Below are positions 1 through 64,000 of a stretch of DNA of 64,000 bases, piece by piece; the stretch's first letter is position 1; every line of letters begins with the position of its first letter. The translations under genes were made by a program, and so were the position numbers. Under the pieces are notes generated by a model that worked only from the letters and a program-made list of their open reading frames with translations, made no database searches and was not told the DNA's origin. The stretch lies in IMG/VR virus record IMGVR_UViG_3300025280_000022, one strand, 5' to 3'. This DNA comes from a virus.

Positions 1-414
1 ATGAAATTAAAAATTAAAAAATTAAGCGATAGGGCCGTGGCCCCTAAATTTGCTAGGGGTGGCGATGCTGGGATGGACTTAATAGCCACATCACTAAAGC
101 AGCGAGCTAATTACCTAGAATACGGCACAGACCTAGCCATGCAAATTGAAAAAGGTTACGCTGGTTTAATTTTTCCTAGGTCAAGTATTTCCCAAACAGG
201 ACATAGATTATTAAATTCCGTTGGCGTAATTGATAGTGGCTACCGAGGAGAGATAAAAGTTCGAATGAGCTGGACAACGGACAATACGTATCAAATTGGA
301 GACAAAGTCGCGCAATTAATTATCACAAAGCTTCCGCGGGTCAATATTATTGAAGTAGATAAATTAGATCTCTCGGACCGAGGCGCAGGAGGTTTCGGTA
401 GTACAGGAAAATAA
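1..414 (+). CDS. dut: dUTPase (trimeric)
   Basis: Motifs AGMDL, PRSS, GVIDSGYRGEIKV, AQL, RGAGGFGSTG. Confidence 0.97.
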   Translation: MKLKIKKLSDRAVAPKFARGGDAGMDLIATSLKQRANYLEYGTDLAMQIEKGYAGLIFPRSSISQTGHRLLNSVGVIDSGYRGEIKVRMSWTTDNTYQIGDKVAQLIITKLPRVNIIEVDKLDLSDRGAGGFGSTGK

Positions 415-416
415 GC

Positions 417-445
417 TTGACAATAGAACGGAAATATCGTATAGT
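417..445 (+). promoter_or_regulatory. sigma70-type promoter, leaderless start
   Basis: TTGACA(417)-17 nt-TATAGT(440); ATG at 452. Confidence 0.75.
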
Positions 446-451
446 ATAGGC

Positions 452-676
452 ATGTTAAATCTATTACTAAATAAATTCCAAAAGAGGTATCTCCTTGTAT
501 ATCGCAAGAGAGATGGAGAGACCAAAAGCTATGAAATCGACCGTCCTCGTTTGAGCGATTCAGTTCCAAATAAGCAAGAGGGGCGCAATAACGTAGGGTT
601 TAAGGCTTATTGTTTTGTGCGGGGCGAAGTTAGAAGCTTTCGTCATGACGGAGTAATTTCTATCACCAAGCTATAA
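452..676 (+). CDS. stand-alone WYL-like domain protein
   Basis: Y-x-K-x-DGE...AYCFVRGEVRSFRHDGV resembles the WYL 'AYC..R...R.FR.D.I' signature. Confidence 0.6.
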   Translation: MLNLLLNKFQKRYLLVYRKRDGETKSYEIDRPRLSDSVPNKQEGRNNVGFKAYCFVRGEVRSFRHDGVISITKL

Positions 677-684
677 GGTAAAAA

Positions 685-1377
685 ATGAAAAGGGTTATCG
701 GGTTAATAACGTTATTTTTTTTAGGAGGCTGCGCCTCAAACACAGTAACGCAGAGCAAGTTTCCCTTTTATGGGCTTGAGCAAACTGCGGAGGAAAAGGT
801 TCTCCCTATAAATAATGCTCGCATCACCCAGCAAGAATTAAATTCTCGGACTTCTACAGTTCCTGCAGAAGCCTTTCATACTGGATTATCCATTGTGGAT
901 TATCTGCACGCAGTAAATTCCGATAAGATTAAAAGGGTGACTCCGCAAGCCCTTTTGCCCAACCCCTTTACAACCTTTACGCTGGGAAAGGGTGATGATA
1001 CTTTGGAGATCAGAACCATCCCCGTAAGGTATCAAGCTTATGACCCCAACTTTCCCAAGGTAAGCCCGTTGTTTGATACGCCCGAAGAAGCGCAAGCGTA
1101 TGCAACGCTTAATAATGGCGATGGATTAGTTGGGCACTCCTATGTGGTAAGAGAGGTTGATTTTAAATATGAAGTGCGCCACAAGAACGGCTCTCGAGAC
1201 GATCAGTTACATACCACGCATTCCCTCGCAGAGGCTCGTAAATATTTAGAAGAATATGAAATAAACCATGTCCCAGCTCCGTTGTCAGACCATCTTTTTA
1301 TATATGAACTCAAGCCAACAGGACAAGTGTTGTATTTTTGGCAAGAGCTGGGAGGTTTAAACGAAAGGCCCTACTGA
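685..1377 (+). CDS. putative lipoprotein (member of a 3-gene family)
   Basis: Signal peptide ending LGGC; C-terminal domain shared with 9819 and 23107. Confidence 0.7.
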   Translation: MKRVIGLITLFFLGGCASNTVTQSKFPFYGLEQTAEEKVLPINNARITQQELNSRTSTVPAEAFHTGLSIVDYLHAVNSDKIKRVTPQALLPNPFTTFTLGKGDDTLEIRTIPVRYQAYDPNFPKVSPLFDTPEEAQAYATLNNGDGLVGHSYVVREVDFKYEVRHKNGSRDDQLHTTHSLAEARKYLEEYEINHVPAPLSDHLFIYELKPTGQVLYFWQELGGLNERPY

Positions 1378-1495
1378 TGATTAAAGAAATAAGCGCCGCC
1401 CTTATGTTGGGAGCCCTATTCGCTCTTATTGGAGCTTTTCTAGAGCACAGGTTTGACCTCATCTTTAATTTTTTAACAAAGTAACCTTAAATATA

Positions 1496-1684
1496 ATGCT
1501 TGAAGTAGTTTTTAGTAGCTTTTGGACGTGGGGAGGCACCTTGATATTGGTGGCGAGCTTTGGCTATTGTCTTTCTCTTCCTTTCTTTTGGCACGCTCGA
1601 GGTCTCGAGCAAAAGCGATTACTAGAAAACGAGGAAGAGGCAAGATTTTATCGGTTTCACACCCAACAACCTCCATTAAATTGA
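1496..1684 (+). CDS. small membrane protein
   Basis: Hydrophobic N-terminus, in co-oriented gene string. Confidence 0.55.
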   Translation: MLEVVFSSFWTWGGTLILVASFGYCLSLPFFWHARGLEQKRLLENEEEARFYRFHTQQPPLN

Positions 1685-1856
1685 GGATTAAATGGTCAAC
1701 CCTTAATAAGAAAGGCAAACTTAATTATATATTTTTTGTGGCAAACCTATCGCTCGCGTTTATGTTTGCACTCCTCGGAGAAAGCATGTGTATTTTGCAC
1801 TCACTAGTGGCGTTTTTATGCTATATATCTTTTAGGTATGCCCCTAATTGTCGAAA

Positions 1857-2048
1857 ATGACAAACGAAGAACAGATGGATGCGCTTTATAATGACATTGC
1901 GAGGGTCTTAATGAGATTTAAACAGGAATTTGACCTTAAAGGCCCCGATATAGTGTGGGTTCTTGAGTGTTTGGTTCATGACGTTTCCGATGTGTGCTTA
2001 GATTTTGAGGCTGACCTCGGAGATGAAGAAGATAAAGAAGATGAGTAG
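1857..2048 (+). CDS. hypothetical acidic protein
   Basis: ATG at 1857; stop overlaps next start. Confidence 0.6.
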   Translation: MTNEEQMDALYNDIARVLMRFKQEFDLKGPDIVWVLECLVHDVSDVCLDFEADLGDEEDKEDE

Positions 2049-2676
2049 AAAACTTCATGCTTTAGGATTGTGCGGTTCCGCAAGGTGCGGTAAGGACTCT
2101 TTTTACTTCATTGCTAAAGAATATTTGTCAAACCTGGGGTATCATCCATACAGAGTGAGCTTTGCTGACGTCCTAAAACAAGATGTTAATGAGTTCTTAT
2201 TAGAGAAAACAGGAATTAATGCCTTCACCGAAGACGCCGAAGAAAAAGAGTTGATTAGAGATTTCTTGGTAGCATATGGAACCAAATTGATGAGAAGGAT
2301 AGATGAAAATTACTGGATTTCTAAAGTAGAAGAGGCGATCCACTTCCCATCGAGGCTCAATACCCTTCCAACTAGCATTCCTATTTTTACAGATGTGAGA
2401 TATTTAAATGAATTAAAATGGGTAAGAGAAGAGAGATCGGGAATTATCGTTCATATTACCCGAACAGGAACGCTTCCCGCTAATGAAGAAGAAAGGAAGA
2501 GCGATCCTCTTTTGCACGCCCATTCGGATCTTCACCTAGAGTGGGGAGATTTTAAAAATAAAATCCCGACTACTGAAGATCATCGTCTCGTAGAACAGCT
2601 TACAGAGAAATGCCTTCATGATTATGATCGACGCGCAGAACACGCCAAAACCATAGCTTACAACAGGAAAATATAA
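2041..2676 (+). CDS. deoxynucleoside monophosphate kinase (T4 gp1-like)
   Basis: P-loop GSARCGKDS, SFADVLK, R..L..YGT, YWI, DVRY.NE; start likely ATG 2041. Confidence 0.8.
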   Translation: MSRKLHALGLCGSARCGKDSFYFIAKEYLSNLGYHPYRVSFADVLKQDVNEFLLEKTGINAFTEDAEEKELIRDFLVAYGTKLMRRIDENYWISKVEEAIHFPSRLNTLPTSIPIFTDVRYLNELKWVREERSGIIVHITRTGTLPANEEERKSDPLLHAHSDLHLEWGDFKNKIPTTEDHRLVEQLTEKCLHDYDRRAEHAKTIAYNRKI

Positions 2677-2945
2677 TGAATTGGCTTTATAATTTCTCGG
2701 AGTTTCTTTTGGTTAATAGGGTCAAAATAGTCAAGCGAGGAATAGTTGCCTGCCTTGCGTTACTGGGATTCTTGATGTTTAATTATTTAGTATTATGAAT
2801 AAAGACAGATGGTATACCAGATGCATCCTTCTGCCCCTAGAGCTTATTATATTCGTAGTGTTAATTCCCGTTTTCTTTGTTTTATTATTATCAGGGGTGG
2901 CGCTATATTTTTATGATAAAAGAAATAAAGGATTAGATAATTAAA

Positions 2946-3200
2946 ATGAGAATAACTAAAGAATTAAAATACGCCACTTTCGAGTGGGACGAAGGCGCCA
3001 AAACTTTTACGGTGACGGATTCTAACAATAACACTATCGAGTTAAATAAAATATACGGCTTTGCGCTAATGAGATTTATTATTAGGATCGCTCAAAAGAA
3101 TTTCTTAAAAAAGCCATTGCCAAAAGAGGTTTTATGTGATATAATAGAAGAAACTGAAGAAGTATATGAAGACCCACGACAGCAGCGCCTTGATTTTTAA
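2946..3200 (+). CDS. hypothetical protein
   Basis: ORF track, plausible composition. Confidence 0.6.
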   Translation: MRITKELKYATFEWDEGAKTFTVTDSNNNTIELNKIYGFALMRFIIRIAQKNFLKKPLPKEVLCDIIEETEEVYEDPRQQRLDF

Positions 3201-3203
3201 TTA

Positions 3204-3404
3204 ATGAAACCAGTCAAACCATTAAAGTCCGTGGTTAATATAGCGCCTAATGCGCTTATTGATCCTCTTGTTAATAAGTGGGTGCTAGAGTGGTGCAAAA
3301 AATACCATCCTGAAGCAGTCGAAGAAGCGCAGAAATTTGTCAAAGAATATTTAGCAAAAATGGAGGCAATAGAACGGGTTCGACCTCGTCAAGGAGGAAT
3401 TTAA
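3204..3404 (+). CDS. hypothetical protein
   Basis: ORF track; ends immediately before tRNA. Confidence 0.6.
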   Translation: MKPVKPLKSVVNIAPNALIDPLVNKWVLEWCKKYHPEAVEEAQKFVKEYLAKMEAIERVRPRQGGI

Positions 3405-3479
3405 AGCAGAGTGGAGCAGAGGCAGCTCGTCAGGCTCATAACCTGAAGGTCGCGGGTTCGATTCCCGCCTCTGCAACCA
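3405..3479 (+). tRNA. tRNA-Met(CAT), initiator-like
   Basis: Cloverleaf with GCAGAG/CTCTGC acceptor, TCAGG-CTCATAA-CCTGA anticodon arm, GGTTCGATTCC, encoded CCA; 1:72 mismatch and A11:U24 are initiator features. Confidence 0.95.
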
Positions 3480-3486
3480 ATTTAAT

Positions 3487-4269
3487 GTGAGAGAAGATCG
3501 TTTAATTCAGCAGTCTAAACCCAGGGAGGATTATTTTAACTCCCCCATTTTTATATTAGGCTTGCCGCGCTCGGGAACCTCTATGATTACGGGGGCGATG
3601 GAGGTTTGCGGAGTGTGGCTGGGGAGCCTTATAGAGGACTTCTTTGAAAACATATTCTTGCGAGAATGCGTAAACAAACCAATATTATCTTATCTGGGCG
3701 TTGATCCTTTAGGGATAAGTAAATTACCCTCGTTGTCCGATGTTCCTGTGGAGATGTTGCCTTGGGTTCTTCAGGGCGCCATTCGAGACCTTATGGCTAT
3801 AAAGAGCCACAATTTTCGTCGTCACCGCATCAATCATCAGATTGGTACGGGTGAGCTAGCTTCTCTTATGCAAGAAATCATTGATCACGATGGTTATAGA
3901 CATGATGGGCCGTGGGCATATAAAGAGACTAAATTAACCCTCTTATGGCCTTTGTATAAGCACACTTTTCCGCATGCTAGGTGGGTGATTGTAAGGCGAG
4001 ACCCTCAAGGCTTTATCGAGTCTTGCCTTCGGGCTCCCTTCATGAACCAACACTCAAAGGATGTTCGTTTCTGGAAGAACGTGGTTAAAGAGTATAATGC
4101 GCGTCTGGACGCCTTGAAAAACTCAGGCGCTCGTGTTTTTGAAATATCCTCCGATGAACTTCCAAAAGGAAATTTTAAAGCTTTTAAAGCGCTAGTGGGA
4201 GATTTGGGGTTAAGCTACAATGAGAAAGAATTGAAGAAGTTTATAGACCCCACTCTTTGGCATAGTTAA
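3487..4269 (+). CDS. sulfotransferase family protein
   Basis: PAPS-binding loop IFILGLPRSGTSM; VIVRRDP. Confidence 0.8.
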   Translation: MREDRLIQQSKPREDYFNSPIFILGLPRSGTSMITGAMEVCGVWLGSLIEDFFENIFLRECVNKPILSYLGVDPLGISKLPSLSDVPVEMLPWVLQGAIRDLMAIKSHNFRRHRINHQIGTGELASLMQEIIDHDGYRHDGPWAYKETKLTLLWPLYKHTFPHARWVIVRRDPQGFIESCLRAPFMNQHSKDVRFWKNVVKEYNARLDALKNSGARVFEISSDELPKGNFKAFKALVGDLGLSYNEKELKKFIDPTLWHS

Positions 4270-4452
4270 TTTGAGCTTGACGAGATAGGAGATTTATAGT
4301 ATAATAAGAGACAGAAATAATTATGGCAAAAAACAAACAACAATTCACATCGCTGATCGAGCAAAAACCTTCCGCCTTTGAACTCCTGTTCAAGCAAAAG
4401 GCTGTGAAGTTCGAGCCTTTTCTGCCGTCGGTCTTACAACAAATAAAGGATT

Positions 4453-4674
4453 ATGAAACTATCCGAAACTCAGATAATTAATTACATCGAATGCTCGCGG
4501 GAACTAGCCGAACTTTCTTCCCTCTTATTGCAACAAGTCACGAATGACAAAAAAAGATTAGGAAATAAGATAGAAGCCCAATCGGCCGAGTCTCTTTATT
4601 GGCTCTGGCTTTTAATCACAGAATACTTTTCCGAAGAAAAAATTAAAAAACATCTAGATAAACATGAAAAATAA
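4453..4674 (+). CDS. hypothetical protein
   Basis: ORF track. Confidence 0.55.
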   Translation: MKLSETQIINYIECSRELAELSSLLLQQVTNDKKRLGNKIEAQSAESLYWLWLLITEYFSEEKIKKHLDKHEK

Positions 4675-4990
4675 AAGATTTTTTTATTGGTGGGATAAGT
4701 GCAAGGCTTTTGTCGGTGGAGGCATCGGCCTTAGGATCTTCAAAAATAAAGCCATAGGACTAGACATAACTTATTCCAAACTTTTTTTTCAATGGGTTCA
4801 TTTTTCTATAGAGTGGACGCGAAAGCAAGATTACGCAGGATTGTGGATTGAGTTTTCTATATTGGCATTAGATTTTCATTTTAAACTGGGCGATACCCGC
4901 CGCTGGGATCATAGAGACGATTGTTGGGAAGAAGAGGCCGTCTTAAAAGAAGAAGAGCAAGCAAAGGCATTTAAATATGAATGGTTTTAG
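4664..4990 (+). CDS. hypothetical protein
   Basis: ORF track, overlaps previous stop. Confidence 0.6.
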   Translation: MKNKRFFYWWDKCKAFVGGGIGLRIFKNKAIGLDITYSKLFFQWVHFSIEWTRKQDYAGLWIEFSILALDFHFKLGDTRRWDHRDDCWEEEAVLKEEEQAKAFKYEWF

Positions 4991-5272
4991 GCTCGGTTTA
5001 TTTTTAAAAGGCCAAATATAGCAAAAATTTTTTAAAAAGAAAATCACCCGCAGTGGACGATAGACAACAGAGATACGCTTCCTCCCAGAAGGGAAAGGAG
5101 GCGCGTAAACGCGCAAATAAAAAATACGACAGCGATAATCTAGCGAAAAGAAGACAACAAAAACGCGATTATATGCGCCGCAGACGAGCACAAGATCCTA
5201 ATTATTGCAAATGGAAATAAGGCTCGGTTTATTTTGGAGAAGGCAAATAAGCGCGGGAGGCTTAAATTCATT

Positions 5273-6100
5273 ATGAGTAAACCGCGCATTAAAATAGCTA
5301 CTGTTTTTTATCAAAAACCTCCGCCCAAAGAGTCATTGCCAAGGATTCTGCGCACCACCCCAAGGGAGCAGGAGGAACCAAAATATAAGCCAGAACACGT
5401 TTACCGAATGTATGAACAAATTCGGCGCAACACCACGAAGGAGTTTGATTTTTACTGCTTAACAAATACCGATAAAATTTCCCACCCTAATATTAAAACC
5501 ATTAAATTGGATGATATGTATAAGGGGTGGTTTGCTAAGATGAGATTATTTGACCCTAAGATATTTGCAAGCGGAAGAATATTTTATATAGACCTTGATA
5601 TGTCTATCCTTAAAAACATAGATGACATTTTAACTTTCAAGGGGGATCTTTGTATGTGCAAAGATGCGCACTATGAAGGAGAATATTGGTCAACTATAAT
5701 GCTATTTGATGCGCCGAAATTCCATTTTATTTATAAGAATTTTATGATACAGCATGATCGGTCACGGTATTATTTGCGTACTCTCGATAGCGGAGAAGAA
5801 GCTGCTCAATTTGGAGACCAAAATTGGATTAATGCGCTGTGCTCCACTAAAACCCCAGTACTTCCGCATACCCGACGTCCTAGCCATCGCAAAACGCAAA
5901 AGATAAAAGGGTTTTTGCCGCACGAAGCACACCCCAAAAAACATTTAATCGTAGATTTGCCATCGCAATGGTTTCCCCCTGCTAAAAAGTGGATAAATGA
6001 CCATTGGGAATTAGTTAATCTTGATGATCTTGCGCCAGAAGCTAAAATTCTAGTTTATCACGGTGATCCTGCTCCGTGGGAAAGGGAAAAATATAAATGA
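5273..6100 (+). CDS. glycosyltransferase (GT-A fold, GT8-like)
   Basis: GWFAKMRLF, DxD motif YIDLD, GDQNWI, ILVYHGDPAPW; start likely ATG 5273. Confidence 0.85.
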   Translation: MSKPRIKIATVFYQKPPPKESLPRILRTTPREQEEPKYKPEHVYRMYEQIRRNTTKEFDFYCLTNTDKISHPNIKTIKLDDMYKGWFAKMRLFDPKIFASGRIFYIDLDMSILKNIDDILTFKGDLCMCKDAHYEGEYWSTIMLFDAPKFHFIYKNFMIQHDRSRYYLRTLDSGEEAAQFGDQNWINALCSTKTPVLPHTRRPSHRKTQKIKGFLPHEAHPKKHLIVDLPSQWFPPAKKWINDHWELVNLDDLAPEAKILVYHGDPAPWEREKYK

Positions 6101-6789
6101 AAATTGTAATTTGCGGATTTTCCCGATCAGGAAGCACATTGTTCTTGCAAATGCTCAACACCTCGGTTTCAAACTTTAAGGTAAGGGAGTTTGAGGGGAG
6201 CTATAAAAATACCCCTGAAGACAATGTTATCACCAAAAGACCTAATGACATTGAATTTTTGCCCGAAATGTTAAATGATCCAAATATTCAACCTATAATT
6301 ATTGTGCGTGACCCAAGGGCAATTTTAACATCATTTCACGCAAGCGTTCCCTATAATTATTTTTGTAGCTATCATAAGATTTATTTTGTTCCCCCAAACG
6401 GATCACCTCCTTATCAGATCTCCACATATAGCCTTTCCTATGTCTATAACATCATAAATAAATATAAAGATGATAAACGAATTATCCTCATACGATACGA
6501 AGACTTAATAGAAGACCCTCCTAGAATCCAAGAGTTTTTAGGGGACAAATTAGGTTTAGAATATAAAGATGATTTCGCAAATTTCCACAAGCATAATTTA
6601 AAAAATATACGCGCGCTAAATGGCGTCCGAGCCGTAGATCTCTCGCGCAAAGATAGATGGAAGCGCCCCGATCATCATCAACGCATAATTGGGCAATTCA
6701 CTAAATTCCCTCATCTTTTTGACATATTAATAGAACTAGGATATGAAAAAAATAAAAAATGGTTCAAGAAATACAAGACGGCTATTTAA
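6097..6789 (+). CDS. sulfotransferase family protein
   Basis: ICGFSRSGSTL, IVRDPRAILTS, IRYEDL. Confidence 0.85.
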   Translation: MKIVICGFSRSGSTLFLQMLNTSVSNFKVREFEGSYKNTPEDNVITKRPNDIEFLPEMLNDPNIQPIIIVRDPRAILTSFHASVPYNYFCSYHKIYFVPPNGSPPYQISTYSLSYVYNIINKYKDDKRIILIRYEDLIEDPPRIQEFLGDKLGLEYKDDFANFHKHNLKNIRALNGVRAVDLSRKDRWKRPDHHQRIIGQFTKFPHLFDILIELGYEKNKKWFKKYKTAI

Positions 6790-6844
6790 ATAAAGGCTCG
6801 GTTTATTTTAGAGAGGCCAAATAAATGCCTAACGCAATATATTT

Positions 6845-7006
6845 ATGAAAGACTGCAACTCAAATAAATGTCCGACATCTCAAAACGGAAAAGGCTCAAA
6901 GAGCCGAACCGACAGCTTCAGCCAATTCCAAAAAAACTACGATAAAATTAAATGGCAACACCCAAGCGGAGAATTATTAAATACCGAGACACGGAAGCAA
7001 GAATAG
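6845..7006 (+). CDS. small hypothetical protein (NGKGSK..NYDKI.W)
   Basis: 53-aa ORF read by eye; NYDKI.W shared with ORF at 10802. Confidence 0.55.
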   Translation: MKDCNSNKCPTSQNGKGSKSRTDSFSQFQKNYDKIKWQHPSGELLNTETRKQE

Positions 7007-7150
7007 TTTTATCACTTTTTCTTTTCGGCTTCTTTGTGTCGTTAGCGGTAGCAGTCGGATCTGTCTTTGCGCTGACGCTATCAGTCGCTCGTCTGATATT
7101 TTTTTAATTTAGACTTGACTTTTTTAATAATGTCATTTAAATTAGATGGC

Positions 7151-7378
7151 ATGGTTAATAAAAAAAGAGGACGACCCAAGGGAAAGAAGAATTCCCCCAA
7201 GTCCACGCTTATTCCCCTATCTATATTAAAGATGCTGGTGAGGGACAATGAGCTTGTGGAGGTATCGTTGGATTGGCTATCCTCCGCACAACCAATTAAA
7301 AAAACACAGCCTCAAGTCAGTCAGGCAAAGCAACCAGAAGAAAAAATAGAATATAAAATTACGGAGTTCAAACAATGA
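7151..7378 (+). CDS. small basic protein with AT-hook-like motif
   Basis: KRGRPKG; TTGACT(7115)-17-TAAATT promoter points to leaderless ATG 7151. Confidence 0.65.
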   Translation: MVNKKRGRPKGKKNSPKSTLIPLSILKMLVRDNELVEVSLDWLSSAQPIKKTQPQVSQAKQPEEKIEYKITEFKQ

Positions 7379-8307
7379 GTGATGACATTTTTAAAGGTTT
7401 AGTTGGACAAGACAACGTAAAGAAGAAGCTCAAGTTTTACTTGAAGGCTTTTAATAAGACAAGTATTTGTCCTTTTTTAAATTTCGTTGGGGCGAAGGGA
7501 TTAGGCAAGACCGAATTTGCCAAAGCCTTTGCCTCTAACTTAACAAATACGGATGGAAGTCAAAGGCCGTTATTGGAAATTAATTGTTCTACAATTAAAA
7601 ATAATGAATCGTTCTTTACTGAAATATTCCTACCTATTATTTCAAATAATGAATTAACTGTTCTCTTGGATGAGGCACACGCCTTACCCAAAGACCTGAC
7701 GATGGCGTTCCTTACTATTTTTAATACAGAGCGCACACATCTTAAAGAGTTCACTTGGCAAGAGCAGGTATTTACATTTGATTTTTCCAAGCAGACATTT
7801 TTATTTGCTACAACTGAAAGCGATAAGTTGTTTCCTCCATTAAAGGATAGGCTTACAACTATTGACTTTGAGGCGTATGAATATGATGAACTGGGCAAAA
7901 TAATAGAACTAAACATTCCAGATGTAAATATAACGCCCGATGCCTTAAAGGAAGTCTCTAAAACTACGAGGGGCAATGCGAGAAGCTGTGTGATGAGAGC
8001 AAAAGAAATAATGCTTTTTTGTGAGGCAGAAATGAACCCCATCTTTGACTTGACTGCATGGAAAAAGTTTTGTGACACCTTGGGAATTTTGCCCTATGGA
8101 ATCACTTGCACCGAAAAGGAATTGCTCGAAATATTAAATGCAAGAGGATGTTGCACCTTGGCAATGTTGTCGGCTGTAACTGGATTGAGCAGGACTGCGC
8201 TCCAGCGTGACCATGAGATGTATTTGCTCAAGAAAAACTTCATGGAGATTGACGGCAAAAGAAAAATTACCCAAGTTGGACAAAAAGTCTTGACATCTGT
8301 GGAATAA
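7375..8307 (+). CDS. ruvB: RuvB-like AAA+ ATPase
   Basis: LVGQDNVK, Walker A GAKGLGKT, Walker B LLDEAH, FATT, PLKDR, RGNAR, C-terminal E.YLL...F.EI..KRKIT..G winged helix. Confidence 0.85.
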   Translation: MSDDIFKGLVGQDNVKKKLKFYLKAFNKTSICPFLNFVGAKGLGKTEFAKAFASNLTNTDGSQRPLLEINCSTIKNNESFFTEIFLPIISNNELTVLLDEAHALPKDLTMAFLTIFNTERTHLKEFTWQEQVFTFDFSKQTFLFATTESDKLFPPLKDRLTTIDFEAYEYDELGKIIELNIPDVNITPDALKEVSKTTRGNARSCVMRAKEIMLFCEAEMNPIFDLTAWKKFCDTLGILPYGITCTEKELLEILNARGCCTLAMLSAVTGLSRTALQRDHEMYLLKKNFMEIDGKRKITQVGQKVLTSVE

Positions 8308-8335
8308 TCTATTTAATGGAGAGTAAGAATTAGAA

Positions 8336-8533
8336 ATGAAAAAGCACAAGATAGAAATAAAACCCTCGTATCCTCGATGTGAGCATCCAGAAAATAAATC
8401 TAGTTACAATATAGAGTGTTGGGACGTTTACATGGATGGGACGCTTCATTTTTCAACAACCCTCGACAGAGAATACTTGGAGAAATATACCATTCCCGAA
8501 TGGTTGAGACACCTAGAAGAAGATAAGGCATGA
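8336..8533 (+). CDS. hypothetical protein
   Basis: ORF track. Confidence 0.55.
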   Translation: MKKHKIEIKPSYPRCEHPENKSSYNIECWDVYMDGTLHFSTTLDREYLEKYTIPEWLRHLEEDKA

Positions 8534-8681
8534 ATAAATACAAAGTAGCTAGGAGTTATATACTCTCCAAGGAAGGGAGCAAACGAGTCTTCTCTTTTCT
8601 GCGACTTCCCGAACTCAAGTTTTTAAAGACTTGTGCGTTTATTGCAAGTATGTTGTTTTAATAAAAATATAACTATTAATT

Positions 8682-8906
8682 ATGATGAATAAATACAAAG
8701 TAGCAGTATGGGAAGAAATGAGTGGCTTCATCAATGTAGAGGCAACATCACAAGAAGAGGCTCAAGAACTTGCAGAAGAACTGATTAGTGAAAATGGAGT
8801 GGAAGCCTTGTTTTATGGAGAAAGGGATGTGCTTTACCCTAAAGCAGTCCTTGGGACATCGCACACGCATGGCAGTAGAGAAGTTTTAAGCGTGGAAAAA
8901 ATTTAA
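8682..8906 (+). CDS. small protein, 'V.VEA.S.EEA' family
   Basis: Similar to ORF 10284. Confidence 0.6.
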   Translation: MMNKYKVAVWEEMSGFINVEATSQEEAQELAEELISENGVEALFYGERDVLYPKAVLGTSHTHGSREVLSVEKI

Positions 8907-9131
8907 TGAGTTACCATAGGGACTACCATCAATTTGACTTTGGCGACCATCACCTAGATGAGATGTATCCCCCGACTGATTTAGACCTAGAAATAGCACG
9001 AACTTATGGAAAATGTTTACAGAAATGCGAAGAAATAATAGAGGAATTAGATGACAAAGAAAGAGTTACAAGATAAATGGTATGACCTTTATTGCGCTGA
9101 AAATGTAGCAAAGTGGGAGAAAAATAAAAAA

Positions 9132-9332
9132 ATGAGCAAATATACAAGAGAAGAAATAGACGAGATGAAAGAACTCCTTTCAGAATCCGAATGGGAGGGC
9201 TTAAAAGATAGAGAATTAAGAGAAATCCTATGGGATGGTTGTATCGGATGGGCAAACGTGGAAGATGCAGATGTAATTGAAATGTATGAGGAGAATTATG
9301 GATTTGCTCCAGACAATGGATTTAATAAATAA
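9132..9332 (+). CDS. hypothetical acidic protein
   Basis: ORF track 9051-9332; start uncertain. Confidence 0.5.
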   Translation: MSKYTREEIDEMKELLSESEWEGLKDRELREILWDGCIGWANVEDADVIEMYEENYGFAPDNGFNK

Positions 9333-9514
9333 TGAACAACATATTTGATAGAATTATTGACATTGAGAAAGATCTCAATGATCTCATTGGCGACATTGAG
9401 ACTCAAGCCGAGCGTTGTGAGCTTAATGAAGGCGCAATTTTAGAAAAACTAAAAAGTGCAAGCGTAAATATTAGCCATGTATATAAATTAAACAAAGCAA
9501 ACTTTAATGAGTAA
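9332..9514 (+). CDS. hypothetical protein
   Basis: TAATG overlap with previous gene. Confidence 0.6.
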   Translation: MNNIFDRIIDIEKDLNDLIGDIETQAERCELNEGAILEKLKSASVNISHVYKLNKANFNE

Positions 9515-9618
9515 AAAAGTTACCATCCATTGGAACATTGACGGCCACGTAAAGGGTCATGGCTCTCCAACATCAATAGAGGTAGCCCTTGCTTGGATCG
9601 TGAAAATGAATAAAAAAT

Positions 9619-9819
9619 ATGGAGAAGGAACGCATTGGTATGAGTGAATATATGCCCATCATGGAAGTGCTTGAGAAAGTGCGAGAGGGTTGCGAGAGAT
9701 ATATGCATCGCATAGATGAAGAAGGTCAATGTGCAGAAGCAGATGATTATGTAGTTGCATTATTTCATTTTGAGGATTATATAGAATGGGTCAAATGGAA
9801 ACAGGGGAGAAATAAATAA
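9619..9819 (+). CDS. hypothetical protein
   Basis: ORF track. Confidence 0.5.
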   Translation: MEKERIGMSEYMPIMEVLEKVREGCERYMHRIDEEGQCAEADDYVVALFHFEDYIEWVKWKQGRNK

Positions 9820-10073
9820 TGAGTAAATTACTATTATCCCTTATCTTCCTTGGGGGTTGCACTACTACCGATTGGAGTGGTAGTTCTACCGAAGTTAAAG
9901 AAGTAGATTATAGATATGAAGTTAGGCGAATAAATAATTTAGTTAATCACCTATTATTTACCTTCCAAACACACGAGGAAGCATACGACTATGTAGTAAA
10001 GCAACCTTCTCCTTATAGTGATTTAATCATACACGACCTTAAAACTGGAGAAACATTTGAGGAAACACCATGA
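9819..10073 (+). CDS. putative lipoprotein
   Basis: LIFLGGC lipobox; domain shared with 685 and 23107. Confidence 0.7.
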   Translation: MSKLLLSLIFLGGCTTTDWSGSSTEVKEVDYRYEVRRINNLVNHLLFTFQTHEEAYDYVVKQPSPYSDLIIHDLKTGETFEETP

Positions 10074-10282
10074 GTAGAGATGTAGAAAAGTTAATCGAAC
10101 AAGAAAATGAACACACCTTGTGGATGCTCCACAATGAGAAAGCGGTTTACGTTCACGTTTATTATTCCCTTGACAAAGACGGCAAACGAGTCTACGATAG
10201 GCAAACAATGAGGGAAGAATTTGAGGAAAACATGGAAACATTAATTTCATTAAATAAACAACGAGAAGACGGAGGTATATAA
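10070..10282 (+). CDS. hypothetical protein
   Basis: ATGA overlap. Confidence 0.6.
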   Translation: MSRDVEKLIEQENEHTLWMLHNEKAVYVHVYYSLDKDGKRVYDRQTMREEFEENMETLISLNKQREDGGI

Positions 10283-10283
10283 A

Positions 10284-10604
10284 ATGAGTAAAAAATATCA
10301 AGTCCCATGTTCATGGCAGATGCACGGCTATGTCGAAGTAGAGGCAGATACTTGGCAAGAGGCAGGAGATAAAGTATCCCATTCCGTAGCACTCCAACAA
10401 AACGCCCGCTCTTATGCAGAAGAAGTGGATTATTCTTTTGAAGTAAATTATGAAATGATGGAAGACGAGGAAGAACTAGAGACTGAAACATATATGAGAT
10501 TCCCAAGAGATTTTGATGGAGCGCATCATGTAAATAATGAACAAGAACGCTTGGACGATTTTAATAAAACAAATAAAGTAGATAAACTACAAGACTTAAT
10601 GTAA
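10284..10604 (+). CDS. hypothetical protein, 'VEVEADT.QEA' family
   Basis: Similar to 8682. Confidence 0.6.
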   Translation: MSKKYQVPCSWQMHGYVEVEADTWQEAGDKVSHSVALQQNARSYAEEVDYSFEVNYEMMEDEEELETETYMRFPRDFDGAHHVNNEQERLDDFNKTNKVDKLQDLM

Positions 10605-10605
10605 A

Positions 10606-10815
10606 ATGAAATTACCAAAAGACTTATCTAAAAAAGAAGTAGTCGAGCATCTTCATAAGATTCTTAATATTAATGTAGCGGATGCGGATTACCCGCTTCC
10701 CCCAAGTTGTGCCAAAAAGATTTTTGAAGATATTTTCGGTAAAGATTGCGATAGAATAATAGCAACCAACCCCGATAACCATGTTTTGTGGCAAGCAAGC
10801 AATGAGCGCAAATAA
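10606..10815 (+). CDS. hypothetical protein
   Basis: ORF track. Confidence 0.55.
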   Translation: MKLPKDLSKKEVVEHLHKILNINVADADYPLPPSCAKKIFEDIFGKDCDRIIATNPDNHVLWQASNERK

Positions 10816-10993
10816 AATCTCTAATTACAAGCAATTTTCGGATAATTACGACAAGATTGATTGGACTAAAAAAATAAAGAAGAAATTTAAAACAAGCTGG
10901 GGAGCAGAATACACACTAGAAATAAAAGAGAAGCCCCCCAAAAAAGACAACACTCCAACCATAGAGGACTTAACAAAGAAAACAAATGAATAA
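10802..10993 (+). CDS. hypothetical protein
   Basis: NYDKIDW motif; ATG 10802. Confidence 0.55.
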   Translation: MSANKISNYKQFSDNYDKIDWTKKIKKKFKTSWGAEYTLEIKEKPPKKDNTPTIEDLTKKTNE

Positions 10994-11390
10994 CTTGCCA
11001 ATATACTATTTAAGAAATAAGGTCTATAAAGATGCTCCTGAAGGAGCAACTATTATTAAGGGTAGCACTAGAGTCAGCGAGCATGAGCGGTTAGGCGATG
11101 GCGTTATCGTGAAAATTCATGCGCTATACGGCAAGCCTCAAGCTAGGCTTTGGGCAAATATATACCCAATAAGTTATCCTCAAACGGCAATTTTTGAAAC
11201 CGCTTGGCATGAAGATAAGCCTTGTTGGTTCACGACTTATTGCACAGGGTCTTTCAGCTTGGAGCAATGGCATCAAATAATAGAGAGTATTCGGCCAGTA
11301 GAGGAATTTCTTATTCGGAAACACGAAGATCAACTCCAGCAATTCTATGCCCCCAAATATGGACAACAAACTTGCAGTCAAGCAGTATAA
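10986..11390 (+). CDS. hypothetical protein
   Basis: ORF track. Confidence 0.6.
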   Translation: MNNLPIYYLRNKVYKDAPEGATIIKGSTRVSEHERLGDGVIVKIHALYGKPQARLWANIYPISYPQTAIFETAWHEDKPCWFTTYCTGSFSLEQWHQIIESIRPVEEFLIRKHEDQLQQFYAPKYGQQTCSQAV

Positions 11391-11580
11391 AATTATTCTC
11401 GATGAAACTGATTTGGAGGTTGTCAGGGAGTTGACCCATGAGTTTAATTACGCATTAGAACATAACCTGCATCTCGCACTTGCGGGTCATGTCAGAAAAG
11501 AAGATGTGCTTCATACCATTTTTAAACAAATAATTAATCAATCAAATAATGAACAAACAGAAAGCGGAGAAGGTTCTTGA
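11347..11580 (+). CDS. hypothetical protein
   Basis: ORF track; start uncertain. Confidence 0.5.
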   Translation: MPPNMDNKLAVKQYKIILDETDLEVVRELTHEFNYALEHNLHLALAGHVRKEDVLHTIFKQIINQSNNEQTESGEGS

Positions 11581-12022
11581 CCTTTGGAGACAATGCAAGG
11601 CAGACTCAAACGGCTGGGATGAAAGCGGAGTAACAAAAAGGACAGACTATAATCTAGCCAAGGAGGTGTTTATAAATCATTTAGAAAACGGAGGATATAA
11701 GTGTATTGGCGATGGGGCATATAAATTAGTTTTCTCAAAGAAAAACCTTGACTTTGTGATAAAGATTTATCATACTGGTTCCATTGATGATAAGGAAGAC
11801 AGACGATTTAAATTAAATAAATATTGGGTAAAGCCCTACTATAAATGCAGTTGTATTTCTATTCAACCAAAAGCAAAAAGAAACGCCAAAAATAAAGCGT
11901 ATAAATTTTTAGAAGAAAGACTAGGCAAAGACTATTGCGAGCTATTTGACGTTCATCCCGATAATGTAGGATGGGTAGATGACAAGCCAGTAATATTCGA
12001 CTATGTGGCTTGCGTAGGATAA
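11549..12022 (+). CDS. minimal protein-kinase-like fold protein
   Basis: IGDGAYKLVF (Gly loop), VIKI, DVHPDNVG (catalytic loop), VIFDY. Confidence 0.65.
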   Translation: MNKQKAEKVLDLWRQCKADSNGWDESGVTKRTDYNLAKEVFINHLENGGYKCIGDGAYKLVFSKKNLDFVIKIYHTGSIDDKEDRRFKLNKYWVKPYYKCSCISIQPKAKRNAKNKAYKFLEERLGKDYCELFDVHPDNVGWVDDKPVIFDYVACVG

Positions 12023-12024
12023 TA

Positions 12025-12486
12025 ATGAATATATTTGTATTAGATGAAGACCCAGTAATATCAGCGCAACAGGCTTGCGACAAGCACGTTGTTAAAATGA
12101 TACTTGAATCAGCGCAAATGTTATGCGCTGTTTTTCCTCAAGGCGAGGCCCCATACAAACGAACTCACTACAATCATCCTTGCACCAAGTGGATTAGGGA
12201 ATCGGTAGATAATTATGAATGGTTATTGACCCATGCTTATGCTCTTATGGATGAATACCTTCATCGTTACGGCAAGTTGCATAAATCTTTAGATGCGATT
12301 GCGTTTTGTGACGATAACTACCATAAACTTAACCTCTCAAATAAAGGCTTGACTCCTTTCGCTCAAGCGATGCCAGAAGATTACAAAAATCGCAATGCAG
12401 TTAAGGCGTATAGAACTTATTATATTAATGATAAGAAATATTTTGCCAAATGGACAAAAAGAAATACACCATCATGGTTTAAATAA
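12025..12486 (+). CDS. pyrimidine-dimer DNA glycosylase / DenV-related family protein
   Basis: MNIFVLD...DKHVVKMILESAQML, H.NHPCTKW, TPFAQAMP, AYRTYY. Confidence 0.8.
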   Translation: MNIFVLDEDPVISAQQACDKHVVKMILESAQMLCAVFPQGEAPYKRTHYNHPCTKWIRESVDNYEWLLTHAYALMDEYLHRYGKLHKSLDAIAFCDDNYHKLNLSNKGLTPFAQAMPEDYKNRNAVKAYRTYYINDKKYFAKWTKRNTPSWFK

Positions 12487-12810
12487 ATGTTTGTGCTTAA
12501 ATCCAGAATATATCTTGTATATAATTTATTTTGTGGGGCGCACTTCATTCAAGCGGATGACTTGTCGCCTGTCCTGCCAAATATAAAACCGCTGGAAGGC
12601 GAGCCAAATAATGTGGCTGTATCGTTACCGACCTTGGATATTAATTTTACAGAGGATGAGTTAGCTGAAGCCAAAAAAGCTGGCGATTACTTTTTTATCA
12701 AGGACAACAAGGGAGTTAAGCGCAAAATAATATTTTTAAAACTAGAAAATATGCTGGCCTCACACCGCTCTACCGCTAGGAGCGAGAGGGATTCTTCTTT
12801 TTTCTCTTGA
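12487..12810 (+). CDS. hypothetical protein
   Basis: ORF track. Confidence 0.4.
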   Translation: MFVLKSRIYLVYNLFCGAHFIQADDLSPVLPNIKPLEGEPNNVAVSLPTLDINFTEDELAEAKKAGDYFFIKDNKGVKRKIIFLKLENMLASHRSTARSERDSSFFS

Positions 12811-12846
12811 CATTCTTCCTCCATGCTTTAGACTGGATTACAGAAA

Positions 12847-14028
12847 ATGAAAAAATTACCTATATTATACAAATTGGACTCGAAGGGCAAAACCAGAGAA
12901 TGGACTATTTGTTCTGACGCAAATGAATTTTGGAGCGCACAAGGAATTGTGGGCATGAAGATACGCCAGAATAATCCTACTGTCTGCGAAGGCAAAAATA
13001 TTGGGCGCAGTAACGAAACCACTCCCGAAGAACAAGCGGAATTAGAGGCTCAAGCGAAGTGGGAAAAGAAGCGCAAGGATGGTTACACCCAAGATATTGA
13101 CCAAGTAAAACAAAAAAAGTTTTATGAACCTATGTTGGCGCAGGATTTTAAGAAGCGAGAAAAGGAATTAGTTTATCCCCTATATTCTCAACCCAAACTA
13201 GATGGGGTAAGGTGCATCATCCGAAAAGAGGGGGATAAGATTATCGCTCGCACTCGCAAGGGTAGGGTAATTGATTCCATTCCCCATATCAGCGAAGGAT
13301 TGCAGGGGTTTTTCTTGGCTTATCCAGATTCCATTTTAGATGGAGAACTTTATAACCATGAATATAGAAATAATTTTAATGCTATAATTTCTTTAGTGAG
13401 AAAGCAAAAGCCTGTTCGCACTAAAACGGATAGCGATGAATCTTTCGATAAAAAAGAAAAGGCGTGGAAGAAGGCGTTGCTCCAAAGCGCAGGGAAAGTA
13501 GAATATTGGGTTTATGATTCCCCTCGTATAGATTTTTTGAGAGAAAACCATTATTTTACAGTTCGTAGGGCGCATTTAGAAGAGCATCTAGGCCATGTCT
13601 CTAACAAGAGCATCCAACTCCTAGAAACCTCGGAAGCGTGGAGCAAACAAGCGTTAGATGCTAACTATGAAGATTATCTTGGACGAGAGTTTGAGGGACA
13701 AATAATTAGACAGGACGAGAGTTACGAATCCAAGAGAAGTAAATACTTATTAAAACGCAAAGAGTTCCAAGATGCTGAATACAAGGTGCTTGACATAGAA
13801 GAAGGAAATGGTAATCGCCAAGGAACCGCAAAGCATCTAGCGTGTTTCTGCGAGAAAACGCAAAAGACATTTAATTCTAATATAAAAGGAACTTTTGAAT
13901 ACTTAAAAGAAATCTTGGAAAATAAGGAGGATTACATTGGCAAATATGCTACAATTAAATTCTTTCAATTAACTCCAGACGGAATCCCAAGATTTCCTTA
14001 TGCGATAGCTTTTCGAGATTACGAATGA
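12847..14028 (+). CDS. ATP-dependent DNA ligase (copy 1)
   Basis: Motif I PKLDGVRC, LDGELY, EGQIIR, LLKRK, PRFP. Confidence 0.93.
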   Translation: MKKLPILYKLDSKGKTREWTICSDANEFWSAQGIVGMKIRQNNPTVCEGKNIGRSNETTPEEQAELEAQAKWEKKRKDGYTQDIDQVKQKKFYEPMLAQDFKKREKELVYPLYSQPKLDGVRCIIRKEGDKIIARTRKGRVIDSIPHISEGLQGFFLAYPDSILDGELYNHEYRNNFNAIISLVRKQKPVRTKTDSDESFDKKEKAWKKALLQSAGKVEYWVYDSPRIDFLRENHYFTVRRAHLEEHLGHVSNKSIQLLETSEAWSKQALDANYEDYLGREFEGQIIRQDESYESKRSKYLLKRKEFQDAEYKVLDIEEGNGNRQGTAKHLACFCEKTQKTFNSNIKGTFEYLKEILENKEDYIGKYATIKFFQLTPDGIPRFPYAIAFRDYE

Positions 14029-14222
14029 AATTAAATAAAAGCTATGACCGCCTTACGCAAGCCTTGTCGATTGCAATGCAAGAGGCTGACGATTATGGCG
14101 AGGAAGGCATCAAGGAGATGCTGGCACTCATTATGGAATTTTATCTCAATGACGAAGAAAGAAAGTTCCATAAATTTTTCTGTGAAATTATAGACCGCTA
14201 CAAGCGGAGAAAACATTTTTAA
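14025..14222 (+). CDS. hypothetical protein
   Basis: ATGA overlap. Confidence 0.55.
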   Translation: MKLNKSYDRLTQALSIAMQEADDYGEEGIKEMLALIMEFYLNDEERKFHKFFCEIIDRYKRRKHF

Positions 14223-14266
14223 ATTTTTTAGTTGACATTTGCCCAAAAATGCTTTTGAATGGTTGC

Positions 14267-15022
14267 ATGATGAAAATTGCAAAGATAATAGATTCGTTAT
14301 TCGTTGACCCGAAACTGGAAGCCCAACTTATTCTTCCCTTTGAGGAGTTTCGACCTGTTCGCAAAAAGAAGGAACTAACACTTGATTCTTTTATTGATGG
14401 CTTGACCTATGGAAAAGTCAAAGAGGGAACCGAATATTGGGAAGGTATTAAAGTAAAAAATGATGTAGATTATTTTAAGCGTTGGATTTTTGCTTTTTGT
14501 AGCATCCATACGACTTGGGAAAACAACGTCAGAGGTTACAATGCTTTAACTCAAGATTTGTCTTGGACTATTTCCAAGAAGCGTCTTATGGAGATAATTA
14601 AAAATAGCTCATTAGGCTTGACAAGTATGCGCTATAAGGCACTTTGGGACTTTACTCGTAAGTTTCGGGCTAATCCCAAACAGTTTTATAAGAAAAACAA
14701 TGAAACTTGGCAGGAATGTCGCAACAGGCTCTCTAAAGAAACTTATGGAATTGGCTTGGCAAAGACTTCCTTTGTTCTTAATTTAAGTTTCCCTGTTGAA
14801 GCGTCTGTATGTTGCTTGGATGTTCACTTGCTCCGCTTCCTTGGTTGGGATGTAAAGAAGAAAGGGACTCCATCGCTGGTTCGTTATGAAGAACTTGAGC
14901 AAAAATGGCTTGACAAGTGCGAGGAACATGGGCTGGGCTATGGAGTAGTGAGAGAATTATATTGGAACAAGATTCAAGGTAAGCGCAACAGTCGCTACTG
15001 GTCATATTGCTTGGAGAAATAA
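14267..15022 (+). CDS. HhH-GPD superfamily DNA glycosylase (Ogg-like)
   Basis: HhH YGIGLAKTSF, then CLDVHLLRFL with the catalytic Asp; leaderless promoter TTGACA(14232). Confidence 0.7.
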   Translation: MMKIAKIIDSLFVDPKLEAQLILPFEEFRPVRKKKELTLDSFIDGLTYGKVKEGTEYWEGIKVKNDVDYFKRWIFAFCSIHTTWENNVRGYNALTQDLSWTISKKRLMEIIKNSSLGLTSMRYKALWDFTRKFRANPKQFYKKNNETWQECRNRLSKETYGIGLAKTSFVLNLSFPVEASVCCLDVHLLRFLGWDVKKKGTPSLVRYEELEQKWLDKCEEHGLGYGVVRELYWNKIQGKRNSRYWSYCLEK

Positions 15023-15023
15023 A

Positions 15024-15230
15024 ATGTTTACAAAATCTGCAAATTGGTTTAGACAGGAACTCTGGAAGCATCGTAATTTCCAGCAAGGTGATACCCTTGC
15101 AGGTTTAGACGAATCAGATTTGGAGTGGCTTACGAAACAAATACTCGAAAAAAATAATTCAGTTAACTTAATTATCTTGAGAGACAAGGACGATTGTCAC
15201 ATAACTGTAAAGATAAAAGAATTAAACTAA
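15024..15230 (+). CDS. hypothetical protein
   Basis: ORF track. Confidence 0.55.
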   Translation: MFTKSANWFRQELWKHRNFQQGDTLAGLDESDLEWLTKQILEKNNSVNLIILRDKDDCHITVKIKELN

Positions 15231-15401
15231 TATGAATATAGAGGAAGCACTTAAAGTATTAGACAAAGAAGTGAAGCGGTACTGGGCGTTTCCTGCGAGT
15301 AAAGATAGTTCCGCAAAAATAATAATGGCAGTAGAAACAGTTAATTCTTGGGTTCAAGCTGTTAAGGATAAGATGAACGCTCCAATGGAGGATGAATATT
15401 A

Positions 15402-15635
15402 ATGGAAATAGCAGAAGCCGTTACAAAAGTTTTAGAGTCTTGCGATGCCTATGCAAGTTATTTAGATGACGCATTAAAGCATACTCCTTATTCTAAAGCT
15501 GGAACAAAGATAGATGAAATAAGGGAAGCGACAAATATGGTTGAGTCTTATTTTGTTAATGAAACAAAAGTATTTGATTACTCGACTACGGAAGGCTGTA
15601 TCCAACAAACCCAAGGACACAACAAAGAAGAATGA
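15402..15635 (+). CDS. hypothetical protein
   Basis: ORF track. Confidence 0.55.
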   Translation: MEIAEAVTKVLESCDAYASYLDDALKHTPYSKAGTKIDEIREATNMVESYFVNETKVFDYSTTEGCIQQTQGHNKEE

Positions 15636-15850
15636 AGGATATTATAAAAAAAGTTTTAGAAGCAAACCAAGATATTAATATGGCAAGCGAATATGCCAGA
15701 GAATATTTAGCAGAAGAAATAGAGAAAGAAGTTCAGTCTACTGTTAATAGAATCTTTATGGAAGAATATGAATTAATTAGGATTTGGGCATCCAATCGTG
15801 AAACACGATATGCACAATTTCTCAATAACAAGCAACCTTTCCCTTTTTAA
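15632..15850 (+). CDS. hypothetical protein
   Basis: ATGA overlap. Confidence 0.55.
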   Translation: MKDIIKKVLEANQDINMASEYAREYLAEEIEKEVQSTVNRIFMEEYELIRIWASNRETRYAQFLNNKQPFPF

Positions 15851-15851
15851 A

Positions 15852-16151
15852 ATGAATAAAGCTAAAATTATAGATGACTTTGCCGATAGGCATGAAGATG
15901 AAGAAATCCTGCGAGCAGATGGATTAGACGAGGCTTGTATTGGCTGGACAGATTCATGGAATGGACAGAGCCGAAATATGCGGTTGGTTTATGATGCAGG
16001 AGAAGTTATAAAAATTTTTCAAGAAAGAGATGGAATGTCTTATGAGGATGCCGTAGAGTTTTATGATTATAATGTCGCAGGAGCATACGCTGGAGAAAGC
16101 ACCCCTATTTTTATCAATAGTATTGACGATACATTAGAGTATGTTATGTAG
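15852..16151 (+). CDS. conserved phage hypothetical protein
   Basis: ADGLDEACIG...VYD...DGMSYEDAVEFYDYNV.GAY.GE.TPIF pattern. Confidence 0.75.
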   Translation: MNKAKIIDDFADRHEDEEILRADGLDEACIGWTDSWNGQSRNMRLVYDAGEVIKIFQERDGMSYEDAVEFYDYNVAGAYAGESTPIFINSIDDTLEYVM

Positions 16152-16170
16152 CAAAAGTGTAATATAATGT

Positions 16171-16428
16171 ATGGAAGCCTCCAAACACTACGAGTCAATA
16201 AAGTTTTATATTAAACGCTTACAAGACATCAAGCGAAATTTATTAAAATATAAAACCGAATACTTTCCCGAAAGAGTAAGGAGTCTACTTATATCCTACA
16301 AATTTACCATTGGCAAAATTATTAAACATAGCGACACTTATTTAAGAATAGAAAAAGATAATTGGGAAAAGCTAGAAGAAGTCGCACGAATATCAAAAAA
16401 ATATAAAGAGTTCTTAACTACATTATAA
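16171..16428 (+). CDS. hypothetical protein
   Basis: Preceded by GTGTAAT motif at 16157. Confidence 0.55.
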   Translation: MEASKHYESIKFYIKRLQDIKRNLLKYKTEYFPERVRSLLISYKFTIGKIIKHSDTYLRIEKDNWEKLEEVARISKKYKEFLTTL

Positions 16429-16431
16429 ATA

Positions 16432-16830
16432 ATGAATAATTACAATCAGCCAAATCTCCCACATCCTGTTAAGTGGTTAGTTAATACTATAACAAAAGGT
16501 ATGCAGGTAGACCATTTACCTAAATGCAAGGCAGAGGATTATCCTGACGATACATTTGTAATTAGGTTATCGCAGATCAAAGCGAAGCGTAAGACAGCGC
16601 AAGTAATTTACAATGGGCATACCCAAACCCATTATCATCCACCAACCCAATGGAATCCAAGTGGTCACTCTTATTCTTATCGCCCAAAGTCAGTAACGAA
16701 TATTACTTATAGCAATGACCGCAAGGATTATGTTTTTTCTTGGGGAAGTGGTGGAGAAATGGATGATAGCGAATTTTATTCTTTTTTTCAGTTGGCTAAC
16801 TCGGTGAAAGATTTCTTAAAAAAGATTTGA
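16432..16830 (+). CDS. hypothetical protein
   Basis: ORF track. Confidence 0.6.
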   Translation: MNNYNQPNLPHPVKWLVNTITKGMQVDHLPKCKAEDYPDDTFVIRLSQIKAKRKTAQVIYNGHTQTHYHPPTQWNPSGHSYSYRPKSVTNITYSNDRKDYVFSWGSGGEMDDSEFYSFFQLANSVKDFLKKI

Positions 16831-16860
16831 CATTCCCTAAAAATCTGTCAGACTTATTAC

Positions 16861-17392
16861 ATGATCAACAAAGAATTTCTTAAAAAAGGCATTGGGGCGC
16901 AGGTTCGTATTTGTTGACTGTGGTTACTTTTCATCGCCTTCCAGTAATCCCATAAAAGCTGGAAACTTTATTTTAAATACAATGAGTAAGAAAAAAACTA
17001 TGCGATATAGGATAAGGGAAAATCAGCCTGACCTATACAACAAAACTTATTCTGTTGATGAAGAAATAATCGAAGGTGGAACTAATGGCTACGATGGACA
17101 CATTAACGATATAAAAAGAATCAAGATAAAGAAGGACGACCTAACTAATCTTATAATTTTTGCCGTGGAGCAAGGTATTTTAACTGAACAGAAAAAACAG
17201 AAAAGACAACAATACAATAAATTGAAGTTAGCTCCACAACATTTTCCGAAAAATAAACGGCTAGAGGCAGAACTATTTAGTCCAGCAGATGCTTATGAGG
17301 CAACCTTGTCAGAGCCAGCGAAAGCACGGCTCAAGGCAACAGGATCGGCAAAGCAAATAGCTTCACCGAGCATTGCCGACACACCTTTTTGA
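16861..17392 (+). CDS. hypothetical protein; 5' end possibly frameshifted (or starts at ATG 16982)
   Basis: Promoter-proximal ATG 16861 is +1 out of frame with the long ORF across an A6 run. Confidence 0.5.
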
Positions 17393-17476
17393 AAAAAATT
17401 AAAAAAGTCCTTGACTTTCCCTCCAGACCTGTCAGACTTGAGGAAGATTAAGATTAAAAACTGAAATTAAAAAAAC

Positions 17477-19732
17477 ATGATTGCTACACAAAAGACACAC
17501 ACATTAGTTCGCTCACATGACTTTGAGGAATCCGAATTTGGTATTGACCAAGAGGACATTTCCTTTGTCATTGATTTGCTACGAAATCAAATTTATTCCA
17601 ATAAGCCTTTGGCAGTTATTCGGGAATATACCACAAATGCCATAGACGCTCATGCGGAAGTTGGCAAGCCCGATTTGCCAGTTAAGGTAACTTTACCTAC
17701 AAAGTTTGAGCCAACCTTTAAGGTTAGGGATTATGGAACTGGATTAACGGATGAAGAAATTCGTAATCTTTATACTCGTTATTGTAAGTCCACCAAACGT
17801 AATTCTAACGCATTTACTGGACAATTAGGCATTGGATGTAAGGCAGGATTTGCCTATGGAGACAATTTTGGCGTTATCTCATACAATAATGGGACAAAAA
17901 ATTCTTACAACGCCCAAATTGATGAATCATCTAAAGGCAAAATTATTCTTATGGATTCATCTCCCACAACCGAAAAGGATGGCATGGAAATTGTCATATC
18001 GGTAGCAGATAATGACGTAGATACGTTTAGGGAAGAATCGCTTAAATTATTTCGTTATTTTAAACTCACTCCCGACATTAAAAATCTAGGCGAGGATAAA
18101 ATAGAAGAAAAATCTGTTGCATTAAGTGGTGAGTGCTGGAAACTTTACGAAGAAGAAGGCAATGGTAGTAGTTATAGCTATTATCATCGTCAGCGTAATT
18201 ATGGAAGTCGTAATCAGACGATTGCCATTATGGGCAATATCGGCTACCCTATTGACCATAACTCTATTCAGAATCTTGACGGCAAGTATCAAGACATTCT
18301 TTGTCTGGACAACTTGTGGGTCGAATTTGATATTGGAGAGTTAAATATTTCTCCTAGTCGTGAAGGCTTGGAATATACCAAGCGCACTCAACAGGCAATT
18401 AAAGACAAAATTGAAGTTATTAAAACCGACTTGGAGAAAATTGCACAAGAAAAGTTGGGCGATGCATCTGACTATTATGAAGCGAAGTGCAACTATGCGT
18501 CTATTGTTAATAGCTTGCCATACTCTATTCAAGAGGTCTTGAAGGGTAGTTTTAAGTGGAAGGGAATTAATATTGATAGCCCAGTTATCAATAAGCCAAG
18601 GACTGATTGGCAAACTCCAGAAATAACAATTCGTCATTACTGGAAGGAAGATGATTCCGCAAATACAGATGGGTTTAAAGTCAAAAGTAAACTTGTAGAC
18701 AGGTTCACTTGCCACAAAGATAATTTGCTTGCGATTAACGATTGTCCTTCAAATCATGGCTTGGCATTAAAAGCTAGGACTTTATTTAAAGAAAATTCTG
18801 ATGCAAACAATGTATATATGATTTGGTTCAGAGATTCAGCTTGGAAGAAAAAGTTTTATGATGAGCATGAGTTTAATAAGGTTGACGATAATCGTATAAA
18901 TTATTTCTCAAAGGTGGATAAGTCTAAAAGTGGATATGTTTCCGCTGGTGGAGCATCTAAACTTGGCGCAGGTTCTCGTCAGCACGTTAAAATGTTTCAA
19001 CTCAAGGATGATGGTGAAAGTAGAACAGACCAAAATAATTGGGATGACCTTGACAAAGATGACGTTCCAACTGAAGGCATTTATGTTCCTATCTTACGTT
19101 ATGGCATTGTGGATGCAACAGATAAGAAGGTTATGGATACAATGGATATTGTTAATTTCCTAAAATCATCCGTAGTCAAGGATAAGTTGCAAATAAAAGT
19201 TTATGGAGTTAGGCGCAAGGACGTTGAAAAGCTAGACGATTCTAAATGGACACATTTTAAAGTTTGGTTGAAGCAAAATCTTGATAAGGTTATTACGCCC
19301 GAACTCTGGCAGAGATACGCCAACGAAAGGTCTATGTCTGCAATCGCTAATTTAAATTACATTAATTGCGAGAAGTTTATAGAGCAATGCAAGAAGCACT
19401 TGGATGATTCCCATATTCTAATGAGGGCTATTAAATACTTGCCTCCCATGCAGAATGGAAATTATGTCCACGCTACCTTAAATAAGGTTCAGTATTTGCT
19501 TACTTATCTTCTTGGGATTGATAGGGATGCTTATAGCCATGAGTGGTCGAAGAAACAGCAGGAACCCTACAAGCCAGAACTCACCAAGGAGATGATTGAA
19601 AAGAATATTGATTCAAATTATCCCATGATGGAAATGATTGAATTTTACGGCTGGAGATTTTCCTCTGACAATGCAGAGAAGGTAGTCAATTACATCAAAC
19701 AAACTGATGAATTAAACTCAACAAAAGTGTAA
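17477..19732 (+). CDS. rIIA: rIIA-like protein (GHKL/HATPase N-terminal domain)
   Basis: IYSNKPLAVIREYTTNAIDAH, VRDYGTGL, GQLGIGCK, ISPSREGLEY; followed by rIIB-like gene. Confidence 0.88.
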   Translation: MIATQKTHTLVRSHDFEESEFGIDQEDISFVIDLLRNQIYSNKPLAVIREYTTNAIDAHAEVGKPDLPVKVTLPTKFEPTFKVRDYGTGLTDEEIRNLYTRYCKSTKRNSNAFTGQLGIGCKAGFAYGDNFGVISYNNGTKNSYNAQIDESSKGKIILMDSSPTTEKDGMEIVISVADNDVDTFREESLKLFRYFKLTPDIKNLGEDKIEEKSVALSGECWKLYEEEGNGSSYSYYHRQRNYGSRNQTIAIMGNIGYPIDHNSIQNLDGKYQDILCLDNLWVEFDIGELNISPSREGLEYTKRTQQAIKDKIEVIKTDLEKIAQEKLGDASDYYEAKCNYASIVNSLPYSIQEVLKGSFKWKGINIDSPVINKPRTDWQTPEITIRHYWKEDDSANTDGFKVKSKLVDRFTCHKDNLLAINDCPSNHGLALKARTLFKENSDANNVYMIWFRDSAWKKKFYDEHEFNKVDDNRINYFSKVDKSKSGYVSAGGASKLGAGSRQHVKMFQLKDDGESRTDQNNWDDLDKDDVPTEGIYVPILRYGIVDATDKKVMDTMDIVNFLKSSVVKDKLQIKVYGVRRKDVEKLDDSKWTHFKVWLKQNLDKVITPELWQRYANERSMSAIANLNYINCEKFIEQCKKHLDDSHILMRAIKYLPPMQNGNYVHATLNKVQYLLTYLLGIDRDAYSHEWSKKQQEPYKPELTKEMIEKNIDSNYPMMEMIEFYGWRFSSDNAEKVVNYIKQTDELNSTKV

Positions 19733-19812
19733 TTATTATCGGAAAGTTCTTGACAGATCGACAAACATTTAGTAGAATATTATCATACAAAATCAGAAAA
19801 GGAAAAAACATT

Positions 19813-20841
19813 ATGCAAAAAGTAGCTTACAATCTCGGAGAGAACGCAATCACATTGTTTTTTGATGGACAGGTTCATACTGTTCGCAATGACAATATTA
19901 ACTTTCATCAAGTGCGTCAAGCCCTATTGGATGGAGAATATGATAAAGTTGTAAAGTTGGTGGATACCAAAAGTGCAGTTGAGGATTATGCTCACGGCAA
20001 TGTCGAAATCAAGGATGGAGATGTTTATTACAATCATTCTTCTGGTGAGCAAGAAAAGCTCGCAGGAGTTGTTATTGACAAGCTGTTGTCTCTTATGAGG
20101 ATGGGCATTAAAGACCCTTCTCCGATTTTCAATTTCATTGAAAGGTTGCTGGACAATCCTTCACATCATTCGGTGGAGCAGTTGTATAACTTTCTTAATT
20201 ACAAGGAACTCCCTGTTGACCCTGACGGCTATGTTATTGGCTATAAAGGCGTAGCAAATGATTATAAAGATAATTATTCTGGCAAGTTCGATAATAGTGT
20301 TGGTCAGGTTCTTGAAATGAAGCGCAGGAGTGTAGATGATGACCCTAATCGGGGTTGTTCCTATGGATTTCACGTTGGTTCGTTCGACTATGCAGATAGT
20401 TGGGCTGGAGCAGAAGGCAAACTAATGGTCGTTCGTTTTGACCCCAAGGACGCTGTAAGTGTTCCTAATGATTCTCAATATCAAAAGTTGCGAGTATGCA
20501 AGTATGAGGTTATTAACGAGATTACTGAAGGTCGTAAGGAATGGGCAAAGCCTGTCTATGTTGATGAAGATTGTGATTATGATTCCGATTGGGATGAAGA
20601 ATATGAGGATGAAGGTGAAGATTCATGGGATGATGATTTGTCTGCAAATGAATTAGCGATTCGTAACTATATTGAAAATCGTCATGCAGAAGGAATTAAT
20701 CCTACGATAAAACAAGTGCAGTCTCGCATGAAGGGCGTGTCGGTTTCAACTAAAGAAATTATTGAAATTGCCGAGAACTTGGACTACTATGTAGAGGAAA
20801 TTGATGGGGCGAAAACAAGTCGTTCCGAAATCTCTGGATAA
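19813..20841 (+). CDS. rIIB: rIIB-like protein
   Basis: NPS...VEQLY.FL, DG..IGYKGV, DNSVGQVLEM.R..VDDDP...CSYGFHVG, KLRVCKYEV. Confidence 0.88.
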   Translation: MQKVAYNLGENAITLFFDGQVHTVRNDNINFHQVRQALLDGEYDKVVKLVDTKSAVEDYAHGNVEIKDGDVYYNHSSGEQEKLAGVVIDKLLSLMRMGIKDPSPIFNFIERLLDNPSHHSVEQLYNFLNYKELPVDPDGYVIGYKGVANDYKDNYSGKFDNSVGQVLEMKRRSVDDDPNRGCSYGFHVGSFDYADSWAGAEGKLMVVRFDPKDAVSVPNDSQYQKLRVCKYEVINEITEGRKEWAKPVYVDEDCDYDSDWDEEYEDEGEDSWDDDLSANELAIRNYIENRHAEGINPTIKQVQSRMKGVSVSTKEIIEIAENLDYYVEEIDGAKTSRSEISG

Positions 20842-20936
20842 AAGTTTTGTTGGGATTCAGACTCTCGTCTCATTAAATTGGGATTCAAATGATTACCCCA
20901 AGGAACTGAATAAATACGGCATAAATTAAAATCTTA

Positions 20937-20969
20937 AAAATGGGAGCGAGAAAATCTCGCCCCATTTTA
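20937..20969 (+). terminator. intrinsic terminator
   Basis: AAAATGGG(A)GCGAG-AAAAT-CTCGCCCATTTT. Confidence 0.7.
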
Positions 20970-20997
20970 TTCTTTAATCTAAATTAATAAATATATA

Positions 20998-21264
20998 ATG
21001 ACACTCGCAACAGTAGAAACTCAAGCACCAGCAACAACGCTAGTCAATTCAATCAACAAAGCAAATGAAGCGCAAGTGGATGCTTCTTGGGCGATTCTTA
21101 AATACAAAGAAATTGGCATTTACCGAAAGGTCGCTTGCCTCTCACAACTTCTTGATGTTGATTTTAATGTTGTACTGGATGAGCTTCCGCAAGATGAAGA
21201 TGGCAGGATTTTGGATTACAAGACAAGGCATATCATACATGATGCTCTTATCGAAGTCTCATAA
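20998..21264 (+). CDS. hypothetical protein
   Basis: ORF track. Confidence 0.6.
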   Translation: MTLATVETQAPATTLVNSINKANEAQVDASWAILKYKEIGIYRKVACLSQLLDVDFNVVLDELPQDEDGRILDYKTRHIIHDALIEVS

Positions 21265-21316
21265 TTAAATATAAATTAAATAAAGAGCTTACAATCTATT
21301 CTTCCATCAGCATATA

Positions 21317-21535
21317 ATGGAAAATAAAAAAATCCCCATTCGTTATTTGGTTTACAATAGCAAAGGAGCATGGCAAGCATCCTATTCAACACAACTTGGA
21401 GCCAAGACAGCTTACAGATATGCAAAGATGTGTGTGATGCAAATGGGCGGTGAAATATTCGCAACCTTTCCCCATGATCCGCATACAGAAATCAGTATCT
21501 TCAAACACAAGAATAAAAAGCCTTTGAAGAAATAA
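21317..21535 (+). CDS. hypothetical protein
   Basis: ORF track. Confidence 0.55.
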   Translation: MENKKIPIRYLVYNSKGAWQASYSTQLGAKTAYRYAKMCVMQMGGEIFATFPHDPHTEISIFKHKNKKPLKK

Positions 21536-21726
21536 ATCCTTGACTTTGATAATTATTTACCATATACTTGATAGATAATAAAGGAACAAGCAAAAAGCAA
21601 CTGACTTGCGTAACTTATATAATAAAGGAAAAAACACTAACAAATTGCAGAGAAATAGAATATCGCAAAATACTTTAGGGTAGTGCGAAATCTCTAATTA
21701 TCGCAAATAACTATATAATTAATATT

Positions 21727-22041
21727 ATGAAATTGCAAATTGATAACTATCGTATTAGTAAATTGGATGATTTAAATGTTGTTATTGAACAGTATATTAA
21801 ACTTAATCCTCGTAATCCTTTTGGCAGACATGGCAGTAAAGGAAAAGCGAAACCAACTACAAATAAATTTAAATGGGTTAGGCTTGGTTACTATGCAACA
21901 TTGGCAGAAGCACTAAATAAATTAGTAAATCATAAACTCCTGTCTGTTGATGGCGAGCAAACTGCACAAGATTTGTTGTCAAGTTTGGCGCAACTCAAAG
22001 AAGAAATATTGGAAAAAGTTAGTGAAAAAAGTGGCTGGTAG
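21727..22041 (+). CDS. hypothetical protein
   Basis: W..LGYY.TL..AL pattern common in phage small proteins. Confidence 0.65.
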   Translation: MKLQIDNYRISKLDDLNVVIEQYIKLNPRNPFGRHGSKGKAKPTTNKFKWVRLGYYATLAEALNKLVNHKLLSVDGEQTAQDLLSSLAQLKEEILEKVSEKSGW

Positions 22042-22115
22042 ACCGCCGAAACTTTATCGAATTTTTCATTAAATTAGCCCCATTTTAAACAATTTAGGCG
22101 AAATAACAATATAAA

Positions 22116-22391
22116 ATGAGTATTTTGAAGAAATTTGGATTTGCCATTATTTGGTGTATATTTGGTTGCGGATGCGTTTTTAACCGCCCTCAACAAATAG
22201 ATTTAAATAATAAGCCTCAATATTATGCCAGCTTACATTACGAAGCGCAAATAAATAAAATTTACCAAGAGAAAAATGGTAATTGGAGAGTCGCAAAACA
22301 AACTAATATAAATGCAAATAAATATTGGAAAGCCTATCTTGATGCTCGTCATAATAGTGAGCGCACTCACCTCTTGCACAACAACAAATAA
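22116..22391 (+). CDS. putative lipoprotein
   Basis: Hydrophobic N-terminus with GCGC. Confidence 0.5.
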   Translation: MSILKKFGFAIIWCIFGCGCVFNRPQQIDLNNKPQYYASLHYEAQINKIYQEKNGNWRVAKQTNINANKYWKAYLDARHNSERTHLLHNNK

Positions 22392-22725
22392 CAGGCAGGG
22401 AAATCACAGAGGCGGTCAAGTCACCCACTTTTCGCAGAAGTCCGAAATAACTAATACAAGAGAACTAGAAATAAGAAAACCAACTTTACAAAAACTAAAA
22501 GTGATACAGCCGAAAATAGTTAAAGCGAAAACTACAAATAAAGAAGAAGCAAATACTTCTGAAGTAAAGCGAAATAAAGATAACTTAAACAAAGTCGCCG
22601 AATTAATTGAAGAAGAAAAACCATATGATAGGATGAACATGATTATGTTTTGGTTAGCCCTATTAAGCTCCAGCGTTTTGATCTGGTGTTCCGTATGGTT
22701 CGTTGGGCGCAGTCTCCTTAAATGA
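22312..22725 (+). CDS. putative membrane-anchored lipoprotein
   Basis: LTSC lipobox plus C-terminal TM helix. Confidence 0.55.
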   Translation: MQINIGKPILMLVIIVSALTSCTTTNNRQGNHRGGQVTHFSQKSEITNTRELEIRKPTLQKLKVIQPKIVKAKTTNKEEANTSEVKRNKDNLNKVAELIEEEKPYDRMNMIMFWLALLSSSVLIWCSVWFVGRSLLK

Positions 22726-22870
22726 AATGGTCACCAGAACACGATAGATACGTAGTAAAGAAAAATAAGAGCATGAACGACCAGAGAAACCTCTTACAAA
22801 AAGAAGATAGACTTTTACTCTGGATAACAATAGCAATGAGTATATTTTATGTTGGACTTGGACTGGTTTA

Positions 22871-23110
22871 TTGGCTATGGTCGAAATAATACATAGTTAT
22901 AAAATAAATAACTTCCATCGCTCTGGCATACAAATAAAAGAAACAACAAATAATACAATAAGCCTCACCTTAATTTCAAGCAATAAACTTGGAAATAAAC
23001 TTCAATCAATCAGCTTCACACCAAGCGAGTTGAAAGAAATAAATTGTGCAATAACAAAAATGCAAAAAGCTCTTGACTCACAAGATAGTTCTGGTAACAT
23101 TGAAGAATGA
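22871..23110 (+). CDS. hypothetical protein
   Basis: ORF track. Confidence 0.45.
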   Translation: MAMVEIIHSYKINNFHRSGIQIKETTNNTISLTLISSNKLGNKLQSISFTPSELKEINCAITKMQKALDSQDSSGNIEE

Positions 23111-23547
23111 AAAATAAGAAAAGCAATATTCTCACCTACTTAATTGTATTATTTTTTTTGGTAGGTTGTGCCGACGATAAACTAGAGAAGACCAACGCCA
23201 AGTTAGCGGAGGATCTTGAGAACAAGGATAGGGAGCTACAACAGAAAGAGCTTCAGCTTCAAGCGCAGACTACCGAAATACATCGACTAAACGTCCCTCC
23301 GCCCGATCTTCTACGCAAGATGGGAGGGCTTCCAGAAGCCTCCAATGCCAAATATGAAATAAGGATAAAGAATGATGCACAAGATGAGCGTCTTGCTGTT
23401 ACATCTGATCTGGAGTGGGCAAAGAAATATGTCGAACGCTACATGGAATATCATGGCGACCTTGTAGTATATGAATTAAAGTCAGGAAAAGCTTTATACT
23501 ATTGGAACAAAACAAATAAAAGCGAAATAACTCTTGACAAACAATAA
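23107..23547 (+). CDS. putative lipoprotein
   Basis: FLVGC lipobox, coiled coil, domain shared with 685/9819; leaderless promoter TTGACT(23073). Confidence 0.7.
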   Translation: MKNKKSNILTYLIVLFFLVGCADDKLEKTNAKLAEDLENKDRELQQKELQLQAQTTEIHRLNVPPPDLLRKMGGLPEASNAKYEIRIKNDAQDERLAVTSDLEWAKKYVERYMEYHGDLVVYELKSGKALYYWNKTNKSEITLDKQ

Positions 23548-23562
23548 AATTTATAGTATAAT
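23534..23562 (+). promoter_or_regulatory. consensus sigma70 promoter upstream of non-coding region
   Basis: TTGACA-17 nt-TATAAT, perfect. Confidence 0.85.
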
Positions 23563-23569
23563 ATACTTA

Positions 23570-23880
23570 TAATAATTGAGAAAGGTTAATTAGCTGGAGT
23601 TCAACATCCCAATCCTTTAAGTAGGATTTCAGATTGCTAGTCCAGTAAATAACCGAAGTTCTTTTGACAGATTTTTAATTTTCACTTTTGCTTGGCGGCG
23701 GCCGAGTAAAAAAAGAGGGTGACAGAATAACGGTTTGATACTCGTCGTAATGTGCGCTACCTATCCCCCAGAGGGCAATCGCTTGAGGGATAAGTGTTAG
23801 GGGCGGCTCGAAGTAGGTAACTAGACATTAGTTTATCCCGAAAAGTTGGAGGTAATAATGAAGACCTTCCCCTCGCCAAT
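23570..23880 (+). ncRNA. candidate structured ncRNA(s)
   Basis: No convincing ORF between a perfect promoter and a terminator; multiple nested stems. Confidence 0.55.
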
Positions 23881-23886
23881 TTTCTT

Positions 23887-23916
23887 AACCGCTTCAGCAA
23901 TCGCTGGGGCGGTTTT
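23887..23916 (+). terminator. intrinsic terminator
   Basis: AACCGCTTCAGC-AATC-GCTGGGGCGGTT-TT. Confidence 0.75.
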
Positions 23917-24038
23917 ATAATTTATAACAATGAATGAAGTAATAATATATGTAGTGTTGGTTTGCCTGTATGCTTATTATCTTACGACTAAATAAGATGC
24001 TAGGTTGAAATAATCTATGCCAAATAATAGTATATAGA

Positions 24039-24272
24039 GTGAAAAAATGGAAAGCTACCTTATGGGAAACCCCTCGTTCTTGCGGGTCTCCCATACCCAA
24101 GGGAATCAAGGGTCTCAATCAGTTTCCAGTTGATACAGTCTTATTGACTAAAAAATGTTATTCAACTGCGGAAGATATTTTCTTCACGGAACGACATTGG
24201 GGAACAAGAGAGAGGGAGCATCTTCATATTGAGATAGAGGAATTGCCTCGTATTGTTGAAACTGGGGCTTGA
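24039..24272 (+). CDS. hypothetical protein
   Basis: GTG start just after TTGAAA-17-TAGTAT. Confidence 0.55.
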   Translation: MKKWKATLWETPRSCGSPIPKGIKGLNQFPVDTVLLTKKCYSTAEDIFFTERHWGTREREHLHIEIEELPRIVETGA

Positions 24273-24303
24273 CATTCTCCACAGACCTGTCATAATGATA
24301 GGT

Positions 24304-24813
24304 ATGAAATTGATTACGGCTCAAAGATTATGCGTTCGCCTGATGGAGAAATTTGATATTCTCGGACAAGGCGAGGAAAAATGGAAATGGGGCGGCTTTA
24401 ACAATAAGCGAGCAAATTGCGGTGAATGTTATACTGCCCTAGGTCATCGTAAGATTATGCTTTCCAAGCATTACGTTGTGGCAAATCCCGAAAAAAACGT
24501 AAGGAATACAATCCTACATGAGATTGCTCACGCACTAGATACCGAAGAACGAGGCGACTCATGGCACGATGCAAATTGGCGTAAATGGTGCAGGTTCGTT
24601 GGTTGTCGTGAAGATCGAATCAATGATGAAGCTATCGTCAAATATAAGTACAACGATGCGTGTTGTGGTTCAGAGTTTGGGCGGCATCGCATAAGTAGCA
24701 ACCATGCTTACAGTTGCAGTAGTTGTGGCAGATCATTGTTTGTTAAGCGTGTAAAGAAGAACACCGCACACAAATATAAGCTCAAGCTAGAAGATTTAAT
24801 ATCAGTAAGATGA
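24304..24813 (+). CDS. SprT-like zinc metalloprotease
   Basis: TILHEIAHAL, H...W, C-terminal Cys cluster; leaderless ATG 24304. Confidence 0.85.
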   Translation: MKLITAQRLCVRLMEKFDILGQGEEKWKWGGFNNKRANCGECYTALGHRKIMLSKHYVVANPEKNVRNTILHEIAHALDTEERGDSWHDANWRKWCRFVGCREDRINDEAIVKYKYNDACCGSEFGRHRISSNHAYSCSSCGRSLFVKRVKKNTAHKYKLKLEDLISVR

Positions 24814-24956
24814 GAACCCCAGACAATATTCACTTACGATCCTGCAAAGAGCAAATCCAAAAAGAAATACAAGAACTTTCAGCATTAAAGCTTGCACCAT
24901 CAATAATTAAAGACCTTTGTCAAATAGTAGAAAATAACTTCAAGGACTTGGAATGA
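24810..24956 (+). CDS. small hypothetical protein
   Basis: 48 aa read by eye; EQIQ...LCQ.V shared with 26688. Confidence 0.55.
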   Translation: MRTPDNIHLRSCKEQIQKEIQELSALKLAPSIIKDLCQIVENNFKDLE

Positions 24957-25111
24957 AAAATCAAATCAAATATAGTGAAATAAGAGATTGGGTAGTTAAT
25001 TATCTTGAACATTGTAGCAAAGAAGATATTGTTAGATTATATGCGCAGGTGGAGTTAGGGAAGCGGTGGCGCTCCGAGCTGACTTATCTTGATATAGAAT
25101 GGGATGAATAA
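24953..25111 (+). CDS. small hypothetical protein
   Basis: QIKYSEI shared with QIKYSQI of 25104. Confidence 0.55.
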   Translation: MKNQIKYSEIRDWVVNYLEHCSKEDIVRLYAQVELGKRWRSELTYLDIEWDE

Positions 25112-25292
25112 TATGAGAAAACAAATCAAATATAGTCAAATATATGCTGATGTACTAGAAACCCTTGGAGGCGACCTTGCTTCTAGTTTTTTCTATGTTC
25201 CCAAAAAAGTTGTTGTGAGGATGTGGGTAAAATTGCCTAACCCCATGTGGGTAGGGAGGACGGACGATCTGGAAATTATCTATGATATGTGA
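25104..25292 (+). CDS. hypothetical protein
   Basis: ORF track. Confidence 0.55.
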   Translation: MNNMRKQIKYSQIYADVLETLGGDLASSFFYVPKKVVVRMWVKLPNPMWVGRTDDLEIIYDM

Positions 25293-25316
25293 AAAGTTAA
25301 TCGCATAGAAAATTTT

Positions 25317-25355
25317 GCCCCCCCGCCCGCCGCCAGCCCGCTTATAGAGCCAAAT
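25317..25355. repeat. GC-rich element, half copy (single box 25335-25355)
   Basis: CCCCGCCCGCCGCC-AGCCCGCTTATAGAGCC. Confidence 0.75.
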
Positions 25356-25383
25356 GGGGAGATAACTTTATTCATTTTTGGAC

Positions 25384-25411
25384 TTGACTTAATCAAAAAA
25401 AATGTCATAAT
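25384..25411 (+). promoter_or_regulatory. early promoter, leaderless
   Basis: TTGACT-16-CATAAT with TG extension; ATG 25419. Confidence 0.8.
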
Positions 25412-25418
25412 TAAAGGC

Positions 25419-25865
25419 ATGAAAGATAGGGAAATAGATTGGGATCGCAGAGTATACGTTTATCGCAACCTGCATAAAAACTGCTGGTCTGTGCGACAGA
25501 ACGGCCTGATTGTTCAACATACTAAAGAAGTTTCGTTGAAAGACGTTCGTTTCTTAGTGGGTCAAACTGGACGCAAGAAAGTTTTAAAAGAAAAGCGTAA
25601 GAATGTTCATGCTGGCATTTCAGGTTACCTTATGGGGTTTCGTGAGTCACACAAAGATATTAATGTTCCGAGATCACCAGCGGCAGCATTTTTCCCTAAC
25701 TCGGCACAGGTTGTTTACAATCCCTACAAGTACAAGACTTTTGTACGCATCCCAGAATACTCGTGGTCGCTCGTAAAAACGCAAGATCTAACGCCTGTAA
25801 AAAAGGCATCTTTCGCCTCTTTAAGCATTGACAATGGCGTGTTTGCCTATATGATAGAAGAATGA
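25419..25865 (+). CDS. conserved phage hypothetical protein
   Basis: VYVYRNLHK.CWSV...GR.KVLKEKRKNVHAG...YNPYKY pattern. Confidence 0.8.
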   Translation: MKDREIDWDRRVYVYRNLHKNCWSVRQNGLIVQHTKEVSLKDVRFLVGQTGRKKVLKEKRKNVHAGISGYLMGFRESHKDINVPRSPAAAFFPNSAQVVYNPYKYKTFVRIPEYSWSLVKTQDLTPVKKASFASLSIDNGVFAYMIEE

Positions 25866-26185
25866 AAATGTTAAAAGATTATACCGTTGTAAATGATGCG
25901 TCCCTGATCACGGACACCTTCTTGCAGGGTTACGTTATCAGCAGTTACCAGAACTTGGTAGACCTCTTTGGCGAACCCACCGTACAGTTCGATCCTTATA
26001 AAACCAGAGCCAACTGGGTGGTGCAGTTTGAAGATGGCGTGGTGGCAACCGTTTATGATTACAAGGTACACGGCAAGCCTATTGAGGAGGTTACCGAATG
26101 GAACGTGGGAGGAAAGTCCCATGTCGGTCACGATAGAATGATGGAACTCGTATATGGAGAAGTTTTCGATGACTCTGGTTTGTAA
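25862..26185 (+). CDS. conserved phage hypothetical protein
   Basis: SY..LV.LFGEP...K...W...F.DG.VATVYDYK...W.VGG. Confidence 0.75.
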   Translation: MKMLKDYTVVNDASLITDTFLQGYVISSYQNLVDLFGEPTVQFDPYKTRANWVVQFEDGVVATVYDYKVHGKPIEEVTEWNVGGKSHVGHDRMMELVYGEVFDDSGL

Positions 26186-26414
26186 TCCCCAGCTACAAGA
26201 ACACCTCGACCATGAGTTTGGGGCGCAGTACGATGATGTGCGTGAACGCTACGCAAACGAGATTCAAGACATGAGAGATTACGAAGAATCCGAGCGAGAG
26301 TATTACGAGTATATGCAAAAAGTATATGAGGCAGGTTTCGGTGATGACGACCAAGCATACGAAAATTCATGGAAAAGAACTGAAGCATACTTTAACGAAC
26401 GTAACCTTAACTAA
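26169..26414 (+). CDS. acidic hypothetical protein
   Basis: D/E-rich ORF, ATG 26169. Confidence 0.6.
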   Translation: MTLVCNPQLQEHLDHEFGAQYDDVRERYANEIQDMRDYEESEREYYEYMQKVYEAGFGDDDQAYENSWKRTEAYFNERNLN

Positions 26415-26421
26415 CCAAAAA

Positions 26422-26688
26422 ATGGACTACGATTACCTACAACTGCACCAAGACGACTACGGCTTCAACGTCAAGGCTTACAAAGCCGATGGTTATCCTT
26501 CATATTCCGTATGCGCTGGGATGACAAAGATTTCCTTTTTGGATTCTTTCAATTCCGAAGCCGAAGCGATTGAAGCGTACCCTGACCTCGTTGGTAGTGA
26601 TGGCGAAGTAAGTTATGGTTCTGCTTTCCTAGATGCCGACCTCAAGGACGTTTCCCACATTCCAGACACACCTGACCTATATATATAA
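26422..26688 (+). CDS. acidic hypothetical protein
   Basis: ATG 26422 after A-rich leader. Confidence 0.6.
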   Translation: MDYDYLQLHQDDYGFNVKAYKADGYPSYSVCAGMTKISFLDSFNSEAEAIEAYPDLVGSDGEVSYGSAFLDADLKDVSHIPDTPDLYI

Positions 26689-26876
26689 TGAAATTAGAAA
26701 AAACACACATGAAAACCTTGGCAGACTTGCGAGAGCAAATCCAAGAGGACATACTAACCTATATTGAATCAATACGAGTTACACAGTCGTGGAAAACTAT
26801 GGGCTTTCGGTACAAATCAGAGCTTTGTCAACTCGTAGGAGAAAGATTCAACCAATACACTAATGAATTACGATAG
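26688..26876 (+). CDS. hypothetical protein
   Basis: TAATG overlap. Confidence 0.6.
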   Translation: MKLEKTHMKTLADLREQIQEDILTYIESIRVTQSWKTMGFRYKSELCQLVGERFNQYTNELR

Positions 26877-27087
26877 TTGCGAACATGAATACATGGAACT
26901 GAAGTCTCAATTCCATCAAGAAAGAATGCTTGAGCCGACAGAACCTCACGACAAAGGTTATCTTTTAGTAGACGACAATCAAGTGCAAGAGGCTATTGGT
27001 TTTCGTTCTATTGATGGGGCAGTCGAATACGCCTCGTCCCTTGAACATGACCACTATACAATCTATCAACTCAAAAAAGTATTATGA
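26863..27087 (+). CDS. hypothetical protein
   Basis: ORF track. Confidence 0.55.
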   Translation: MNYDSCEHEYMELKSQFHQERMLEPTEPHDKGYLLVDDNQVQEAIGFRSIDGAVEYASSLEHDHYTIYQLKKVL

Positions 27088-27374
27088 TGACATCTCAATC
27101 AACTTTGGCCGTAAAGGGTTATATTATCGAGGAGGGCTTCCATCGTGAAAAGTGGCACCCTAAACAGCAGGCTTGCTGTGGCAACGGCAGGGCAACCCAT
27201 TATTATGACATTACCTACAAGGTGGATTATCGCATAACAAAATTCATCCGATTCGATAGGCTAGAACATAGGGAACAGTTTATTGAGTTACTGCACGAAG
27301 CAGGTTACAGATACGATGAGCTGTATGACAATCAACCCATCCCACCTCCACCAGGAGGAACAGTACGACCATGA
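27084..27374 (+). CDS. hypothetical protein
   Basis: ATGA overlap. Confidence 0.55.
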   Translation: MMTSQSTLAVKGYIIEEGFHREKWHPKQQACCGNGRATHYYDITYKVDYRITKFIRFDRLEHREQFIELLHEAGYRYDELYDNQPIPPPPGGTVRP

Positions 27375-27523
27375 AATACAGTGAACTATACTTTGAGAAA
27401 CACAATGACGATGAGATGAGTGCTTTTGCCCAACTCCTAGCTTACTTTCAGGCTTACTCAGTGAAGTTTGTCGTTGAGGATAGCCATACTTGTATTAAGC
27501 TCATGGTTCAGTGCACTGGGTGA
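27371..27523 (+). CDS. small hypothetical protein
   Basis: 50 aa by eye; stop abuts GC element. Confidence 0.5.
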   Translation: MKYSELYFEKHNDDEMSAFAQLLAYFQAYSVKFVVEDSHTCIKLMVQCTG

Positions 27524-27594
27524 AGTGAGTGATAGAGCGGGCTGGCGGCTGGCCGCCCCGCCCGCGCCGTGCCAATCCGCATGGATAGTGACTT
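27523..27594. repeat. bipartite GC-rich element
   Basis: Degenerate boxes at 27523 and 27574 (51 bp apart). Confidence 0.75.
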
Positions 27595-27691
27595 TATTAG
27601 ACCGCCTTATTGAACCCATAGCTGAAAAAGTTTTTTTGTTTTTTGTGCGATTGCCCTTGACTTAATCGTAAAAGATGTCATACTTAAAGGT

Positions 27692-27805
27692 ATGATAATT
27701 AAGGTAAGAAAGACAGGAATCTTTAGTAAAGCTCGCCCCTTCAAGCGTGTGAACAAAGTTCTCCCTCGCAAGCAAAAGCACAAGAAAAGGGTTGACATTT
27801 CCTAA
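27692..27805 (+). CDS. 37-aa basic peptide with RKxKHK motif
   Basis: Leaderless after TTGACT(27657)-16-CATACT; MIIKVRK...LPRKQKHKKRVDIS. Confidence 0.6.
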   Translation: MIIKVRKTGIFSKARPFKRVNKVLPRKQKHKKRVDIS

Positions 27806-27847
27806 AAAATCTATTTAATTAAAGGTAACAATTAAGCTAAAAAAACT

Positions 27848-28603
27848 ATGAAACAACTCAACCTATCAATCTGCGGTTCAGACCGCACCAAAGCAACCAT
27901 TGAAGATGTCCTCGCAGTCGAGACTCCTCAAAAGACCGACACGTGGACTCCTATCGGTCATGGTTTCCTCATCGACCAGACTCGCAAGCATCTTGACGAG
28001 AATGGTTTCGATGTTGTGGACGAAAATCACAACCTCGCTCGTTTTGGGCAACGCTATTTTGGTCTTATGCAAGTCCAAGATCGCAACGCTCCCGAAAATG
28101 CAGACAGGGCAACTGTCGTTGGTCTGCGGAATGGTCACGATAAGTGCTTTCCTGCTGGCATTATGGCTGGCGATGCTCCTTTCGTTTGCTCCAATCTCAT
28201 TTTCAGCAATGAGATCGTTATTGCTCGGAGGCATACCAAGAACATCGACAACATCAATGTAGCTGGCAACATCTTTATGAAGATTGCTAATGCCATTGGC
28301 AGGTTGCGTGAATCTTGGGTTGGTCAGGAAAAGCGTATTGACTCCTACAAGGAGTACGATCTTGGTTCCAACAAGGAGGCTAATGACCTCATCATCCGTG
28401 CGTATCAATCTGGTGCTTGCTCCAAGACCCAAATTGCTGACATTGTTGAGCAATGGAACAAACCCAACCACAACGAGTTTGCTGACCGCAACTTGTACTC
28501 TCTGTACAATTCGTTCAGCGAGGTCTGGAAGGGTAACTTGGGATTGCTTCCTGCTCGCTCGACTTCGCTCCACTCATTATTCGATGCAACTGCGGAGGCT
28601 TAA
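27848..28603 (+). CDS. DUF932-family protein
   Basis: T.TW.PI.H, GLRNGHDK, FVCSNL, RRHT, LYNSFSE. Confidence 0.75.
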   Translation: MKQLNLSICGSDRTKATIEDVLAVETPQKTDTWTPIGHGFLIDQTRKHLDENGFDVVDENHNLARFGQRYFGLMQVQDRNAPENADRATVVGLRNGHDKCFPAGIMAGDAPFVCSNLIFSNEIVIARRHTKNIDNINVAGNIFMKIANAIGRLRESWVGQEKRIDSYKEYDLGSNKEANDLIIRAYQSGACSKTQIADIVEQWNKPNHNEFADRNLYSLYNSFSEVWKGNLGLLPARSTSLHSLFDATAEA

Positions 28604-28651
28604 TCCTCCCAGTTGCCCATCCTTCAAGATTAACCTACTATATTAAAAGAT

Positions 28652-28891
28652 ATGAAAAACACTGCTCGTACTATTGACCAAGTTGTCAAGTCCTCACAAG
28701 GACGTTTCGTTTCGGTTCTCGTTTCACGTGGACTAAATCGCATCGCTCATTCGGCAAAGGTGAGTAGCGTAACTTCTGGTTACGTTTACTTTACCGATAC
28801 GAATAACGGTCGCCCCAACAGGCGTGTCGTTCGTGACCGTGTTCTGCGTGTCGCTTGTGGCAATGCGGTTTTCGCTCGTTCTTCGCTTTAA
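28652..28891 (+). CDS. hypothetical basic protein
   Basis: ORF track. Confidence 0.6.
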   Translation: MKNTARTIDQVVKSSQGRFVSVLVSRGLNRIAHSAKVSSVTSGYVYFTDTNNGRPNRRVVRDRVLRVACGNAVFARSSL

Positions 28892-28916
28892 TTAGCGGAG
28901 AATGCCCTCGGCTCCC

Positions 28917-28988
28917 AGCCCGCTCTATGAGCGGCCTGGCGGGCCGCGGCCCCGCCCGCCCAGCGGCAGACCGCATAAACACTGGGCT
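28917..28988. repeat. bipartite GC-rich element
   Basis: Boxes at 28917 and 28968. Confidence 0.9.
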
Positions 28989-29040
28989 CAGGGCGAAAGT
29001 TTAGGGTTGACTTAAACGCAAAAACCTGCATAATTAAGGT

Positions 29041-29622
29041 ATGAAAATTAATCCTCAAGAAATCACCGATTACAAACGCACGACTGACGAACTGGAATTT
29101 TTCCTATTGTTCTGCGTGGTCGTTGCAGGTAAGACCTCCGACATTCAAGCTCGCAAGCTGGAGCAATGGTATGATGCTCGTTTTTATCAATGGCATTCTC
29201 CGTTCGATTATATCTCTAGTCTATTGAGTTCGGGTTTGCGTGGGTCTCTCGAAAACGTCAAGATGGGGCAGTATGGTCGTCTTGTTAACTCTTTTCGGGA
29301 TATAGTCTATCTTGGGCTTGACCTCAAGAAATGCTCGTTGCATGACCTATGCAAGATTCGTGGCATAAAGTTTAAGACGGCAAACTTTTTCCTGACTCAC
29401 TCAAGAAAGGATTACAATGTCCCTGTGTTGGACACTCATGTTCTTAAATTCTTGAAAGCTCAAGGAGTTAAAGATGTTCCCAAGGCTACGCCACAAGACG
29501 AAACGGATTACAATTTCTTTGCAGACCAGTTTGCCGAGATTGCCAAGGCGATGAAGATGTCCGTGGCAGACCTTGACCTTCAGGTTTGGAAACAATACTC
29601 AAAATCAACCATAAAGGCATAA
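29041..29622 (+). CDS. HhH-GPD superfamily DNA glycosylase (Ogg-like)
   Basis: LCKIRGIKFKTANFFL (HhH), VLDTHVLKFL, DL.VW; leaderless promoter at 29007. Confidence 0.8.
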   Translation: MKINPQEITDYKRTTDELEFFLLFCVVVAGKTSDIQARKLEQWYDARFYQWHSPFDYISSLLSSGLRGSLENVKMGQYGRLVNSFRDIVYLGLDLKKCSLHDLCKIRGIKFKTANFFLTHSRKDYNVPVLDTHVLKFLKAQGVKDVPKATPQDETDYNFFADQFAEIAKAMKMSVADLDLQVWKQYSKSTIKA

Positions 29623-29623
29623 C

Positions 29624-29833
29624 ATGATTGCAGAACCAGTAATGGAACCTTCCCTCTACGAACTCAAGTTGGCGTCCAAGACCTATGACCCAACCTATGA
29701 TGTGGAGTGGAACGAAGATGTGGACGCATGGACAACTCGTTTCGTTGACCACTACAACAAGGATGACACCATCGACTATATGTTTAATTCTAAAGAAAAA
29801 GCCGAGGAATTGCTTCTTCAGTTAATTTCATAA
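29624..29833 (+). CDS. hypothetical protein
   Basis: ORF track. Confidence 0.55.
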   Translation: MIAEPVMEPSLYELKLASKTYDPTYDVEWNEDVDAWTTRFVDHYNKDDTIDYMFNSKEKAEELLLQLIS

Positions 29834-29882
29834 AAAACAAAAAAAGGCTTGACTTTAAGTCCAGACCTGTCATACTTTATAT

Positions 29883-31070
29883 ATGATAAAACTTGAAACA
29901 CTATACAAGGTAGATTCCGTGGGGAAGCTACGAGAATGGACAATGGTAATTGACAGCAATTCTTACCATGCCGTAAAAGGACTTGTGGACGGCAAGAAAA
30001 CCACAGACAAACCAAGAGTTGCCATTGGCAAAAACATTGGTCGCACAAATGCAACAACCAATGAAGAACAAGCGGGACTTGAGGCACAATCTCGTTGGGA
30101 AAAGAAATTGAAAGCAGGTTACGCCCAGACTCTCAAAGGAGCAGAGTCGAAAAAATTCTACGAACCGATGCTCGCCCAAAAGTTTGAGGACAGAGAAGCA
30201 ACATTGGAATATCCAGTTTATTCGCAACCAAAACTTGATGGGATTAGGTGCATCGTTCAGAAGAAGAATGGTAAGATTGTCTCACACACAAGAACTGGTC
30301 GCGAGATTGAAACAATTCCCCATATCCTTGAGGAACTGAAGTTTTTCTTTGACCTGTATCCAAACGCTGTTCTTGATGGCGAACTATACAATCACGCCCT
30401 AAAGAGCGATTTCAACAAGATTGTTTCCCTTGTGAGAAAGCAAGTGCCTGTTCGTTCTGAAAAGCAAACAGATAAGGCTTTTGCCAAAAAGGTGCAAGCC
30501 TTTAAGGAACGCATGGTAGAAGCAAAGGCAATGATTCAGTACTGGGTTTATGATTGTCCACGCATAGGGGAACTAGATGAATCAAACACATTTGCCGAAA
30601 GGTTTGAAAAGGTGTCGAACCAATTTGAATTGGGCAATCCTTTTCCAGACGGAATTGTGCTTGTGCCTACCGAAAACATTTCGGACAAGGAAACTCTTGA
30701 CGAATTTTATGCAGAGTGGCTCAAGAAAGGGTTTGAAGGTCAGATGGTTCGCAAGGATGCCTCATATGAAAACAAGCGGAGTGCTACCCTTTTGAAGCGT
30801 AAAGAGTTTACGGATGCGGAGTATAAGGTGCTTGATATTGAAGAAGGCGATGGCAATCGTACTGGAACTGTAAAGCATTTGGTATGCTATTGCCCCACAA
30901 CGGACAGAACCTTCAATTCCAACGTCAAGGGCAACTTTGAATATCTCAAGGAGATTCTGGACAATCGAGAATATTATATCGGTCAACTCGCAACCATAAA
31001 GTTTTTTGAGTTGACTCCTGATGGGATTCCTCGCTTTCCGTTTGCCATAGCATTTAGGGATTATGAATAA
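29883..31070 (+). CDS. ATP-dependent DNA ligase (copy 2)
   Basis: PKLDGIRC, LDGELY, EGQMVR, LLKRK, PRFP; collinear paralog of 12847; leaderless promoter 29849. Confidence 0.93.
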   Translation: MIKLETLYKVDSVGKLREWTMVIDSNSYHAVKGLVDGKKTTDKPRVAIGKNIGRTNATTNEEQAGLEAQSRWEKKLKAGYAQTLKGAESKKFYEPMLAQKFEDREATLEYPVYSQPKLDGIRCIVQKKNGKIVSHTRTGREIETIPHILEELKFFFDLYPNAVLDGELYNHALKSDFNKIVSLVRKQVPVRSEKQTDKAFAKKVQAFKERMVEAKAMIQYWVYDCPRIGELDESNTFAERFEKVSNQFELGNPFPDGIVLVPTENISDKETLDEFYAEWLKKGFEGQMVRKDASYENKRSATLLKRKEFTDAEYKVLDIEEGDGNRTGTVKHLVCYCPTTDRTFNSNVKGNFEYLKEILDNREYYIGQLATIKFFELTPDGIPRFPFAIAFRDYE

Positions 31071-31308
31071 AACGAAGGACGAACTAACGCCAGAAGATCT
31101 TAAGGTCATACTTGATGTGCTTAACGTCTATGACCCTAATGATATCAAACACGTTTATTCGGCTATGGGTTCCCAGGAGTTTATAGCTGAAGTTAACGAC
31201 ACGTTTCAGAAAGTGTTATCCTTTGTAAAAAAAGGATTGACTCTTCGATCAAATCTGTCAAACTCAATACATGGAAATTCAACAACAGATTGCGATTGGC
31301 TCAAATGA
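31063..31308 (+). CDS. hypothetical protein
   Basis: ORF track. Confidence 0.5.
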   Translation: MNKTKDELTPEDLKVILDVLNVYDPNDIKHVYSAMGSQEFIAEVNDTFQKVLSFVKKGLTLRSNLSNSIHGNSTTDCDWLK

Positions 31309-31489
31309 AGTTGCCAACCTTATTGAACTGCACCAAGACCTATTAGAAGATAACGATAAGATTTGCCAAATCGTCCACATAGGTCGTTGCAGTCTAGAGT
31401 TTTTTATGGCATCTGGTAATGACACAAGAGCATTGTATGAGGTGCTTAATACCAGAATAAAACTTATGGAGTTTCTGGGCTTAATGTAA
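31271..31489 (+). CDS. hypothetical protein
   Basis: Leaderless after TTGACT-16-CAAACT. Confidence 0.6.
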   Translation: MEIQQQIAIGSNEVANLIELHQDLLEDNDKICQIVHIGRCSLEFFMASGNDTRALYEVLNTRIKLMEFLGLM

Positions 31490-31496
31490 TTTATTT

Positions 31497-31583
31497 GCCC
31501 GAGTGGTGGAATGGTAGACACTACGGACTTAAAATCCGTTGCCCCAACAAGGCGTGAGGGTTCGACTCCCTCCTTGGGCACCA
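31497..31583 (+). tRNA. tRNA-Leu(TAA)
   Basis: GCCCGAG/CTTGGGC acceptor, ACGGA-CTTAAAA-TCCGT, long variable arm, GGTTCGACTCC, CCA. Confidence 0.95.
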
Positions 31584-31586
31584 AGC

Positions 31587-31630
31587 AATTGACTCTATAA
31601 GCGGTCTGGCGGCTGGGCGCCCCGCCCCCG
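31587..31630. repeat. GC-rich element, half copy directly after tRNA-Leu
   Basis: ACTCTATAAGCGGTCT-GGCGGCTGGGCGCCCCGCCCCCG. Confidence 0.7.
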
Positions 31631-31700
31631 AAAAAAGTCAAGCGCAAAAAAGATTATTTTTTCCGTTGACATTGCCCCTAATTCTGTCATTATTGTAAGC

Positions 31701-32474
31701 ATGAACCTATTATCGACACCAAGTAAGATGCCGTCCTATTCCTTTAACATTCCAGCGTTAAAGTATTGCCCTGCCGCCAAAATCATCCTGAACCTTGCCA
31801 AGAAAGCAAAGGAAGCAATGGACAAGATCATTTGCTCAAGTTGTTATGCCTGTAAAGGCTTTTACATGATGCCCAATGTTGCCCAAGCTCTCCAGAACAA
31901 GGCTGATTTCATCACGAAGTCCATCCGTGAAGATGGCGGTGATTCTTTTGTGGCGGAGATGGTGAAGCAGATCCGAGCAAAGTATTACAAACCAAACGGA
32001 GAAAAGAAAAAGCTCAAGAATTGCGACACCGACCTTTTTCGTGTCCATGACGCTGGCGACCTATTTTCTGGTGCGTATATAAATTGTTGGATAAGAATCT
32101 GCGATGCGTTGCCCGATATTCGTTTTTGGTTTCCGACACGTGAGCATGTCCGCGTAGACCAAATGCCTCATTTGCATCAATTAGCTTTATTGCCAAATGT
32201 TTGTCTTAAACCTTCCGCTTTACGCTTGGACGAACCCGCTCCGAAGATTAAAGGATTAGATGCTGGCACTGCCGTTTATACATCCGAGGAAAAAGCGGTT
32301 GCCGATGGTCATTACATTTGCCCTGCCACAATCCACGCCTATCGTCTTGGCAAAAAAGCATGGCGGAAAGTTGAGAAAAAAGAGAGGGCTAAACTTTCGT
32401 CTTGCAAAGGCAATGGATGTAAGCTATGCTTTATTAAAGGTTGCAATAAGGGTATTGCATACATGGCACACTAA
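31701..32474 (+). CDS. GP88-like Cys-rich phage protein
   Basis: SKMP..SF.IPA...CP, C..CYA.KG.Y, FRVHDAGD, FWFPTRE, C-terminal Cys cluster. Confidence 0.75.
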   Translation: MNLLSTPSKMPSYSFNIPALKYCPAAKIILNLAKKAKEAMDKIICSSCYACKGFYMMPNVAQALQNKADFITKSIREDGGDSFVAEMVKQIRAKYYKPNGEKKKLKNCDTDLFRVHDAGDLFSGAYINCWIRICDALPDIRFWFPTREHVRVDQMPHLHQLALLPNVCLKPSALRLDEPAPKIKGLDAGTAVYTSEEKAVADGHYICPATIHAYRLGKKAWRKVEKKERAKLSSCKGNGCKLCFIKGCNKGIAYMAH

Positions 32475-32554
32475 ACAAAAGGAAAAAATGATAGAAGTGA
32501 CGGGGTTTTTAGTTATTATTTTAATGTATTACGTTTTTCTTTCAGGACAATAAA

Positions 32555-32752
32555 ATGACTATATTAGACACACCAGAAGCAATTGATGGTTTTCGTGTTC
32601 GGGTTTTGCTCCGTGCGCTCAAGTTAGAGTGTCTTGGAATGAAAAGGGGAGGACAGTCCGTCTATAGCATCGTCAAGAATGAGTTTGGGTTCAAGGGCAA
32701 TAAGCAAAAGGTCTACGCCCAACTGGAGGAATGGATCAACGACAATCCGTGA
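32555..32752 (+). CDS. hypothetical protein
   Basis: ALKLE..GMKR...S.Y..VK..FG.KG pattern. Confidence 0.65.
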   Translation: MTILDTPEAIDGFRVRVLLRALKLECLGMKRGGQSVYSIVKNEFGFKGNKQKVYAQLEEWINDNP

Positions 32753-33111
32753 GGAGCTTAATAACATTACTTTTTTTGAGCGTCTCACTTTTTGGGGAGT
32801 TAAGAAATAGGCACGTTGCCGAGGAATGGAACAGTCGCGCAATAAATATTGAGCGGAGCGTATTTTCCCAACAAAATGCGTGGCACTACTTAAGTTGGTT
32901 TGGGGTGTATTATCAAACCGAGGAGTGGTGGATTTATCATTGCGAAAAGGGTTGGCTTTATCCTGAAGGCGATAATAATCTGGGGGCTTGGTTTTACTGG
33001 GAAAAGACAAATACTTGGATTTGGATGCGTGCTGATGTATATCCTCTGGCCTGGAATAGTGGCACACAGGCATGGTTTAATTTTTGTGGTGACCCGCTAG
33101 CCCAGTCATAG
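32749..33111 (+). CDS. secreted Trp-rich domain protein
   Basis: GTG start overlapping previous stop; signal peptide then W..SWFG.Y....WWIYH..KGWLY....G.WFYW....W.W....YP. Confidence 0.7.
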   Translation: MRSLITLLFLSVSLFGELRNRHVAEEWNSRAINIERSVFSQQNAWHYLSWFGVYYQTEEWWIYHCEKGWLYPEGDNNLGAWFYWEKTNTWIWMRADVYPLAWNSGTQAWFNFCGDPLAQS

Positions 33112-33170
33112 AGCGGGCTGGCGGCTAGGCGCCCAGGCCGCCCCGCGGCAGGCCGCATAAACACTGGGCT
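33099..33170. repeat. bipartite GC-rich element
   Basis: AGCCCAGTCATAGAGCGGGCT (33099) and AGGCCGCATAAACACTGGGCT (33150). Confidence 0.92.
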
Positions 33171-33249
33171 CACGGGCGACACTTAAAAAAACTTTATTTT
33201 TTATGATTTAAGGGTTGACTTTACCTGTATACCTGTCATACTTAAAGGC

Positions 33250-33393
33250 ATGAATAGTAAAGAAAGAATGAATGAATGGAAAAAGCTTCCTGCGAATACT
33301 ATTGCGTGGGAAACTTTTAAACGTCTTGTCGGTCAATTCGGCAGGGACGAAGGGATCAAGAAAGCGCAAAAGATTATTGCAAAAAAGTCTTGA
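33250..33393 (+). CDS. small hypothetical protein
   Basis: 47 aa, leaderless after TTGACT(33215)-16-CATACT. Confidence 0.6.
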   Translation: MNSKERMNEWKKLPANTIAWETFKRLVGQFGRDEGIKKAQKIIAKKS

Positions 33394-33423
33394 CAAAAAC
33401 CACTAATCTGTCAAACTAGACCC

Positions 33424-33576
33424 ATGAGTAAAAGATATATAGAACAGAACAAAACCTCCAAGTATGCCACAAAGTATTCTCACACAGGCAAACTGCCGTT
33501 GGTTCAATCATTAACCGATCCAAATGTCATGGTGCGTCCGAAGGTTCGCACCGCCCAAGAAAAGAACAAGAAATGA
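33424..33576 (+). CDS. small basic hypothetical protein
   Basis: Leaderless after TTGACA(33390)-16-CAAACT. Confidence 0.55.
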   Translation: MSKRYIEQNKTSKYATKYSHTGKLPLVQSLTDPNVMVRPKVRTAQEKNKK

Positions 33577-33872
33577 AAGACAACGACATAGTAGTTTATA
33601 AACTCCTCGATGAGTTTAATCGCTCAAGGGAAGCAATCGTTCAATTTTTGCGTAACAAAGGATTCTCCTGCGAGCAAGCCCACGCAAAGATCATGCGCTA
33701 TCAAAGCGAAACCCAGATTGCCTATCGTGAATTTAAGAACACAGGCTTTACCGATGGCGGTGTCCAGTTTACGATGGAAGACGACCAAAAGGATTTTGGG
33801 AAAGATTATTTTAAACCCGAAGAAAAGATAAAAATTAACTTGGATGATATTGGGGAATTCCCACAATTGTAA
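33573..33872 (+). CDS. hypothetical protein
   Basis: ATGA overlap. Confidence 0.6.
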   Translation: MKDNDIVVYKLLDEFNRSREAIVQFLRNKGFSCEQAHAKIMRYQSETQIAYREFKNTGFTDGGVQFTMEDDQKDFGKDYFKPEEKIKINLDDIGEFPQL

Positions 33873-33874
33873 GC

Positions 33875-34123
33875 ATGAATAAACTAGAAAACGCTCTCGC
33901 TTGTCTCGGCATTGATCCCAGCACTTTTGAAGAATGGAAAGCTGATGTCGGGACTGACAAACTTGTTGCGGAAAATGGATTGCTCAAGACTACGGACGAA
34001 GATGTGCGTGATGAACTTGGGCAACTCGATACATCAGTCGAGGATGATCCGATAGACGAAGATGACGAAAACCAAGTAGACATGGATGTGCTGTCTCCAC
34101 ACATGAGAGAGGTATACCAGTAA
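33875..34123 (+). CDS. acidic protein, paralog of 42253
   Basis: DPIDEDDE.Q.DMD motif. Confidence 0.7.
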   Translation: MNKLENALACLGIDPSTFEEWKADVGTDKLVAENGLLKTTDEDVRDELGQLDTSVEDDPIDEDDENQVDMDVLSPHMREVYQ

Positions 34124-34384
34124 TGTGGGCGTTACCCTTAATCTGTGTAGTTATCTATGCTTACTTAATAGTATTGGTTATTGGATCAAATGCAAACGAT
34201 TGACACTGTAGAAACTAATCCCGAAATACGAGAGATGAATCTGACTTATAGGCAACTTGTTGATCATCTTCTCGACTTGCTCAATCACGGCACGAAGGAC
34301 GAAAAGAATGAGGCTTACGAAAAGCTGATGGCGATTTGTCCCAAGCGGGTTTAAATATCAAATAAGGCTTTTGTCGTGGTTTGC

Positions 34385-34419
34385 GCCTCGTCGGGGTTGG
34401 TGGTTCTCCTCGGCGAGGC
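34385..34419 (+). other. hairpin with invariant TTGGTGGTTCT loop (copy 1)
   Basis: 12-bp stem GCCTCGTCGGGG/CCTCGGCGAGGC. Confidence 0.8.
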
Positions 34420-34423
34420 CCTT

Positions 34424-34495
34424 ACCCCGCATGAACACTGGGCTGGAGAGGGGCGGCCTCCCCCGCCCGCCGCCAGCCCGCATGGATACTGGGCT
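34424..34495. repeat. bipartite GC-rich element
   Basis: Boxes at 34424 and 34475; followed by TTATGTATAG copies. Confidence 0.9.
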
Positions 34496-34662
34496 GGTGG
34501 GTGATGCGCGCCCTTATGTATAGAGCCTTATTAACATCTTATGTATAGTGTGCCCAGCACCTGGGCTTTTCCCCCGAAAAAAAGTTAAAAAAACTCTTGA
34601 CTTCACAAAAATTTCTGTCATACTATAACTATAATTAAGATTAACCATCAGCCCAAAAAAAC

Positions 34663-34881
34663 ATGACCATCGCCCAACTCGCCCACCAAGATTCCACCGA
34701 ACTCACCGTTGCCCTTTTGGGGTTTGACGCTTGGCTCGCCGACACCGCACCCACTTCCGAGGAGTGGGACAAAATCCTTCACGACATGCAGGCCGAGGAT
34801 GACGCCCACCGTGAAAATGTCTTGCTCAAAGACAATACCGAATTTTCGATGCCTACTGCCAAGGAACTTCGCAGCTGGTAA
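34663..34881 (+). CDS. acidic hypothetical protein
   Basis: After promoter TTGACT...TGTCATACT (~34597-34624). Confidence 0.65.
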   Translation: MTIAQLAHQDSTELTVALLGFDAWLADTAPTSEEWDKILHDMQAEDDAHRENVLLKDNTEFSMPTAKELRSW

Positions 34882-34902
34882 AACCTCAACCCAAGAAAAA
34901 TC

Positions 34903-35175
34903 ATGCTCGACTTGAGTAACGTAGAAAAAATCACCGACCCAGAGGTCATCGCGCAGGACGCGTTCGACGCGGGTTGGGAGGGACGTCTCTCCTGTAACAT
35001 GCCCGCGCAGTATGCGGACGTGGGCAACAACTGGCGCATCTGGGCAGACGAATGGCAGTCTGGTCATCGTGACGCGCAGGACGATGTCGCCTACTATCGG
35101 GCGGACGCGCAGGGGCCAGACGCGACTGGCCAGAGTGACTGGGCGATGGATCAGTTCGTGGACGAGTCGCTTTAG
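34903..35175 (+). CDS. acidic hypothetical protein
   Basis: AFDAGWEG...P..Y......W..G; stop overlaps box edge. Confidence 0.65.
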   Translation: MLDLSNVEKITDPEVIAQDAFDAGWEGRLSCNMPAQYADVGNNWRIWADEWQSGHRDAQDDVAYYRADAQGPDATGQSDWAMDQFVDESL

Positions 35176-35245
35176 TTGGCTCTATTACTGGGCTGGCGGG
35201 CGGCGGGCCCTCCCGCCCCGCTCCAGGCCGCTCTATGACTGGGCT
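35174..35245. repeat. bipartite GC-rich element (inverted orientation)
   Basis: Boxes at 35174 and 35225. Confidence 0.92.
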
Positions 35246-35332
35246 GGCGGGCGAAAGTTTTTTAAAAAAACGCTTGACATCCTACCCCTATAGTATATTA
35301 TTGAAGGTAGTTAATTGAAAGACTTTTATTGT

Positions 35333-35478
35333 GGGGTCGTAGCTCAGATAGGTGAGAGCACCAGTCTACGCCAAGGGGGTTGATCTCCCCGAAACTCGCC
35401 AAGCATGAGGTACCGCTTGCAAGGTTGGGGGAAGCGATAATAGACTGGAGGTCGAGGGTTCGAGTCCCTCCGATCCCT
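35333..35478 (+). ncRNA. tRNA-like RNA with ~70-nt insertion in the anticodon loop
   Basis: Acceptor GGGGTCG/CGATCCC, D arm GCTC/GAGC, anticodon stem CCAGT/ACTGG, T arm GAGGG-TTCGAGT-CCCTC; own promoter TTGACA(35274). Confidence 0.85.
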
Positions 35479-35619
35479 GCTTTTTCTGTAGATCGAAAGA
35501 TTGAACAACGAGGCGTCAGCACACGCCTACAACCCTTCGGGGAGAGAGAAAAAGGTTCACAATTTAGTTGACATCTCGCACTTTTTACTGTAAAATTATC
35601 TTAAATCAAAATTAAAACC

Positions 35620-35901
35620 ATGGAATACCATAGCATTAAAGTTATCGACCGTTGGAATCAAGATGAAGACGGCAACCATCTGGAAGTAAGAGTGGGAATG
35701 TCTGCACCATCTGCGCAGGACGCAGTTGACTATATCGCAGACGCTTTCAATGTTCGCCCCGAAGACAAGCGTTACCTAGTTTTGTCCCAAGAGGATGAAA
35801 AGCGTATGTACGCTGAATTTAGCGACTCAATCGAAAGCGCAACCTTTGGAGGGTATGAGTTAGCTGATGGGTTGGCTTTTGCTTACGACATAGACGACTA
35901 A
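35620..35901 (+). CDS. acidic hypothetical protein
   Basis: After TTGACA...TAAAAT promoter. Confidence 0.65.
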   Translation: MEYHSIKVIDRWNQDEDGNHLEVRVGMSAPSAQDAVDYIADAFNVRPEDKRYLVLSQEDEKRMYAEFSDSIESATFGGYELADGLAFAYDIDD

Positions 35902-35908
35902 TTGCTCT

Positions 35909-35980
35909 GATTGGCTCTATCATTGGGCTGGCGGGCGGCGCTCTCCTCCGCCCCGCTCCAGCCCGCTCTATGACTGGGCT
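35909..35980. repeat. bipartite GC-rich element (inverted orientation)
   Basis: Boxes at 35909 and 35960. Confidence 0.9.
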
Positions 35981-36070
35981 GGAGGTCGATAAAAAACGAA
36001 AAAACTCTTGACTTTGTTTAATTTTCTGTCATACTTTATATAAAGATTAACATTATTAAGATAAAAAACC

Positions 36071-36337
36071 ATGAGTAACCACGACCAAGCATACATTGAA
36101 AAGTTTCAATCCGAAGACACCACCTACAATGGGTGGAAGAATCATGCCACCTGGAATGTCGCCCTTTGGATTGGTAGCGACCAAGGGCTGTATGAATTTG
36201 CCAAGGAGTGTGGCGACTACGACACCTTCAAAGATTCTTTGCGTGATGTCGGCCAACTGGAAACGCCCGACCGAGTTGCCTATAACGATTCGGCTCTCGA
36301 CCTCGAAAGCCTTAACGAATATATCAGCGAATTATAA
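36071..36337 (+). CDS. conserved phage hypothetical protein
   Basis: YNGWKN.ATWNVALWI..D.GLY...TPD.V pattern. Confidence 0.75.
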   Translation: MSNHDQAYIEKFQSEDTTYNGWKNHATWNVALWIGSDQGLYEFAKECGDYDTFKDSLRDVGQLETPDRVAYNDSALDLESLNEYISEL

Positions 36338-36374
36338 CTTGACAAAAACCTCAAATTAGTACATTATTGTTACC

Positions 36375-36707
36375 ATGAAAACATTCGATGATTTAGCATT
36401 CGCAGTCCATCCCAACGTGGATGGTGGTTTAATGGCTCGCCTTGACCTTGGCGACTATCAAGTTTCCGTTGTGACCATGCGAGGCAAGAAGCCCCAGTAT
36501 GGTGGACTCTATGGTTCCCAAGCCGAAGGCACTTATGAAGTTGCCGTTTTTGCCAACACCGAAGGTGTCGATGGTAAGGATATGGTTCACCTGTCGGAGT
36601 GGGATGACGTTCTCGGCTGGCAATCGCCCGAACAGATTACCGCCATCATGGCGAAAATCCAAGAGGGTAATGGTGCAAGCCTAAATCAACCCCAAGCTGT
36701 TTGGTAA
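36375..36707 (+). CDS. conserved phage hypothetical protein
   Basis: KTFDDL.F..H...Y.VSVV...YG....YEVAV...DDVLGW; leaderless promoter 36339. Confidence 0.75.
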   Translation: MKTFDDLAFAVHPNVDGGLMARLDLGDYQVSVVTMRGKKPQYGGLYGSQAEGTYEVAVFANTEGVDGKDMVHLSEWDDVLGWQSPEQITAIMAKIQEGNGASLNQPQAVW

Positions 36708-36825
36708 AATGATTGCTTCCTCAATTGCTGTTTTGATTGTTTCGCTTGCTTATCTCGGCATTGGTTTAATAGGCACAGGCATCTCCATCTTAATGCGCAA
36801 CAAATAAATTTTTGGTGACATGGTT

Positions 36826-36864
36826 AACCCGTCGAGGTTGGTGGTTCTCCTCGGCGGGTTTTTT
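36826..36864 (+). terminator. terminator hairpin with TTGGTGGTTCT loop (copy 2)
   Basis: AACCCGTCGAGG/CCTCGGCGGGTT plus T-tract. Confidence 0.85.
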
Positions 36865-36871
36865 GTTTTTG

Positions 36872-36925
36872 GGTCAAATATCGTATTGTTGGCCAAATAT
36901 CGTATCGTTGGTCAAATATCGCGTT
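36872..36925 (+). repeat. tandem 19-bp repeat x3 GGYCAAATATCG(TATYGTT)
   Basis: Units at 36872, 36891, 36910. Confidence 0.85.
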
Positions 36926-36957
36926 GGTGGTTCAACTGCATCGGCTCAAGCTAATGC

Positions 36958-37099
36958 TTATGCATAGTGATCTATGTATAGTCTATGCATAACGTTTTAT
37001 GTATAGCGTTTTGAGTCATCGCCCGCTAGCCCAGTGATAGAGCGGGCTGCAGCGGGGCGGGGGGGCCCGCCGCCCGCCAGCCCAGTGTTCATGCGGGTT
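36958..37099. repeat. TTATG(T/C)ATAG array plus bipartite GC element
   Basis: Four 10-mers 36958-37006; boxes at 37028 and 37079. Confidence 0.9.
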
Positions 37100-37233
37100 G
37101 CGGGGTGGTCATTAGAATTTCTCCGCCTCGTATTAGTTTTTCTCATACGTGCATAATCGCACAATTTTTCCCTTGCGGTTTTGGGAAATGTCTATATTCT
37201 TATAGGTATAGAATCAAACTAGAAAAGAAAATT

Positions 37234-37428
37234 ATGACAAAAGAAACACTCGCCTTAATCATATCCGACAATTTTGAACAAGCAAAGCGTGGAGATGCCT
37301 TTGCGATTTCTGCCATTATCGGAGCGAATGATGAATTGGAGAAAATCAAGCAACTTGAAAAAGACATTGCTTTTGCCCAGATCGTGAAGGGTGAAATTGA
37401 GTGGGAAAAAAACCTAGAAAGTGCTTGA
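37234..37428 (+). CDS. hypothetical protein
   Basis: ATG 37234 after A-rich leader. Confidence 0.6.
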   Translation: MTKETLALIISDNFEQAKRGDAFAISAIIGANDELEKIKQLEKDIAFAQIVKGEIEWEKNLESA

Positions 37429-37492
37429 CATTTTCGGCAATCTCATATAAAATTGTAGTATATTAAAATTAAGAACCACAAAAGAAAAAACC

Positions 37493-37684
37493 ATGCACCA
37501 CCTAAAAGTAGATATTGTCGATCCTGACACCAACACAATTCTCAAGTCCAACGTCAACATGACAACTGACGGCAAGCTCTCCGTTTGCGAGATGAATGAC
37601 CTCCTCTTTGCCCAAGGTGGCAATGTTTTTCGGGTTGTCGAAGTTGTTGAACGAGATCCATTTCTCCCTTGGAAATTGTTTTAA
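37493..37684 (+). CDS. hypothetical protein
   Basis: Promoter plus AACCATG context. Confidence 0.6.
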   Translation: MHHLKVDIVDPDTNTILKSNVNMTTDGKLSVCEMNDLLFAQGGNVFRVVEVVERDPFLPWKLF

Positions 37685-37723
37685 GGGCTTGACAATTTAA
37701 CCCTTTCCCCTCATACTAGAACC

Positions 37724-37915
37724 ATGAAAAAACTCGAAGTTATAAAACCACTCCGCATGAACCAGTATCTTTTGAATGTGGGCGACCAATTTGAAGTTGC
37801 CAAGGTCATCGAAGATCCTCTCACTAAAGCAAAATTTTGGCGTCCTGCTAATGTCAAAGGCATGGAAGAAATGTATTGGCTTTTCTCCACAAAAATTTTC
37901 AAAGTTATAGAATAA
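37724..37915 (+). CDS. hypothetical protein
   Basis: Leaderless after TTGACA(37689)-17-CATACT. Confidence 0.6.
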   Translation: MKKLEVIKPLRMNQYLLNVGDQFEVAKVIEDPLTKAKFWRPANVKGMEEMYWLFSTKIFKVIE

Positions 37916-38088
37916 TGGTTATTGTAGAACAGCACCCAAACATCCAAAAATGGACAAATGTATTCCATGCAGGAAAATTAGTTTTCCAACTATCCTGCCG
38001 AGCTAAAGCCTTGCGTCTCGCCCAGCGTCTCGCCAAGGAAAAAAAGACCGCAGTTTTCGATGTCGATCAAAACGAAACAGTCAAATGA
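37915..38088 (+). CDS. hypothetical protein
   Basis: TAATG overlap. Confidence 0.6.
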   Translation: MVIVEQHPNIQKWTNVFHAGKLVFQLSCRAKALRLAQRLAKEKKTAVFDVDQNETVK

Positions 38089-38336
38089 TTATTTTCGGCC
38101 TATCAATTATCGCCCTTTTAGTTTTTGCATATCTAACCCGATAAAAAAATGATTGAAGTAATTTTGTTTGTTGGTCTTTCCCTTGCTTACGCTAACCTTA
38201 CAACCTAAAAAACACATGAAGCACATTGCCGATTTATTTGCCAAACCGCTTTTGCTGTTGTCCCTGACTGCGTTCCTTTACGTCCTGCATATTGTAGTGA
38301 TGGATTGGATTCGTCTCATCGGTTAAACAGTCGCCG

Positions 38337-38420
38337 CTATACATAAGCCGCTATACATAAGGCCTTATACATAAGGGCGGCGGGGGGCCGCGGCCCGCCA
38401 GCCCAGTGTTCATGCGGGTT
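38337..38420. repeat. inverted CTATACATAA array plus half GC element
   Basis: Three 10-mers, GC spacer, box at 38400. Confidence 0.88.
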
Positions 38421-38571
38421 GCGGGGCGGTCATTAGAATTTCTCTGCTCGGTATAAGTTTTGCTCATAAGATAAAAAAGTGAAAAAACTTTCACAAAAGG
38501 GTTGACTTTATCAAAAATTCTGTCATACTATTATTATATTAAGATTAAAAACCACAAAAAGAAAAACCACC

Positions 38572-38787
38572 ATGATTAAAAAAAATGATATTGTTCGCTC
38601 TCCTCAAGGTCTCGTTGGCGTTGTCCTTGACCTAGTCAAAGACCCTGACGGCATCCAGTTTGCGATTTTCCGTTGCGTTGGTTCGCAACGAAAGGTTGCT
38701 TGCCCAGTTGCCAGCTTAAGCCCGCACAAGTGGCTCAATGTTGTCAGCATCCATCAGGACAACAAGAACCTTCTCGCCAAAAGTTAA
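38572..38787 (+). CDS. small SH3/KOW-like protein
   Basis: IK.ND.V...G.V pattern shared with 38791. Confidence 0.6.
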   Translation: MIKKNDIVRSPQGLVGVVLDLVKDPDGIQFAIFRCVGSQRKVACPVASLSPHKWLNVVSIHQDNKNLLAKS

Positions 38788-38790
38788 GCC

Positions 38791-38976
38791 ATGATTAAAA
38801 CTAACGATAAAGTCCTCACTAAAAAAAATTCACTTTGCAAGGTGACTTCCATTCGTGGTCGCTTCGCATTGCTCAAGGGCATTGGCTCGGATCAGTCCCC
38901 GCCTGTACGAGTCCTTGCTTGCATCAGCGACCTGCGGACTCTTAAGGGTTTTCACGGCACTCATATTATTATCTAA
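38791..38976 (+). CDS. small SH3/KOW-like protein
   Basis: Paralog of 38572. Confidence 0.6.
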   Translation: MIKTNDKVLTKKNSLCKVTSIRGRFALLKGIGSDQSPPVRVLACISDLRTLKGFHGTHIII

Positions 38977-38987
38977 ACAAAAAAATC

Positions 38988-39185
38988 ATGACACGTAAAC
39001 ACTTCGAGCTTATTGCTCAAACACTCAACAAGGCTCACAAGCACGACCACAACAAAAACGTGGTGCAAGGTATTGCCTTTGACCTATCAACCAAGTTTAA
39101 GGATATCAATCCCAACTTTTCACAAACCAAATTCATGCAGGCAGTCATGGCCGATTCAGGACTGTTCTTCACCAACGGAAAATGA
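38988..39185 (+). CDS. conserved phage hypothetical protein
   Basis: MTRKHFELIA...NPNF...KF..A pattern. Confidence 0.75.
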   Translation: MTRKHFELIAQTLNKAHKHDHNKNVVQGIAFDLSTKFKDINPNFSQTKFMQAVMADSGLFFTNGK

Positions 39186-39394
39186 CTGATCTAAAACAAT
39201 TACCTTATTGCCTAAACTTTCTCGCTAGGAACAGCGGGGACGTTTATTATCGAGCGAGTCACCAAAATTTTAAAACTATCGGTGACGCTTTGCGTTTTAT
39301 CTGCGACTTGAAAAAGTCGGACAAGCAAACCCGTGACCGCTATCTTTACAAGCGTACAGGTCGCAGGGGATTTGACTTTATTAACCAATATTAA
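39182..39394 (+). CDS. hypothetical protein
   Basis: ATGA overlap. Confidence 0.55.
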   Translation: MTDLKQLPYCLNFLARNSGDVYYRASHQNFKTIGDALRFICDLKKSDKQTRDRYLYKRTGRRGFDFINQY

Positions 39395-39413
39395 AAACTT
39401 TTGACAGCATGGC

Positions 39414-39452
39414 GTGCGGCGGGGTTGGTGGTTCTCCCCGTCGCACTTTTTC
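39414..39452 (+). terminator. terminator hairpin with TTGGTGGTTCT loop (copy 3)
   Basis: GTGCGGCGGGG/CCCCGTCGCAC plus T6. Confidence 0.85.
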
Positions 39453-39453
39453 G

Positions 39454-39895
39454 TTATACATAAGCCACTATACATAAGGCCTTATACATAAGGGCGGCGG
39501 GGGGCCGCGGCCCGCCAGCCCAGTGTTTATGCGGGTTGCGGGGCGGTCGTTAGGTAAGTTGCAACTTACTAAAACGCATTGTTTGAATTAAATCCGAATT
39601 AAATCGGATTTAATTTTTTCCTCCGAATTTCCTGCAAAAAAAGGAGCTTTAACGGATTTTTTTTGCATTTATTTTCGTGTTTGGCTCTATTAGTGGCCTC
39701 GTGGCGTGTTTTTTTTATCGTATTTTCCCAAAATTAGTTTATAATGGTAACATACAAAATTGAGAAAGACCAAACTTTAAGCGTAACGGCAAAACCCTAC
39801 CATCGGCCACTAATTAGAGAGTCGCCACAAAAGGGAAATTGAAAAAACAAAACTACGCTAACTTTAAAAAAACCACTAAATCCAAAAAAATCATG
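39454..39895 (+). repeat. long intergenic repeat unit A
   Basis: 10-mer array, box 39517, palindrome GTAAGTTGCAACTTAC 39554, CCGAATTAAAT repeats, TATAAT promoter, conserved leader. Confidence 0.9.
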
Positions 39896-40123
39896 TTCAA
39901 AGCTACTCATTTAGTCCTCACTCCTCACGCAGGAAATTCCGCCTTTGGGGTGGGATTCTCCCCTTCTCCCAAGAAGGCAATCGCCTTGGCGAAAGTCAAC
40001 GCCGACATCAACCTTGATAGGTTCGATGCCGAGCATGGCATTTGCTCCTCCATTGGCGGGGAAGTCACCAACCTTTTCAACGCCTCCAATGGTGTCCACA
40101 TCCACCAAAACCTCGACCTTTAG
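39893..40123 (+). CDS. hypothetical protein
   Basis: ATG 39893. Confidence 0.6.
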   Translation: MFKATHLVLTPHAGNSAFGVGFSPSPKKAIALAKVNADINLDRFDAEHGICSSIGGEVTNLFNASNGVHIHQNLDL

Positions 40124-40127
40124 TCCT

Positions 40128-40307
40128 ATGACCAGAGAAGAAAACAAAACTTACCTGCAAACCAGAATTGCCAACCTGAAGGCTGAAGTCGCTGGGCTTG
40201 TTGCAAGAGACGCAAGAGACGGAGAGATCCGAGCTTGCAAGTCGGAGCTTGCCCGCCATGAACAGGCTCTTGTGTGGCTCCACAACAGGATTGCCACAAG
40301 CCTCTAA
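40128..40307 (+). CDS. coiled-coil hypothetical protein
   Basis: ATG 40128. Confidence 0.6.
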   Translation: MTREENKTYLQTRIANLKAEVAGLVARDARDGEIRACKSELARHEQALVWLHNRIATSL

Positions 40308-40333
40308 TTTAACCACAAACAAAAACCACTACA

Positions 40334-40525
40334 ATGCAATTCATTATAGCAACCACCAAGTCGGGCGTTTATCGCCTGCAAGTCTTCAATCGTGGGTTCC
40401 AGATTGGAACACACAACTCCGTCAGTCGGAAGTATGTTAAGCGTGTCATTCGCAAGTACACCGCTCGCATGGTGTCCTCATCCCATGCGGCACATGGCAA
40501 GCCTGTAAATGTCATTTGGGCATAG
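40334..40525 (+). CDS. hypothetical protein
   Basis: Stop TAG runs directly into CCTTATGTATAA array. Confidence 0.6.
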   Translation: MQFIIATTKSGVYRLQVFNRGFQIGTHNSVSRKYVKRVIRKYTARMVSSSHAAHGKPVNVIWA

Positions 40526-41034
40526 CCTTATGTATAACGCTTATGCATAGCTTATGCATAGCGTCTTATGTATAGCGTTTAAGCTCATCGGCCGCTAGCC
40601 CAGTCATAGAGCGGGCTGTAGCGTGGCGGCGGACGCCGCGGCCCGCCAGCCCAGTGTTTATGCGGGTTGCGGGGCGGTCGTTAGGTAAGTTGCAACTTAC
40701 TAAAAACGCATTGCTCGAATTAAATCCGAATTAAATCCGATTTAATTTTTCCCCCCGAATTTTCCGCAATTTAAGGAGCTTTAAACGATTTTTTTTGCAT
40801 TTATTTTCGCATTTGGCTCTATTAGTGGCCTCGTGGCCCGATTTTGTTCTCGTATTTTTCGAAAAATGGTTTATAATGGTAACATAGAAAATTAGAAAAG
40901 ACCTCACCAAAAAGACTTTACGACACGCAACGGCAAAACCCTAAACTCGGCCACTAATTTGAGAGTCGCCACAAAAGGGACATTGAAAAAACAACACTGC
41001 GTTTCACTTTAAAAAATCCTGTAAATCAAAAAAA
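40526..41034 (+). repeat. long intergenic repeat unit B
   Basis: 10-mer array, boxes 40597/40648, palindrome 40685, promoter, conserved leader. Confidence 0.9.
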
Positions 41035-41157
41035 ATGTTCATCCGAAATCCAAACGTCATTTAACGCCCTCCTGATGGTGAGATGGGCGCGCCAAGATTA
41101 TGACAAAGAAAATTCCCATTTAACGCTCGTATGACGGGGAGATGAGCGCCCCAAGAT
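41035..41157 (+). other. two tandem micro-ORF + H-type pseudoknot units
   Basis: 59-nt period; covarying stems (see findings). Confidence 0.65.
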
Positions 41158-41182
41158 AAAAAATTTAAAACCACAAAAACCC

Positions 41183-41338
41183 ATGCAAACAATTTCTGAT
41201 TTAAAAAACCTTATAAGCTCCGCCAAATGTGGAACCGACTTGACTATTGCCCGAACAATGGTTCAATGGTCGGACGTTCCGCCTCCCATTAAGGCGCTTT
41301 TATTCCAGCAGATTGTAGACAAAAGAAAAACCCTTTAA
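41183..41338 (+). CDS. small protein, paralog of 43306
   Basis: LKNLI..A....D..IART.V..SD.P..IK...F.Q. Confidence 0.7.
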   Translation: MQTISDLKNLISSAKCGTDLTIARTMVQWSDVPPPIKALLFQQIVDKRKTL

Positions 41339-41345
41339 GACCATT

Positions 41346-41492
41346 ATGACAAAAAACGAAAAAATCGCTCGCCTTGAAACTCACCTTGCTTGGTGGACTG
41401 CCAAGCTTAACCGCTCACGCAAGAACTCCTTGATTGCCATGCGTGCGTTGCATGTCAACGCAATCCGCAAGGAACTTGAAGCCCTCAAGTAG
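41346..41492 (+). CDS. 48-aa basic protein, paralog of 42514
   Basis: LAWWTAKLN.SRK.SL...RALH.NAIRKELEALK. Confidence 0.75.
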   Translation: MTKNEKIARLETHLAWWTAKLNRSRKNSLIAMRALHVNAIRKELEALK

Positions 41493-41498
41493 ACTTTT

Positions 41499-41651
41499 AT
41501 GTACGTCCTACAATCAACAACTAAAGCCAAAGATTGGCAAGCTGAAACCCTGCCGATGCCTTTGGCTGTCGCGGACAAACTGGTGCGCCAGCGTATCGCT
41601 CAGGCTTCAGGCTGTCGCCGTTATCGCCTTGTCAAGGTGCGCGTAGCGTAG
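41499..41651 (+). CDS. small hypothetical protein
   Basis: 50 aa; TAG runs into CCTTATGTATAA. Confidence 0.55.
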   Translation: MYVLQSTTKAKDWQAETLPMPLAVADKLVRQRIAQASGCRRYRLVKVRVA

Positions 41652-42030
41652 CCTTATGTATAACGCTTATGCATAGCTTATGCATAGCGTCTTATGCATA
41701 GCGTTTAAGCTCATCGGCCGCTAGCCCAGTCATAGAGCGGGCTGCAGCGGGGCGCGGGAGCCCGCCGCCCGCCAGCCCAGTGTTCATGCGGGTTGCGGGG
41801 CGGTCGTTAGGTAAGTTGCAACTTACATGGGCGATTCATTTATTCCGAATTAAATCCGATTTAATTGCCTATTTAATTTTTCCCCCGAATTTTCCGCAAT
41901 TTAGGGAGCTTTAAGCGATTTTTTTTACGATTATTTTCACGTTTGGCTCTATGACTGGGCTGGCGGGTGAAGATTGTTATTGTATTTTTCACAAATTCGT
42001 TTATAATGGTACCATACAAAATTAAGAAAG
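41652..42030 (+). repeat. long intergenic repeat unit C
   Basis: 10-mer array, boxes 41723/41774, palindrome 41811, extra box ~41941, promoter. Confidence 0.9.
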
Positions 42031-42052
42031 TTAACCACCAAAGATAAAAACC

Positions 42053-42226
42053 ATGTTTAAAGTTATAGAAGTTCGTTTTGATATCCTAACAGGAAACGAG
42101 TCCGAGCATATCCTGCTCAAGACCAACCACAAGCTCCTAGCCGATGAGGCTTGCAAGGATGCAAATGCCTCATTTGAGGGTGACGTTCCTGGGTTCGAGT
42201 CTTTCGCTGTTGTCGTCAAAGTTTAA
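42053..42226 (+). CDS. small hypothetical protein
   Basis: 57 aa read by eye, AACCATG context. Confidence 0.6.
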   Translation: MFKVIEVRFDILTGNESEHILLKTNHKLLADEACKDANASFEGDVPGFESFAVVVKV

Positions 42227-42252
42227 ACACAAACAAAAAAGAAAAAACCACC

Positions 42253-42501
42253 ATGAGCAAATCCATCTCACAACTCCCTCTCGCCCTTCAATCCCTCTTT
42301 GCCGAGCTACACGCCGAGCAAGCCGTCGAGCAAGTCTTGGATGCCGTAGACGGCACACAAACCAAAGCAACGTCCGAGGACATCATGGACGAATTTGTCC
42401 GCATCGAAACCGAAGTCGATGCCGATCCCATCGACGAAGACGACGAAGAACAGATCGACATGGACTGCGTGTCCGTCGAGATGCTGGAGATGTTCAGCTA
42501 A
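42253..42501 (+). CDS. acidic protein, paralog of 33875
   Basis: DPIDEDDEEQIDMD. Confidence 0.7.
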   Translation: MSKSISQLPLALQSLFAELHAEQAVEQVLDAVDGTQTKATSEDIMDEFVRIETEVDADPIDEDDEEQIDMDCVSVEMLEMFS

Positions 42502-42513
42502 ACTTTAACTATT

Positions 42514-42660
42514 ATGTCAAAACAAAAAGAAATCGAAAAGCTCGAAAGAGATCTCGCTTGGTGGACTGCCAAGCTCAACAAGTCACGCAAGGAATCCTTG
42601 CGTTCCATCCGTGCGTTACACGCTAACGCTATCCGCAAGGAGCTTGAAGCTCTCAAGTAG
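42514..42660 (+). CDS. 48-aa basic protein, paralog of 41346
   Basis: Near-identical C-terminal 35 aa; TAG runs into CCTTATGTATAG. Confidence 0.75.
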   Translation: MSKQKEIEKLERDLAWWTAKLNKSRKESLRSIRALHANAIRKELEALK

Positions 42661-42802
42661 CCTTATGTATAGCGTTATACATAGCTTATGTATAGTGTCT
42701 TATGTATAGCGTTCACAGCCATCGGCCGCTAGCCCAGTCGTAGAGCGGGCTAGAGCCTGACGGCGGGGCCCGCGGCCCGCCAGCCCAGTGTTTATGCGGG
42801 TT
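42661..42802. repeat. TTATGTATAG array plus bipartite GC element
   Basis: 10-mers at 42663, 42675, 42686, 42700; boxes 42731/42782. Confidence 0.92.
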
Positions 42803-42923
42803 GCGGGGTGGTCATTAGAATCTCACTCGCTCGCATTAGTTTTGCTTATACGTATACAACTGCATGATATTTTTCTTGTGATTGCTGAAAATTCTGTCAT
42901 ACTATTATATAAAGATTAAGAAA

Positions 42924-43250
42924 ATGGAAGAATCAAAAGCACAAAGAAAAGCCGCCCGAGACGCCCACATAAAAGCGCATCGTGCATGGCTGGCAAGCCC
43001 AGAAACCCACGCCGCTACAAGAAAAGCTCTGGAAGACAACGCCAAGTTGTGCATGGGAGAACCTTCGGGAGCGCAATTTCCACCTTCCCGTGAAACGCAG
43101 ATATTGTTTGCCAAGCGATTCCGCAGGAACTTCTTCTCCGTGGTCGATGAATTCAACGCAGACCAAGCCGCGCTGGACGATGCCGAGCTGGAGAAGCTCG
43201 CGCAGGAAAAGGTTCGCATGCAAGGTTTGCAGCCAAAATTAAAGGCTTGA
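42924..43250 (+). CDS. hypothetical protein
   Basis: ATG 42924 after TGTCATACT promoter. Confidence 0.6.
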   Translation: MEESKAQRKAARDAHIKAHRAWLASPETHAATRKALEDNAKLCMGEPSGAQFPPSRETQILFAKRFRRNFFSVVDEFNADQAALDDAELEKLAQEKVRMQGLQPKLKA

Positions 43251-43305
43251 CACTTTACAGAAAATCCTATAAAATTATATCATAGAAAAAATTAAGGAAA
43301 TCACC

Positions 43306-43512
43306 ATGCATAAAACAATTATCCACTTAAAAAATCTCATTGAAGTTGCCGAGTCCCATGCCGATTTCGAGATTGCTCGAACAGCGGTCAGGGATTCCGA
43401 CATTCCCCGCATTATCAAAGTTGATTTTTTCCGCCAGCTTTCCGACAAGCAAAGCCGTCAGGCGTTCATTGAAGAATGTTTCCATGCGAGGGAAGCGCTG
43501 TTCTCCTCTTAA
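43306..43512 (+). CDS. small protein, paralog of 41183
   Basis: Shared motif. Confidence 0.7.
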   Translation: MHKTIIHLKNLIEVAESHADFEIARTAVRDSDIPRIIKVDFFRQLSDKQSRQAFIEECFHAREALFSS

Positions 43513-43513
43513 G

Positions 43514-43720
43514 ATGGAAGCTCAACCTTTTGTTCTCACCACATTGCCAGAGCTTGGCAATGAGCCAGTCATTATTTCAAGGAATCATATTTTTTATGAG
43601 GCTAAAAAGTCTGATGTATTTTTAAACACGGCGACAGTCAACGCAAACTTGCACAGGCTCGCAGATGTAACGCTAGCCTTGGGGTGGGGAGAGCATACGG
43701 TCTGGCAGGTACTCCTTTAA
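43514..43720 (+). CDS. hypothetical protein
   Basis: ATG 43514. Confidence 0.5.
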   Translation: MEAQPFVLTTLPELGNEPVIISRNHIFYEAKKSDVFLNTATVNANLHRLADVTLALGWGEHTVWQVLL

Positions 43721-43900
43721 TCAGTTCAAGCACTCCCCCCATTTCGAAAAAAAAGCGGAGGGGGGAAACTCAGACAACGCCGCGGGGGCCCTTTTTTCAT
43801 TCGTGGGGGCACCCCCCACCCGTTTGAATAAAAGTATCTGAAGATATATAAACATAATAAAACGCTTAACCAAAAAAAAATCCGAAGGCCTAGGGAATGA

Positions 43901-43907
43901 GTGTAAT
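43901..43907 (+). promoter_or_regulatory. putative late promoter motif GTGTAAT
   Basis: Recurs at 44642, 52614, 54688, 59448, 62348, 63655, 16157 just upstream of starts. Confidence 0.6.
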
Positions 43908-43915
43908 TATATGTG

Positions 43916-44641
43916 ATGGCACGAAGAAAAAGGCGAACATCGCCAGAAGTCCCCCAATCGATTGTAGAATCCGAATTAGAAAATCCATTTTTCTATATAA
44001 AAAATCACAGACTTACTGAAAAACAGAAGTCTTTTGCCGAGATCGCTATTGATCCTAAGACCAAAATTATGCTTATTAATGGCCCTGCGGGAAGCAGTAA
44101 GACTTATATGGCAATTTATGCCGCATTGCGATTATTGGCCCAAGATAAGGAATTAGAGCTATTATATGTTAGAACTATTATAGAAAGCGCCGAAAGAAAT
44201 ATGGGCGCCCTCCCTGGTAATGCGGATGAAAAGTTTAATCCCTATATGTTACCTCTCGAGGATAAACTAGAAGAATTATTGAAACCCTCTGATCATCAAA
44301 GACTATTCCACGAAAAGCGAATAGAAGCAATGCCAATAAATTATTTACGGGGAGCTAATTGGAGAAATAAGCTTGTGGTGGCCGATGAGGCTCAAAATTT
44401 CAGCTTTAAGGAATTAACCACTTTAATAACAAGAATAGGAGAAGGTACGAAAATATTTGTTTGCGGCGATTTCATGCAAAGTGATATTAATGGCAAAACG
44501 GGCTATCGAGCAATGTGCGATAGATTTACCGATCCAGAAAGTAAAAAGCTGGGGATCCATACTTTTCGGTTTGGAATAGAGGATATTAAGCGCAGTAAGA
44601 TTCTAAAATTTATCATAAAACGACTGCAGGAAACGAATTAA
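43916..44641 (+). CDS. phoH: PhoH-family ATPase
   Basis: GPAGSSKT, GALPG...EK..PY, YLRG, DEAQN, TRIG, GD..QSD, DI.RS. Confidence 0.95.
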   Translation: MARRKRRTSPEVPQSIVESELENPFFYIKNHRLTEKQKSFAEIAIDPKTKIMLINGPAGSSKTYMAIYAALRLLAQDKELELLYVRTIIESAERNMGALPGNADEKFNPYMLPLEDKLEELLKPSDHQRLFHEKRIEAMPINYLRGANWRNKLVVADEAQNFSFKELTTLITRIGEGTKIFVCGDFMQSDINGKTGYRAMCDRFTDPESKKLGIHTFRFGIEDIKRSKILKFIIKRLQETN

Positions 44642-44658
44642 GTGTAATTACTTGGGAG

Positions 44659-45084
44659 ATGTTTCCCCCACAAGTTATAACCTTTATTGTTACCTTCGTT
44701 CTCAGGGCGCTGATAGATAAATGGATGCAAGCTGGAGAAGATCGTCGCATGGAGCGTGCCATGGAAAGAGATTTCGTTCATATGGAGGTGGACGCACAAA
44801 AGTCTGTGCGCGCCCAAATTCCCAAGCTCTTATTCGGCTGGACTACGGCGGTATTAGCCATCATGGCGTTCACCTGTATTATTGGGGTGCGCATTGTGGG
44901 ACCTTTATTTTTTGATGTCCCTGTTTATTTTGCGTTTACTGAGACGAGCAGAGGTTTTCTATTTCTTATTGAACCCGTTGAGCATATAAAGTATCTGGAA
45001 TTACCAGGAATTACATTTTTGCCTTCGGACAGTCATCTTTTAAGCGCCATCGCGGGAGCCTTTTTTGGGCGAGTAAGAAAGTAA
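44659..45084 (+). CDS. membrane protein (possible holin)
   Basis: Multiple hydrophobic segments, C-terminal FFG.R. Confidence 0.55.
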   Translation: MFPPQVITFIVTFVLRALIDKWMQAGEDRRMERAMERDFVHMEVDAQKSVRAQIPKLLFGWTTAVLAIMAFTCIIGVRIVGPLFFDVPVYFAFTETSRGFLFLIEPVEHIKYLELPGITFLPSDSHLLSAIAGAFFGRVRK

Positions 45085-45542
45085 TGAGCGAAATAAGTAT
45101 AATCACGGCGGTTGCAATTTGCATCTGCGGCGCCTTCGTTACAGGATCTGTGGCATTCGTAATCAAATCCCTTATGAATGATATCAAGCAGGCAGAGTTA
45201 ACCGCAGAAAAAGGAATGGAGTTCGTGCGCTCAGAAATTTATGGGATTCGTAAATCGCTTGATTCCTTTAAAAGCGAGGAGAGGCATAAGGACGATGAAT
45301 TAAAAGTAGCTATAGATAATACTCAAAAAGAGCTGAGACAAGAGGCTCGAGCCGATAAGCTTTATGTTGACCATACCAAAAAAGAATTAAAAGAAGAAAT
45401 GCATTATTATTGGGGAAAAGCTGAAAAGGTATTAGAAGCTCGCCGACAAGATGTCTATATGCTTCATAACAAGATAGATACCATTAAAGATAAATTGCTA
45501 AAGAGAATAGAGAAGAAAATAGAGAAACTGGAGAAAAAGTAA
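45084..45542 (+). CDS. TM + coiled-coil protein
   Basis: N-terminal TM helix, heptad-rich remainder. Confidence 0.6.
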   Translation: MSEISIITAVAICICGAFVTGSVAFVIKSLMNDIKQAELTAEKGMEFVRSEIYGIRKSLDSFKSEERHKDDELKVAIDNTQKELRQEARADKLYVDHTKKELKEEMHYYWGKAEKVLEARRQDVYMLHNKIDTIKDKLLKRIEKKIEKLEKK

Positions 45543-46126
45543 TGGAAATTATCTGGGCATCAATAATTAGCGCACTGGCTACGTTAGGAGCCACCTTTCT
45601 CAGCTTGTGGTTACATAATAGGTACGACACCAGAAAAAAAGAAAAAAACATTCTGCATGAACACTCAAAGCGCAATCAAAACGTTTATACCGCCTTGGAG
45701 TATACCATGGAAGAGTTTGGAGCTGATCGCGTTTATGTTTATGAATTTCACAATGGAGACATCTATTATTCGGGCGGTTCTCAACAAAAATTTAGCTGCA
45801 CCTATGAAGAAGTCAAGGAAGGGATAAGTTCGGAGGCCCAAAGGTCCCAAAACTTTCGCGCCTCTAATTTCCACTATTTTATAGATAAGTTAATTAATGA
45901 AAGAGGGTTTTGCGGTGATTCAATGGAAGACATCGAAGACGTAAGCTTTAAGCACTTGCTGCAAGACAGGGGGGTAAAAAGTTTTTATGCAGTTCCAATC
46001 AAGACTCTTAATGGTAAAATAATTGGCTTATTGGGAATAGACTTTGTAAAAGAACAAAAAGAAGAGTGTATAAAGCTATCTCGTCTGAGAGATCAAGCCC
46101 GTATTATTTGTGGGTATTTAATCTAA
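45542..46126 (+). CDS. TM + GAF-like domain protein (T4 holin T-like architecture)
   Basis: ADRVYVYEFHNG, GVKSFYAVPI...GKIIGLLGIDF. Confidence 0.65.
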   Translation: MEIIWASIISALATLGATFLSLWLHNRYDTRKKEKNILHEHSKRNQNVYTALEYTMEEFGADRVYVYEFHNGDIYYSGGSQQKFSCTYEEVKEGISSEAQRSQNFRASNFHYFIDKLINERGFCGDSMEDIEDVSFKHLLQDRGVKSFYAVPIKTLNGKIIGLLGIDFVKEQKEECIKLSRLRDQARIICGYLI

Positions 46127-46162
46127 TATTGAAAAGTATTAAAAAATTTAATAAAATAAGAT

Positions 46163-46513
46163 ATGAAAACTGAATATTGTCCCCATTGCGGGACCAAGCA
46201 TACTTATGCGGCTGCTGCACCTAAATTTTGTTCTAATTGCGGACAACCCATGAATGATACGCGCGCTTCATTATCTTCCGACCCAAGTCCAACGGAAGCT
46301 GAACCAACAGAAAGAATCCCTCTTCTCGATAAACTAGACTATACTATTGATATCTCTACTTCTTCGCATAAATTAGGAGATCTAATTAAAGCAGGCGCTC
46401 CAGATGATAAATTTTCTAGAGCAAGCCCCAAAGATAAGGGGTCCGAGGCTCATCTAAAGGAATCTATTGCAGAATGCCAAAGCATTCGGCGGCCTGAGGA
46501 AATAGGTGAGTAA
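46163..46513 (+). CDS. zinc-ribbon protein
   Basis: CPHCG...KFCSNCG. Confidence 0.75.
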   Translation: MKTEYCPHCGTKHTYAAAAPKFCSNCGQPMNDTRASLSSDPSPTEAEPTERIPLLDKLDYTIDISTSSHKLGDLIKAGAPDDKFSRASPKDKGSEAHLKESIAECQSIRRPEEIGE

Positions 46514-47237
46514 AAAATATACTTACCAAGATAAAGCGGATGCCATAGATGTAGAGCTTCGCAAGAGGCGAAGCAAATGGGCGTTGCATTCGTTGGGGTG
46601 GTTGGATTTTGAAGATGTTGAACAAATTATCCGCCTTCATATCTATAAAAAATGGGACCAATGGGATCAAAAGCGTGCTCTTGGTCCATGGGTTAACAAA
46701 GTAATAAGCAATCAGCTTAAAAATATTATGCGAAACAATTATACCAGTTTCGCGAAACCCTGCGTGACCTGTCCCTTTGCCCAGCAACTTTCAGAGGCCG
46801 CAAAAGAGGCCAAGGTGAATAGTTTTGACAACGACCTTTGCGGTTTTACCAAAAGCGGCCTTCAGTGCGCAGAGTGTCCCTTGTACGCTAATTGGGAAAA
46901 AAGAAAGCAAGATGCATACAGGATTAAAGTGCCCTTAGCTATAGAGCATCATGCGCACGAGGTTTTTTCTACACCTGATAAAGGTTCGTTTGATATAGAA
47001 CGAGCACAAGAGAAACTGCACGCGGAAATGAGAAAAGTTTTAAGCGACAGGCAATATAAGACCTATGAGATGCTTTTTATTGAAAATATGAGCGAAGAAG
47101 AAGTGGCGTTGGCCATAGGCTATAAAACCACCGAAAAGGGGCGTAAGGCAGGTTACAAACAAATCAAAAACTTAAAAAAGCAATTTAAAGAAAAAGCGCT
47201 CAGATTAATAGAAACCTCGGACATTATTTTATACTAA
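46506..47237 (+). CDS. sigma-factor-like protein with Cys-rich insertion
   Basis: Region-2-like DFEDVEQ...W...WVNKVISNQLKN and region-4-like LSDRQ...LFIENMSEEEVA. Confidence 0.65.
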   Translation: MSKKYTYQDKADAIDVELRKRRSKWALHSLGWLDFEDVEQIIRLHIYKKWDQWDQKRALGPWVNKVISNQLKNIMRNNYTSFAKPCVTCPFAQQLSEAAKEAKVNSFDNDLCGFTKSGLQCAECPLYANWEKRKQDAYRIKVPLAIEHHAHEVFSTPDKGSFDIERAQEKLHAEMRKVLSDRQYKTYEMLFIENMSEEEVALAIGYKTTEKGRKAGYKQIKNLKKQFKEKALRLIETSDIILY

Positions 47238-48283
47238 TGGAATTAAACGACGAACAAAAACAATGGTTGCGAGAAAATTATAATACTACGCCAAGTTTAA
47301 TAGAATTAACCCGTCAGTTGTTCATGGACGACTCCTTAGACGGCAGAACCAAGGAGGGTCGCCTCGTGAGAGAGTTTCTTGCCCAAGCGGGAATGAAATA
47401 TAATACCACTCAGCGAGATATCCATGTGGTAGAGCTTACGGAGGAGCAAAAGGGATTTGTGGTGCAATATGCAGAAGATGGAATGACCGCCTTCCAGATT
47501 GCAGGTTTACTTTTTCCAGAAGTTAACATGACACCATTAAGCAAAGAAATGATTGTAGTCAACAATTATTTAAAAGAAAATGCTCCGTCTTTTGTGAAAG
47601 CTGAAGAAAGTTCTGTGGGAGACTGTTATTCTCCACCCACTACCCCTTTATCTGCCATCAGGAAAATTAATAGATATACCTCAGAGGACTTAAAAGTCGA
47701 CAGGCTGAGCTTGCAGCAGAAAAACTGTACAGATGCTTTAATTTCTTTTTTACAGGCACCTCGTTTTTCAAGCGTTATCAATAATTATACTGCTCATGCT
47801 GACCGAGAATTGTTTGAGGCTGAATTTATTCGTGCAACGTGGGACAAACCAGACTTAAGTGCAGATGAGATAAATTTATACATTAATGTTTGTGTGGACT
47901 ATATCAATCTAAAAAATATATCAGCTCATGTAGAAAAACTTAATAGAATGTTTAATGAAGCTGAGGAACAACAAGATATGAGCATAAGGTTGGCGGAACT
48001 ACTTAAAACAAAAAGTGAAGAATACAACCAGTGCGAAAAAAGAATGGAATCACTTATAATGAGATTAAGTGGAGATAGAGCAAAGAGGGTGGCGAATAAA
48101 CAACAAGAAAACGCAAGTTTAATTAATTTAGTCCAATTATTCCAAAATGAGGAAGAGCGCAAAATAATGATAAAAATTGCGGAACTCCAAAAGCGAGCCG
48201 TAAAGGAAGAGGTTGACCGCATGGAAAAGATGCCTGAGTGGAAATCGCGAGTACTCGGCCTTTCAAAAGGAGAGTTGTTATAG
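47237..48283 (+). CDS. conserved hypothetical protein (helical, upstream of packaging genes)
   Basis: 348-aa ORF, coiled-coil C-terminus. Confidence 0.7.
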   Translation: MELNDEQKQWLRENYNTTPSLIELTRQLFMDDSLDGRTKEGRLVREFLAQAGMKYNTTQRDIHVVELTEEQKGFVVQYAEDGMTAFQIAGLLFPEVNMTPLSKEMIVVNNYLKENAPSFVKAEESSVGDCYSPPTTPLSAIRKINRYTSEDLKVDRLSLQQKNCTDALISFLQAPRFSSVINNYTAHADRELFEAEFIRATWDKPDLSADEINLYINVCVDYINLKNISAHVEKLNRMFNEAEEQQDMSIRLAELLKTKSEEYNQCEKRMESLIMRLSGDRAKRVANKQQENASLINLVQLFQNEEERKIMIKIAELQKRAVKEEVDRMEKMPEWKSRVLGLSKGELL

Positions 48284-48323
48284 GCAGTGCTTTAAAAATA
48301 GAAGAACACGAATTATAATTAAT

Positions 48324-48533
48324 ATGCGACATTATAGAGACGACGCCGACATTGATCGAGTTCTCGATCTTGTGAAGACTATGTGGTCAAGGCACAATTT
48401 TTTAAATCTTGCTGAAGTTTTTTATTATGTGTGCCACGCAAAGGAGGTTGACGTTAAGCACTTGAGTGACATACAGCTTACTAATTATATTGAAAATTAC
48501 TTAGAGACCGACAATTCCCTAGACGACCATTAA
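48324..48533 (+). CDS. hypothetical protein
   Basis: ATG 48324. Confidence 0.55.
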   Translation: MRHYRDDADIDRVLDLVKTMWSRHNFLNLAEVFYYVCHAKEVDVKHLSDIQLTNYIENYLETDNSLDDH

Positions 48534-48535
48534 AA

Positions 48536-48871
48536 ATGTACGAATATAAGATTAAGGAAGTAATTAAAATAGTAGACGGCGACACCGTGGATGTGCTTAT
48601 TGATTTAGGCTTCCATACCTCTGTAAAAAAGCGCATACGGCTTTATGGTATTAATACTCCTGAAACGCGCACCCGCGATAAGGAAGAAAAGAAAAGGGGG
48701 TTTGCGGCGAAAGATCGTCTTATTGAAATGTGTGAGGGGGCACCCCTAATTCTAAAAAGTCACGGGCTCGGTAAATACGGTAGGGTATTGGGAGAAATAA
48801 TTGCAGATGATTTAAATTTAAATCGCATGCTTGTGGCAGAAGGTCACGCGGTAGAATATTATGGAAAGTAA
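48536..48871 (+). CDS. thermonuclease (SNase-like)
   Basis: IVDGDTVDV.IDLGF, RIRLYGINTPE, GKYGRVLG. Confidence 0.9.
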   Translation: MYEYKIKEVIKIVDGDTVDVLIDLGFHTSVKKRIRLYGINTPETRTRDKEEKKRGFAAKDRLIEMCEGAPLILKSHGLGKYGRVLGEIIADDLNLNRMLVAEGHAVEYYGK

Positions 48872-49799
48872 TGCGTATAATTGTAAAATATGCGAAAAAC
48901 CCTTTGTCAAAGAGCGTAGCCTTCATGGGCACTTAAAGGCGCACAAAGTCACACAGGCAGAGTATTACTGCAGATATTACCCTCGTTATAATAAGCTGAC
49001 TGGAGACCCATTACCTTTTAAGAATAAATTTGACTATTTTCATAAAGACTTCTCTACCTATCAGCAATTGCTCAAATGGTGCAAACAGGCGCCAGAGGAA
49101 GAGGTGGCTCCCTATATTCTAAAACAACTTCAACACAGAATAAAGGAAAAATCCCTTTCCTTCGCTCCGTGTCACCTTGAATTAAAGCAAAAAAAGTTAC
49201 CCCCCATTGATATCTATAAAAAACTATTTGGTAGCTATAGTGCGGCTTGCGAAGAGGTAGGAGTAAAACCGCTCTATGGTAAAGCAGTCAAAAAACAATT
49301 TTTTGTGGAAGACGAAAAATTCGACGCCTTGAATATTTTAATTGACACGCGAGAGCAAAAACCCTTAAGTTTTCCGCGATCCGAATCCCTGAAACTAGAC
49401 TTTGGAGATTATACGGTGGGCGGCGACGATTACAATTATACCTACGTTGACCGTAAAAGCGAAACGGATTTTAAATCTACCTTTGGAATGGGCTTTAAAA
49501 GATTTTGCGCTGAAATGGAGAGGGTCAAACAGTTTGAAAGTTATCTTTATATCGTGACTGAAAGTGATTTAGCTGCTATTGGAAGAAATAACAACTTTAG
49601 CCCTCACCGCTCTAATCTTGAATTTATTTATCATAATATGAGAAAACTACTTAGGCAATATGCTGGGCATTGTCAATTTATATTTACAGGAAGCAGGGCC
49701 ACGTCAGAGAAGGTTATTCCTAAATTACTTTATTTTGGAAAGGACTTGTGGGAATCTGATGTGCAATATTACTTGGACAAAAATGCAACTACTTCTTAA
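48861..49799 (+). CDS. C2H2 zinc finger + ERCC4-type nuclease
   Basis: CKIC...H...H; IDTREQ, LDFGDY, DRKS..D. Confidence 0.8.
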   Translation: MESNAYNCKICEKPFVKERSLHGHLKAHKVTQAEYYCRYYPRYNKLTGDPLPFKNKFDYFHKDFSTYQQLLKWCKQAPEEEVAPYILKQLQHRIKEKSLSFAPCHLELKQKKLPPIDIYKKLFGSYSAACEEVGVKPLYGKAVKKQFFVEDEKFDALNILIDTREQKPLSFPRSESLKLDFGDYTVGGDDYNYTYVDRKSETDFKSTFGMGFKRFCAEMERVKQFESYLYIVTESDLAAIGRNNNFSPHRSNLEFIYHNMRKLLRQYAGHCQFIFTGSRATSEKVIPKLLYFGKDLWESDVQYYLDKNATTS

Positions 49800-50013
49800 A
49801 AGAAAAAAATTTGGAGGGGTTTTTACATGTCTTCCTGGATTTGTTAATATTAATTTAGACGGAAGAGTAATTGTGGACGAGGGCGATAAAGAGCGCGTGC
49901 AAGACATGGGGTTTTATGATGTTTGGATAGTTCCTGATCAAAAATGGATGGACTTAACATATGCATATAATGAAGGGTTTTTGGACTCTGATCAACTAAG
50001 GAAGTGGCCATGA
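49783..50013 (+). CDS. hypothetical protein
   Basis: ATG 49783. Confidence 0.5.
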   Translation: MQLLLKRKKFGGVFTCLPGFVNINLDGRVIVDEGDKERVQDMGFYDVWIVPDQKWMDLTYAYNEGFLDSDQLRKWP

Positions 50014-51893
50014 GTTGGAATCAAGGAAAGGAACGGCCTCGGCAGACAGAATGGGACAATATTAATGATCTTATATTATCCAAGAAGGGATTCCTGGAAG
50101 AGGAAGAGGCTAAGATTTTGCTCTATCAATTTCTTAAGCAAAATACTACATTCGCAGTAGATTTAATGGCAGGAGTAAAGCTTTTTCCTTTTCAGCATAT
50201 GGCCATTAAGGCTATGATGGAATGTGATTATTTTTTGGGTATTTGGTCTCGGGGAATGTCTAAAACTTTCTCTGCGGCTATTTTTGCTTTTTTAGACGCT
50301 ATTATGAATCAGGGGGTAGAGATTGGAATATTGTCCAAGTCCTTTCGGCAGGCCAAGATGATTTTTAGAAAAATTGAAGATATAGTGGCTAAGCCTGAGG
50401 CTGCCTTTTTAGCTCAATGTATTACCAAAAAATCAAAGCAAAATGACCAATGGACGATTGAACTTGGTCGAAGTCGAATTCATGCACTGCCCCTGGGGGA
50501 CGGCGAGAAGCTGCGCGGTTTTAGATTTCAACGGATCATCATTGACGAAATGCTTTTGATGCCCGAAAGAATTTATAATGAAGTTATTGTTCCCTTTTTG
50601 TCGGTTGTGGAAAATCCTACTGACCGAGAAGATCTTTATAATGCCGAAAGCGTACTGATCGAAAAGGGGGAAATGAAGGAAGAAGATCGTTATGAATGGC
50701 CAAATAATAAATTAATCATGCTTTCATCGGCTTCTTACAAATTTGAATATTTATATAAATTGTATGAGACGTTTGAAAACCTTATTACGGGAACACTACC
50801 CGAAGACAAACTGTCCCGAGCCAAAAGAGCTGTAATGCAATTTTCCTATGATTGTGCCCCAGGGCAGTTATATGATAAAAATTTGGTCAATCAGGCTAAG
50901 GCCTCCATGAGCCAAAGCCAATTCGAGCGTGAATTTGGAGCTGTATTTACCGATGACAGTTCAGGATACTTTAAAATTTCCAGGATGGCTAAATGCAGTA
51001 TTGTGGATGGCGCAGGCCCTTCGATTGAGCTTGCAGGAAACCCTGCGGACAAATACCTCTTGTCCTTTGACCCCTCTTGGGCGGAAAGTGAAAGTAGTGA
51101 TGATTTTGCAATACAAGTTTTTAAATTAAATGATGAATCACAAACTGGTACTTTAGTTCATAGTTATGCTTTATCTGGCTCTAGACTAAAAGATCATATA
51201 TTTTATTTTTATTATTTATTGAGTCATTTTAATATAGTTGCTATTTGCGGTGACTATAATGGAGGAGTGCAATTTCTAAACGCAGCCAACGAAAGCGAAT
51301 TATTCAAGAAAAACAAATTAAACATCAAGTGTTTAACCGCCAATCTTGATAATGTGGAAAAATATCAAGAAGGACTGAAGGATGCCAAGCTGGAATATGA
51401 TTTGGGAAACAAGACGATTTGTCATCTTCAGAAACCTACGAGTTCATGGATACGGCGCGCGAATGAACATTTGCAGGCCTGCTTTGATCATAAAAAAATA
51501 TGGTTTGGCGCTCGGGCGACCAACGACAATTATCACTCCCAAAAAAATAAAAAAATCCCTATTGGCAAAATTAAATTCCTACGTAATAGTGATGTTCTTT
51601 TTGAAAAGCAAAATAATGCCGCCAAAATGATTGACTTTGTAGAGCACCAATACGATATGATTAACTTGACTAAGTCGGAGTGCGCCCTTATTCAGATCAC
51701 CACTTCGCCTCACGGAACCCAAACTTTTGACTTGCCGCAAAACCTTAAAAGACAGACGGGTCCCGATAAGGCACGAAAGGACTCGTATTCCGCATTGGTA
51801 TTGGGGACGTGGATGATTAAATTATATTATGATATGAAAAACGCAAAAGATGTAGAGCTCTATCAAGACTTTACTCCTACTTTTATAGCATAA
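50010..51893 (+). CDS. terL: terminase large subunit
   Basis: LFPFQ, SRGMSKT (Walker A), LRGFR, IIIDE (Walker B), FEREFGA.F, SFDPS nuclease, KDSYSAL. Confidence 0.9.
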   Translation: MSWNQGKERPRQTEWDNINDLILSKKGFLEEEEAKILLYQFLKQNTTFAVDLMAGVKLFPFQHMAIKAMMECDYFLGIWSRGMSKTFSAAIFAFLDAIMNQGVEIGILSKSFRQAKMIFRKIEDIVAKPEAAFLAQCITKKSKQNDQWTIELGRSRIHALPLGDGEKLRGFRFQRIIIDEMLLMPERIYNEVIVPFLSVVENPTDREDLYNAESVLIEKGEMKEEDRYEWPNNKLIMLSSASYKFEYLYKLYETFENLITGTLPEDKLSRAKRAVMQFSYDCAPGQLYDKNLVNQAKASMSQSQFEREFGAVFTDDSSGYFKISRMAKCSIVDGAGPSIELAGNPADKYLLSFDPSWAESESSDDFAIQVFKLNDESQTGTLVHSYALSGSRLKDHIFYFYYLLSHFNIVAICGDYNGGVQFLNAANESELFKKNKLNIKCLTANLDNVEKYQEGLKDAKLEYDLGNKTICHLQKPTSSWIRRANEHLQACFDHKKIWFGARATNDNYHSQKNKKIPIGKIKFLRNSDVLFEKQNNAAKMIDFVEHQYDMINLTKSECALIQITTSPHGTQTFDLPQNLKRQTGPDKARKDSYSALVLGTWMIKLYYDMKNAKDVELYQDFTPTFIA

Positions 51894-52558
51894 TGGCTCT
51901 TTTCGCAAAAGACTCAAAGGGCTATCATAAACAAAGTTGGCATAACCATTATGCGGGCCAATCTATAATTCTCTGCGGGACGGGCCCCTCTCTGCATGAC
52001 ATGGATGCGGATAAATTAAAGGGGTCTCAATTACCTCTATTTGGCTTAAATAACGCTTTTGAGGTGGTAGATTTAGATTTTTGGATGGCATTTGATGAGC
52101 CAGGGCAATTTGATAAAAAGCTTTGGAGTCGGGACTGTATAAAGTTTTACCCGTGGGATTATAGAAATAAATATATAGTACGCAAGGCCTCTAATGTCTT
52201 TTTTTATAAGGCTTACGGCCTCTCAAGGGAAAATCACGAAGGGGGTGAGGAATTTCGTGAAGACTTGGAGCTGGGGGGCCCTTATATAAACTTTATTTTT
52301 GAAGGCTATACCTTTTCGATGGCTTTGCATATGATTTATTGGCTTGGTTTTAGTAAAGTATTTCTGGCGGGATGCGATTTTGGGGGGGAAAGTCAACTTT
52401 CTGAACTTTCTAGTAACTACAATGAAGCTGATCAGCAATGTGTTTTACAGAAAGGCCTCGAGTGCCTGGAGGAAATAAAGAGCCGTGGGGCCTTAGAGCT
52501 TGTTTCCTGCACTGCTGATTCTCCCATTAACGAGTTTTTGTCATACCAGCCGCTTTAG
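51893..52558 (+). CDS. Maf/MptE-like glycosyltransferase-fold protein
   Basis: ILCGTGPSL, GLNNA, DFW...D, LGFSKVFLAGCDF. Confidence 0.7.
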   Translation: MALFAKDSKGYHKQSWHNHYAGQSIILCGTGPSLHDMDADKLKGSQLPLFGLNNAFEVVDLDFWMAFDEPGQFDKKLWSRDCIKFYPWDYRNKYIVRKASNVFFYKAYGLSRENHEGGEEFREDLELGGPYINFIFEGYTFSMALHMIYWLGFSKVFLAGCDFGGESQLSELSSNYNEADQQCVLQKGLECLEEIKSRGALELVSCTADSPINEFLSYQPL

Positions 52559-52630
52559 AATGTCTCGCTTTTGAAAGTTTAAAGTTAACTTTTGTAGAGT
52601 TTCGGAAGTTTGGGTGTATTATCTAAACAA

Positions 52631-54676
52631 ATGGCTAAAAGAAAATATCGCAAAAGATCCGATTACTGGAATAAATTTAAGAAAAAGACCGAACAACCTC
52701 TGGACGAACTTTTAAAGCAGGGCGCCGATTGGTTGCCTGACTTGGTGGGGGATGCTTTTTACTCTCATAGCAGTAGAGCTTCCTATTCTAGAACGGGGAG
52801 CACTACTAATCCTGTGGCAAACACCACGTCGCGCATAAACAGGGTGGGGGTTTACCCCAAATTCAACTCTTTCGCTAATATTCGAGATGGGATGCTTCCC
52901 TATGACTATACTACAGAAGGAGTCAATGTTCAGGAGGCCGTGCTGCTCTGCCAAAAGGCTTATGCAAATATTGCTATTTTTCGCAATGCCATTGATATTA
53001 TGTCCGAATTTGCTAATTCGGATCTCTATCTAGAAGGGGGGACCAAAAAATCACGAGATTTTATTTCCAAATGGTTCCAGAAAATTTCTATCTGGAAGAT
53101 CACTGATCAATTTTTTAGGGAATATTATAAATCAGGCAATGTTTTTATTTATAGAATAGATGGAGATTTTAGCAATGAGGACTTTAATAAGCTGAGCTTG
53201 GTTTACGGCAGCGGTTTAAAGCCAGGGAAAATTCCTTTGATGTATACCTTTTTAAATCCTTTTGATATTGTCACCTATAGAACCACAGCTTTTCGAGATC
53301 AAGCATATCGAAAAGTTTTATCCGAATATGAATTGGAACGATTAAGGAATCCTAAAAATGAAGAAGACGAGCAGATTTTCAAAGCGTTGCCTGATGAAAC
53401 ACAAAAGGCAATCCTAAAGGGAGGGTGGGCCGAGCGTGGAATTTCAATGCCTTTAGAGGTTGCCAATCTTAGCTATTCTTTTTATAAAAAACAAGACTAC
53501 GAGCCTTTTGCTGTTCCTTTTGGCTTTCCTGTTTTGGCGGACATTAATTGGAAGATGGAGTTAAAGAAAATAGATCAAGCCATCGCCAATACCATTGAAA
53601 ACGTAATTCTTTTAATAACTATGGGTAACACCCCCGATAAGGGAGGTATTAATCCCCGCAATATGGAGGCCATGCAGAAACTTTTTAGAAATGAAAGTAT
53701 TGGGAGAGTATTGGTTAGCGATTATACCACTAAAGCAGAGTTTGTTATTCCTGATCTCAATAAAGTGCTGGGTCCTGATAAATATAAAGTGGTTAATGAC
53801 GATATTAAAGAAGGGTTGCAAAATGTTATCGTGGGACAAGAACGATACGCGAGCACCATGGTTAAGGCGGAAATATTTTTGGAAAGACTCAAGGAGGCTC
53901 GTAGCGCATTTTTAAATGACTTTTTACAGGGTCAAATTAAAATGGTTTGTCAGGGATTAGGCTTTCGCAAATACCCCATAGTTAAATTTGCAGAAATAGA
54001 TCTAAAAGATGAGCTACAGTTCCATCGGGTCACAACTCGCTTAATTGAGCTAGGCATCCTGACTGCGGAAGAAGGCATGCGAGCAATTAAAACGGGGATT
54101 TACCCTGAGACTACTAACATGGTGGACTCGCAGGAAAGATTTTTGGAAGAGCGAAAGAAGGGTTATTATAATCCCTTGGTAGGCGGTGTTCCTGTGATTG
54201 ACCCCATCTCGTTACTAGAGGATCCCCCAGGGGAAATAGAAGAAGATGGGGACGATATTCGCGATGCAGACGAAATGAAAAATGTGGAGGAAATAAAACC
54301 TGGGGGCCCTCCCAAGCAGCCTGGTCGACCCCCCACCTCTTCTAATCCTGAAAAAAAATATAGCAGGGCTAACCTTGGCAAGTCGGTGGGCGCCATGGAG
54401 GAATTGCGCAAAGCTGCAGCTACGGCCCTTCGAAAACACGAAAAAAAGAAACGGTTAAGCAAGGAAGAAAACGCTCTTGTTGATCAACTATGTGAAGCGG
54501 TGATTTGCGGTTGTGAAAGTGATCAGTGGAAGGAAAGCGTGGAAGCATGCATCAAGGATTTCGAGAAGATAGGAGGACTGGTTCCGTTGCCTGGGATTTT
54601 AGAAATCGCAGCGGAGCATAATCTAGATACTTATGCGGCAGCGTTTTTGTATCATGGCGATAAAATTTCACAATAA
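52631..54676 (+). CDS. portal protein
   Basis: Position after terL; RNAIDIMSEF, REYYKSGNVF, KKQDYEPFAVP. Confidence 0.8.
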   Translation: MAKRKYRKRSDYWNKFKKKTEQPLDELLKQGADWLPDLVGDAFYSHSSRASYSRTGSTTNPVANTTSRINRVGVYPKFNSFANIRDGMLPYDYTTEGVNVQEAVLLCQKAYANIAIFRNAIDIMSEFANSDLYLEGGTKKSRDFISKWFQKISIWKITDQFFREYYKSGNVFIYRIDGDFSNEDFNKLSLVYGSGLKPGKIPLMYTFLNPFDIVTYRTTAFRDQAYRKVLSEYELERLRNPKNEEDEQIFKALPDETQKAILKGGWAERGISMPLEVANLSYSFYKKQDYEPFAVPFGFPVLADINWKMELKKIDQAIANTIENVILLITMGNTPDKGGINPRNMEAMQKLFRNESIGRVLVSDYTTKAEFVIPDLNKVLGPDKYKVVNDDIKEGLQNVIVGQERYASTMVKAEIFLERLKEARSAFLNDFLQGQIKMVCQGLGFRKYPIVKFAEIDLKDELQFHRVTTRLIELGILTAEEGMRAIKTGIYPETTNMVDSQERFLEERKKGYYNPLVGGVPVIDPISLLEDPPGEIEEDGDDIRDADEMKNVEEIKPGGPPKQPGRPPTSSNPEKKYSRANLGKSVGAMEELRKAAATALRKHEKKKRLSKEENALVDQLCEAVICGCESDQWKESVEACIKDFEKIGGLVPLPGILEIAAEHNLDTYAAAFLYHGDKISQ

Positions 54677-54723
54677 GCCAAGATCTTGTGTATTTGAAGG
54701 TATAGGACAGTACTTTTAATACA

Positions 54724-56025
54724 ATGAAAAATTTAGAACGTCGCATTCGTTATACTCCAAAGGGCATTGAGGTGAAGCTTATTACCGTCGATGCAAAAAA
54801 ACTAACTAGCGAAGAAAGGAATAATCTTCCTGATTCCGATTTCGCCTACATTGAGCCAGGGGGCAAAAAGGTGGACGGTAAAACCGAGCCACGCTCTTTA
54901 AGGAAGTTCCCTATTCAAGATGCAGCTCATGTGCGTAGCGCTTTATCATATTTAAGCAACTCCGACCTTTCTCCCGAAGCAAAGAAGTCAGCGCTTAAGA
55001 AAATCAAAATCGCCGCCAAGAAGTTTGGCGTTACCGTAAGCGATTCTGACGCCAAAACCAAAAAGGAATGGGATAAGATTGACAAGAAAGAACTAAAGCG
55101 CGATACTAAAAAAGAAAAAGAGGAACACGAAAAGGACGCCGTCGAAGATGATGAGTCCAAGATTAAAAAATTAAAAAAGGGGAAGCCTTCGGAAAAGAAG
55201 GAGGCGGAAATCCGTGATCTCAAAAAGGACGAAAAGTTTGACAAAAAGAGTAAGCGTAAATATGCGAAAGCTAGAAGTGGATCTGGCTACCTTGGGAGCG
55301 ACAAAGAAAAGCAAGAAAGTCTCGAGCGCCAAGAGCGGCACCAAGACAAAAGCGAGCTCGATAACGAAACTCTTAAAGAGCGGCTTAAGCATCATGAGGA
55401 TGCAGTAAAAAATCTTAAAAAGGAAATCGCACAATTAGAAAAAGATAAGAAAGAAGACGCGGAAGATGTAAAGCGTGAATCCCAGGCCGCAAGCGATAAA
55501 CAAAAAGCGGCTCGAGAAAAGTTCATGGAAATGATACGCAAAAAGAAAAAGAACGGCGACGACAAAGACGACAAAGACGACGACAAAGATGACGACAAAG
55601 ACGACAAGAAAGCGAAAAAAGATAAAAAGGGCGACAAGAAAAAAGAAAAATCTAAGGGTCGAGTTGTTAAGGATGGAAAATACGAAGGAAAAGTTCCATA
55701 TCAAGGCCGCGAGCCCAATCCCGCTGTTCAATATCTCCCCAAGGGAGATAAGCCCGTCGAGTTAGATAAGGCTAAGGATGAAGACGGGAAGTACGTTCCT
55801 TATGAGGGTCCTGAGCCCAACCAGCAGGTTCAATATGATCCTGTTCCCCAAGAAGAGCACTTTCAGCACCAATCTTTTATGAATGAATGCATAGCGAATA
55901 CGGCTATGCATGCAGACACAGAGGGGCTCGATGAAAATCGAGCTTACATGTCTTGCGCTATTGCTTATGATAAAAAGTATCAAACTTCTTATGCTCCATG
56001 CGGCCCTCTAGGCTGCATCTATTAA
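54724..56025 (+). CDS. highly charged low-complexity head-associated protein
   Basis: N-terminal LPDSDFAYIEPGG..D....RSLR.FPI.D..HVR.AL domain; K/D/E repeats. Confidence 0.7.
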   Translation: MKNLERRIRYTPKGIEVKLITVDAKKLTSEERNNLPDSDFAYIEPGGKKVDGKTEPRSLRKFPIQDAAHVRSALSYLSNSDLSPEAKKSALKKIKIAAKKFGVTVSDSDAKTKKEWDKIDKKELKRDTKKEKEEHEKDAVEDDESKIKKLKKGKPSEKKEAEIRDLKKDEKFDKKSKRKYAKARSGSGYLGSDKEKQESLERQERHQDKSELDNETLKERLKHHEDAVKNLKKEIAQLEKDKKEDAEDVKRESQAASDKQKAAREKFMEMIRKKKKNGDDKDDKDDDKDDDKDDKKAKKDKKGDKKKEKSKGRVVKDGKYEGKVPYQGREPNPAVQYLPKGDKPVELDKAKDEDGKYVPYEGPEPNQQVQYDPVPQEEHFQHQSFMNECIANTAMHADTEGLDENRAYMSCAIAYDKKYQTSYAPCGPLGCIY

Positions 56026-56026
56026 G

Positions 56027-57601
56027 ATGCGGTTTGAGCACAAAACTCGATTCTGTAGCAAAATATTAGCCTCCGAAAGGGCGGCTAATTTTGAGCAATT
56101 AGGCATTAGTCAGGCATCGGTGGACGCATTGGAGCCGCTTATTCCTACTTCTATCGATTTAAAAAAAAATATTGATTTAATTGGCGTGGCTTTCAATGCT
56201 GCTGTTGTTAATAAGTTTAATCGAAATGGCGACGGCATCGATACGGATACGGCGTTGGGAGTAAAGGATTTCTTTGTTAATAAGCCTACTAATATAGAAC
56301 ATAAGAAGCAGGCCGTGGTTGGGCATATTGTTTCGAGCGCTTTTAGCGCGTTTGGGTCTAATGAATTATTGACCGACAAAGAGGCCGAGTCTTTGCGGCG
56401 CCCTTTTAATATTGCTTTGGCGGCTGTGGTATATAAAACTGTTAATCCTGGTTTTGCTCAACTCTTGGAAAATGACGAGGAAGAAGACGATGAAGTTATA
56501 TCCGCTAGCTGGGAGTTGGGATTTAATGATTACTATTTAGCTTTAGGGAGCGACAATCTTGACGAGGCAGAAATAATTACTGACCCTGGCCAGATTAAAG
56601 AATTTTCTAAATATCTTAAAGCATATGATGGAAACGGCAAGACTAAGGACGGCGTTTCGGTTAATAGGCTAATAGTGGGGGAAATTTTTCCGTTGGGAAT
56701 TGCGTTTACCACCAATCCTGCCGCCGATGTAGAGGGTGTTTACGTAGAAGATCCTGAAGCTGATCTTGTTGAGGCCACAGTGGACACAAAAAAAGAAGAA
56801 ATAGAAGAAGATTGTATCCCTCCGTTAAATAAATTTAATAATAAAATTTCACATTGTGAAGAAATAAATGTAAATCCAACAAACGAATCTATACTTATGG
56901 ACAGAGATATCATTAAACAATTCGAAGATATTCTTTCTGAGAAATTGGACAAAAAGCAGTTTTCTGAAGAAGCACTAGCTAATGTTGCTCAGATTATCCA
57001 CGAAGCCATCTTGAAGAAAGATCAAGAATATAAGGCGGAACGGGATGAGCGTGAGGAAGCAGAAGCCGAAGCCGCTTCAGAAAGCCAGCGTCTCCAGGCT
57101 GACCTGGAGGAGCTCAAAGAGCAACTGAACGCAAGCCAAGCACAACTTGGCGAGCTTCAGGAGGAAAAAGCCGTGGCTGAGGCAAAGGAGCGTTTTAATC
57201 TTAGAATGTCAGCTGTCGATGAGGAATTCGAACTCAGCGATGGTGACCGCGAGATTATCGCAACTGAACTTCAGAGCTTGGCGGACCCTCAGGAAGCTTT
57301 TGCTTCTTATCAAGATAAGCTGCGCATCATGTGGGTGCACAAGGCGAAATCTTATATTGAAGCAAGCGAAAAGCAGATAACAGAAAGAATAGAAAAGGAA
57401 GTGGCGCAACGCCTAGAGGAGCTTAGTCAAGTCGACGCATCAGAAGAAACCCCTGAGGTGGAAGATGTTTTAGACAATGTCGAGGCTCCTGACGAAAGCG
57501 TGGTCACCAATAATAACGCAGAAGGCGCTCAAACAGAGCCTTCTTTAAGAGACAAGTTTCAAGAGGCTTTTTCTCGCGAAAATTTAACAATCAAATTATA
57601 A
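56027..57601 (+). CDS. prohead protease/scaffold fusion
   Basis: N.NGD, NIEH....VVGHI, SWEL, G.AFT.NPA; acidic coiled-coil C-terminus; upstream of capsid. Confidence 0.75.
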   Translation: MRFEHKTRFCSKILASERAANFEQLGISQASVDALEPLIPTSIDLKKNIDLIGVAFNAAVVNKFNRNGDGIDTDTALGVKDFFVNKPTNIEHKKQAVVGHIVSSAFSAFGSNELLTDKEAESLRRPFNIALAAVVYKTVNPGFAQLLENDEEEDDEVISASWELGFNDYYLALGSDNLDEAEIITDPGQIKEFSKYLKAYDGNGKTKDGVSVNRLIVGEIFPLGIAFTTNPAADVEGVYVEDPEADLVEATVDTKKEEIEEDCIPPLNKFNNKISHCEEINVNPTNESILMDRDIIKQFEDILSEKLDKKQFSEEALANVAQIIHEAILKKDQEYKAERDEREEAEAEAASESQRLQADLEELKEQLNASQAQLGELQEEKAVAEAKERFNLRMSAVDEEFELSDGDREIIATELQSLADPQEAFASYQDKLRIMWVHKAKSYIEASEKQITERIEKEVAQRLEELSQVDASEETPEVEDVLDNVEAPDESVVTNNNAEGAQTEPSLRDKFQEAFSRENLTIKL

Positions 57602-57608
57602 TTATATA

Positions 57609-58238
57609 ATGGCACTTAGAATTCTACCATTCAGACAATATAACGAGAATGACGTAGTTAACCTATACCGTTCCGACGTTACTAATACTCAGACGACTGA
57701 TACTAGTGATGCGGATGCGGGCGTTATCGTCAAGGTTTCTTCTGCTGATTTAAATGTGGGACCAATTGCCTATGAAGATAGCACTTATCTTGGCAAGACG
57801 GACTACGCATTTGTTGGCAAGGATCAACTGCCTGTCGTGCAAAATGTTTTCACGGCGGCTTCCTCTGGCGAGGCTATTTTAGGAATCACGTTAGCTCAAA
57901 CAGCCCAACAGGATGAAAATGGCGAAAAGCTAATTTATTATCCTCAAAAACAGCTTGAATTACAAGCTGTACATTCGGGCCAAGCCGTTCCAGTCCTTAC
58001 CAAGGGCGTTGTTACTATAGCATCTACGGCTTACGGAGGCACCTTAACACCTGGTCAATTTTTGACCGCCGCACAAGCGGCGAGCAAAGGCAAGGTGACA
58101 GGTCATGATACTTCGCAAGGAGGCGCCAACATTGGCATCGTTCTGGCGACGGGATCTCGTACTGCTGGAATTTCTGCTGACCAGTTCGCTGGCGCTGCAG
58201 GAAGCACAGCAGCTTACGCAATCATTCAGCTACGCTAA
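57609..58238 (+). CDS. capsid decoration/cement protein
   Basis: Position, G/A/T-rich, GQAVPVLTKG. Confidence 0.65.
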   Translation: MALRILPFRQYNENDVVNLYRSDVTNTQTTDTSDADAGVIVKVSSADLNVGPIAYEDSTYLGKTDYAFVGKDQLPVVQNVFTAASSGEAILGITLAQTAQQDENGEKLIYYPQKQLELQAVHSGQAVPVLTKGVVTIASTAYGGTLTPGQFLTAAQAASKGKVTGHDTSQGGANIGIVLATGSRTAGISADQFAGAAGSTAAYAIIQLR

Positions 58239-58252
58239 AGGAAATACTGAAA

Positions 58253-59368
58253 ATGAAAATTACCTTAAAAAGAACAGACGAACAAATTGAGCTTATTAAA
58301 GCTATGGCGTCCAAAAATAGGGACGTCGCTTACGAAGCTCAGGCGGCTTTAGCTGAGTTTATGGGACCCGTGGTGGCCGAGGTTATTAACCAAGCCCCCG
58401 TTGTGAGCAACCTGTTTACATCATTTACTTTTGATGAAGACAGCAACCCAAGTTTACCGCTTGACCTTTACTACGACATTACGGCGGAAGATTATATCCA
58501 GGTTTATAGTACTACTATTCCTGGTGGTCTCCCAACCAATCATGTCCTACCAACCGCTAGTGAACTAAAGTTCACGACCTATCGTTTAGATAGTGCCGTT
58601 TCTTTTGATCGCCGTTATGCCGCCCAGTCTCGACTGGACGTAGTTGGCAAAACAATGACGCGTGTGGCTCAAGAAGTCCTAATGAAGCAGCAGACTACGT
58701 CTGCCAGTCTTTTGCTGGGCTCTCTTAGGGCAGCTACTACAGGAGGTACTGCCCATGTGAATGCATCCATTGTCACAGATACCTTCCTGTTGGCCGACCT
58801 CAACAAAATGATGACTACCGCCAAGCGGGTTAATGCCGCATGGACCAAGGGTACCCCAGTGGGGGGCGAGGGTAATGTGGGCATTACTGATATCTTAGTT
58901 TCACCTGAAATTGTGGAACAGATTCGGGCGATGTCTTATAATCCCGTTAATACCAAGACCTCAGCAGGAACACAGCCTCCTGCAACAGGGGGAGATGGAT
59001 GGATTGCTGCACCTGATGCCGTTCGTGAACGGATGTGGGGAAATGCTGGACTTCCTACTTTCTATGGTATTAATATCCATGAAATCAACGAATTGGGAAC
59101 TGGCCAGAAATTCACCGCGGTTTATGACGCCGCAGCTGGTTCAAATCCTGGCGCAGGAGCAGGCGAAGACCTAGTGGTTGGCTTGAATCTCTCCAAGGAC
59201 TCCCTGCTTAGGGCAGTCGCCTTGGACTCTGAGTCAGGCTCTGAGTTCGCGTTAATGGCTGACGATCAATATTCAATTCGACAACAGAAGATTGGCTTCT
59301 ATGGCTCGGTTGAAGAGGGTCGGATGGTTATTGATGTGCGCGCTCTATTCGGCGTGGTAATCACTTAA
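58253..59368 (+). CDS. major capsid protein
   Basis: 371 aa after scaffold/decoration genes, followed by strong terminator; C-terminal KIGFYG..EEG. Confidence 0.8.
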   Translation: MKITLKRTDEQIELIKAMASKNRDVAYEAQAALAEFMGPVVAEVINQAPVVSNLFTSFTFDEDSNPSLPLDLYYDITAEDYIQVYSTTIPGGLPTNHVLPTASELKFTTYRLDSAVSFDRRYAAQSRLDVVGKTMTRVAQEVLMKQQTTSASLLLGSLRAATTGGTAHVNASIVTDTFLLADLNKMMTTAKRVNAAWTKGTPVGGEGNVGITDILVSPEIVEQIRAMSYNPVNTKTSAGTQPPATGGDGWIAAPDAVRERMWGNAGLPTFYGINIHEINELGTGQKFTAVYDAAAGSNPGAGAGEDLVVGLNLSKDSLLRAVALDSESGSEFALMADDQYSIRQQKIGFYGSVEEGRMVIDVRALFGVVIT

Positions 59369-59395
59369 GCTACATAGTTTAAACCCACTCTTACG

Positions 59396-59423
59396 AAAGG
59401 GGGCTCTTTGGGGGCCCCCTTTT
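59396..59423 (+). terminator. intrinsic terminator
   Basis: AAAGGGGGCTC-TTTG-GGGGCCCCCTTTT. Confidence 0.9.
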
Positions 59424-59484
59424 GTTGTTCACGAAAAGTAGATTTTTGTGTAATCTTTTCTATAATAATAGCGAAAGACAAATT

Positions 59485-59871
59485 ATGGCACGCAAACGCA
59501 AAAATACTAAAAATACAAAAAAACTAGATAATTTAAAGATGGTGGACGGCAAGTCTGAAGCTGTTGAAAAAATTAAAGAACTTCACGAAATACTTGGGGT
59601 TCCAACGGTTAATCCTTTTGGCACAAATTCAATTGAGGAATTTGAGGAAAAGATGGATGAAATGAACCTCAGCGATCTTCAGGCTTTGGCCGTAAGGGTT
59701 GGGTTGTTTCCTGGGGGTTCTAGGCTTAATCTTAAAAACAAGCTTACTAAAGAATTTTATTCTACTCCTGGGGCGGGAGCAGGCGTTGATGTGGGATTTT
59801 CCCAACCTATTGCGGACCCCAATTCTCCACAAGGAAAAAAATTACTTAAGTTAATGCGCGAAGGGCTGTAG
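59485..59871 (+). CDS. hypothetical virion-module protein
   Basis: ATG 59485 after GTGTAAT. Confidence 0.65.
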   Translation: MARKRKNTKNTKKLDNLKMVDGKSEAVEKIKELHEILGVPTVNPFGTNSIEEFEEKMDEMNLSDLQALAVRVGLFPGGSRLNLKNKLTKEFYSTPGAGAGVDVGFSQPIADPNSPQGKKLLKLMREGL

Positions 59872-59875
59872 TTTA

Positions 59876-60403
59876 ATGAATCAAATTGGCAATTTAGCTG
59901 CCAGTATATATGATACAGAATTCGGCTACGCTTCTACCGAGCTAGAGCGAGAGGTAGAAGTTGTAGCAATTTCAGGGTGGTTGATCGCAAATGAGGGCCT
60001 ATTAAATACTTTAATATATACTCAGTTTAGCGGCACGGATCCAGGTATGAGGCTGGAAGAGCAGAACATCTTCAAGCAGTTGTATCTATCGCGCTATTAT
60101 CGCAAGGCTAGTCGAGACGTCTTGCGCAATATTACTACGGACGGTTTGGACTGGACACGCCTATCAGAGGGCGATACCACCATTATGAGAAATAATAAAA
60201 ACGAAACCGCGAAAACCTATCTGAGTCTCGCCAAGGAAGCTGATGAGACCATGACCAATCTTGTTTATTCTTATAATCTTTATGGGGCTAAACCCTACCA
60301 AGTGGCTGGTGCCGACGGGGGGTATGCTACGGGCAGCGGGATGTGGCCGCCTAATTATATGTACCCCTATTCCTGGCAGGGTTATCCTTACGCTAGATAC
60401 TAA
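59876..60403 (+). CDS. putative head-tail adaptor
   Basis: Position; W..L.EGDT.I motif. Confidence 0.55.
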   Translation: MNQIGNLAASIYDTEFGYASTELEREVEVVAISGWLIANEGLLNTLIYTQFSGTDPGMRLEEQNIFKQLYLSRYYRKASRDVLRNITTDGLDWTRLSEGDTTIMRNNKNETAKTYLSLAKEADETMTNLVYSYNLYGAKPYQVAGADGGYATGSGMWPPNYMYPYSWQGYPYARY

Positions 60404-60849
60404 TGGCAAGTTATTTATCCAGCGCTCAAAAATCTGTTATCGCGGGTGTCTTTGATAATATGCATGACACTTTCGCGAGGGACATCACTATTTATCAAGT
60501 CAAAAATAAAATATTTGTTTCCACCAATAACACCTATAATGCCTTATATAAAAGAATAAAAGATTCGGCTTACGAAAGAAAAGAGGTTACCTCGACCACG
60601 GCAAAAGCGCGTATTCTCTATGTTGACAAACAACTGGAAAGAGACTTGGCGGGCCTGGCCGCTCAAATTAATGTGCCTCTGTCCGAAGGTATGGTACGGG
60701 TAAAAATAGATGCCTCTACCTATGCTTTATTTAAAAAGGCGTCGGAAATAGAAATTGATGGAGACCCTTTTAATATCGTAGGAGACGCGGCGGGGATTGG
60801 TCAATTTAATATTACTTATTATACGGTTTATTTGCAGAGGGCAGACTAA
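60403..60849 (+). CDS. putative head closure protein
   Basis: Position, size, C-terminal YTVYLQR. Confidence 0.55.
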   Translation: MASYLSSAQKSVIAGVFDNMHDTFARDITIYQVKNKIFVSTNNTYNALYKRIKDSAYERKEVTSTTAKARILYVDKQLERDLAGLAAQINVPLSEGMVRVKIDASTYALFKKASEIEIDGDPFNIVGDAAGIGQFNITYYTVYLQRAD

Positions 60850-61454
60850 TGGCAGGAGGATTCCGCATAAATCGGCGTGGACTGAGGAGGGAGCTTCATA
60901 AAAAGGGCGGACCATTTATTCGCAAAAAACTTCAGGTTGCTGCTAATAGGGTTGCGGCGCAAGCCAAAGAGCACCTTTTGAGTCTTTTTAATTCTCATTC
61001 TATTACGCAGGAAATTGAGGAAGGCCCTTCGGCCACCAATAAGAGTGGCACCTTGGGAGGCGTAGGTAATTTATTTACCTATATTGGATTTGAAGAAGGG
61101 TCGCAGCCCATAGCTATCATTCGTCGCTATCTTCAAGACGCCATACAGGTAAAGGCAGTAAAGAGGGGGGCGAAAGATTTGCATTTTATTATTGAATTTA
61201 AAATTCCCTCAAAAGAGCAAATTGAGCGAATGTCTCCTGTTCCCTGGGCGCCTGGGCGCAGTTGGGTAAGGGCAATGGAGCTAGGCCTATCTGGACTCGG
61301 CAAATATTTATTTAAGGCAAGCCCCGCTAGTCGTTCAGGGGGAGCCATTCAAGTAAAAGGGCAAGTGTCTACCTCACGTTTTGCTAACCAAAGCTATATG
61401 TCCACGATGCTAGATCAAGTGAGGGACTATATCAAAAGGGAGTTAGTGCGATGA
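60849..61454 (+). CDS. putative neck/tail completion protein
   Basis: Position, basic composition. Confidence 0.5.
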   Translation: MAGGFRINRRGLRRELHKKGGPFIRKKLQVAANRVAAQAKEHLLSLFNSHSITQEIEEGPSATNKSGTLGGVGNLFTYIGFEEGSQPIAIIRRYLQDAIQVKAVKRGAKDLHFIIEFKIPSKEQIERMSPVPWAPGRSWVRAMELGLSGLGKYLFKASPASRSGGAIQVKGQVSTSRFANQSYMSTMLDQVRDYIKRELVR

Positions 61455-62320
61455 AGGTTCAATGGGATCATCTTGTTTTATCGAGTTTTTATTTATGGTT
61501 CGATGACCAGGTAGTAACTCAGGCCGAAGCGGTAACCACGGGAATTTCTCAAACCTTTTCTTATTCTACCTTGGGTACAGACGTCCCTTCTAATTTAGTG
61601 GCATATTACGCCCCTGATCGCCAGCTGGTCGCTAATGGAACGGGGGTCCCTAGCGGGGTTTATGTTAATGGCTCCCTGGTAAATCAAGGCACTAATAATT
61701 TGATGATAGATTTTGATCAAGGGCGAGTCCTAATGGACTCTTCGGAGGGCGCCAGTCTTACGGTTAGTGGTAATTTTGATCGAAAAAATGTAAATGTTTA
61801 TATCACCAATCAGAGCGAAGAAGAGATCATATTAAATACCGATTTTATTTTGGCTAGCGATGGAGATACGTGGCTGCAAAACGCTGGCCAACTGGGGCAG
61901 AATAATTATACGGTACCCGCAGCTTTTATAAGCTATAATAGTTCTACTAACAAGCCCTATGCATTTGGGGGGCTGGATGATACTGCTTCAGTAATTAGAG
62001 TGGTTTTTATCGCAGAAGACAATTATACGCTGGATGGAATGCTGTCTTCCTTTAGGGATACGGCGCGAACCTGCGTCCACATGTTTAGTTATGACGATTT
62101 TCCCTTCGGGGAGTATTTTCATATTAAATCCCCTCCTTATTCTTATTCGGCTCTTGTTGCCTCGACACCCAATAATAAAAAGGCTTTTATAGAAAATGTT
62201 ACTACGTCCAAGCTTTATGACAGGTCGAGCCTAAGAATACACAAGGATCTTTTAATAGGTTTTGCAGACTTTGAGTTAAGCAGTATAAGGTATCCGCGAA
62301 TATCTCCCACGGCAGTTTAA
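61451..62320 (+). CDS. putative tail terminator/structural protein
   Basis: Position immediately before tail tube. Confidence 0.5.
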   Translation: MKVQWDHLVLSSFYLWFDDQVVTQAEAVTTGISQTFSYSTLGTDVPSNLVAYYAPDRQLVANGTGVPSGVYVNGSLVNQGTNNLMIDFDQGRVLMDSSEGASLTVSGNFDRKNVNVYITNQSEEEIILNTDFILASDGDTWLQNAGQLGQNNYTVPAAFISYNSSTNKPYAFGGLDDTASVIRVVFIAEDNYTLDGMLSSFRDTARTCVHMFSYDDFPFGEYFHIKSPPYSYSALVASTPNNKKAFIENVTTSKLYDRSSLRIHKDLLIGFADFELSSIRYPRISPTAV

Positions 62321-62387
62321 AAAAATTTCTCTTTCACGAGGAAAGGCGTGTATCTAGTAATAGCACGAACTTTTAAATATATATATT

Positions 62388-63602
62388 ATGGCAAGAAATA
62401 GAGTAATTTACCAATCAGAAGCGCTATTCGTCAGCAATACGGGGCTCCGAAACTTCCAGCAGATACTTCGAACCCAAGACGTATCGCATACTATTGACGT
62501 CCCACGTACCGACATTAATGAATTCGGTAAGTTGGCAGCATTATCGCGCGAAGTAGTAGAGCCACCTACCGTTAGTACGGACTTTACTTACTATCTAACC
62601 AATGGCATTAATGAAAGTGGTCTCGGCTTTAGTGTTCGAGGACTAACGAACGAAAACAGCACCAATTGCGTGTCTGGACTTATTGGGGAAGACCCCGATA
62701 TTATTAAGAAAAATTATTTTATCGTCACTTCTGAGGAAGGCGTCGATGCAACTAATAATACGGGAACTTTCGATACGAGGGGGACCCGTCCAATGTCCGT
62801 CATTGGAATTGGAAATGCATTTATTACCGATTATACGCTTAATGCTGCCGTGGGGGATGTTCCCAATGCCAGCGTAAGCGTAGAGGGATCGAATATTAAC
62901 TTTGGTACAGGTGGTGCAGGCTATATATTAGACGGTTTAGTACCTCCAGCTGATTGGTATGGTTCCACAACGGGCTTCGATCAACTTGCGGGCTCTATTA
63001 CGGGCGGACATCCATCGGATCCCGCTGGTATTATTAGTAATCCTGCAATTAATGAAGTTGATGGCTCTATGCTAACGGGCGTCGGAGTCCTCGTGCCAGG
63101 TAGCTCTACGGGCGAATTGTCGATTACGGCATTGCGACCTGGAGATATAACGATGACCTTTGATAACGCCAGTAGCCTGATGGGGGGAGCCAATCTAAGC
63201 GACCTTCATGTTCAAAATTTTTCCGTTAGCTTGCCTGTTGGCAGAACTGCTCTTAACCAAATAGGAAATCGTTATCCATACTTTAGGGCGGTAGATTTTC
63301 CTGTAACCGCTAATTGTAGCGTTAGCGCTATTCTTTCTGAGCAGGCGACGGGCAACCTTAATACGCTGCTCTGTAGTAACGAGACGCATCAAATCACTAT
63401 TAAATTGCATAAGCCTTGTGAGCTCGGTGTTGCGGGAGGCGAGGCCTTTAGGATTACCATGAAAAATGCTGATGTTGATAATCAAACCCTTAATTCTACC
63501 ATTGGCGACAATAAGACGGTAGACTTCACGTTCTCTACTCAAATTGGCGGTCCTAATGACCTAACTGCAGGCGTCTTTATGAGCGGAAATAAAGACGCTT
63601 AA
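62388..63602 (+). CDS. major tail tube protein
   Basis: MARNRVIYQSEALF, RTDINEFG, beta-rich G/T/N composition, followed by terminator. Confidence 0.75.
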   Translation: MARNRVIYQSEALFVSNTGLRNFQQILRTQDVSHTIDVPRTDINEFGKLAALSREVVEPPTVSTDFTYYLTNGINESGLGFSVRGLTNENSTNCVSGLIGEDPDIIKKNYFIVTSEEGVDATNNTGTFDTRGTRPMSVIGIGNAFITDYTLNAAVGDVPNASVSVEGSNINFGTGGAGYILDGLVPPADWYGSTTGFDQLAGSITGGHPSDPAGIISNPAINEVDGSMLTGVGVLVPGSSTGELSITALRPGDITMTFDNASSLMGGANLSDLHVQNFSVSLPVGRTALNQIGNRYPYFRAVDFPVTANCSVSAILSEQATGNLNTLLCSNETHQITIKLHKPCELGVAGGEAFRITMKNADVDNQTLNSTIGDNKTVDFTFSTQIGGPNDLTAGVFMSGNKDA

Positions 63603-63620
63603 TTAAGTTTTAAACTTCTC

Positions 63621-63654
63621 AAAAAGGCCCCTCTTTTGAAAGAGGGGCTTTTTT
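63621..63654 (+). terminator. intrinsic terminator
   Basis: AAAAAGGCCCCTCTTT-TG-AAAGAGGGGCTTTTTT. Confidence 0.9.
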
Positions 63655-63672
63655 GTGTAATAATAACCAGGA

Positions 63673-64000
63673 ATGGATCGTAACACATATTTTGATCAAA
63701 AGGTTTTCATTGCACGTTCGGGAGAAGCTTTGAATAAGGTGGATGGCGTGCAGGGGTTTGACGCGAATTGGTCGGTGCCCAGTACACCAGTAGCTATTAA
63801 TGGCTATGGTTTTATGGAAGACGCTATTGAGGGTACGCTCGAGGGCTCTGTTACTATAGATAAAATTGTTACTTCGCAGCAAAATATTTTTTCTCCTTTA
63901 TTTGATGCGACTTTATCTGGAACTTTGGCTTATGGGTCTAGTGGCCTTTTTGATAGGAATTTTATTTTCAGCAATGCTTATATTTCATCTTATACTTCTG
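63673..64000 (+). CDS. tail-tube-like structural protein (partial, runs off window)
   Basis: Open from ATG 63673 to window end: MDRNTYFDQKVFI...VDGVQGF. Confidence 0.6.
   Translation, partial: MDRNTYFDQKVFIARSGEALNKVDGVQGFDANWSVPSTPVAINGYGFMEDAIEGTLEGSVTIDKIVTSQQNIFSPLFDATLSGTLAYGSSGLFDRNFIFSNAYISSYTS

Follow-up and report, generated by a model that had tools for sequence, protein, structure and literature searches.

A bipartite element punctuates the small early-gene cassettes of this uncultured marine phage, and we read it, at slightly less than even confidence, as the stem-loop of a PeSL-type terminator/promoter cassette flanked by conserved, putative protein-binding boxes. The anatomy of the element, its conservation, its spacing statistics, the insertions and deletions between relatives, and the wide distribution of the box were all directly observed. 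What is new is the 21-bp box, AGCCCAGT-N6-GCGGGYT, while the hairpin and promoter are of the known PeSL type.

The window, meaning the whole 64-kb stretch of DNA analyzed, was scanned with both box variants at a threshold of ≤3 mismatches, and matches were confined to 25.3-42.8 kb. The two variants gave 8 and 10 matches, as compared to 0.00 and 0.01 expected from shuffled sequence. Their centers define types A and B, their arms are identical, and in total ~27 boxes lie within 18 kb, where the whole module is repeated ~15 times. An earlier sequence-only reading of this DNA had described ten box pairs with starts exactly 51 bp apart, a 30-bp spacer almost entirely of G+C, and copies in both orientations; all three descriptions were confirmed for the window. 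The spacers are all 14 of the window stretches with at least 88% G+C, and these runs are 27-48 bp long and each located between a gene end and a promoter. Equally correct were its coordinates for the stops of three upstream ORFs (27523, 33111, and 35175), which fall at or within a box, its placement of a tRNA-Leu (31497-31583) 3 nt before 31587, and its remark that the spacers at 35174 and 37028 are nearly reverse complements of each other. The copies it quoted all stand, but three minus-strand boxes (39679-39699, 40811-40831, and 41941-41961), each 18 nt upstream of a promoter, had been overlooked. A pair can hold its boxes as direct (37028) or inverted (33099) copies, both box orientations are seen relative to co-directional genes, and single boxes flip in place with the spacing unaltered. 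The window copies are not independent, since 39.4-42.9 kb is a ~1.13-kb tandem tri/quadruplication and the copies at 37028 and 42731 have 274 bp in common.

In each module, the 29-31-bp G-run/C-run hairpin stands between two boxes. Short iterons, preceded in some modules by an intrinsic terminator, come before the first box, and beyond the second box follow an A/T-rich stretch and a strong σ70-type promoter. Because the box directly abuts the hairpin within this larger intergenic module, the 51-bp distance is the sum of 21 bp of box and 30 bp of hairpin. A classical hairpin-plus-T6 terminator precedes the G-run/C-run hairpin in some modules, and several boxes sit 3' of a complete intrinsic terminator and 5' of the next promoter. 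The early promoter family has 12-16 copies, with TTGACT or TTGACA, a 16-17-nt gap, and a CATACT-type -10 preceded by TGT; an example at 34597..34624 (+) contains TTGACT, 16 nt, and CATACT with the preceding TGT and an A-rich upstream region, and others lie at 25384, 27657, 29007, 29849, 31666, 33215, 35274, 36008, 36339, 37689, and 38502. A second, weaker promoter class carries its own box 18 bp upstream of its -35. The length of this 18-nt linker is kept and its sequence is not (10 cases in 5-6 lineages), and these promoter-proximal boxes have lost the right arm while keeping their position.

The 51-bp spacing had been called invariant, which holds in the window but not in relatives, where distances of 50, 52, 65-68, and others occur. 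Among 35 distinct marine copies the spacing is 51 bp in 26, 50 in 4, 52 in 1, and 65-68 in 4, and related viral contigs have spacings of 66-69 and 165-169. Placement of the two sites on one DNA face would be only approximate, since 51 bp amounts to 4.9 turns at 10.5 bp per turn. The commonest punctuation in relatives is a hairpin with 7-bp arms, located 60-120 nt before a promoter of the same type and lacking boxes. A σ54 promoter (TGGCACG-N4-TTGCW) was considered for this hairpin and rejected; relatives match 15 of 16 positions, and the motif is absent from every window copy.

Ten complete elements were located. The first (27523..27594, unstranded) consists of two degenerate boxes with an ATCCAT-type center around the 30-bp G+C spacer, followed by the promoter at 27657. 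At 28917..28988 (-), a near-perfectly palindromic box A, a spacer, and a box B are followed 18 nt beyond by the promoter -35 (29007). The element at 33099..33170 (unstranded) has box A forward and box B reversed, so that the whole is one long palindrome (DNA fold z = -3.6), and the orthologous junction in L010/L006 contains the hairpin alone, without boxes. Box B, a spacer, and a box with an ATCCAT center make up 34424..34495 (-), which an intrinsic terminator (34389-34423) precedes and which iterons (34513-34551) and the promoter at 34597 follow. Two elements bound an extra cassette composed of a tRNA with an insert and an ORF (35620-35901): the left boundary module, 35174..35245 (-), has a box A without its right arm, a spacer, and an intact box A, with a promoter at 35274, and the right one, 35909..35980 (-), has a degenerate box A, a spacer, and a box A, with a promoter at 36008, and is 83% identical to the 35161-35254 copy. 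The remaining four all read box A, spacer, box B on the plus strand. At 37028..37099 both boxes are forward, and a terminator (36830-36864) and iterons (36957-37009) come before; 40597..40668, within the ~1.13-kb tandem unit, has iterons at 40540-40578 upstream; 41723..41794 has them at 41666-41704 and is 94% identical over 181 nt to the 40520-40700 copy; and 42731..42802 has them at 42660-42712.

Half copies are found at four places. A G+C run and a box lacking its right arm lie at 25315..25355 (+), with the promoter at 25384 located 28 nt beyond, and a degenerate box and a G+C run follow the tRNA-Leu by 3 nt at 31587..31631 (-), where relative G001 has the hairpin alone. Reversed iterons, a G+C run, and a box B form both 38335..38420 (+), with three iterons, and 39452..39537 (+), with a terminator (39417-39451) directly before. 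The promoter-proximal arrangement of a box without its right arm, the 18-nt linker, and a promoter is seen at 39679..39745 (-), where the plus-strand promoter 39718-39745 has a weak -35 and a perfect -10, and the same layout recurs at 40811-40877 and 41941-42007. Between box B and this box lies a segment (39540..39680, +) containing a 16-bp palindrome and an A/T-rich stretch with ~11-bp direct repeats, with further copies at 40670-40810 and 41796-41940.

Several results point toward the box as a putative protein-bound site on DNA. A 16-nt box core is identical among phages whose orthologous proteins are 42-91% identical. The 51-bp class, represented by 29 elements, contains 20 distinct spacers (93% G+C), whose mean pairwise identity is 0.74 as compared to 0.96 for box 1. 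RNAalifold found no compensatory pairs in these 29 elements (covariation term -0.1), single-element folds showed no consistent gain over shuffles, and a search of Rfam 15 at E up to 10 matched only tRNAs, both in 24.5-44 kb and in ten outside loci. Fixed spacing, a variable spacer, and the lack of RNA covariation together fit two protein sites on duplex DNA. Counting against this reading, no binding protein was found among the cassette proteins tested; these are ORFans, the most conserved of which is strongly acidic and not DNA-binding in character.

Comparison with relatives of this phage, which encodes rIIA/rIIB and has a terminase only ~25% identical to that of any GenBank phage, revealed that gene content and order vary at these intergenic modules. 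In the one clean case aligned base by base, window positions 35174-36035 read module, tRNA, ORF, module, with the modules as direct copies, and G001 and G002 contain a single module. The ligase, a tRNA, and several ORFs occupy other cassette positions in G001/G002 than in the window, and a block of iteron, box, hairpin, and box is inverted in the window lineage as compared to G001-G005. Some synteny breakpoints have neither box nor hairpin, for example both ends of the window ligase gene. Every cassette has its own promoter, as the sequence-only reading had claimed, and no recombinase was seen among the window ORFs scanned, again in agreement with it. Its reading of the element as a dedicated, integron-like capture site fails on three counts: the cassettes are self-promoted, a recombinase was not seen, and none of the breakpoints falls within a box; its comparison to T4 PeSLs was the right one, as hairpin and promoter match PeSL cassettes.

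Under the favored PeSL-type reading, each small early transcription unit would end at a 29-31-bp G-run/C-run hairpin, and the start of the next would be a strong host-type promoter with an A/T-rich stretch upstream. The hairpins mostly have no T-run, so terminator activity is predicted solely by analogy with PeSLs. The boxes would be bound at the DNA level, in the form of a duplex or of an extruded hairpin tip, and paired sites about five helical turns apart may form a nucleoprotein boundary between cassettes or an operator. With ~15 copies of the whole module in 18 kb, cassettes would probably be added, deleted, duplicated, or inverted by homologous recombination between modules.

The box is not restricted to this array; its arms recur in unrelated phages, prophages, and plasmids of many bacterial phyla. 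This counts against the favored reading, because arms shared by phages of many phyla would need a very widely conserved factor, and a phage-specific early-gene regulator would not be so widely conserved. The arm pattern AGCCCAGT-N6-GCGGGTT occurs at 127 viral loci, some of which are chance matches. Outside copies are usually found amid lineage-specific iterons, next to a primase-helicase, rep, or integrase gene, and a repeated 8-mer is found within 70 nt in 65% of 113 non-redundant contexts, as compared to 10% after shuffling. No paper containing the box string was found in the literature.

These contexts raise a rival that we regard as unlikely, in which the box is an origin-like or primosome-loading site, a replication or recombination-initiation signal for a conserved replication factor acting with lineage-specific iterons, and this phage family would have multiplied such units over its early region. 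Consistent with it, the commonest neighbor among the 127 viral loci is a Toprim_3 + AAA_25 primase-helicase (23 loci), with the box 25-154 nt past the stop or within the 3' end of the gene and between iterons, and near variants lie beside iterons on two plasmids. In pHB2b, a variant with the left arm AAGCCAGT and an ATCCAT center precedes three 21-bp iterons and then repB with its promoter, and in the megaplasmid pBT2101, a variant with C for T at position 8 and an AACCAT center lies between iterons in a 2.2-kb gap. The repeated 8-mers, and the iterons and A/T-rich segment with 11-bp repeats in the window modules, also favor such a role. However, ~27 boxes in 18 kb resemble no origin layout that is known, neither the 64-kb window nor the five partial relatives (17-30% complete) yielded a gene for an initiator, primase-helicase, or Rep protein, the window centers differ from the DnaA-box-like majority type, and many outside copies adjoin integrase and guaA at the ends of prophages, not replication genes. 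A broader proposal, that the box is an undescribed, near-universal DNA signal of mobile replicons, shared by plasmids and by both temperate and lytic phages of many bacterial phyla, read by a highly conserved replication or recombination factor, and working at the dyad of the iterons that serve each lineage's initiator or integrase, is likewise doubtful. If it were true, the ~27 copies would make each early cassette boundary a start site for forks or recombination, and such initiation would itself drive cassette shuffling.

A site-specific recombination site is quite improbable. The box would be a 7-7-7 core with imperfect inverted arms and a 7-bp overlap, types A and B would be heterospecific, and cassettes would be excised, inserted, or inverted by a recombinase whose gene lies elsewhere. 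The size and symmetry are those of a λ-type core, both centers have the same arms, single boxes flip with spacing kept, cassette order varies among relatives, and elsewhere the box adjoins tyrosine integrases and large serine recombinases. Yet no recombinase was seen in the window, neither hybrid boxes nor in-box breakpoints were seen, promoter-proximal boxes keep their position without a right arm, and the plasmid and primase-helicase contexts have no recombinases. Prophages L025, L027, and L033 diverge from the free form L040 ~35 nt beyond the box, in the 3' end of guaA, which places the crossover outside the box.

It is highly improbable that the boxes are selfish REP/BIME- or REPIN-like repeats, largely functionless in themselves, that invaded terminator hairpins and the 3' ends of genes. 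Such repeats would account for imperfect palindromes at gene 3' ends, pairs with fixed linkers in both orientations, the variable presence at orthologous junctions (33099 as compared to L010/L006, and after tRNA-Leu), the three ORFs ending at or inside a box, and the position of outside boxes, often at the apex of a longer hairpin (flank pairing of 244 as compared to 183 ± 10 in shuffles). Against this, neither a RAYT nor an IS200-like gene was seen in the window, and copies are limited to one 18-kb region instead of being scattered. The arms remain identical across phyla, where they are present in single copy, a pattern that points to strong selection, and the constant 18-nt distance to promoters points to function. 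An RNA-level element on early transcripts, whether the tip of a terminator or 3'-end-stabilizing hairpin or a protein-bound RNA hairpin, is also very improbable: boxes do lie directly 3' of stop codons (15-16 nt past guaA in >30 genomes), outside contexts are enriched for a C-rich left flank, a G-rich right flank, and trailing T's, and the box can fold with G-U pairs where the other strand would have A-C mismatches, but the 29 diverse elements lack covariation, both orientations relative to transcription occur here and at guaA, copies lie 3' of complete intrinsic terminators, variants without a right arm are conserved yet unable to fold, and no Rfam family matched at E up to 10.

Among known systems, integron attC sites and Acinetobacter pdif (XerC/D) sites are likewise short symmetric sites that punctuate small gene cassettes, with alternating orientation in pdif. 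Integron arrays consist of promoterless cassettes in a single orientation, with R''/R' core sites and an adjacent IntI. The box array was rejected as one, having self-promoted cassettes, boxes in both orientations, no AAC...GTT core, and no integrase among scanned ORFs; it differs from both systems in lacking IntI, a Xer-type 11-6-11 site, and R''/R' AAC/GTT boxes. The likeness of reversed box B to the inner XerC arm of dif is limited to 7 nt. REP, BIME, and REPIN sequences are also G+C-rich imperfect palindromes just past genes, variably present at orthologous sites and arranged in direct or inverted pairs with fixed-length linkers. REPs are species-specific, number in the hundreds, are scattered genome-wide, and are accompanied by a RAYT transposase. 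The phage copies are instead clustered in 18 kb, with box arms common to many phyla, and membership was rejected since all copies lie in 25.3-42.8 kb of 64 kb and no RAYT gene was seen in the window.

Iteron origins of plasmids, and those of primase-helicase phages and satellites such as P4 (ori/crr) and SaPI/PICI (ori), are similar in that the box elsewhere lies among iterons by rep or primase-helicase genes, and that window modules combine iterons with an A/T-rich repeat segment. Such an origin has iterons and an adjacent initiator gene in one or two copies per replicon, whereas here ~15 modules lie in tandem between small genes and no initiator was found in the window or the partial relatives. 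To our knowledge, a conserved 21-bp box has not been described as part of iteron-type origins, and the box is absent from P4 itself.

The closest likeness is to the PeSLs of T4-type phages, for which termination and recombination have been demonstrated (Arbiol et al. 2010, PMC2839356; Comeau et al. 2014, PMC4122927). A PeSL consists of a σ70 early promoter, an AT-rich upstream region, and a stem-loop, often polyG then polyC (PMC2839356, PMC4122927), and the window modules have the same parts: a near-consensus σ70 early promoter, an A/T-rich upstream stretch, and a G-run/C-run stem-loop directly before it. Copies of both separate ORFan genes within a plastic early region, a dedicated recombinase is known for neither, and relatives differ by cassettes with two flanking copies versus one (a single case here having been aligned base by base). 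The modules described here differ in adding iteron arrays, separate intrinsic terminators, and a second, weaker kind of promoter that carries a box of its own, and in that the stem-loop is flanked by one or two strongly conserved 21-bp boxes at a fixed distance.

The two 21-bp box variants, A and B, each with conserved arms around a free 6-base centre, gave 8 and 10 matches in the window at ≤3 mismatches, with 0.00 and 0.01 expected. The sequence-only reading had described ten box pairs set 51 bp apart, spacers of nearly pure G/C and elements (box, 30-bp spacer, box) in both orientations, and all of this was borne out here: each of the ten pairs has the 51-bp distance, the only 14 stretches of ≥88% G+C in the 64 kb are the spacers, and the elements at 27.5-36.0 kb have the opposite direction to those at 37.0-42.8 kb, although the genes are nearly all on the plus strand. 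Within a pair, the boxes may be direct (37028) or inverted (33099), and three additional boxes (39679, 40811 and 41941) have a decayed right arm. The copies are not independent, as 39.4-42.9 kb is a tandem tri- or quadruplication of a ~1.13-kb unit of module plus small genes, and the copies at 37028 and 42731 have 274 bp in common. The cumulative GC skew is reversed at ~38-44 kb, yet the genes there remain on the plus strand.

The 51-bp spacing had been taken as invariant, which is correct for the window but not beyond it. Among 35 distinct pairs from a larger metagenome sample, the spacing was 51 bp in 26, 50 bp in four, 52 bp in one and 65-68 bp in four, and five related contigs had spacings of 66-69 and 165-169 bp. 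The 51-bp class comprises 20 distinct spacers of 93% G+C, with a mean pairwise identity of 0.74 for the spacer as compared to 0.96 for box 1; sequence thus varies at a mostly fixed spacing, which indicates that spacer length is constrained and spacer sequence is not. No compensatory change was found by RNAalifold in 29 diverse elements, so no conserved RNA fold accounts for the fixed length. Because orthologous junctions in the relatives carry a hairpin without boxes, 51 bp is simply the 21 bp of a box plus a hairpin of conserved length.

The order of the module, an element with its terminator, iterons and promoter, was derived from repeat and promoter scans and an alignment of three units. 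The end of a gene is followed by an optional classical terminator (hairpin plus T6, at 34389, 36830 and 39417), three to five iterons of 11-14 bp each, the first box, the 30-bp G-run/C-run spacer and the second box. Two continuations then occur: an A-rich stretch leading to a strong promoter (TTGACT, 16 nt, CATACT after TGT), or a 16-bp palindrome, followed by an A/T-rich segment containing repeats of 11 bp, a third box and, 18 nt beyond it, a promoter whose -35 is weak and whose -10 is perfect. The palindrome, GTAAGTTGCAACTTAC, is perfect and lies directly 3' of the forward-type elements (39553-39572, 40684-40703 and 41810-41829); related palindromes occupy the equivalent place in two of the related partial viral contigs, G002 and G003.

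The window is part of the genome of a large phage without a close relative in GenBank. Among 50,697 phage records Megablast found no match to 30-44 kb, and the terminase is at most ~25% identical to known terminases. Almost all real genes in the window are on the plus strand, and encoded there are rIIA (17477-19732), PhoH (43913-44641), the large terminase (50004-51893), a portal-like protein and two ATP-dependent DNA ligase paralogues (12847-14028 and 29883-31070, both plus strand). Since related IMG/VR contigs of 23-40 kb are rated 17-30% complete, the genome should be roughly 130-150 kb. All metagenome relatives found are of marine origin. Upstream of rIIA lie two sulfotransferase-like ORFs, a RuvB-like AAA+ protein and an Ogg-type glycosylase-like ORF (3487-4269, 6097-6789, 7375-8307 and 14249-15022). 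An ORF just 3' of the array and PhoH (46506-47237, plus strand), kept in the relatives, has a weak match to Sigma70 region 2 and could be a sigma factor that the phage uses for its later genes.

A scan of IMG/VR with box A returned 12 loci on about ten contigs, whose proteins are 42-91% identical to those of the window. On five of these contigs the boxes, in 9, 5, 3, 8 and 5 copies, all run in the same direction, antisense to the genes. The commonest punctuation in the relatives is a box-free hairpin of 29 bp, its 7-bp arms invariant, with the same type of promoter 60-120 nt further on. At two orthologous junctions, 3' of the 32731-33111 homologue and 3' of tRNA-Leu, the relatives have the hairpin alone where the window has box-spacer-box or box-spacer. 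In about 20 copies in contigs G001 and G002 (for example at 6471, 9629 and 14008 of G001), this hairpin, read in the direction of the genes, agrees with the sigma54 consensus in all but one of its 16 positions, and its 'loop' is conserved too; a sigma54 promoter is a good fit there but was rejected, as the feature is lost from the window copies.

Gene content had been expected to change at the elements, and in part it does. Between the homologues of 34903-35175 and 36071-36337, G001 and G002 have a single hairpin-iteron-promoter module, whereas the window has a module (35174), a tRNA with an insert, an ORF (35620-35901) and a second module (35909), the two modules being 83% identical. The expectation failed at some breakpoints that have neither box nor hairpin, for instance at the two ends of the window's ligase gene. 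In G001 and G002 this gene, the odd tRNA and several small ORFs are found at other cassette positions. The entire iteron-box-hairpin-box block is inverted in the lineage of the window, but not the A/T segment, third box and promoter downstream of it. The second ligase (29883-31070) is 91% identical to a relative's copy; the ligase slot after the odd tRNA is occupied in G001 and empty in G002. This tRNA gene (35333-35478, plus strand), missed by ARAGORN, scores 52 bits in Rfam; it has canonical arms, an insert of 76 nt within its anticodon loop and its own promoter at 35274. The cassette proteins are ORFans, and the best-conserved one is very acidic. Two 82-aa paralogues (33875-34123 and 42253-42501, plus strand), extremely rich in Asp/Glu, look like DNA mimics; no other small proteins of the array are conserved as widely, and all relatives have them.

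Box A was not found in 185,579 bacterial species genomes. Exact single copies of box B were present in ∼28 otherwise unrelated viral contigs and in 91 bacterial contigs, mostly from Firmicutes and also from Prevotella, Flavobacterium, Beta-, Gamma- and Alphaproteobacteria, Actinobacteria and Nitrospirae. A scan with the six central bases free, which includes expected chance matches and of which later analyses used only recurrent centres, gave constant arms and a centre consensus of A-W-Y-S-R-Y. The majority centre elsewhere (ATCCAY) resembles a DnaA-box core, but a DnaA box was rejected because the arms are conserved and the window centres do not fit. No Rfam model matches the box family, and its sequence was not found in the papers searched. 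The box is absent from P4 (ori and crr) and from the E. coli CFT073 chromosome, and GenBank phages hold nothing near-matching the region; BLAST with 31-34-nt queries is too insensitive for the box motif.

Outside the window, exactly the same arms occur in phages, prophages and plasmids that are unrelated, from Firmicutes, Bacteroidota, Proteobacteria, Actinobacteria and others, and the box usually lies among lineage-specific iterons. A Toprim_3 plus AAA_25 primase-helicase adjoins the box in 23 of 127 viral loci, with the box 25-154 nt past its stop or within the 3' end of the gene; tyrosine integrases and Cro/CI-type regulators are other recurrent neighbours. More than 30 bacterial genomes have the box beside guaA, 15-16 nt past the stop and in either orientation. 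On plasmid pHB2b, a near-variant box (AAGCCAGT left arm) precedes three 21-bp iterons, the repB promoter and repB, and on megaplasmid pBT2101 one with C in place of T at position 8 is found between iterons within a gap of 2.2 kb. A 10-nt run of the three pHB2b iterons (locus L276, GU722201, 5221-5310) recurs in box B, in its centre and right arm, and by this resemblance the boxes may be related to iteron halves. Across 113 non-redundant contexts, a repeated 8-mer within 70 nt of the box was found in 65% (10% shuffled), inverted repeats of ≥8 nt spanning the box in 38% (9% in controls) and direct repeats spanning it in 42% (8% in controls). Pairing of the flanks directly beside the box exceeded expectation (244 against 183 ± 10), an excess confined to a minority of contexts and often forming a terminator-shaped hairpin.

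The box is best read as a putative protein-bound DNA site, because the arms are constant across phyla while centre, flanks and orientation vary, because non-foldable versions are conserved at a fixed 18 nt from promoters, because RNA covariation is absent, and because several copies lie in the non-transcribed gap from a full terminator to the next promoter. A DNA word conserved so widely implies a conserved reader. A shared trans-factor was sought and rejected, the one protein common to the window and outside box-bearing loci being a nucleotide-kinase-like ORF. Once identified, the reader could point to origins or attachment regions in mobile elements not yet characterised, and could explain the role of the inter-cassette boundaries in the window.

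Association of the box with iterons and replication genes would also suit an origin-type role, but ∼27 boxes in 18 kb are unlike an origin, and this role is possible yet improbable. The remaining alternatives are less likely still. Site-specific recombination at the box, one of the candidate roles in the sequence-only reading, is doubtful: no breakpoint was seen within a box, and in a comparison of integrated and free forms of one phage the attachment crossover lies in the end of guaA, ∼35 nt off the box, on which ground the box was rejected as an attachment core. An Xer/dif reading was also rejected, as reversed box B appears to match only 7 nt of the inner XerC arm of E. coli dif. An RNA role is unlikely, since Rfam (gathering; E up to 10) gave tRNAs only, single-strand folds of ten copies had z from +0.45 to -3.6 without a common structure, and covariation in the RNAalifold set was nil. 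Box A resembles a tRNA D-arm by eye, but no box gets a score from ARAGORN or from the tRNA model. Putative TIGR-type guide hairpins at 20843 and 23534 have no sequence relationship to the boxes. Selfish, REP-like spread of the box is just as improbable as an RNA role.

The PeSLs (promoter-early stem-loops) of T4-type phages consist of a strong sigma70 early promoter, AT-rich upstream, and a stem-loop, often of polyG and then polyC; they act as transcription terminators, border ORFans in plastic regions, and recombine among themselves to give indels and mini-circles without a dedicated recombinase (PMC2839356; PMC4122927). The PeSL-like character first suggested for the array stands, as the hairpin and promoter pairs of the window match this description, and two modules around an extra cassette, as opposed to one module in G001 and G002, are the comparative signature. 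The array belongs to this kind in a new form, with a module more elaborate than a PeSL. The idea of portable terminator-promoter units with which phages shuffle orphan genes safely thereby reaches beyond T4-type coliphages and vibriophages and takes in an unrelated group of marine phages, abundant and uncultured.

Follow-up and report, generated by a model that had tools for sequence, protein, structure and literature searches.

We have identified, in a 64,000-nucleotide stretch of viral DNA (IMG/VR record IMGVR_UViG_3300025280_000022, referred to here as the window), an RNA gene whose product is best read as a member of a widespread composite family of phage non-coding RNAs, for which we have found no description. 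The RNA combines a tRNA-like body, a folded domain where a tRNA has its anticodon loop, and a conserved four-way junction at the 3′ end. On comparative grounds it is rather probable that this is an unspliced tRNA mimic of ~255 nucleotides, which would pair with itself by kissing loops and carry the junction as a conserved effector domain.

The source phage of the window is large and tailed, and encodes RIIA, a large terminase, a portal protein and two ATP-dependent ligases. The two DNA ligase genes are paralogous, lie in the same window (12847-14028 and 29883-31070) and encode 393 and 395 amino acids. Cultured phages reach at most 26% identity to the terminase, and the 5 kb around the RNA locus has no nucleotide match to cultured phages. 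The RNA gene sits in a hypervariable region, among small cassette ORFs without assigned function. GC-rich bipartite elements (35174-35245 and at other cassette borders, ~50% GC locally with a genome at ~40%) divide the region into promoter-headed cassettes, and the RNA gene is one of the cassettes bordered in this way. Relatives of the RNA come from marine metagenomes, Tara Oceans included.

A promoter with the boxes TTGACA (35274) and TATTAT had been proposed from the sequence alone, and it is borne out. The element at 35274-35301 (+ strand) is of sigma-70 type, matches the consensus at 11 of 12 positions and has a 16-nt spacer; together with the leader it is 82-86% identical in three related viral contigs (L001, L024 and L035). 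The 5′ leader, with its start inferred from the promoter, covers 35309-35332 (+) and its sequence is kept across the sub-lineage. The downstream limit of the gene is the promoter of the next cassette (35568-35596, +), again with 11 of 12 consensus positions. No intrinsic terminator was found on the + strand between the two promoters.

The tRNA-like body, including its insert, occupies 35333-35478 (+). The Rfam tRNA model (RF00005) matches here over its full length with 52.3 bits (E 2e-8), and places a 76-nt insertion in the anticodon loop. All the tRNA elements that the sequence-only reading listed are present, namely an acceptor stem (35333-39/35471-77), a D stem GCTC/GAGC (35342-45/35356-59, in a D arm at 35342-59), an anticodon stem, a variable region AGGTC and a T arm GAGGG-TTCGAGT-CCCTC (35454-70). 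The discriminator is T35478 (U in the RNA), and inspection of the sequence agrees with that reading in that no CCA is encoded. The homologues keep U8, A14, the GG of the D loop and the GTTCGA T loop, the elbow nucleotides of a canonical tRNA; their acceptor stems and discriminator bases vary freely. ARAGORN, one of the checks proposed earlier, misses the body of the window in its default mode and finds it solely when introns are allowed. Another, an Infernal search of the locus against Rfam with both the gathering threshold and a cut-off of E<10, returned tRNA matches only and left the insert uncovered.

The seven-nucleotide anticodon loop of a tRNA, with U33 and a purine at 37, is replaced by a domain of 72-76 nt. 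The anticodon stem CCAGT/ACTGG is prolonged by CTA/TAG to give an 8-bp stem (35361-68/35441-48) that closes the inserted domain. This extended ‘anticodon’ arm (35361-35448, +) was read directly from the sequence, and it covaries between the window and three close insert homologues (L026, L034 and L134). The same architecture is found in these homologues for the inserted domain itself (72 nt, 35369-35440, +), which has no Rfam match at E<10. A CGC/GCG clamp (35369-71/35434-36) surrounds two hairpins and a conserved GGGGGAA strand. Hairpin a (35375-35390, +) has the form GGGGG-UUGAUC-UCCCC, with GGGUUGAUCUCC kept in five units, and its loop (35380-85) has a self-complementary GAUC core at 35382-85. 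Hairpin b (35400-35419, +) has a CAAGC/GCUUG stem and a 10-nt loop that hosts the palindrome GGUACC (35409-14), to which homologous palindromes exist in related inserts. The insert fold that had been suggested from the window, a clamp around two sub-hairpins (GGGGG/TCCCC, and one with the stem given here as CAAGC/GCTTG), recurs in homologues. The single-sequence fold energy of the window is not better than that of shuffles (z = -1.1 to -1.3), therefore the support for the structure of the insert comes from the comparison of homologues and not from thermodynamics.

The sequence-only reading took the RNA to end at 35480. It continues into a conserved four-way-junction domain of ~77 nt (35479-35555, +), which our covariance model, R1, matches with 77.5 bits (E 9e-21) as the sole match within the window. 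On the + strand, the closing helix P1 (35480-87/35547-54) is followed by P2 (35491-35502), the junction strand GAACAACGA (35503-11), P3 (35512-27), the junction strand UACAA (35528-32), P4 (35533-42) and the junction strand AGAG (35543-46). Across 56 diverse copies the consensus order is P1, UGUA, P2, GAACAACGA, P3, UACAA, P4, AGAGA and P1′. In the alignment of these 56 sequences compensatory changes occur in 13 of the 19 pairs, and the junction strands, ~24 nucleotides in all, are invariant. The length of the P3 loop changes by non-multiples of three, hence the region is not coding.

We found no named counterpart of this domain. Rfam has no family for the junction, neither at the gathering threshold nor at E<10, in searches with 16 bacterial loci and one canonical free-standing copy. 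A text search of a paper library for its invariant 13-mer returned no paper, although an IMG/VR survey of candidate structured RNAs (PMC10690425) may include the motif unnamed, and a comparison of the motif with cultured phage genomes gave one chance coding match only. A transfer-messenger RNA was considered and rejected, since the region is not coding and no member of the tmRNA clan matches at the window locus, in a search that did detect a phage-encoded tmRNA in one of the related viral contigs (L005). That tmRNA (L005:1237-1678; 136.5 bits in Rfam) is immediately preceded by a tRNA.

Two further features of the junction domain were observed. In three members (L068, L072 and L124) P2 is widened by an insertion of ~75 nt (GATGCATTGCGAAGAATGG...CCAATGCATC); this insertion is common to unrelated contigs, which indicates that P2 tolerates cargo. 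There is also a possible short pseudoknot between the P3 loop and bases 3′ of P1′ (35516-23 and 35555-60 in the window). Examples are a GGGA loop followed by a CCC tail in bacteria, and the combinations GUAC/GUAC and GAAC/GUUC in phages. Complements of at least 4 nt between the P3 loop and the tail occur in a proportion of 0.32 of viral copies versus 0.19 in permuted ones (8/1000), a weak signal; in the stand-alone set the complementarity is not significant. Intramolecular base pairs between the GAUC loop and the P3 loop were looked for by eye and rejected, as they show no covariation.

Related loci were first fetched through the neighbouring ligase, which produced two further over-long tRNA matches. 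The three initial loci have in common the promoter, the leader, the tRNA-like body and a strongly conserved 3′ trailer of ~80 nt; their inserts differ. An exact 21-mer spanning the junction of body and insert had no match in viral contigs, and the downstream 93-aa protein, used as a query, retrieved no related loci. A search with the core of the trailer, on the other hand, returned 104 viral stretches and 55 contigs of bacterial or archaeal genomes versus ~2 expected by chance. The distinct viral copies number 89. In 58 of these a tRNA-like body with an interruption (inserts of 15-111 nt) ends 18-30 nt ahead of the core, and in three the body is uninterrupted yet aberrant; most of the remaining 28 have a T arm just upstream. 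The number of distinct fused copies, with tRNA-like body and junction, exceeds 60 in viral contigs. Every phage genome examined has one copy of the RNA.

In Patescibacteria, Saccharibacteria and a few other metagenome-assembled genomes the junction domain is free-standing. Such genes (e.g. L162:1990-2069:-, L146 and L177:4823-4901:+, among the contigs L129-L183) consist of a promoter, a junction of ~80-95 nt and a terminator. A promoter of the TTGAC(A/T) type is located at most 50 nt upstream in 22 of 34 free-standing copies, and a hairpin with a T-run at most 90 nt downstream in 27 of the 34. The free-standing RNA occurs once per genome and sporadically (3 of 151 sampled Patescibacteria), which makes it an accessory and not a housekeeping RNA; a housekeeping RNA of the Patescibacteria was rejected on the same count. 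No consistent downstream gene accompanies the free-standing copies, and a riboswitch was rejected for this reason. We also rejected an SRP-RNA-like reading of the free-standing motif, as there is no SRP match and no GNAR-capped helix 8.

Evidence that the body and the insert are under selection comes from the largest insert class (class A). For its 14 sequences an explicit structure was written and the pairs were counted. In total 96.7% of the cells are paired, versus 74.9% in shuffles, and none of 500 shuffles reaches the observed values. Both sides change in 27 of the 37 pairs, and controls in which the partner strand was slid all fall to ~40% paired. The covarying helices are the acceptor, D, extended anticodon and T stems and both hairpins of the insert. 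One could read the gene as a decaying tRNA pseudogene with a chance insertion, in line with its abnormal length and with a single-sequence fold in the window that is no better than shuffles. Compensatory covariation in every helix, the retained promoter and leader, and dozens of homologues make this scarcely credible, and we exclude it. The homologue comparison that the sequence-only reading had called for therefore shows covarying insert hairpins in place of unstructured inserts on a decaying body. Its idea of a natural tRNA-scaffolded RNA or tRNA mimic is supported, and the insert has no Rfam family.

The same reading had offered a tRNA-Arg, or a short intron of a new type, and here the comparison points the other way. 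Removing 35371-35441 would leave the loop CU-ACG-AG, so that a true tRNA-Arg(ACG) could in principle arise by excision of a new short intron and take part in decoding. A group I intron has a catalytic core of ~200 nt or more. The insert of 72 nt is too small for this, no group I core is present, and neither Intron_gpI nor any other Rfam family matches at E<10, hence a tRNA with a group I intron was rejected. A protein-spliced intron of the bulge-helix-bulge type is not supported either, as the splicing endonuclease (PF01974) and RtcB (PF01139) are absent from four RNA-bearing phage contigs, one of them rated 100% complete, and the anticodons at the exon junctions are inconsistent. The ACG context is not kept in homologues, even in the closest insert homologues (L026, L034 and L134). 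The anticodons that ARAGORN reports in intron mode are scattered, and include Pyl, SeC and stop. The equivalents of positions 32 and 33 are base-paired, and that of U33 is U in just 5 of the 14 class A members. No allele without the insert was found among ~20 close relatives, and the 3′ end of the body runs into P1 of the junction.

There is a published precedent for over-long phage tRNAs with unexplained ‘introns’. In the Lak megaphages, tRNA prediction in eukaryote mode revealed ‘enigmatic’ tRNA introns with conserved inserts (Devoto et al. 2019, PMC6784885). Compared by description only, these differ from the window RNA in that alleles with and without the insert both exist, whereas none without it was seen here. 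The Lak inserts are described only as introns, and neither a fused 3′ domain nor self-complementary loops are reported for them. Excision to give a decoding tRNA-Arg is, in our judgement, very improbable, and we infer that the RNA stays unspliced in vivo.

The position of the junction recalls the theta ribozymes, small conserved RNA domains that likewise begin where a phage tRNA-type gene ends, and that have a catalytic C in J4/2 (Kienbeck et al. 2024, PMC10879173). It could be argued that the junction is their functional counterpart, given this position relative to the tRNA 3′ end (PMC10879173), the ~24 invariant junction nucleotides and the sporadic spread over phages and unrelated bacteria. 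The folds differ, however: the 56 sequences describe an unknotted four-way junction closed by P1. An HDV-like fold is a nested double pseudoknot and requires P4/P2 strands. Nothing 3′ of P1′ could form these strands and such a fold is incompatible with the one supported by covariation, so it was rejected for the junction domain. No match to the HDV family was found in Rfam, nor to any ribozyme family at E<10. The nucleotides 5′ of P1 are not conserved, and in free-standing copies transcription is predicted to start at P1, which leaves nothing to cleave. We therefore regard a theta-like ribozyme as an improbable account of the junction.

Our preferred reading, a self-pairing tRNA mimic, draws on the self-complementarity of the insert loops. 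The hexamers in the loop of class A are ACUAGU, UCUAGA, ACAUGU and CCUAGG, all of them palindromic. Columns that mirror each other in these hexamers are complementary throughout (100%), with swaps of AU/UA/CG and of UA/AU. The upkeep of palindromes through symmetric double changes is seen in three separately aligned insert classes. In the class of the window, the position in hairpin b is taken by GGUACC (window), UCUAGA (L026 and L034) or GUGCAC (L134), and in the third class by GCUAGC, ACUAGU or GAUAUC. Two nearly identical RNAs (L001 and L195) differ by a change of CCUAGG to UCUAGA, a double change at two symmetric positions. The second loop of class A reads (C/U)UGAUCA, with GAUC invariant in 14 of 14 sequences. 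Its equivalent in the window is UUGAUC at 35380-85, and this first loop of the window, UUGAUCU, is self-complementary over 4 bp only.

Counts of palindromes point in the same direction. In 47 non-redundant inserts there are 81 palindromes of 6 nt, versus 54.7 +/- 7.1 in dinucleotide shuffles (1 of 2000 reaches 81), and 45 of the 47 inserts host at least one, versus 32.6 expected. The body outside the insert is depleted (36 versus 52.7 expected). As AT-rich shuffles give ~1.2 palindromes per insert by chance, the enrichment by count is moderate, and in single-sequence minimum-free-energy folds only 29 of the 81 palindromes are mostly unpaired.

Within a single molecule, a looped palindrome of 6 nt has no way to pair with itself, and pairing between copies is therefore the simplest reading. 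In two inserts (L017 and L022) two copies of ACUAGU pair intramolecularly, like a monomeric version of the proposed contact, which is consistent with the partner of the hexamer being another copy of itself. Self-association via palindromic loops is the best-supported mechanistic inference from these sequences, and we hold it to be slightly favoured by the evidence.

Natural RNAs that associate in this way exist. Of these, ROOL and GOLLD often lie near tRNA genes. Together with manA they are structured RNAs linked to phages which oligomerise by intermolecular kissing loops (manA, bioRxiv 10.64898/2026.07.01.735769; ROOL and GOLLD, PMC12286853). The palindromic loops of the window family predict the same contact and are maintained by covariation. 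The two groups differ in that no sequence or Rfam relation connects them, the window RNA is built on a true tRNA body, and its assembly is predicted from sequence alone.

The central module evolves differently from its surroundings. Between the window and L001, L024 and L035 the trailer is 88-90% identical, close to the 82-86% of promoter and leader, and the central module 53-58%; for L001 and L035 the values are 97% for promoter and leader, 98% for the trailer and 69% for the central module. By these identities the central module appears as the swapped or fast-evolving part of the RNA. Such a pattern might reflect an arms race. In this scenario, which the sequence-only reading had already raised, the RNA would be a decoy, a tRNA-shaped body without a cleavable anticodon loop that sequesters an anticodon nuclease of the host, a tRNA-modifying enzyme or some other defence protein that binds tRNA. 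It suits an RNA with intact elbow and acceptor and no anticodon, in which the flanks of the central module change far more slowly than the module itself among close relatives, and whose gene is placed among small ORFs in a hypervariable cassette region. It is also compatible with self-pairing, which would add avidity. A decoy does not explain the near-invariant junction, the free-standing bacterial form of that junction or the constraint on the palindromes. Acceptor stems and discriminators vary freely, hence no single tRNA identity is mimicked, and no defence or anti-defence partner was found. We consider a decoy function rather unlikely.

In the window P1 starts 1 nt past the discriminator, so that the 3′ end of the body is not free. 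The last five nucleotides of the leader, ATTGT (35328-32), pair with ACAAT (35559-35563, +) to form a helix, P0, whose 3′ strand lies 4-9 nt past P1′ in the sub-lineage of the window. Exact 5-mer complementarity of leader and tail is found in 16 of 53 units versus 4.2 +/- 1.8 when permuted (0 of 2000), with seven types of pair. The energy of a global leader/tail duplex is not significant (p = 0.29); the boundary 5-mer helix alone is.

The wiring varies in some family members. In L066 a tRNA-like body hosts the junction motif (3385-3468, -) within its anticodon arm. In L103 (8046-8122, +, and ~100 nt upstream) the motif comes after a tRNA-like domain that is circularly permuted and has its acceptor stem capped by GAAA. 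In L084 (5182-5264, -), L089 and L127 it follows tRNA-like bodies that are uninterrupted but still aberrant, in that position 33 is a G in L089 and L127 and the T loop of L084 reads UUAAAAU. From L066 and L103 it follows that what is conserved is the physical coupling of the tRNA-shaped and junction modules.

These observations also bear on whether the tRNA-like part is just a handle, for excision by RNase P and RNase Z or for stabilisation, with the junction RNA as the sole functional product. MALAT1-mascRNA and the tRNA-miRNA transcripts of gammaherpesviruses would be parallels. The junction RNA does occur without the tRNA part in bacteria, it starts 1-2 nt past the discriminator, where RNase Z would cut, and CCA is not encoded. 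A mere handle has, however, no need of a covarying two-hairpin arm with maintained palindromes. Release by RNase Z would fail in L066, where the junction is inside the anticodon arm, and in L103, where the body is permuted, and the leader/tail helix points to an intact composite RNA. A role confined to processing is in our view unlikely.

Coupling of a tRNA-like module to a second conserved module is known from the bacterial Y RNAs (YrlA, RF02553), partners of Ro60/Rsr (Chen et al. 2014, PMC4201824), whose TROVE gene is usually adjacent. L103 resembles YrlA in its topology as well, with a permuted acceptor closed by a loop, though this holds for rare family members only. The window RNA differs, with a normal tRNA topology, no GNCGAA(N)G motif and no match to RF02553. 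A TROVE/Ro60 gene was found in none of four RNA-bearing phage contigs and none of five bacterial genomes, in searches that detected the positive controls.

A parallel in setting is provided by species 1 and 2 of phage T4 (rnaC and rnaD; NC_000866 70908-71171). These too are stable phage RNAs with tRNA-like features, a T arm and an acceptor-like end, encoded among phage tRNA genes. The junction model R1 does not match the T4 tRNA region, however (best 5.6 bits). The Rfam tRNA model does not recognise rnaC, which gets 17.5 bits to tRNA-Sec, compared with 52 bits for the window RNA, and neither a second conserved domain nor palindromic loops are seen in the T4 RNAs. Judged by these comparisons, rnaC and rnaD are analogues in kind and not homologues.

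The preferred reading can be put together as follows. The tRNA-shaped body, with its intact D/T elbow and acceptor, probably confers tRNA-like stability and recognition. The folded arm replaces the anticodon loop, and its GGUACC and GAUC-core loops would kiss between two or more copies, so that the working form of the RNA would be a homodimer or small oligomer, with the variable hexamer serving as a lineage-specific address. The leader/tail helix would close the transcript, and the ‘acceptor stem’ would then probably be an internal helix. The near-invariant junction, fused 1-2 nt past the discriminator, is presumably an effector, and would bind to a conserved partner from the cell or the phage.

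A bolder version of this model is offered tentatively. The RNA may form a tRNA-scaffolded, self-assembling particle of dimers or closed, even-numbered rings. The hexamer might be a self-code that keeps the RNAs of co-infecting phages apart, and the junction could represent a new class of effector, possibly catalytic or tRNA-binding, which is shared by marine phages and Patescibacteria.

Odd stable RNAs of phage tRNA regions are a long-known phenomenon, of which this family is a large example whose members can be aligned and covary strongly. Genes of this type escape ARAGORN in its default mode and can be misannotated as intron-containing tRNAs. The four-way junction, with ~24 invariant nucleotides and a distribution over phages and candidate-phyla bacteria, is a candidate for a new RNA class. 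The design lends itself to testing: the body is that of a true tRNA, the self-complementary loops resemble addresses, and the presumed effector domain can be separated and occurs alone in bacteria. Few natural RNA homo-oligomers are known, and if the self-pairing is real the family would add a small and tractable one, as well as a natural counterpart to the tRNA scaffold devised by engineering.
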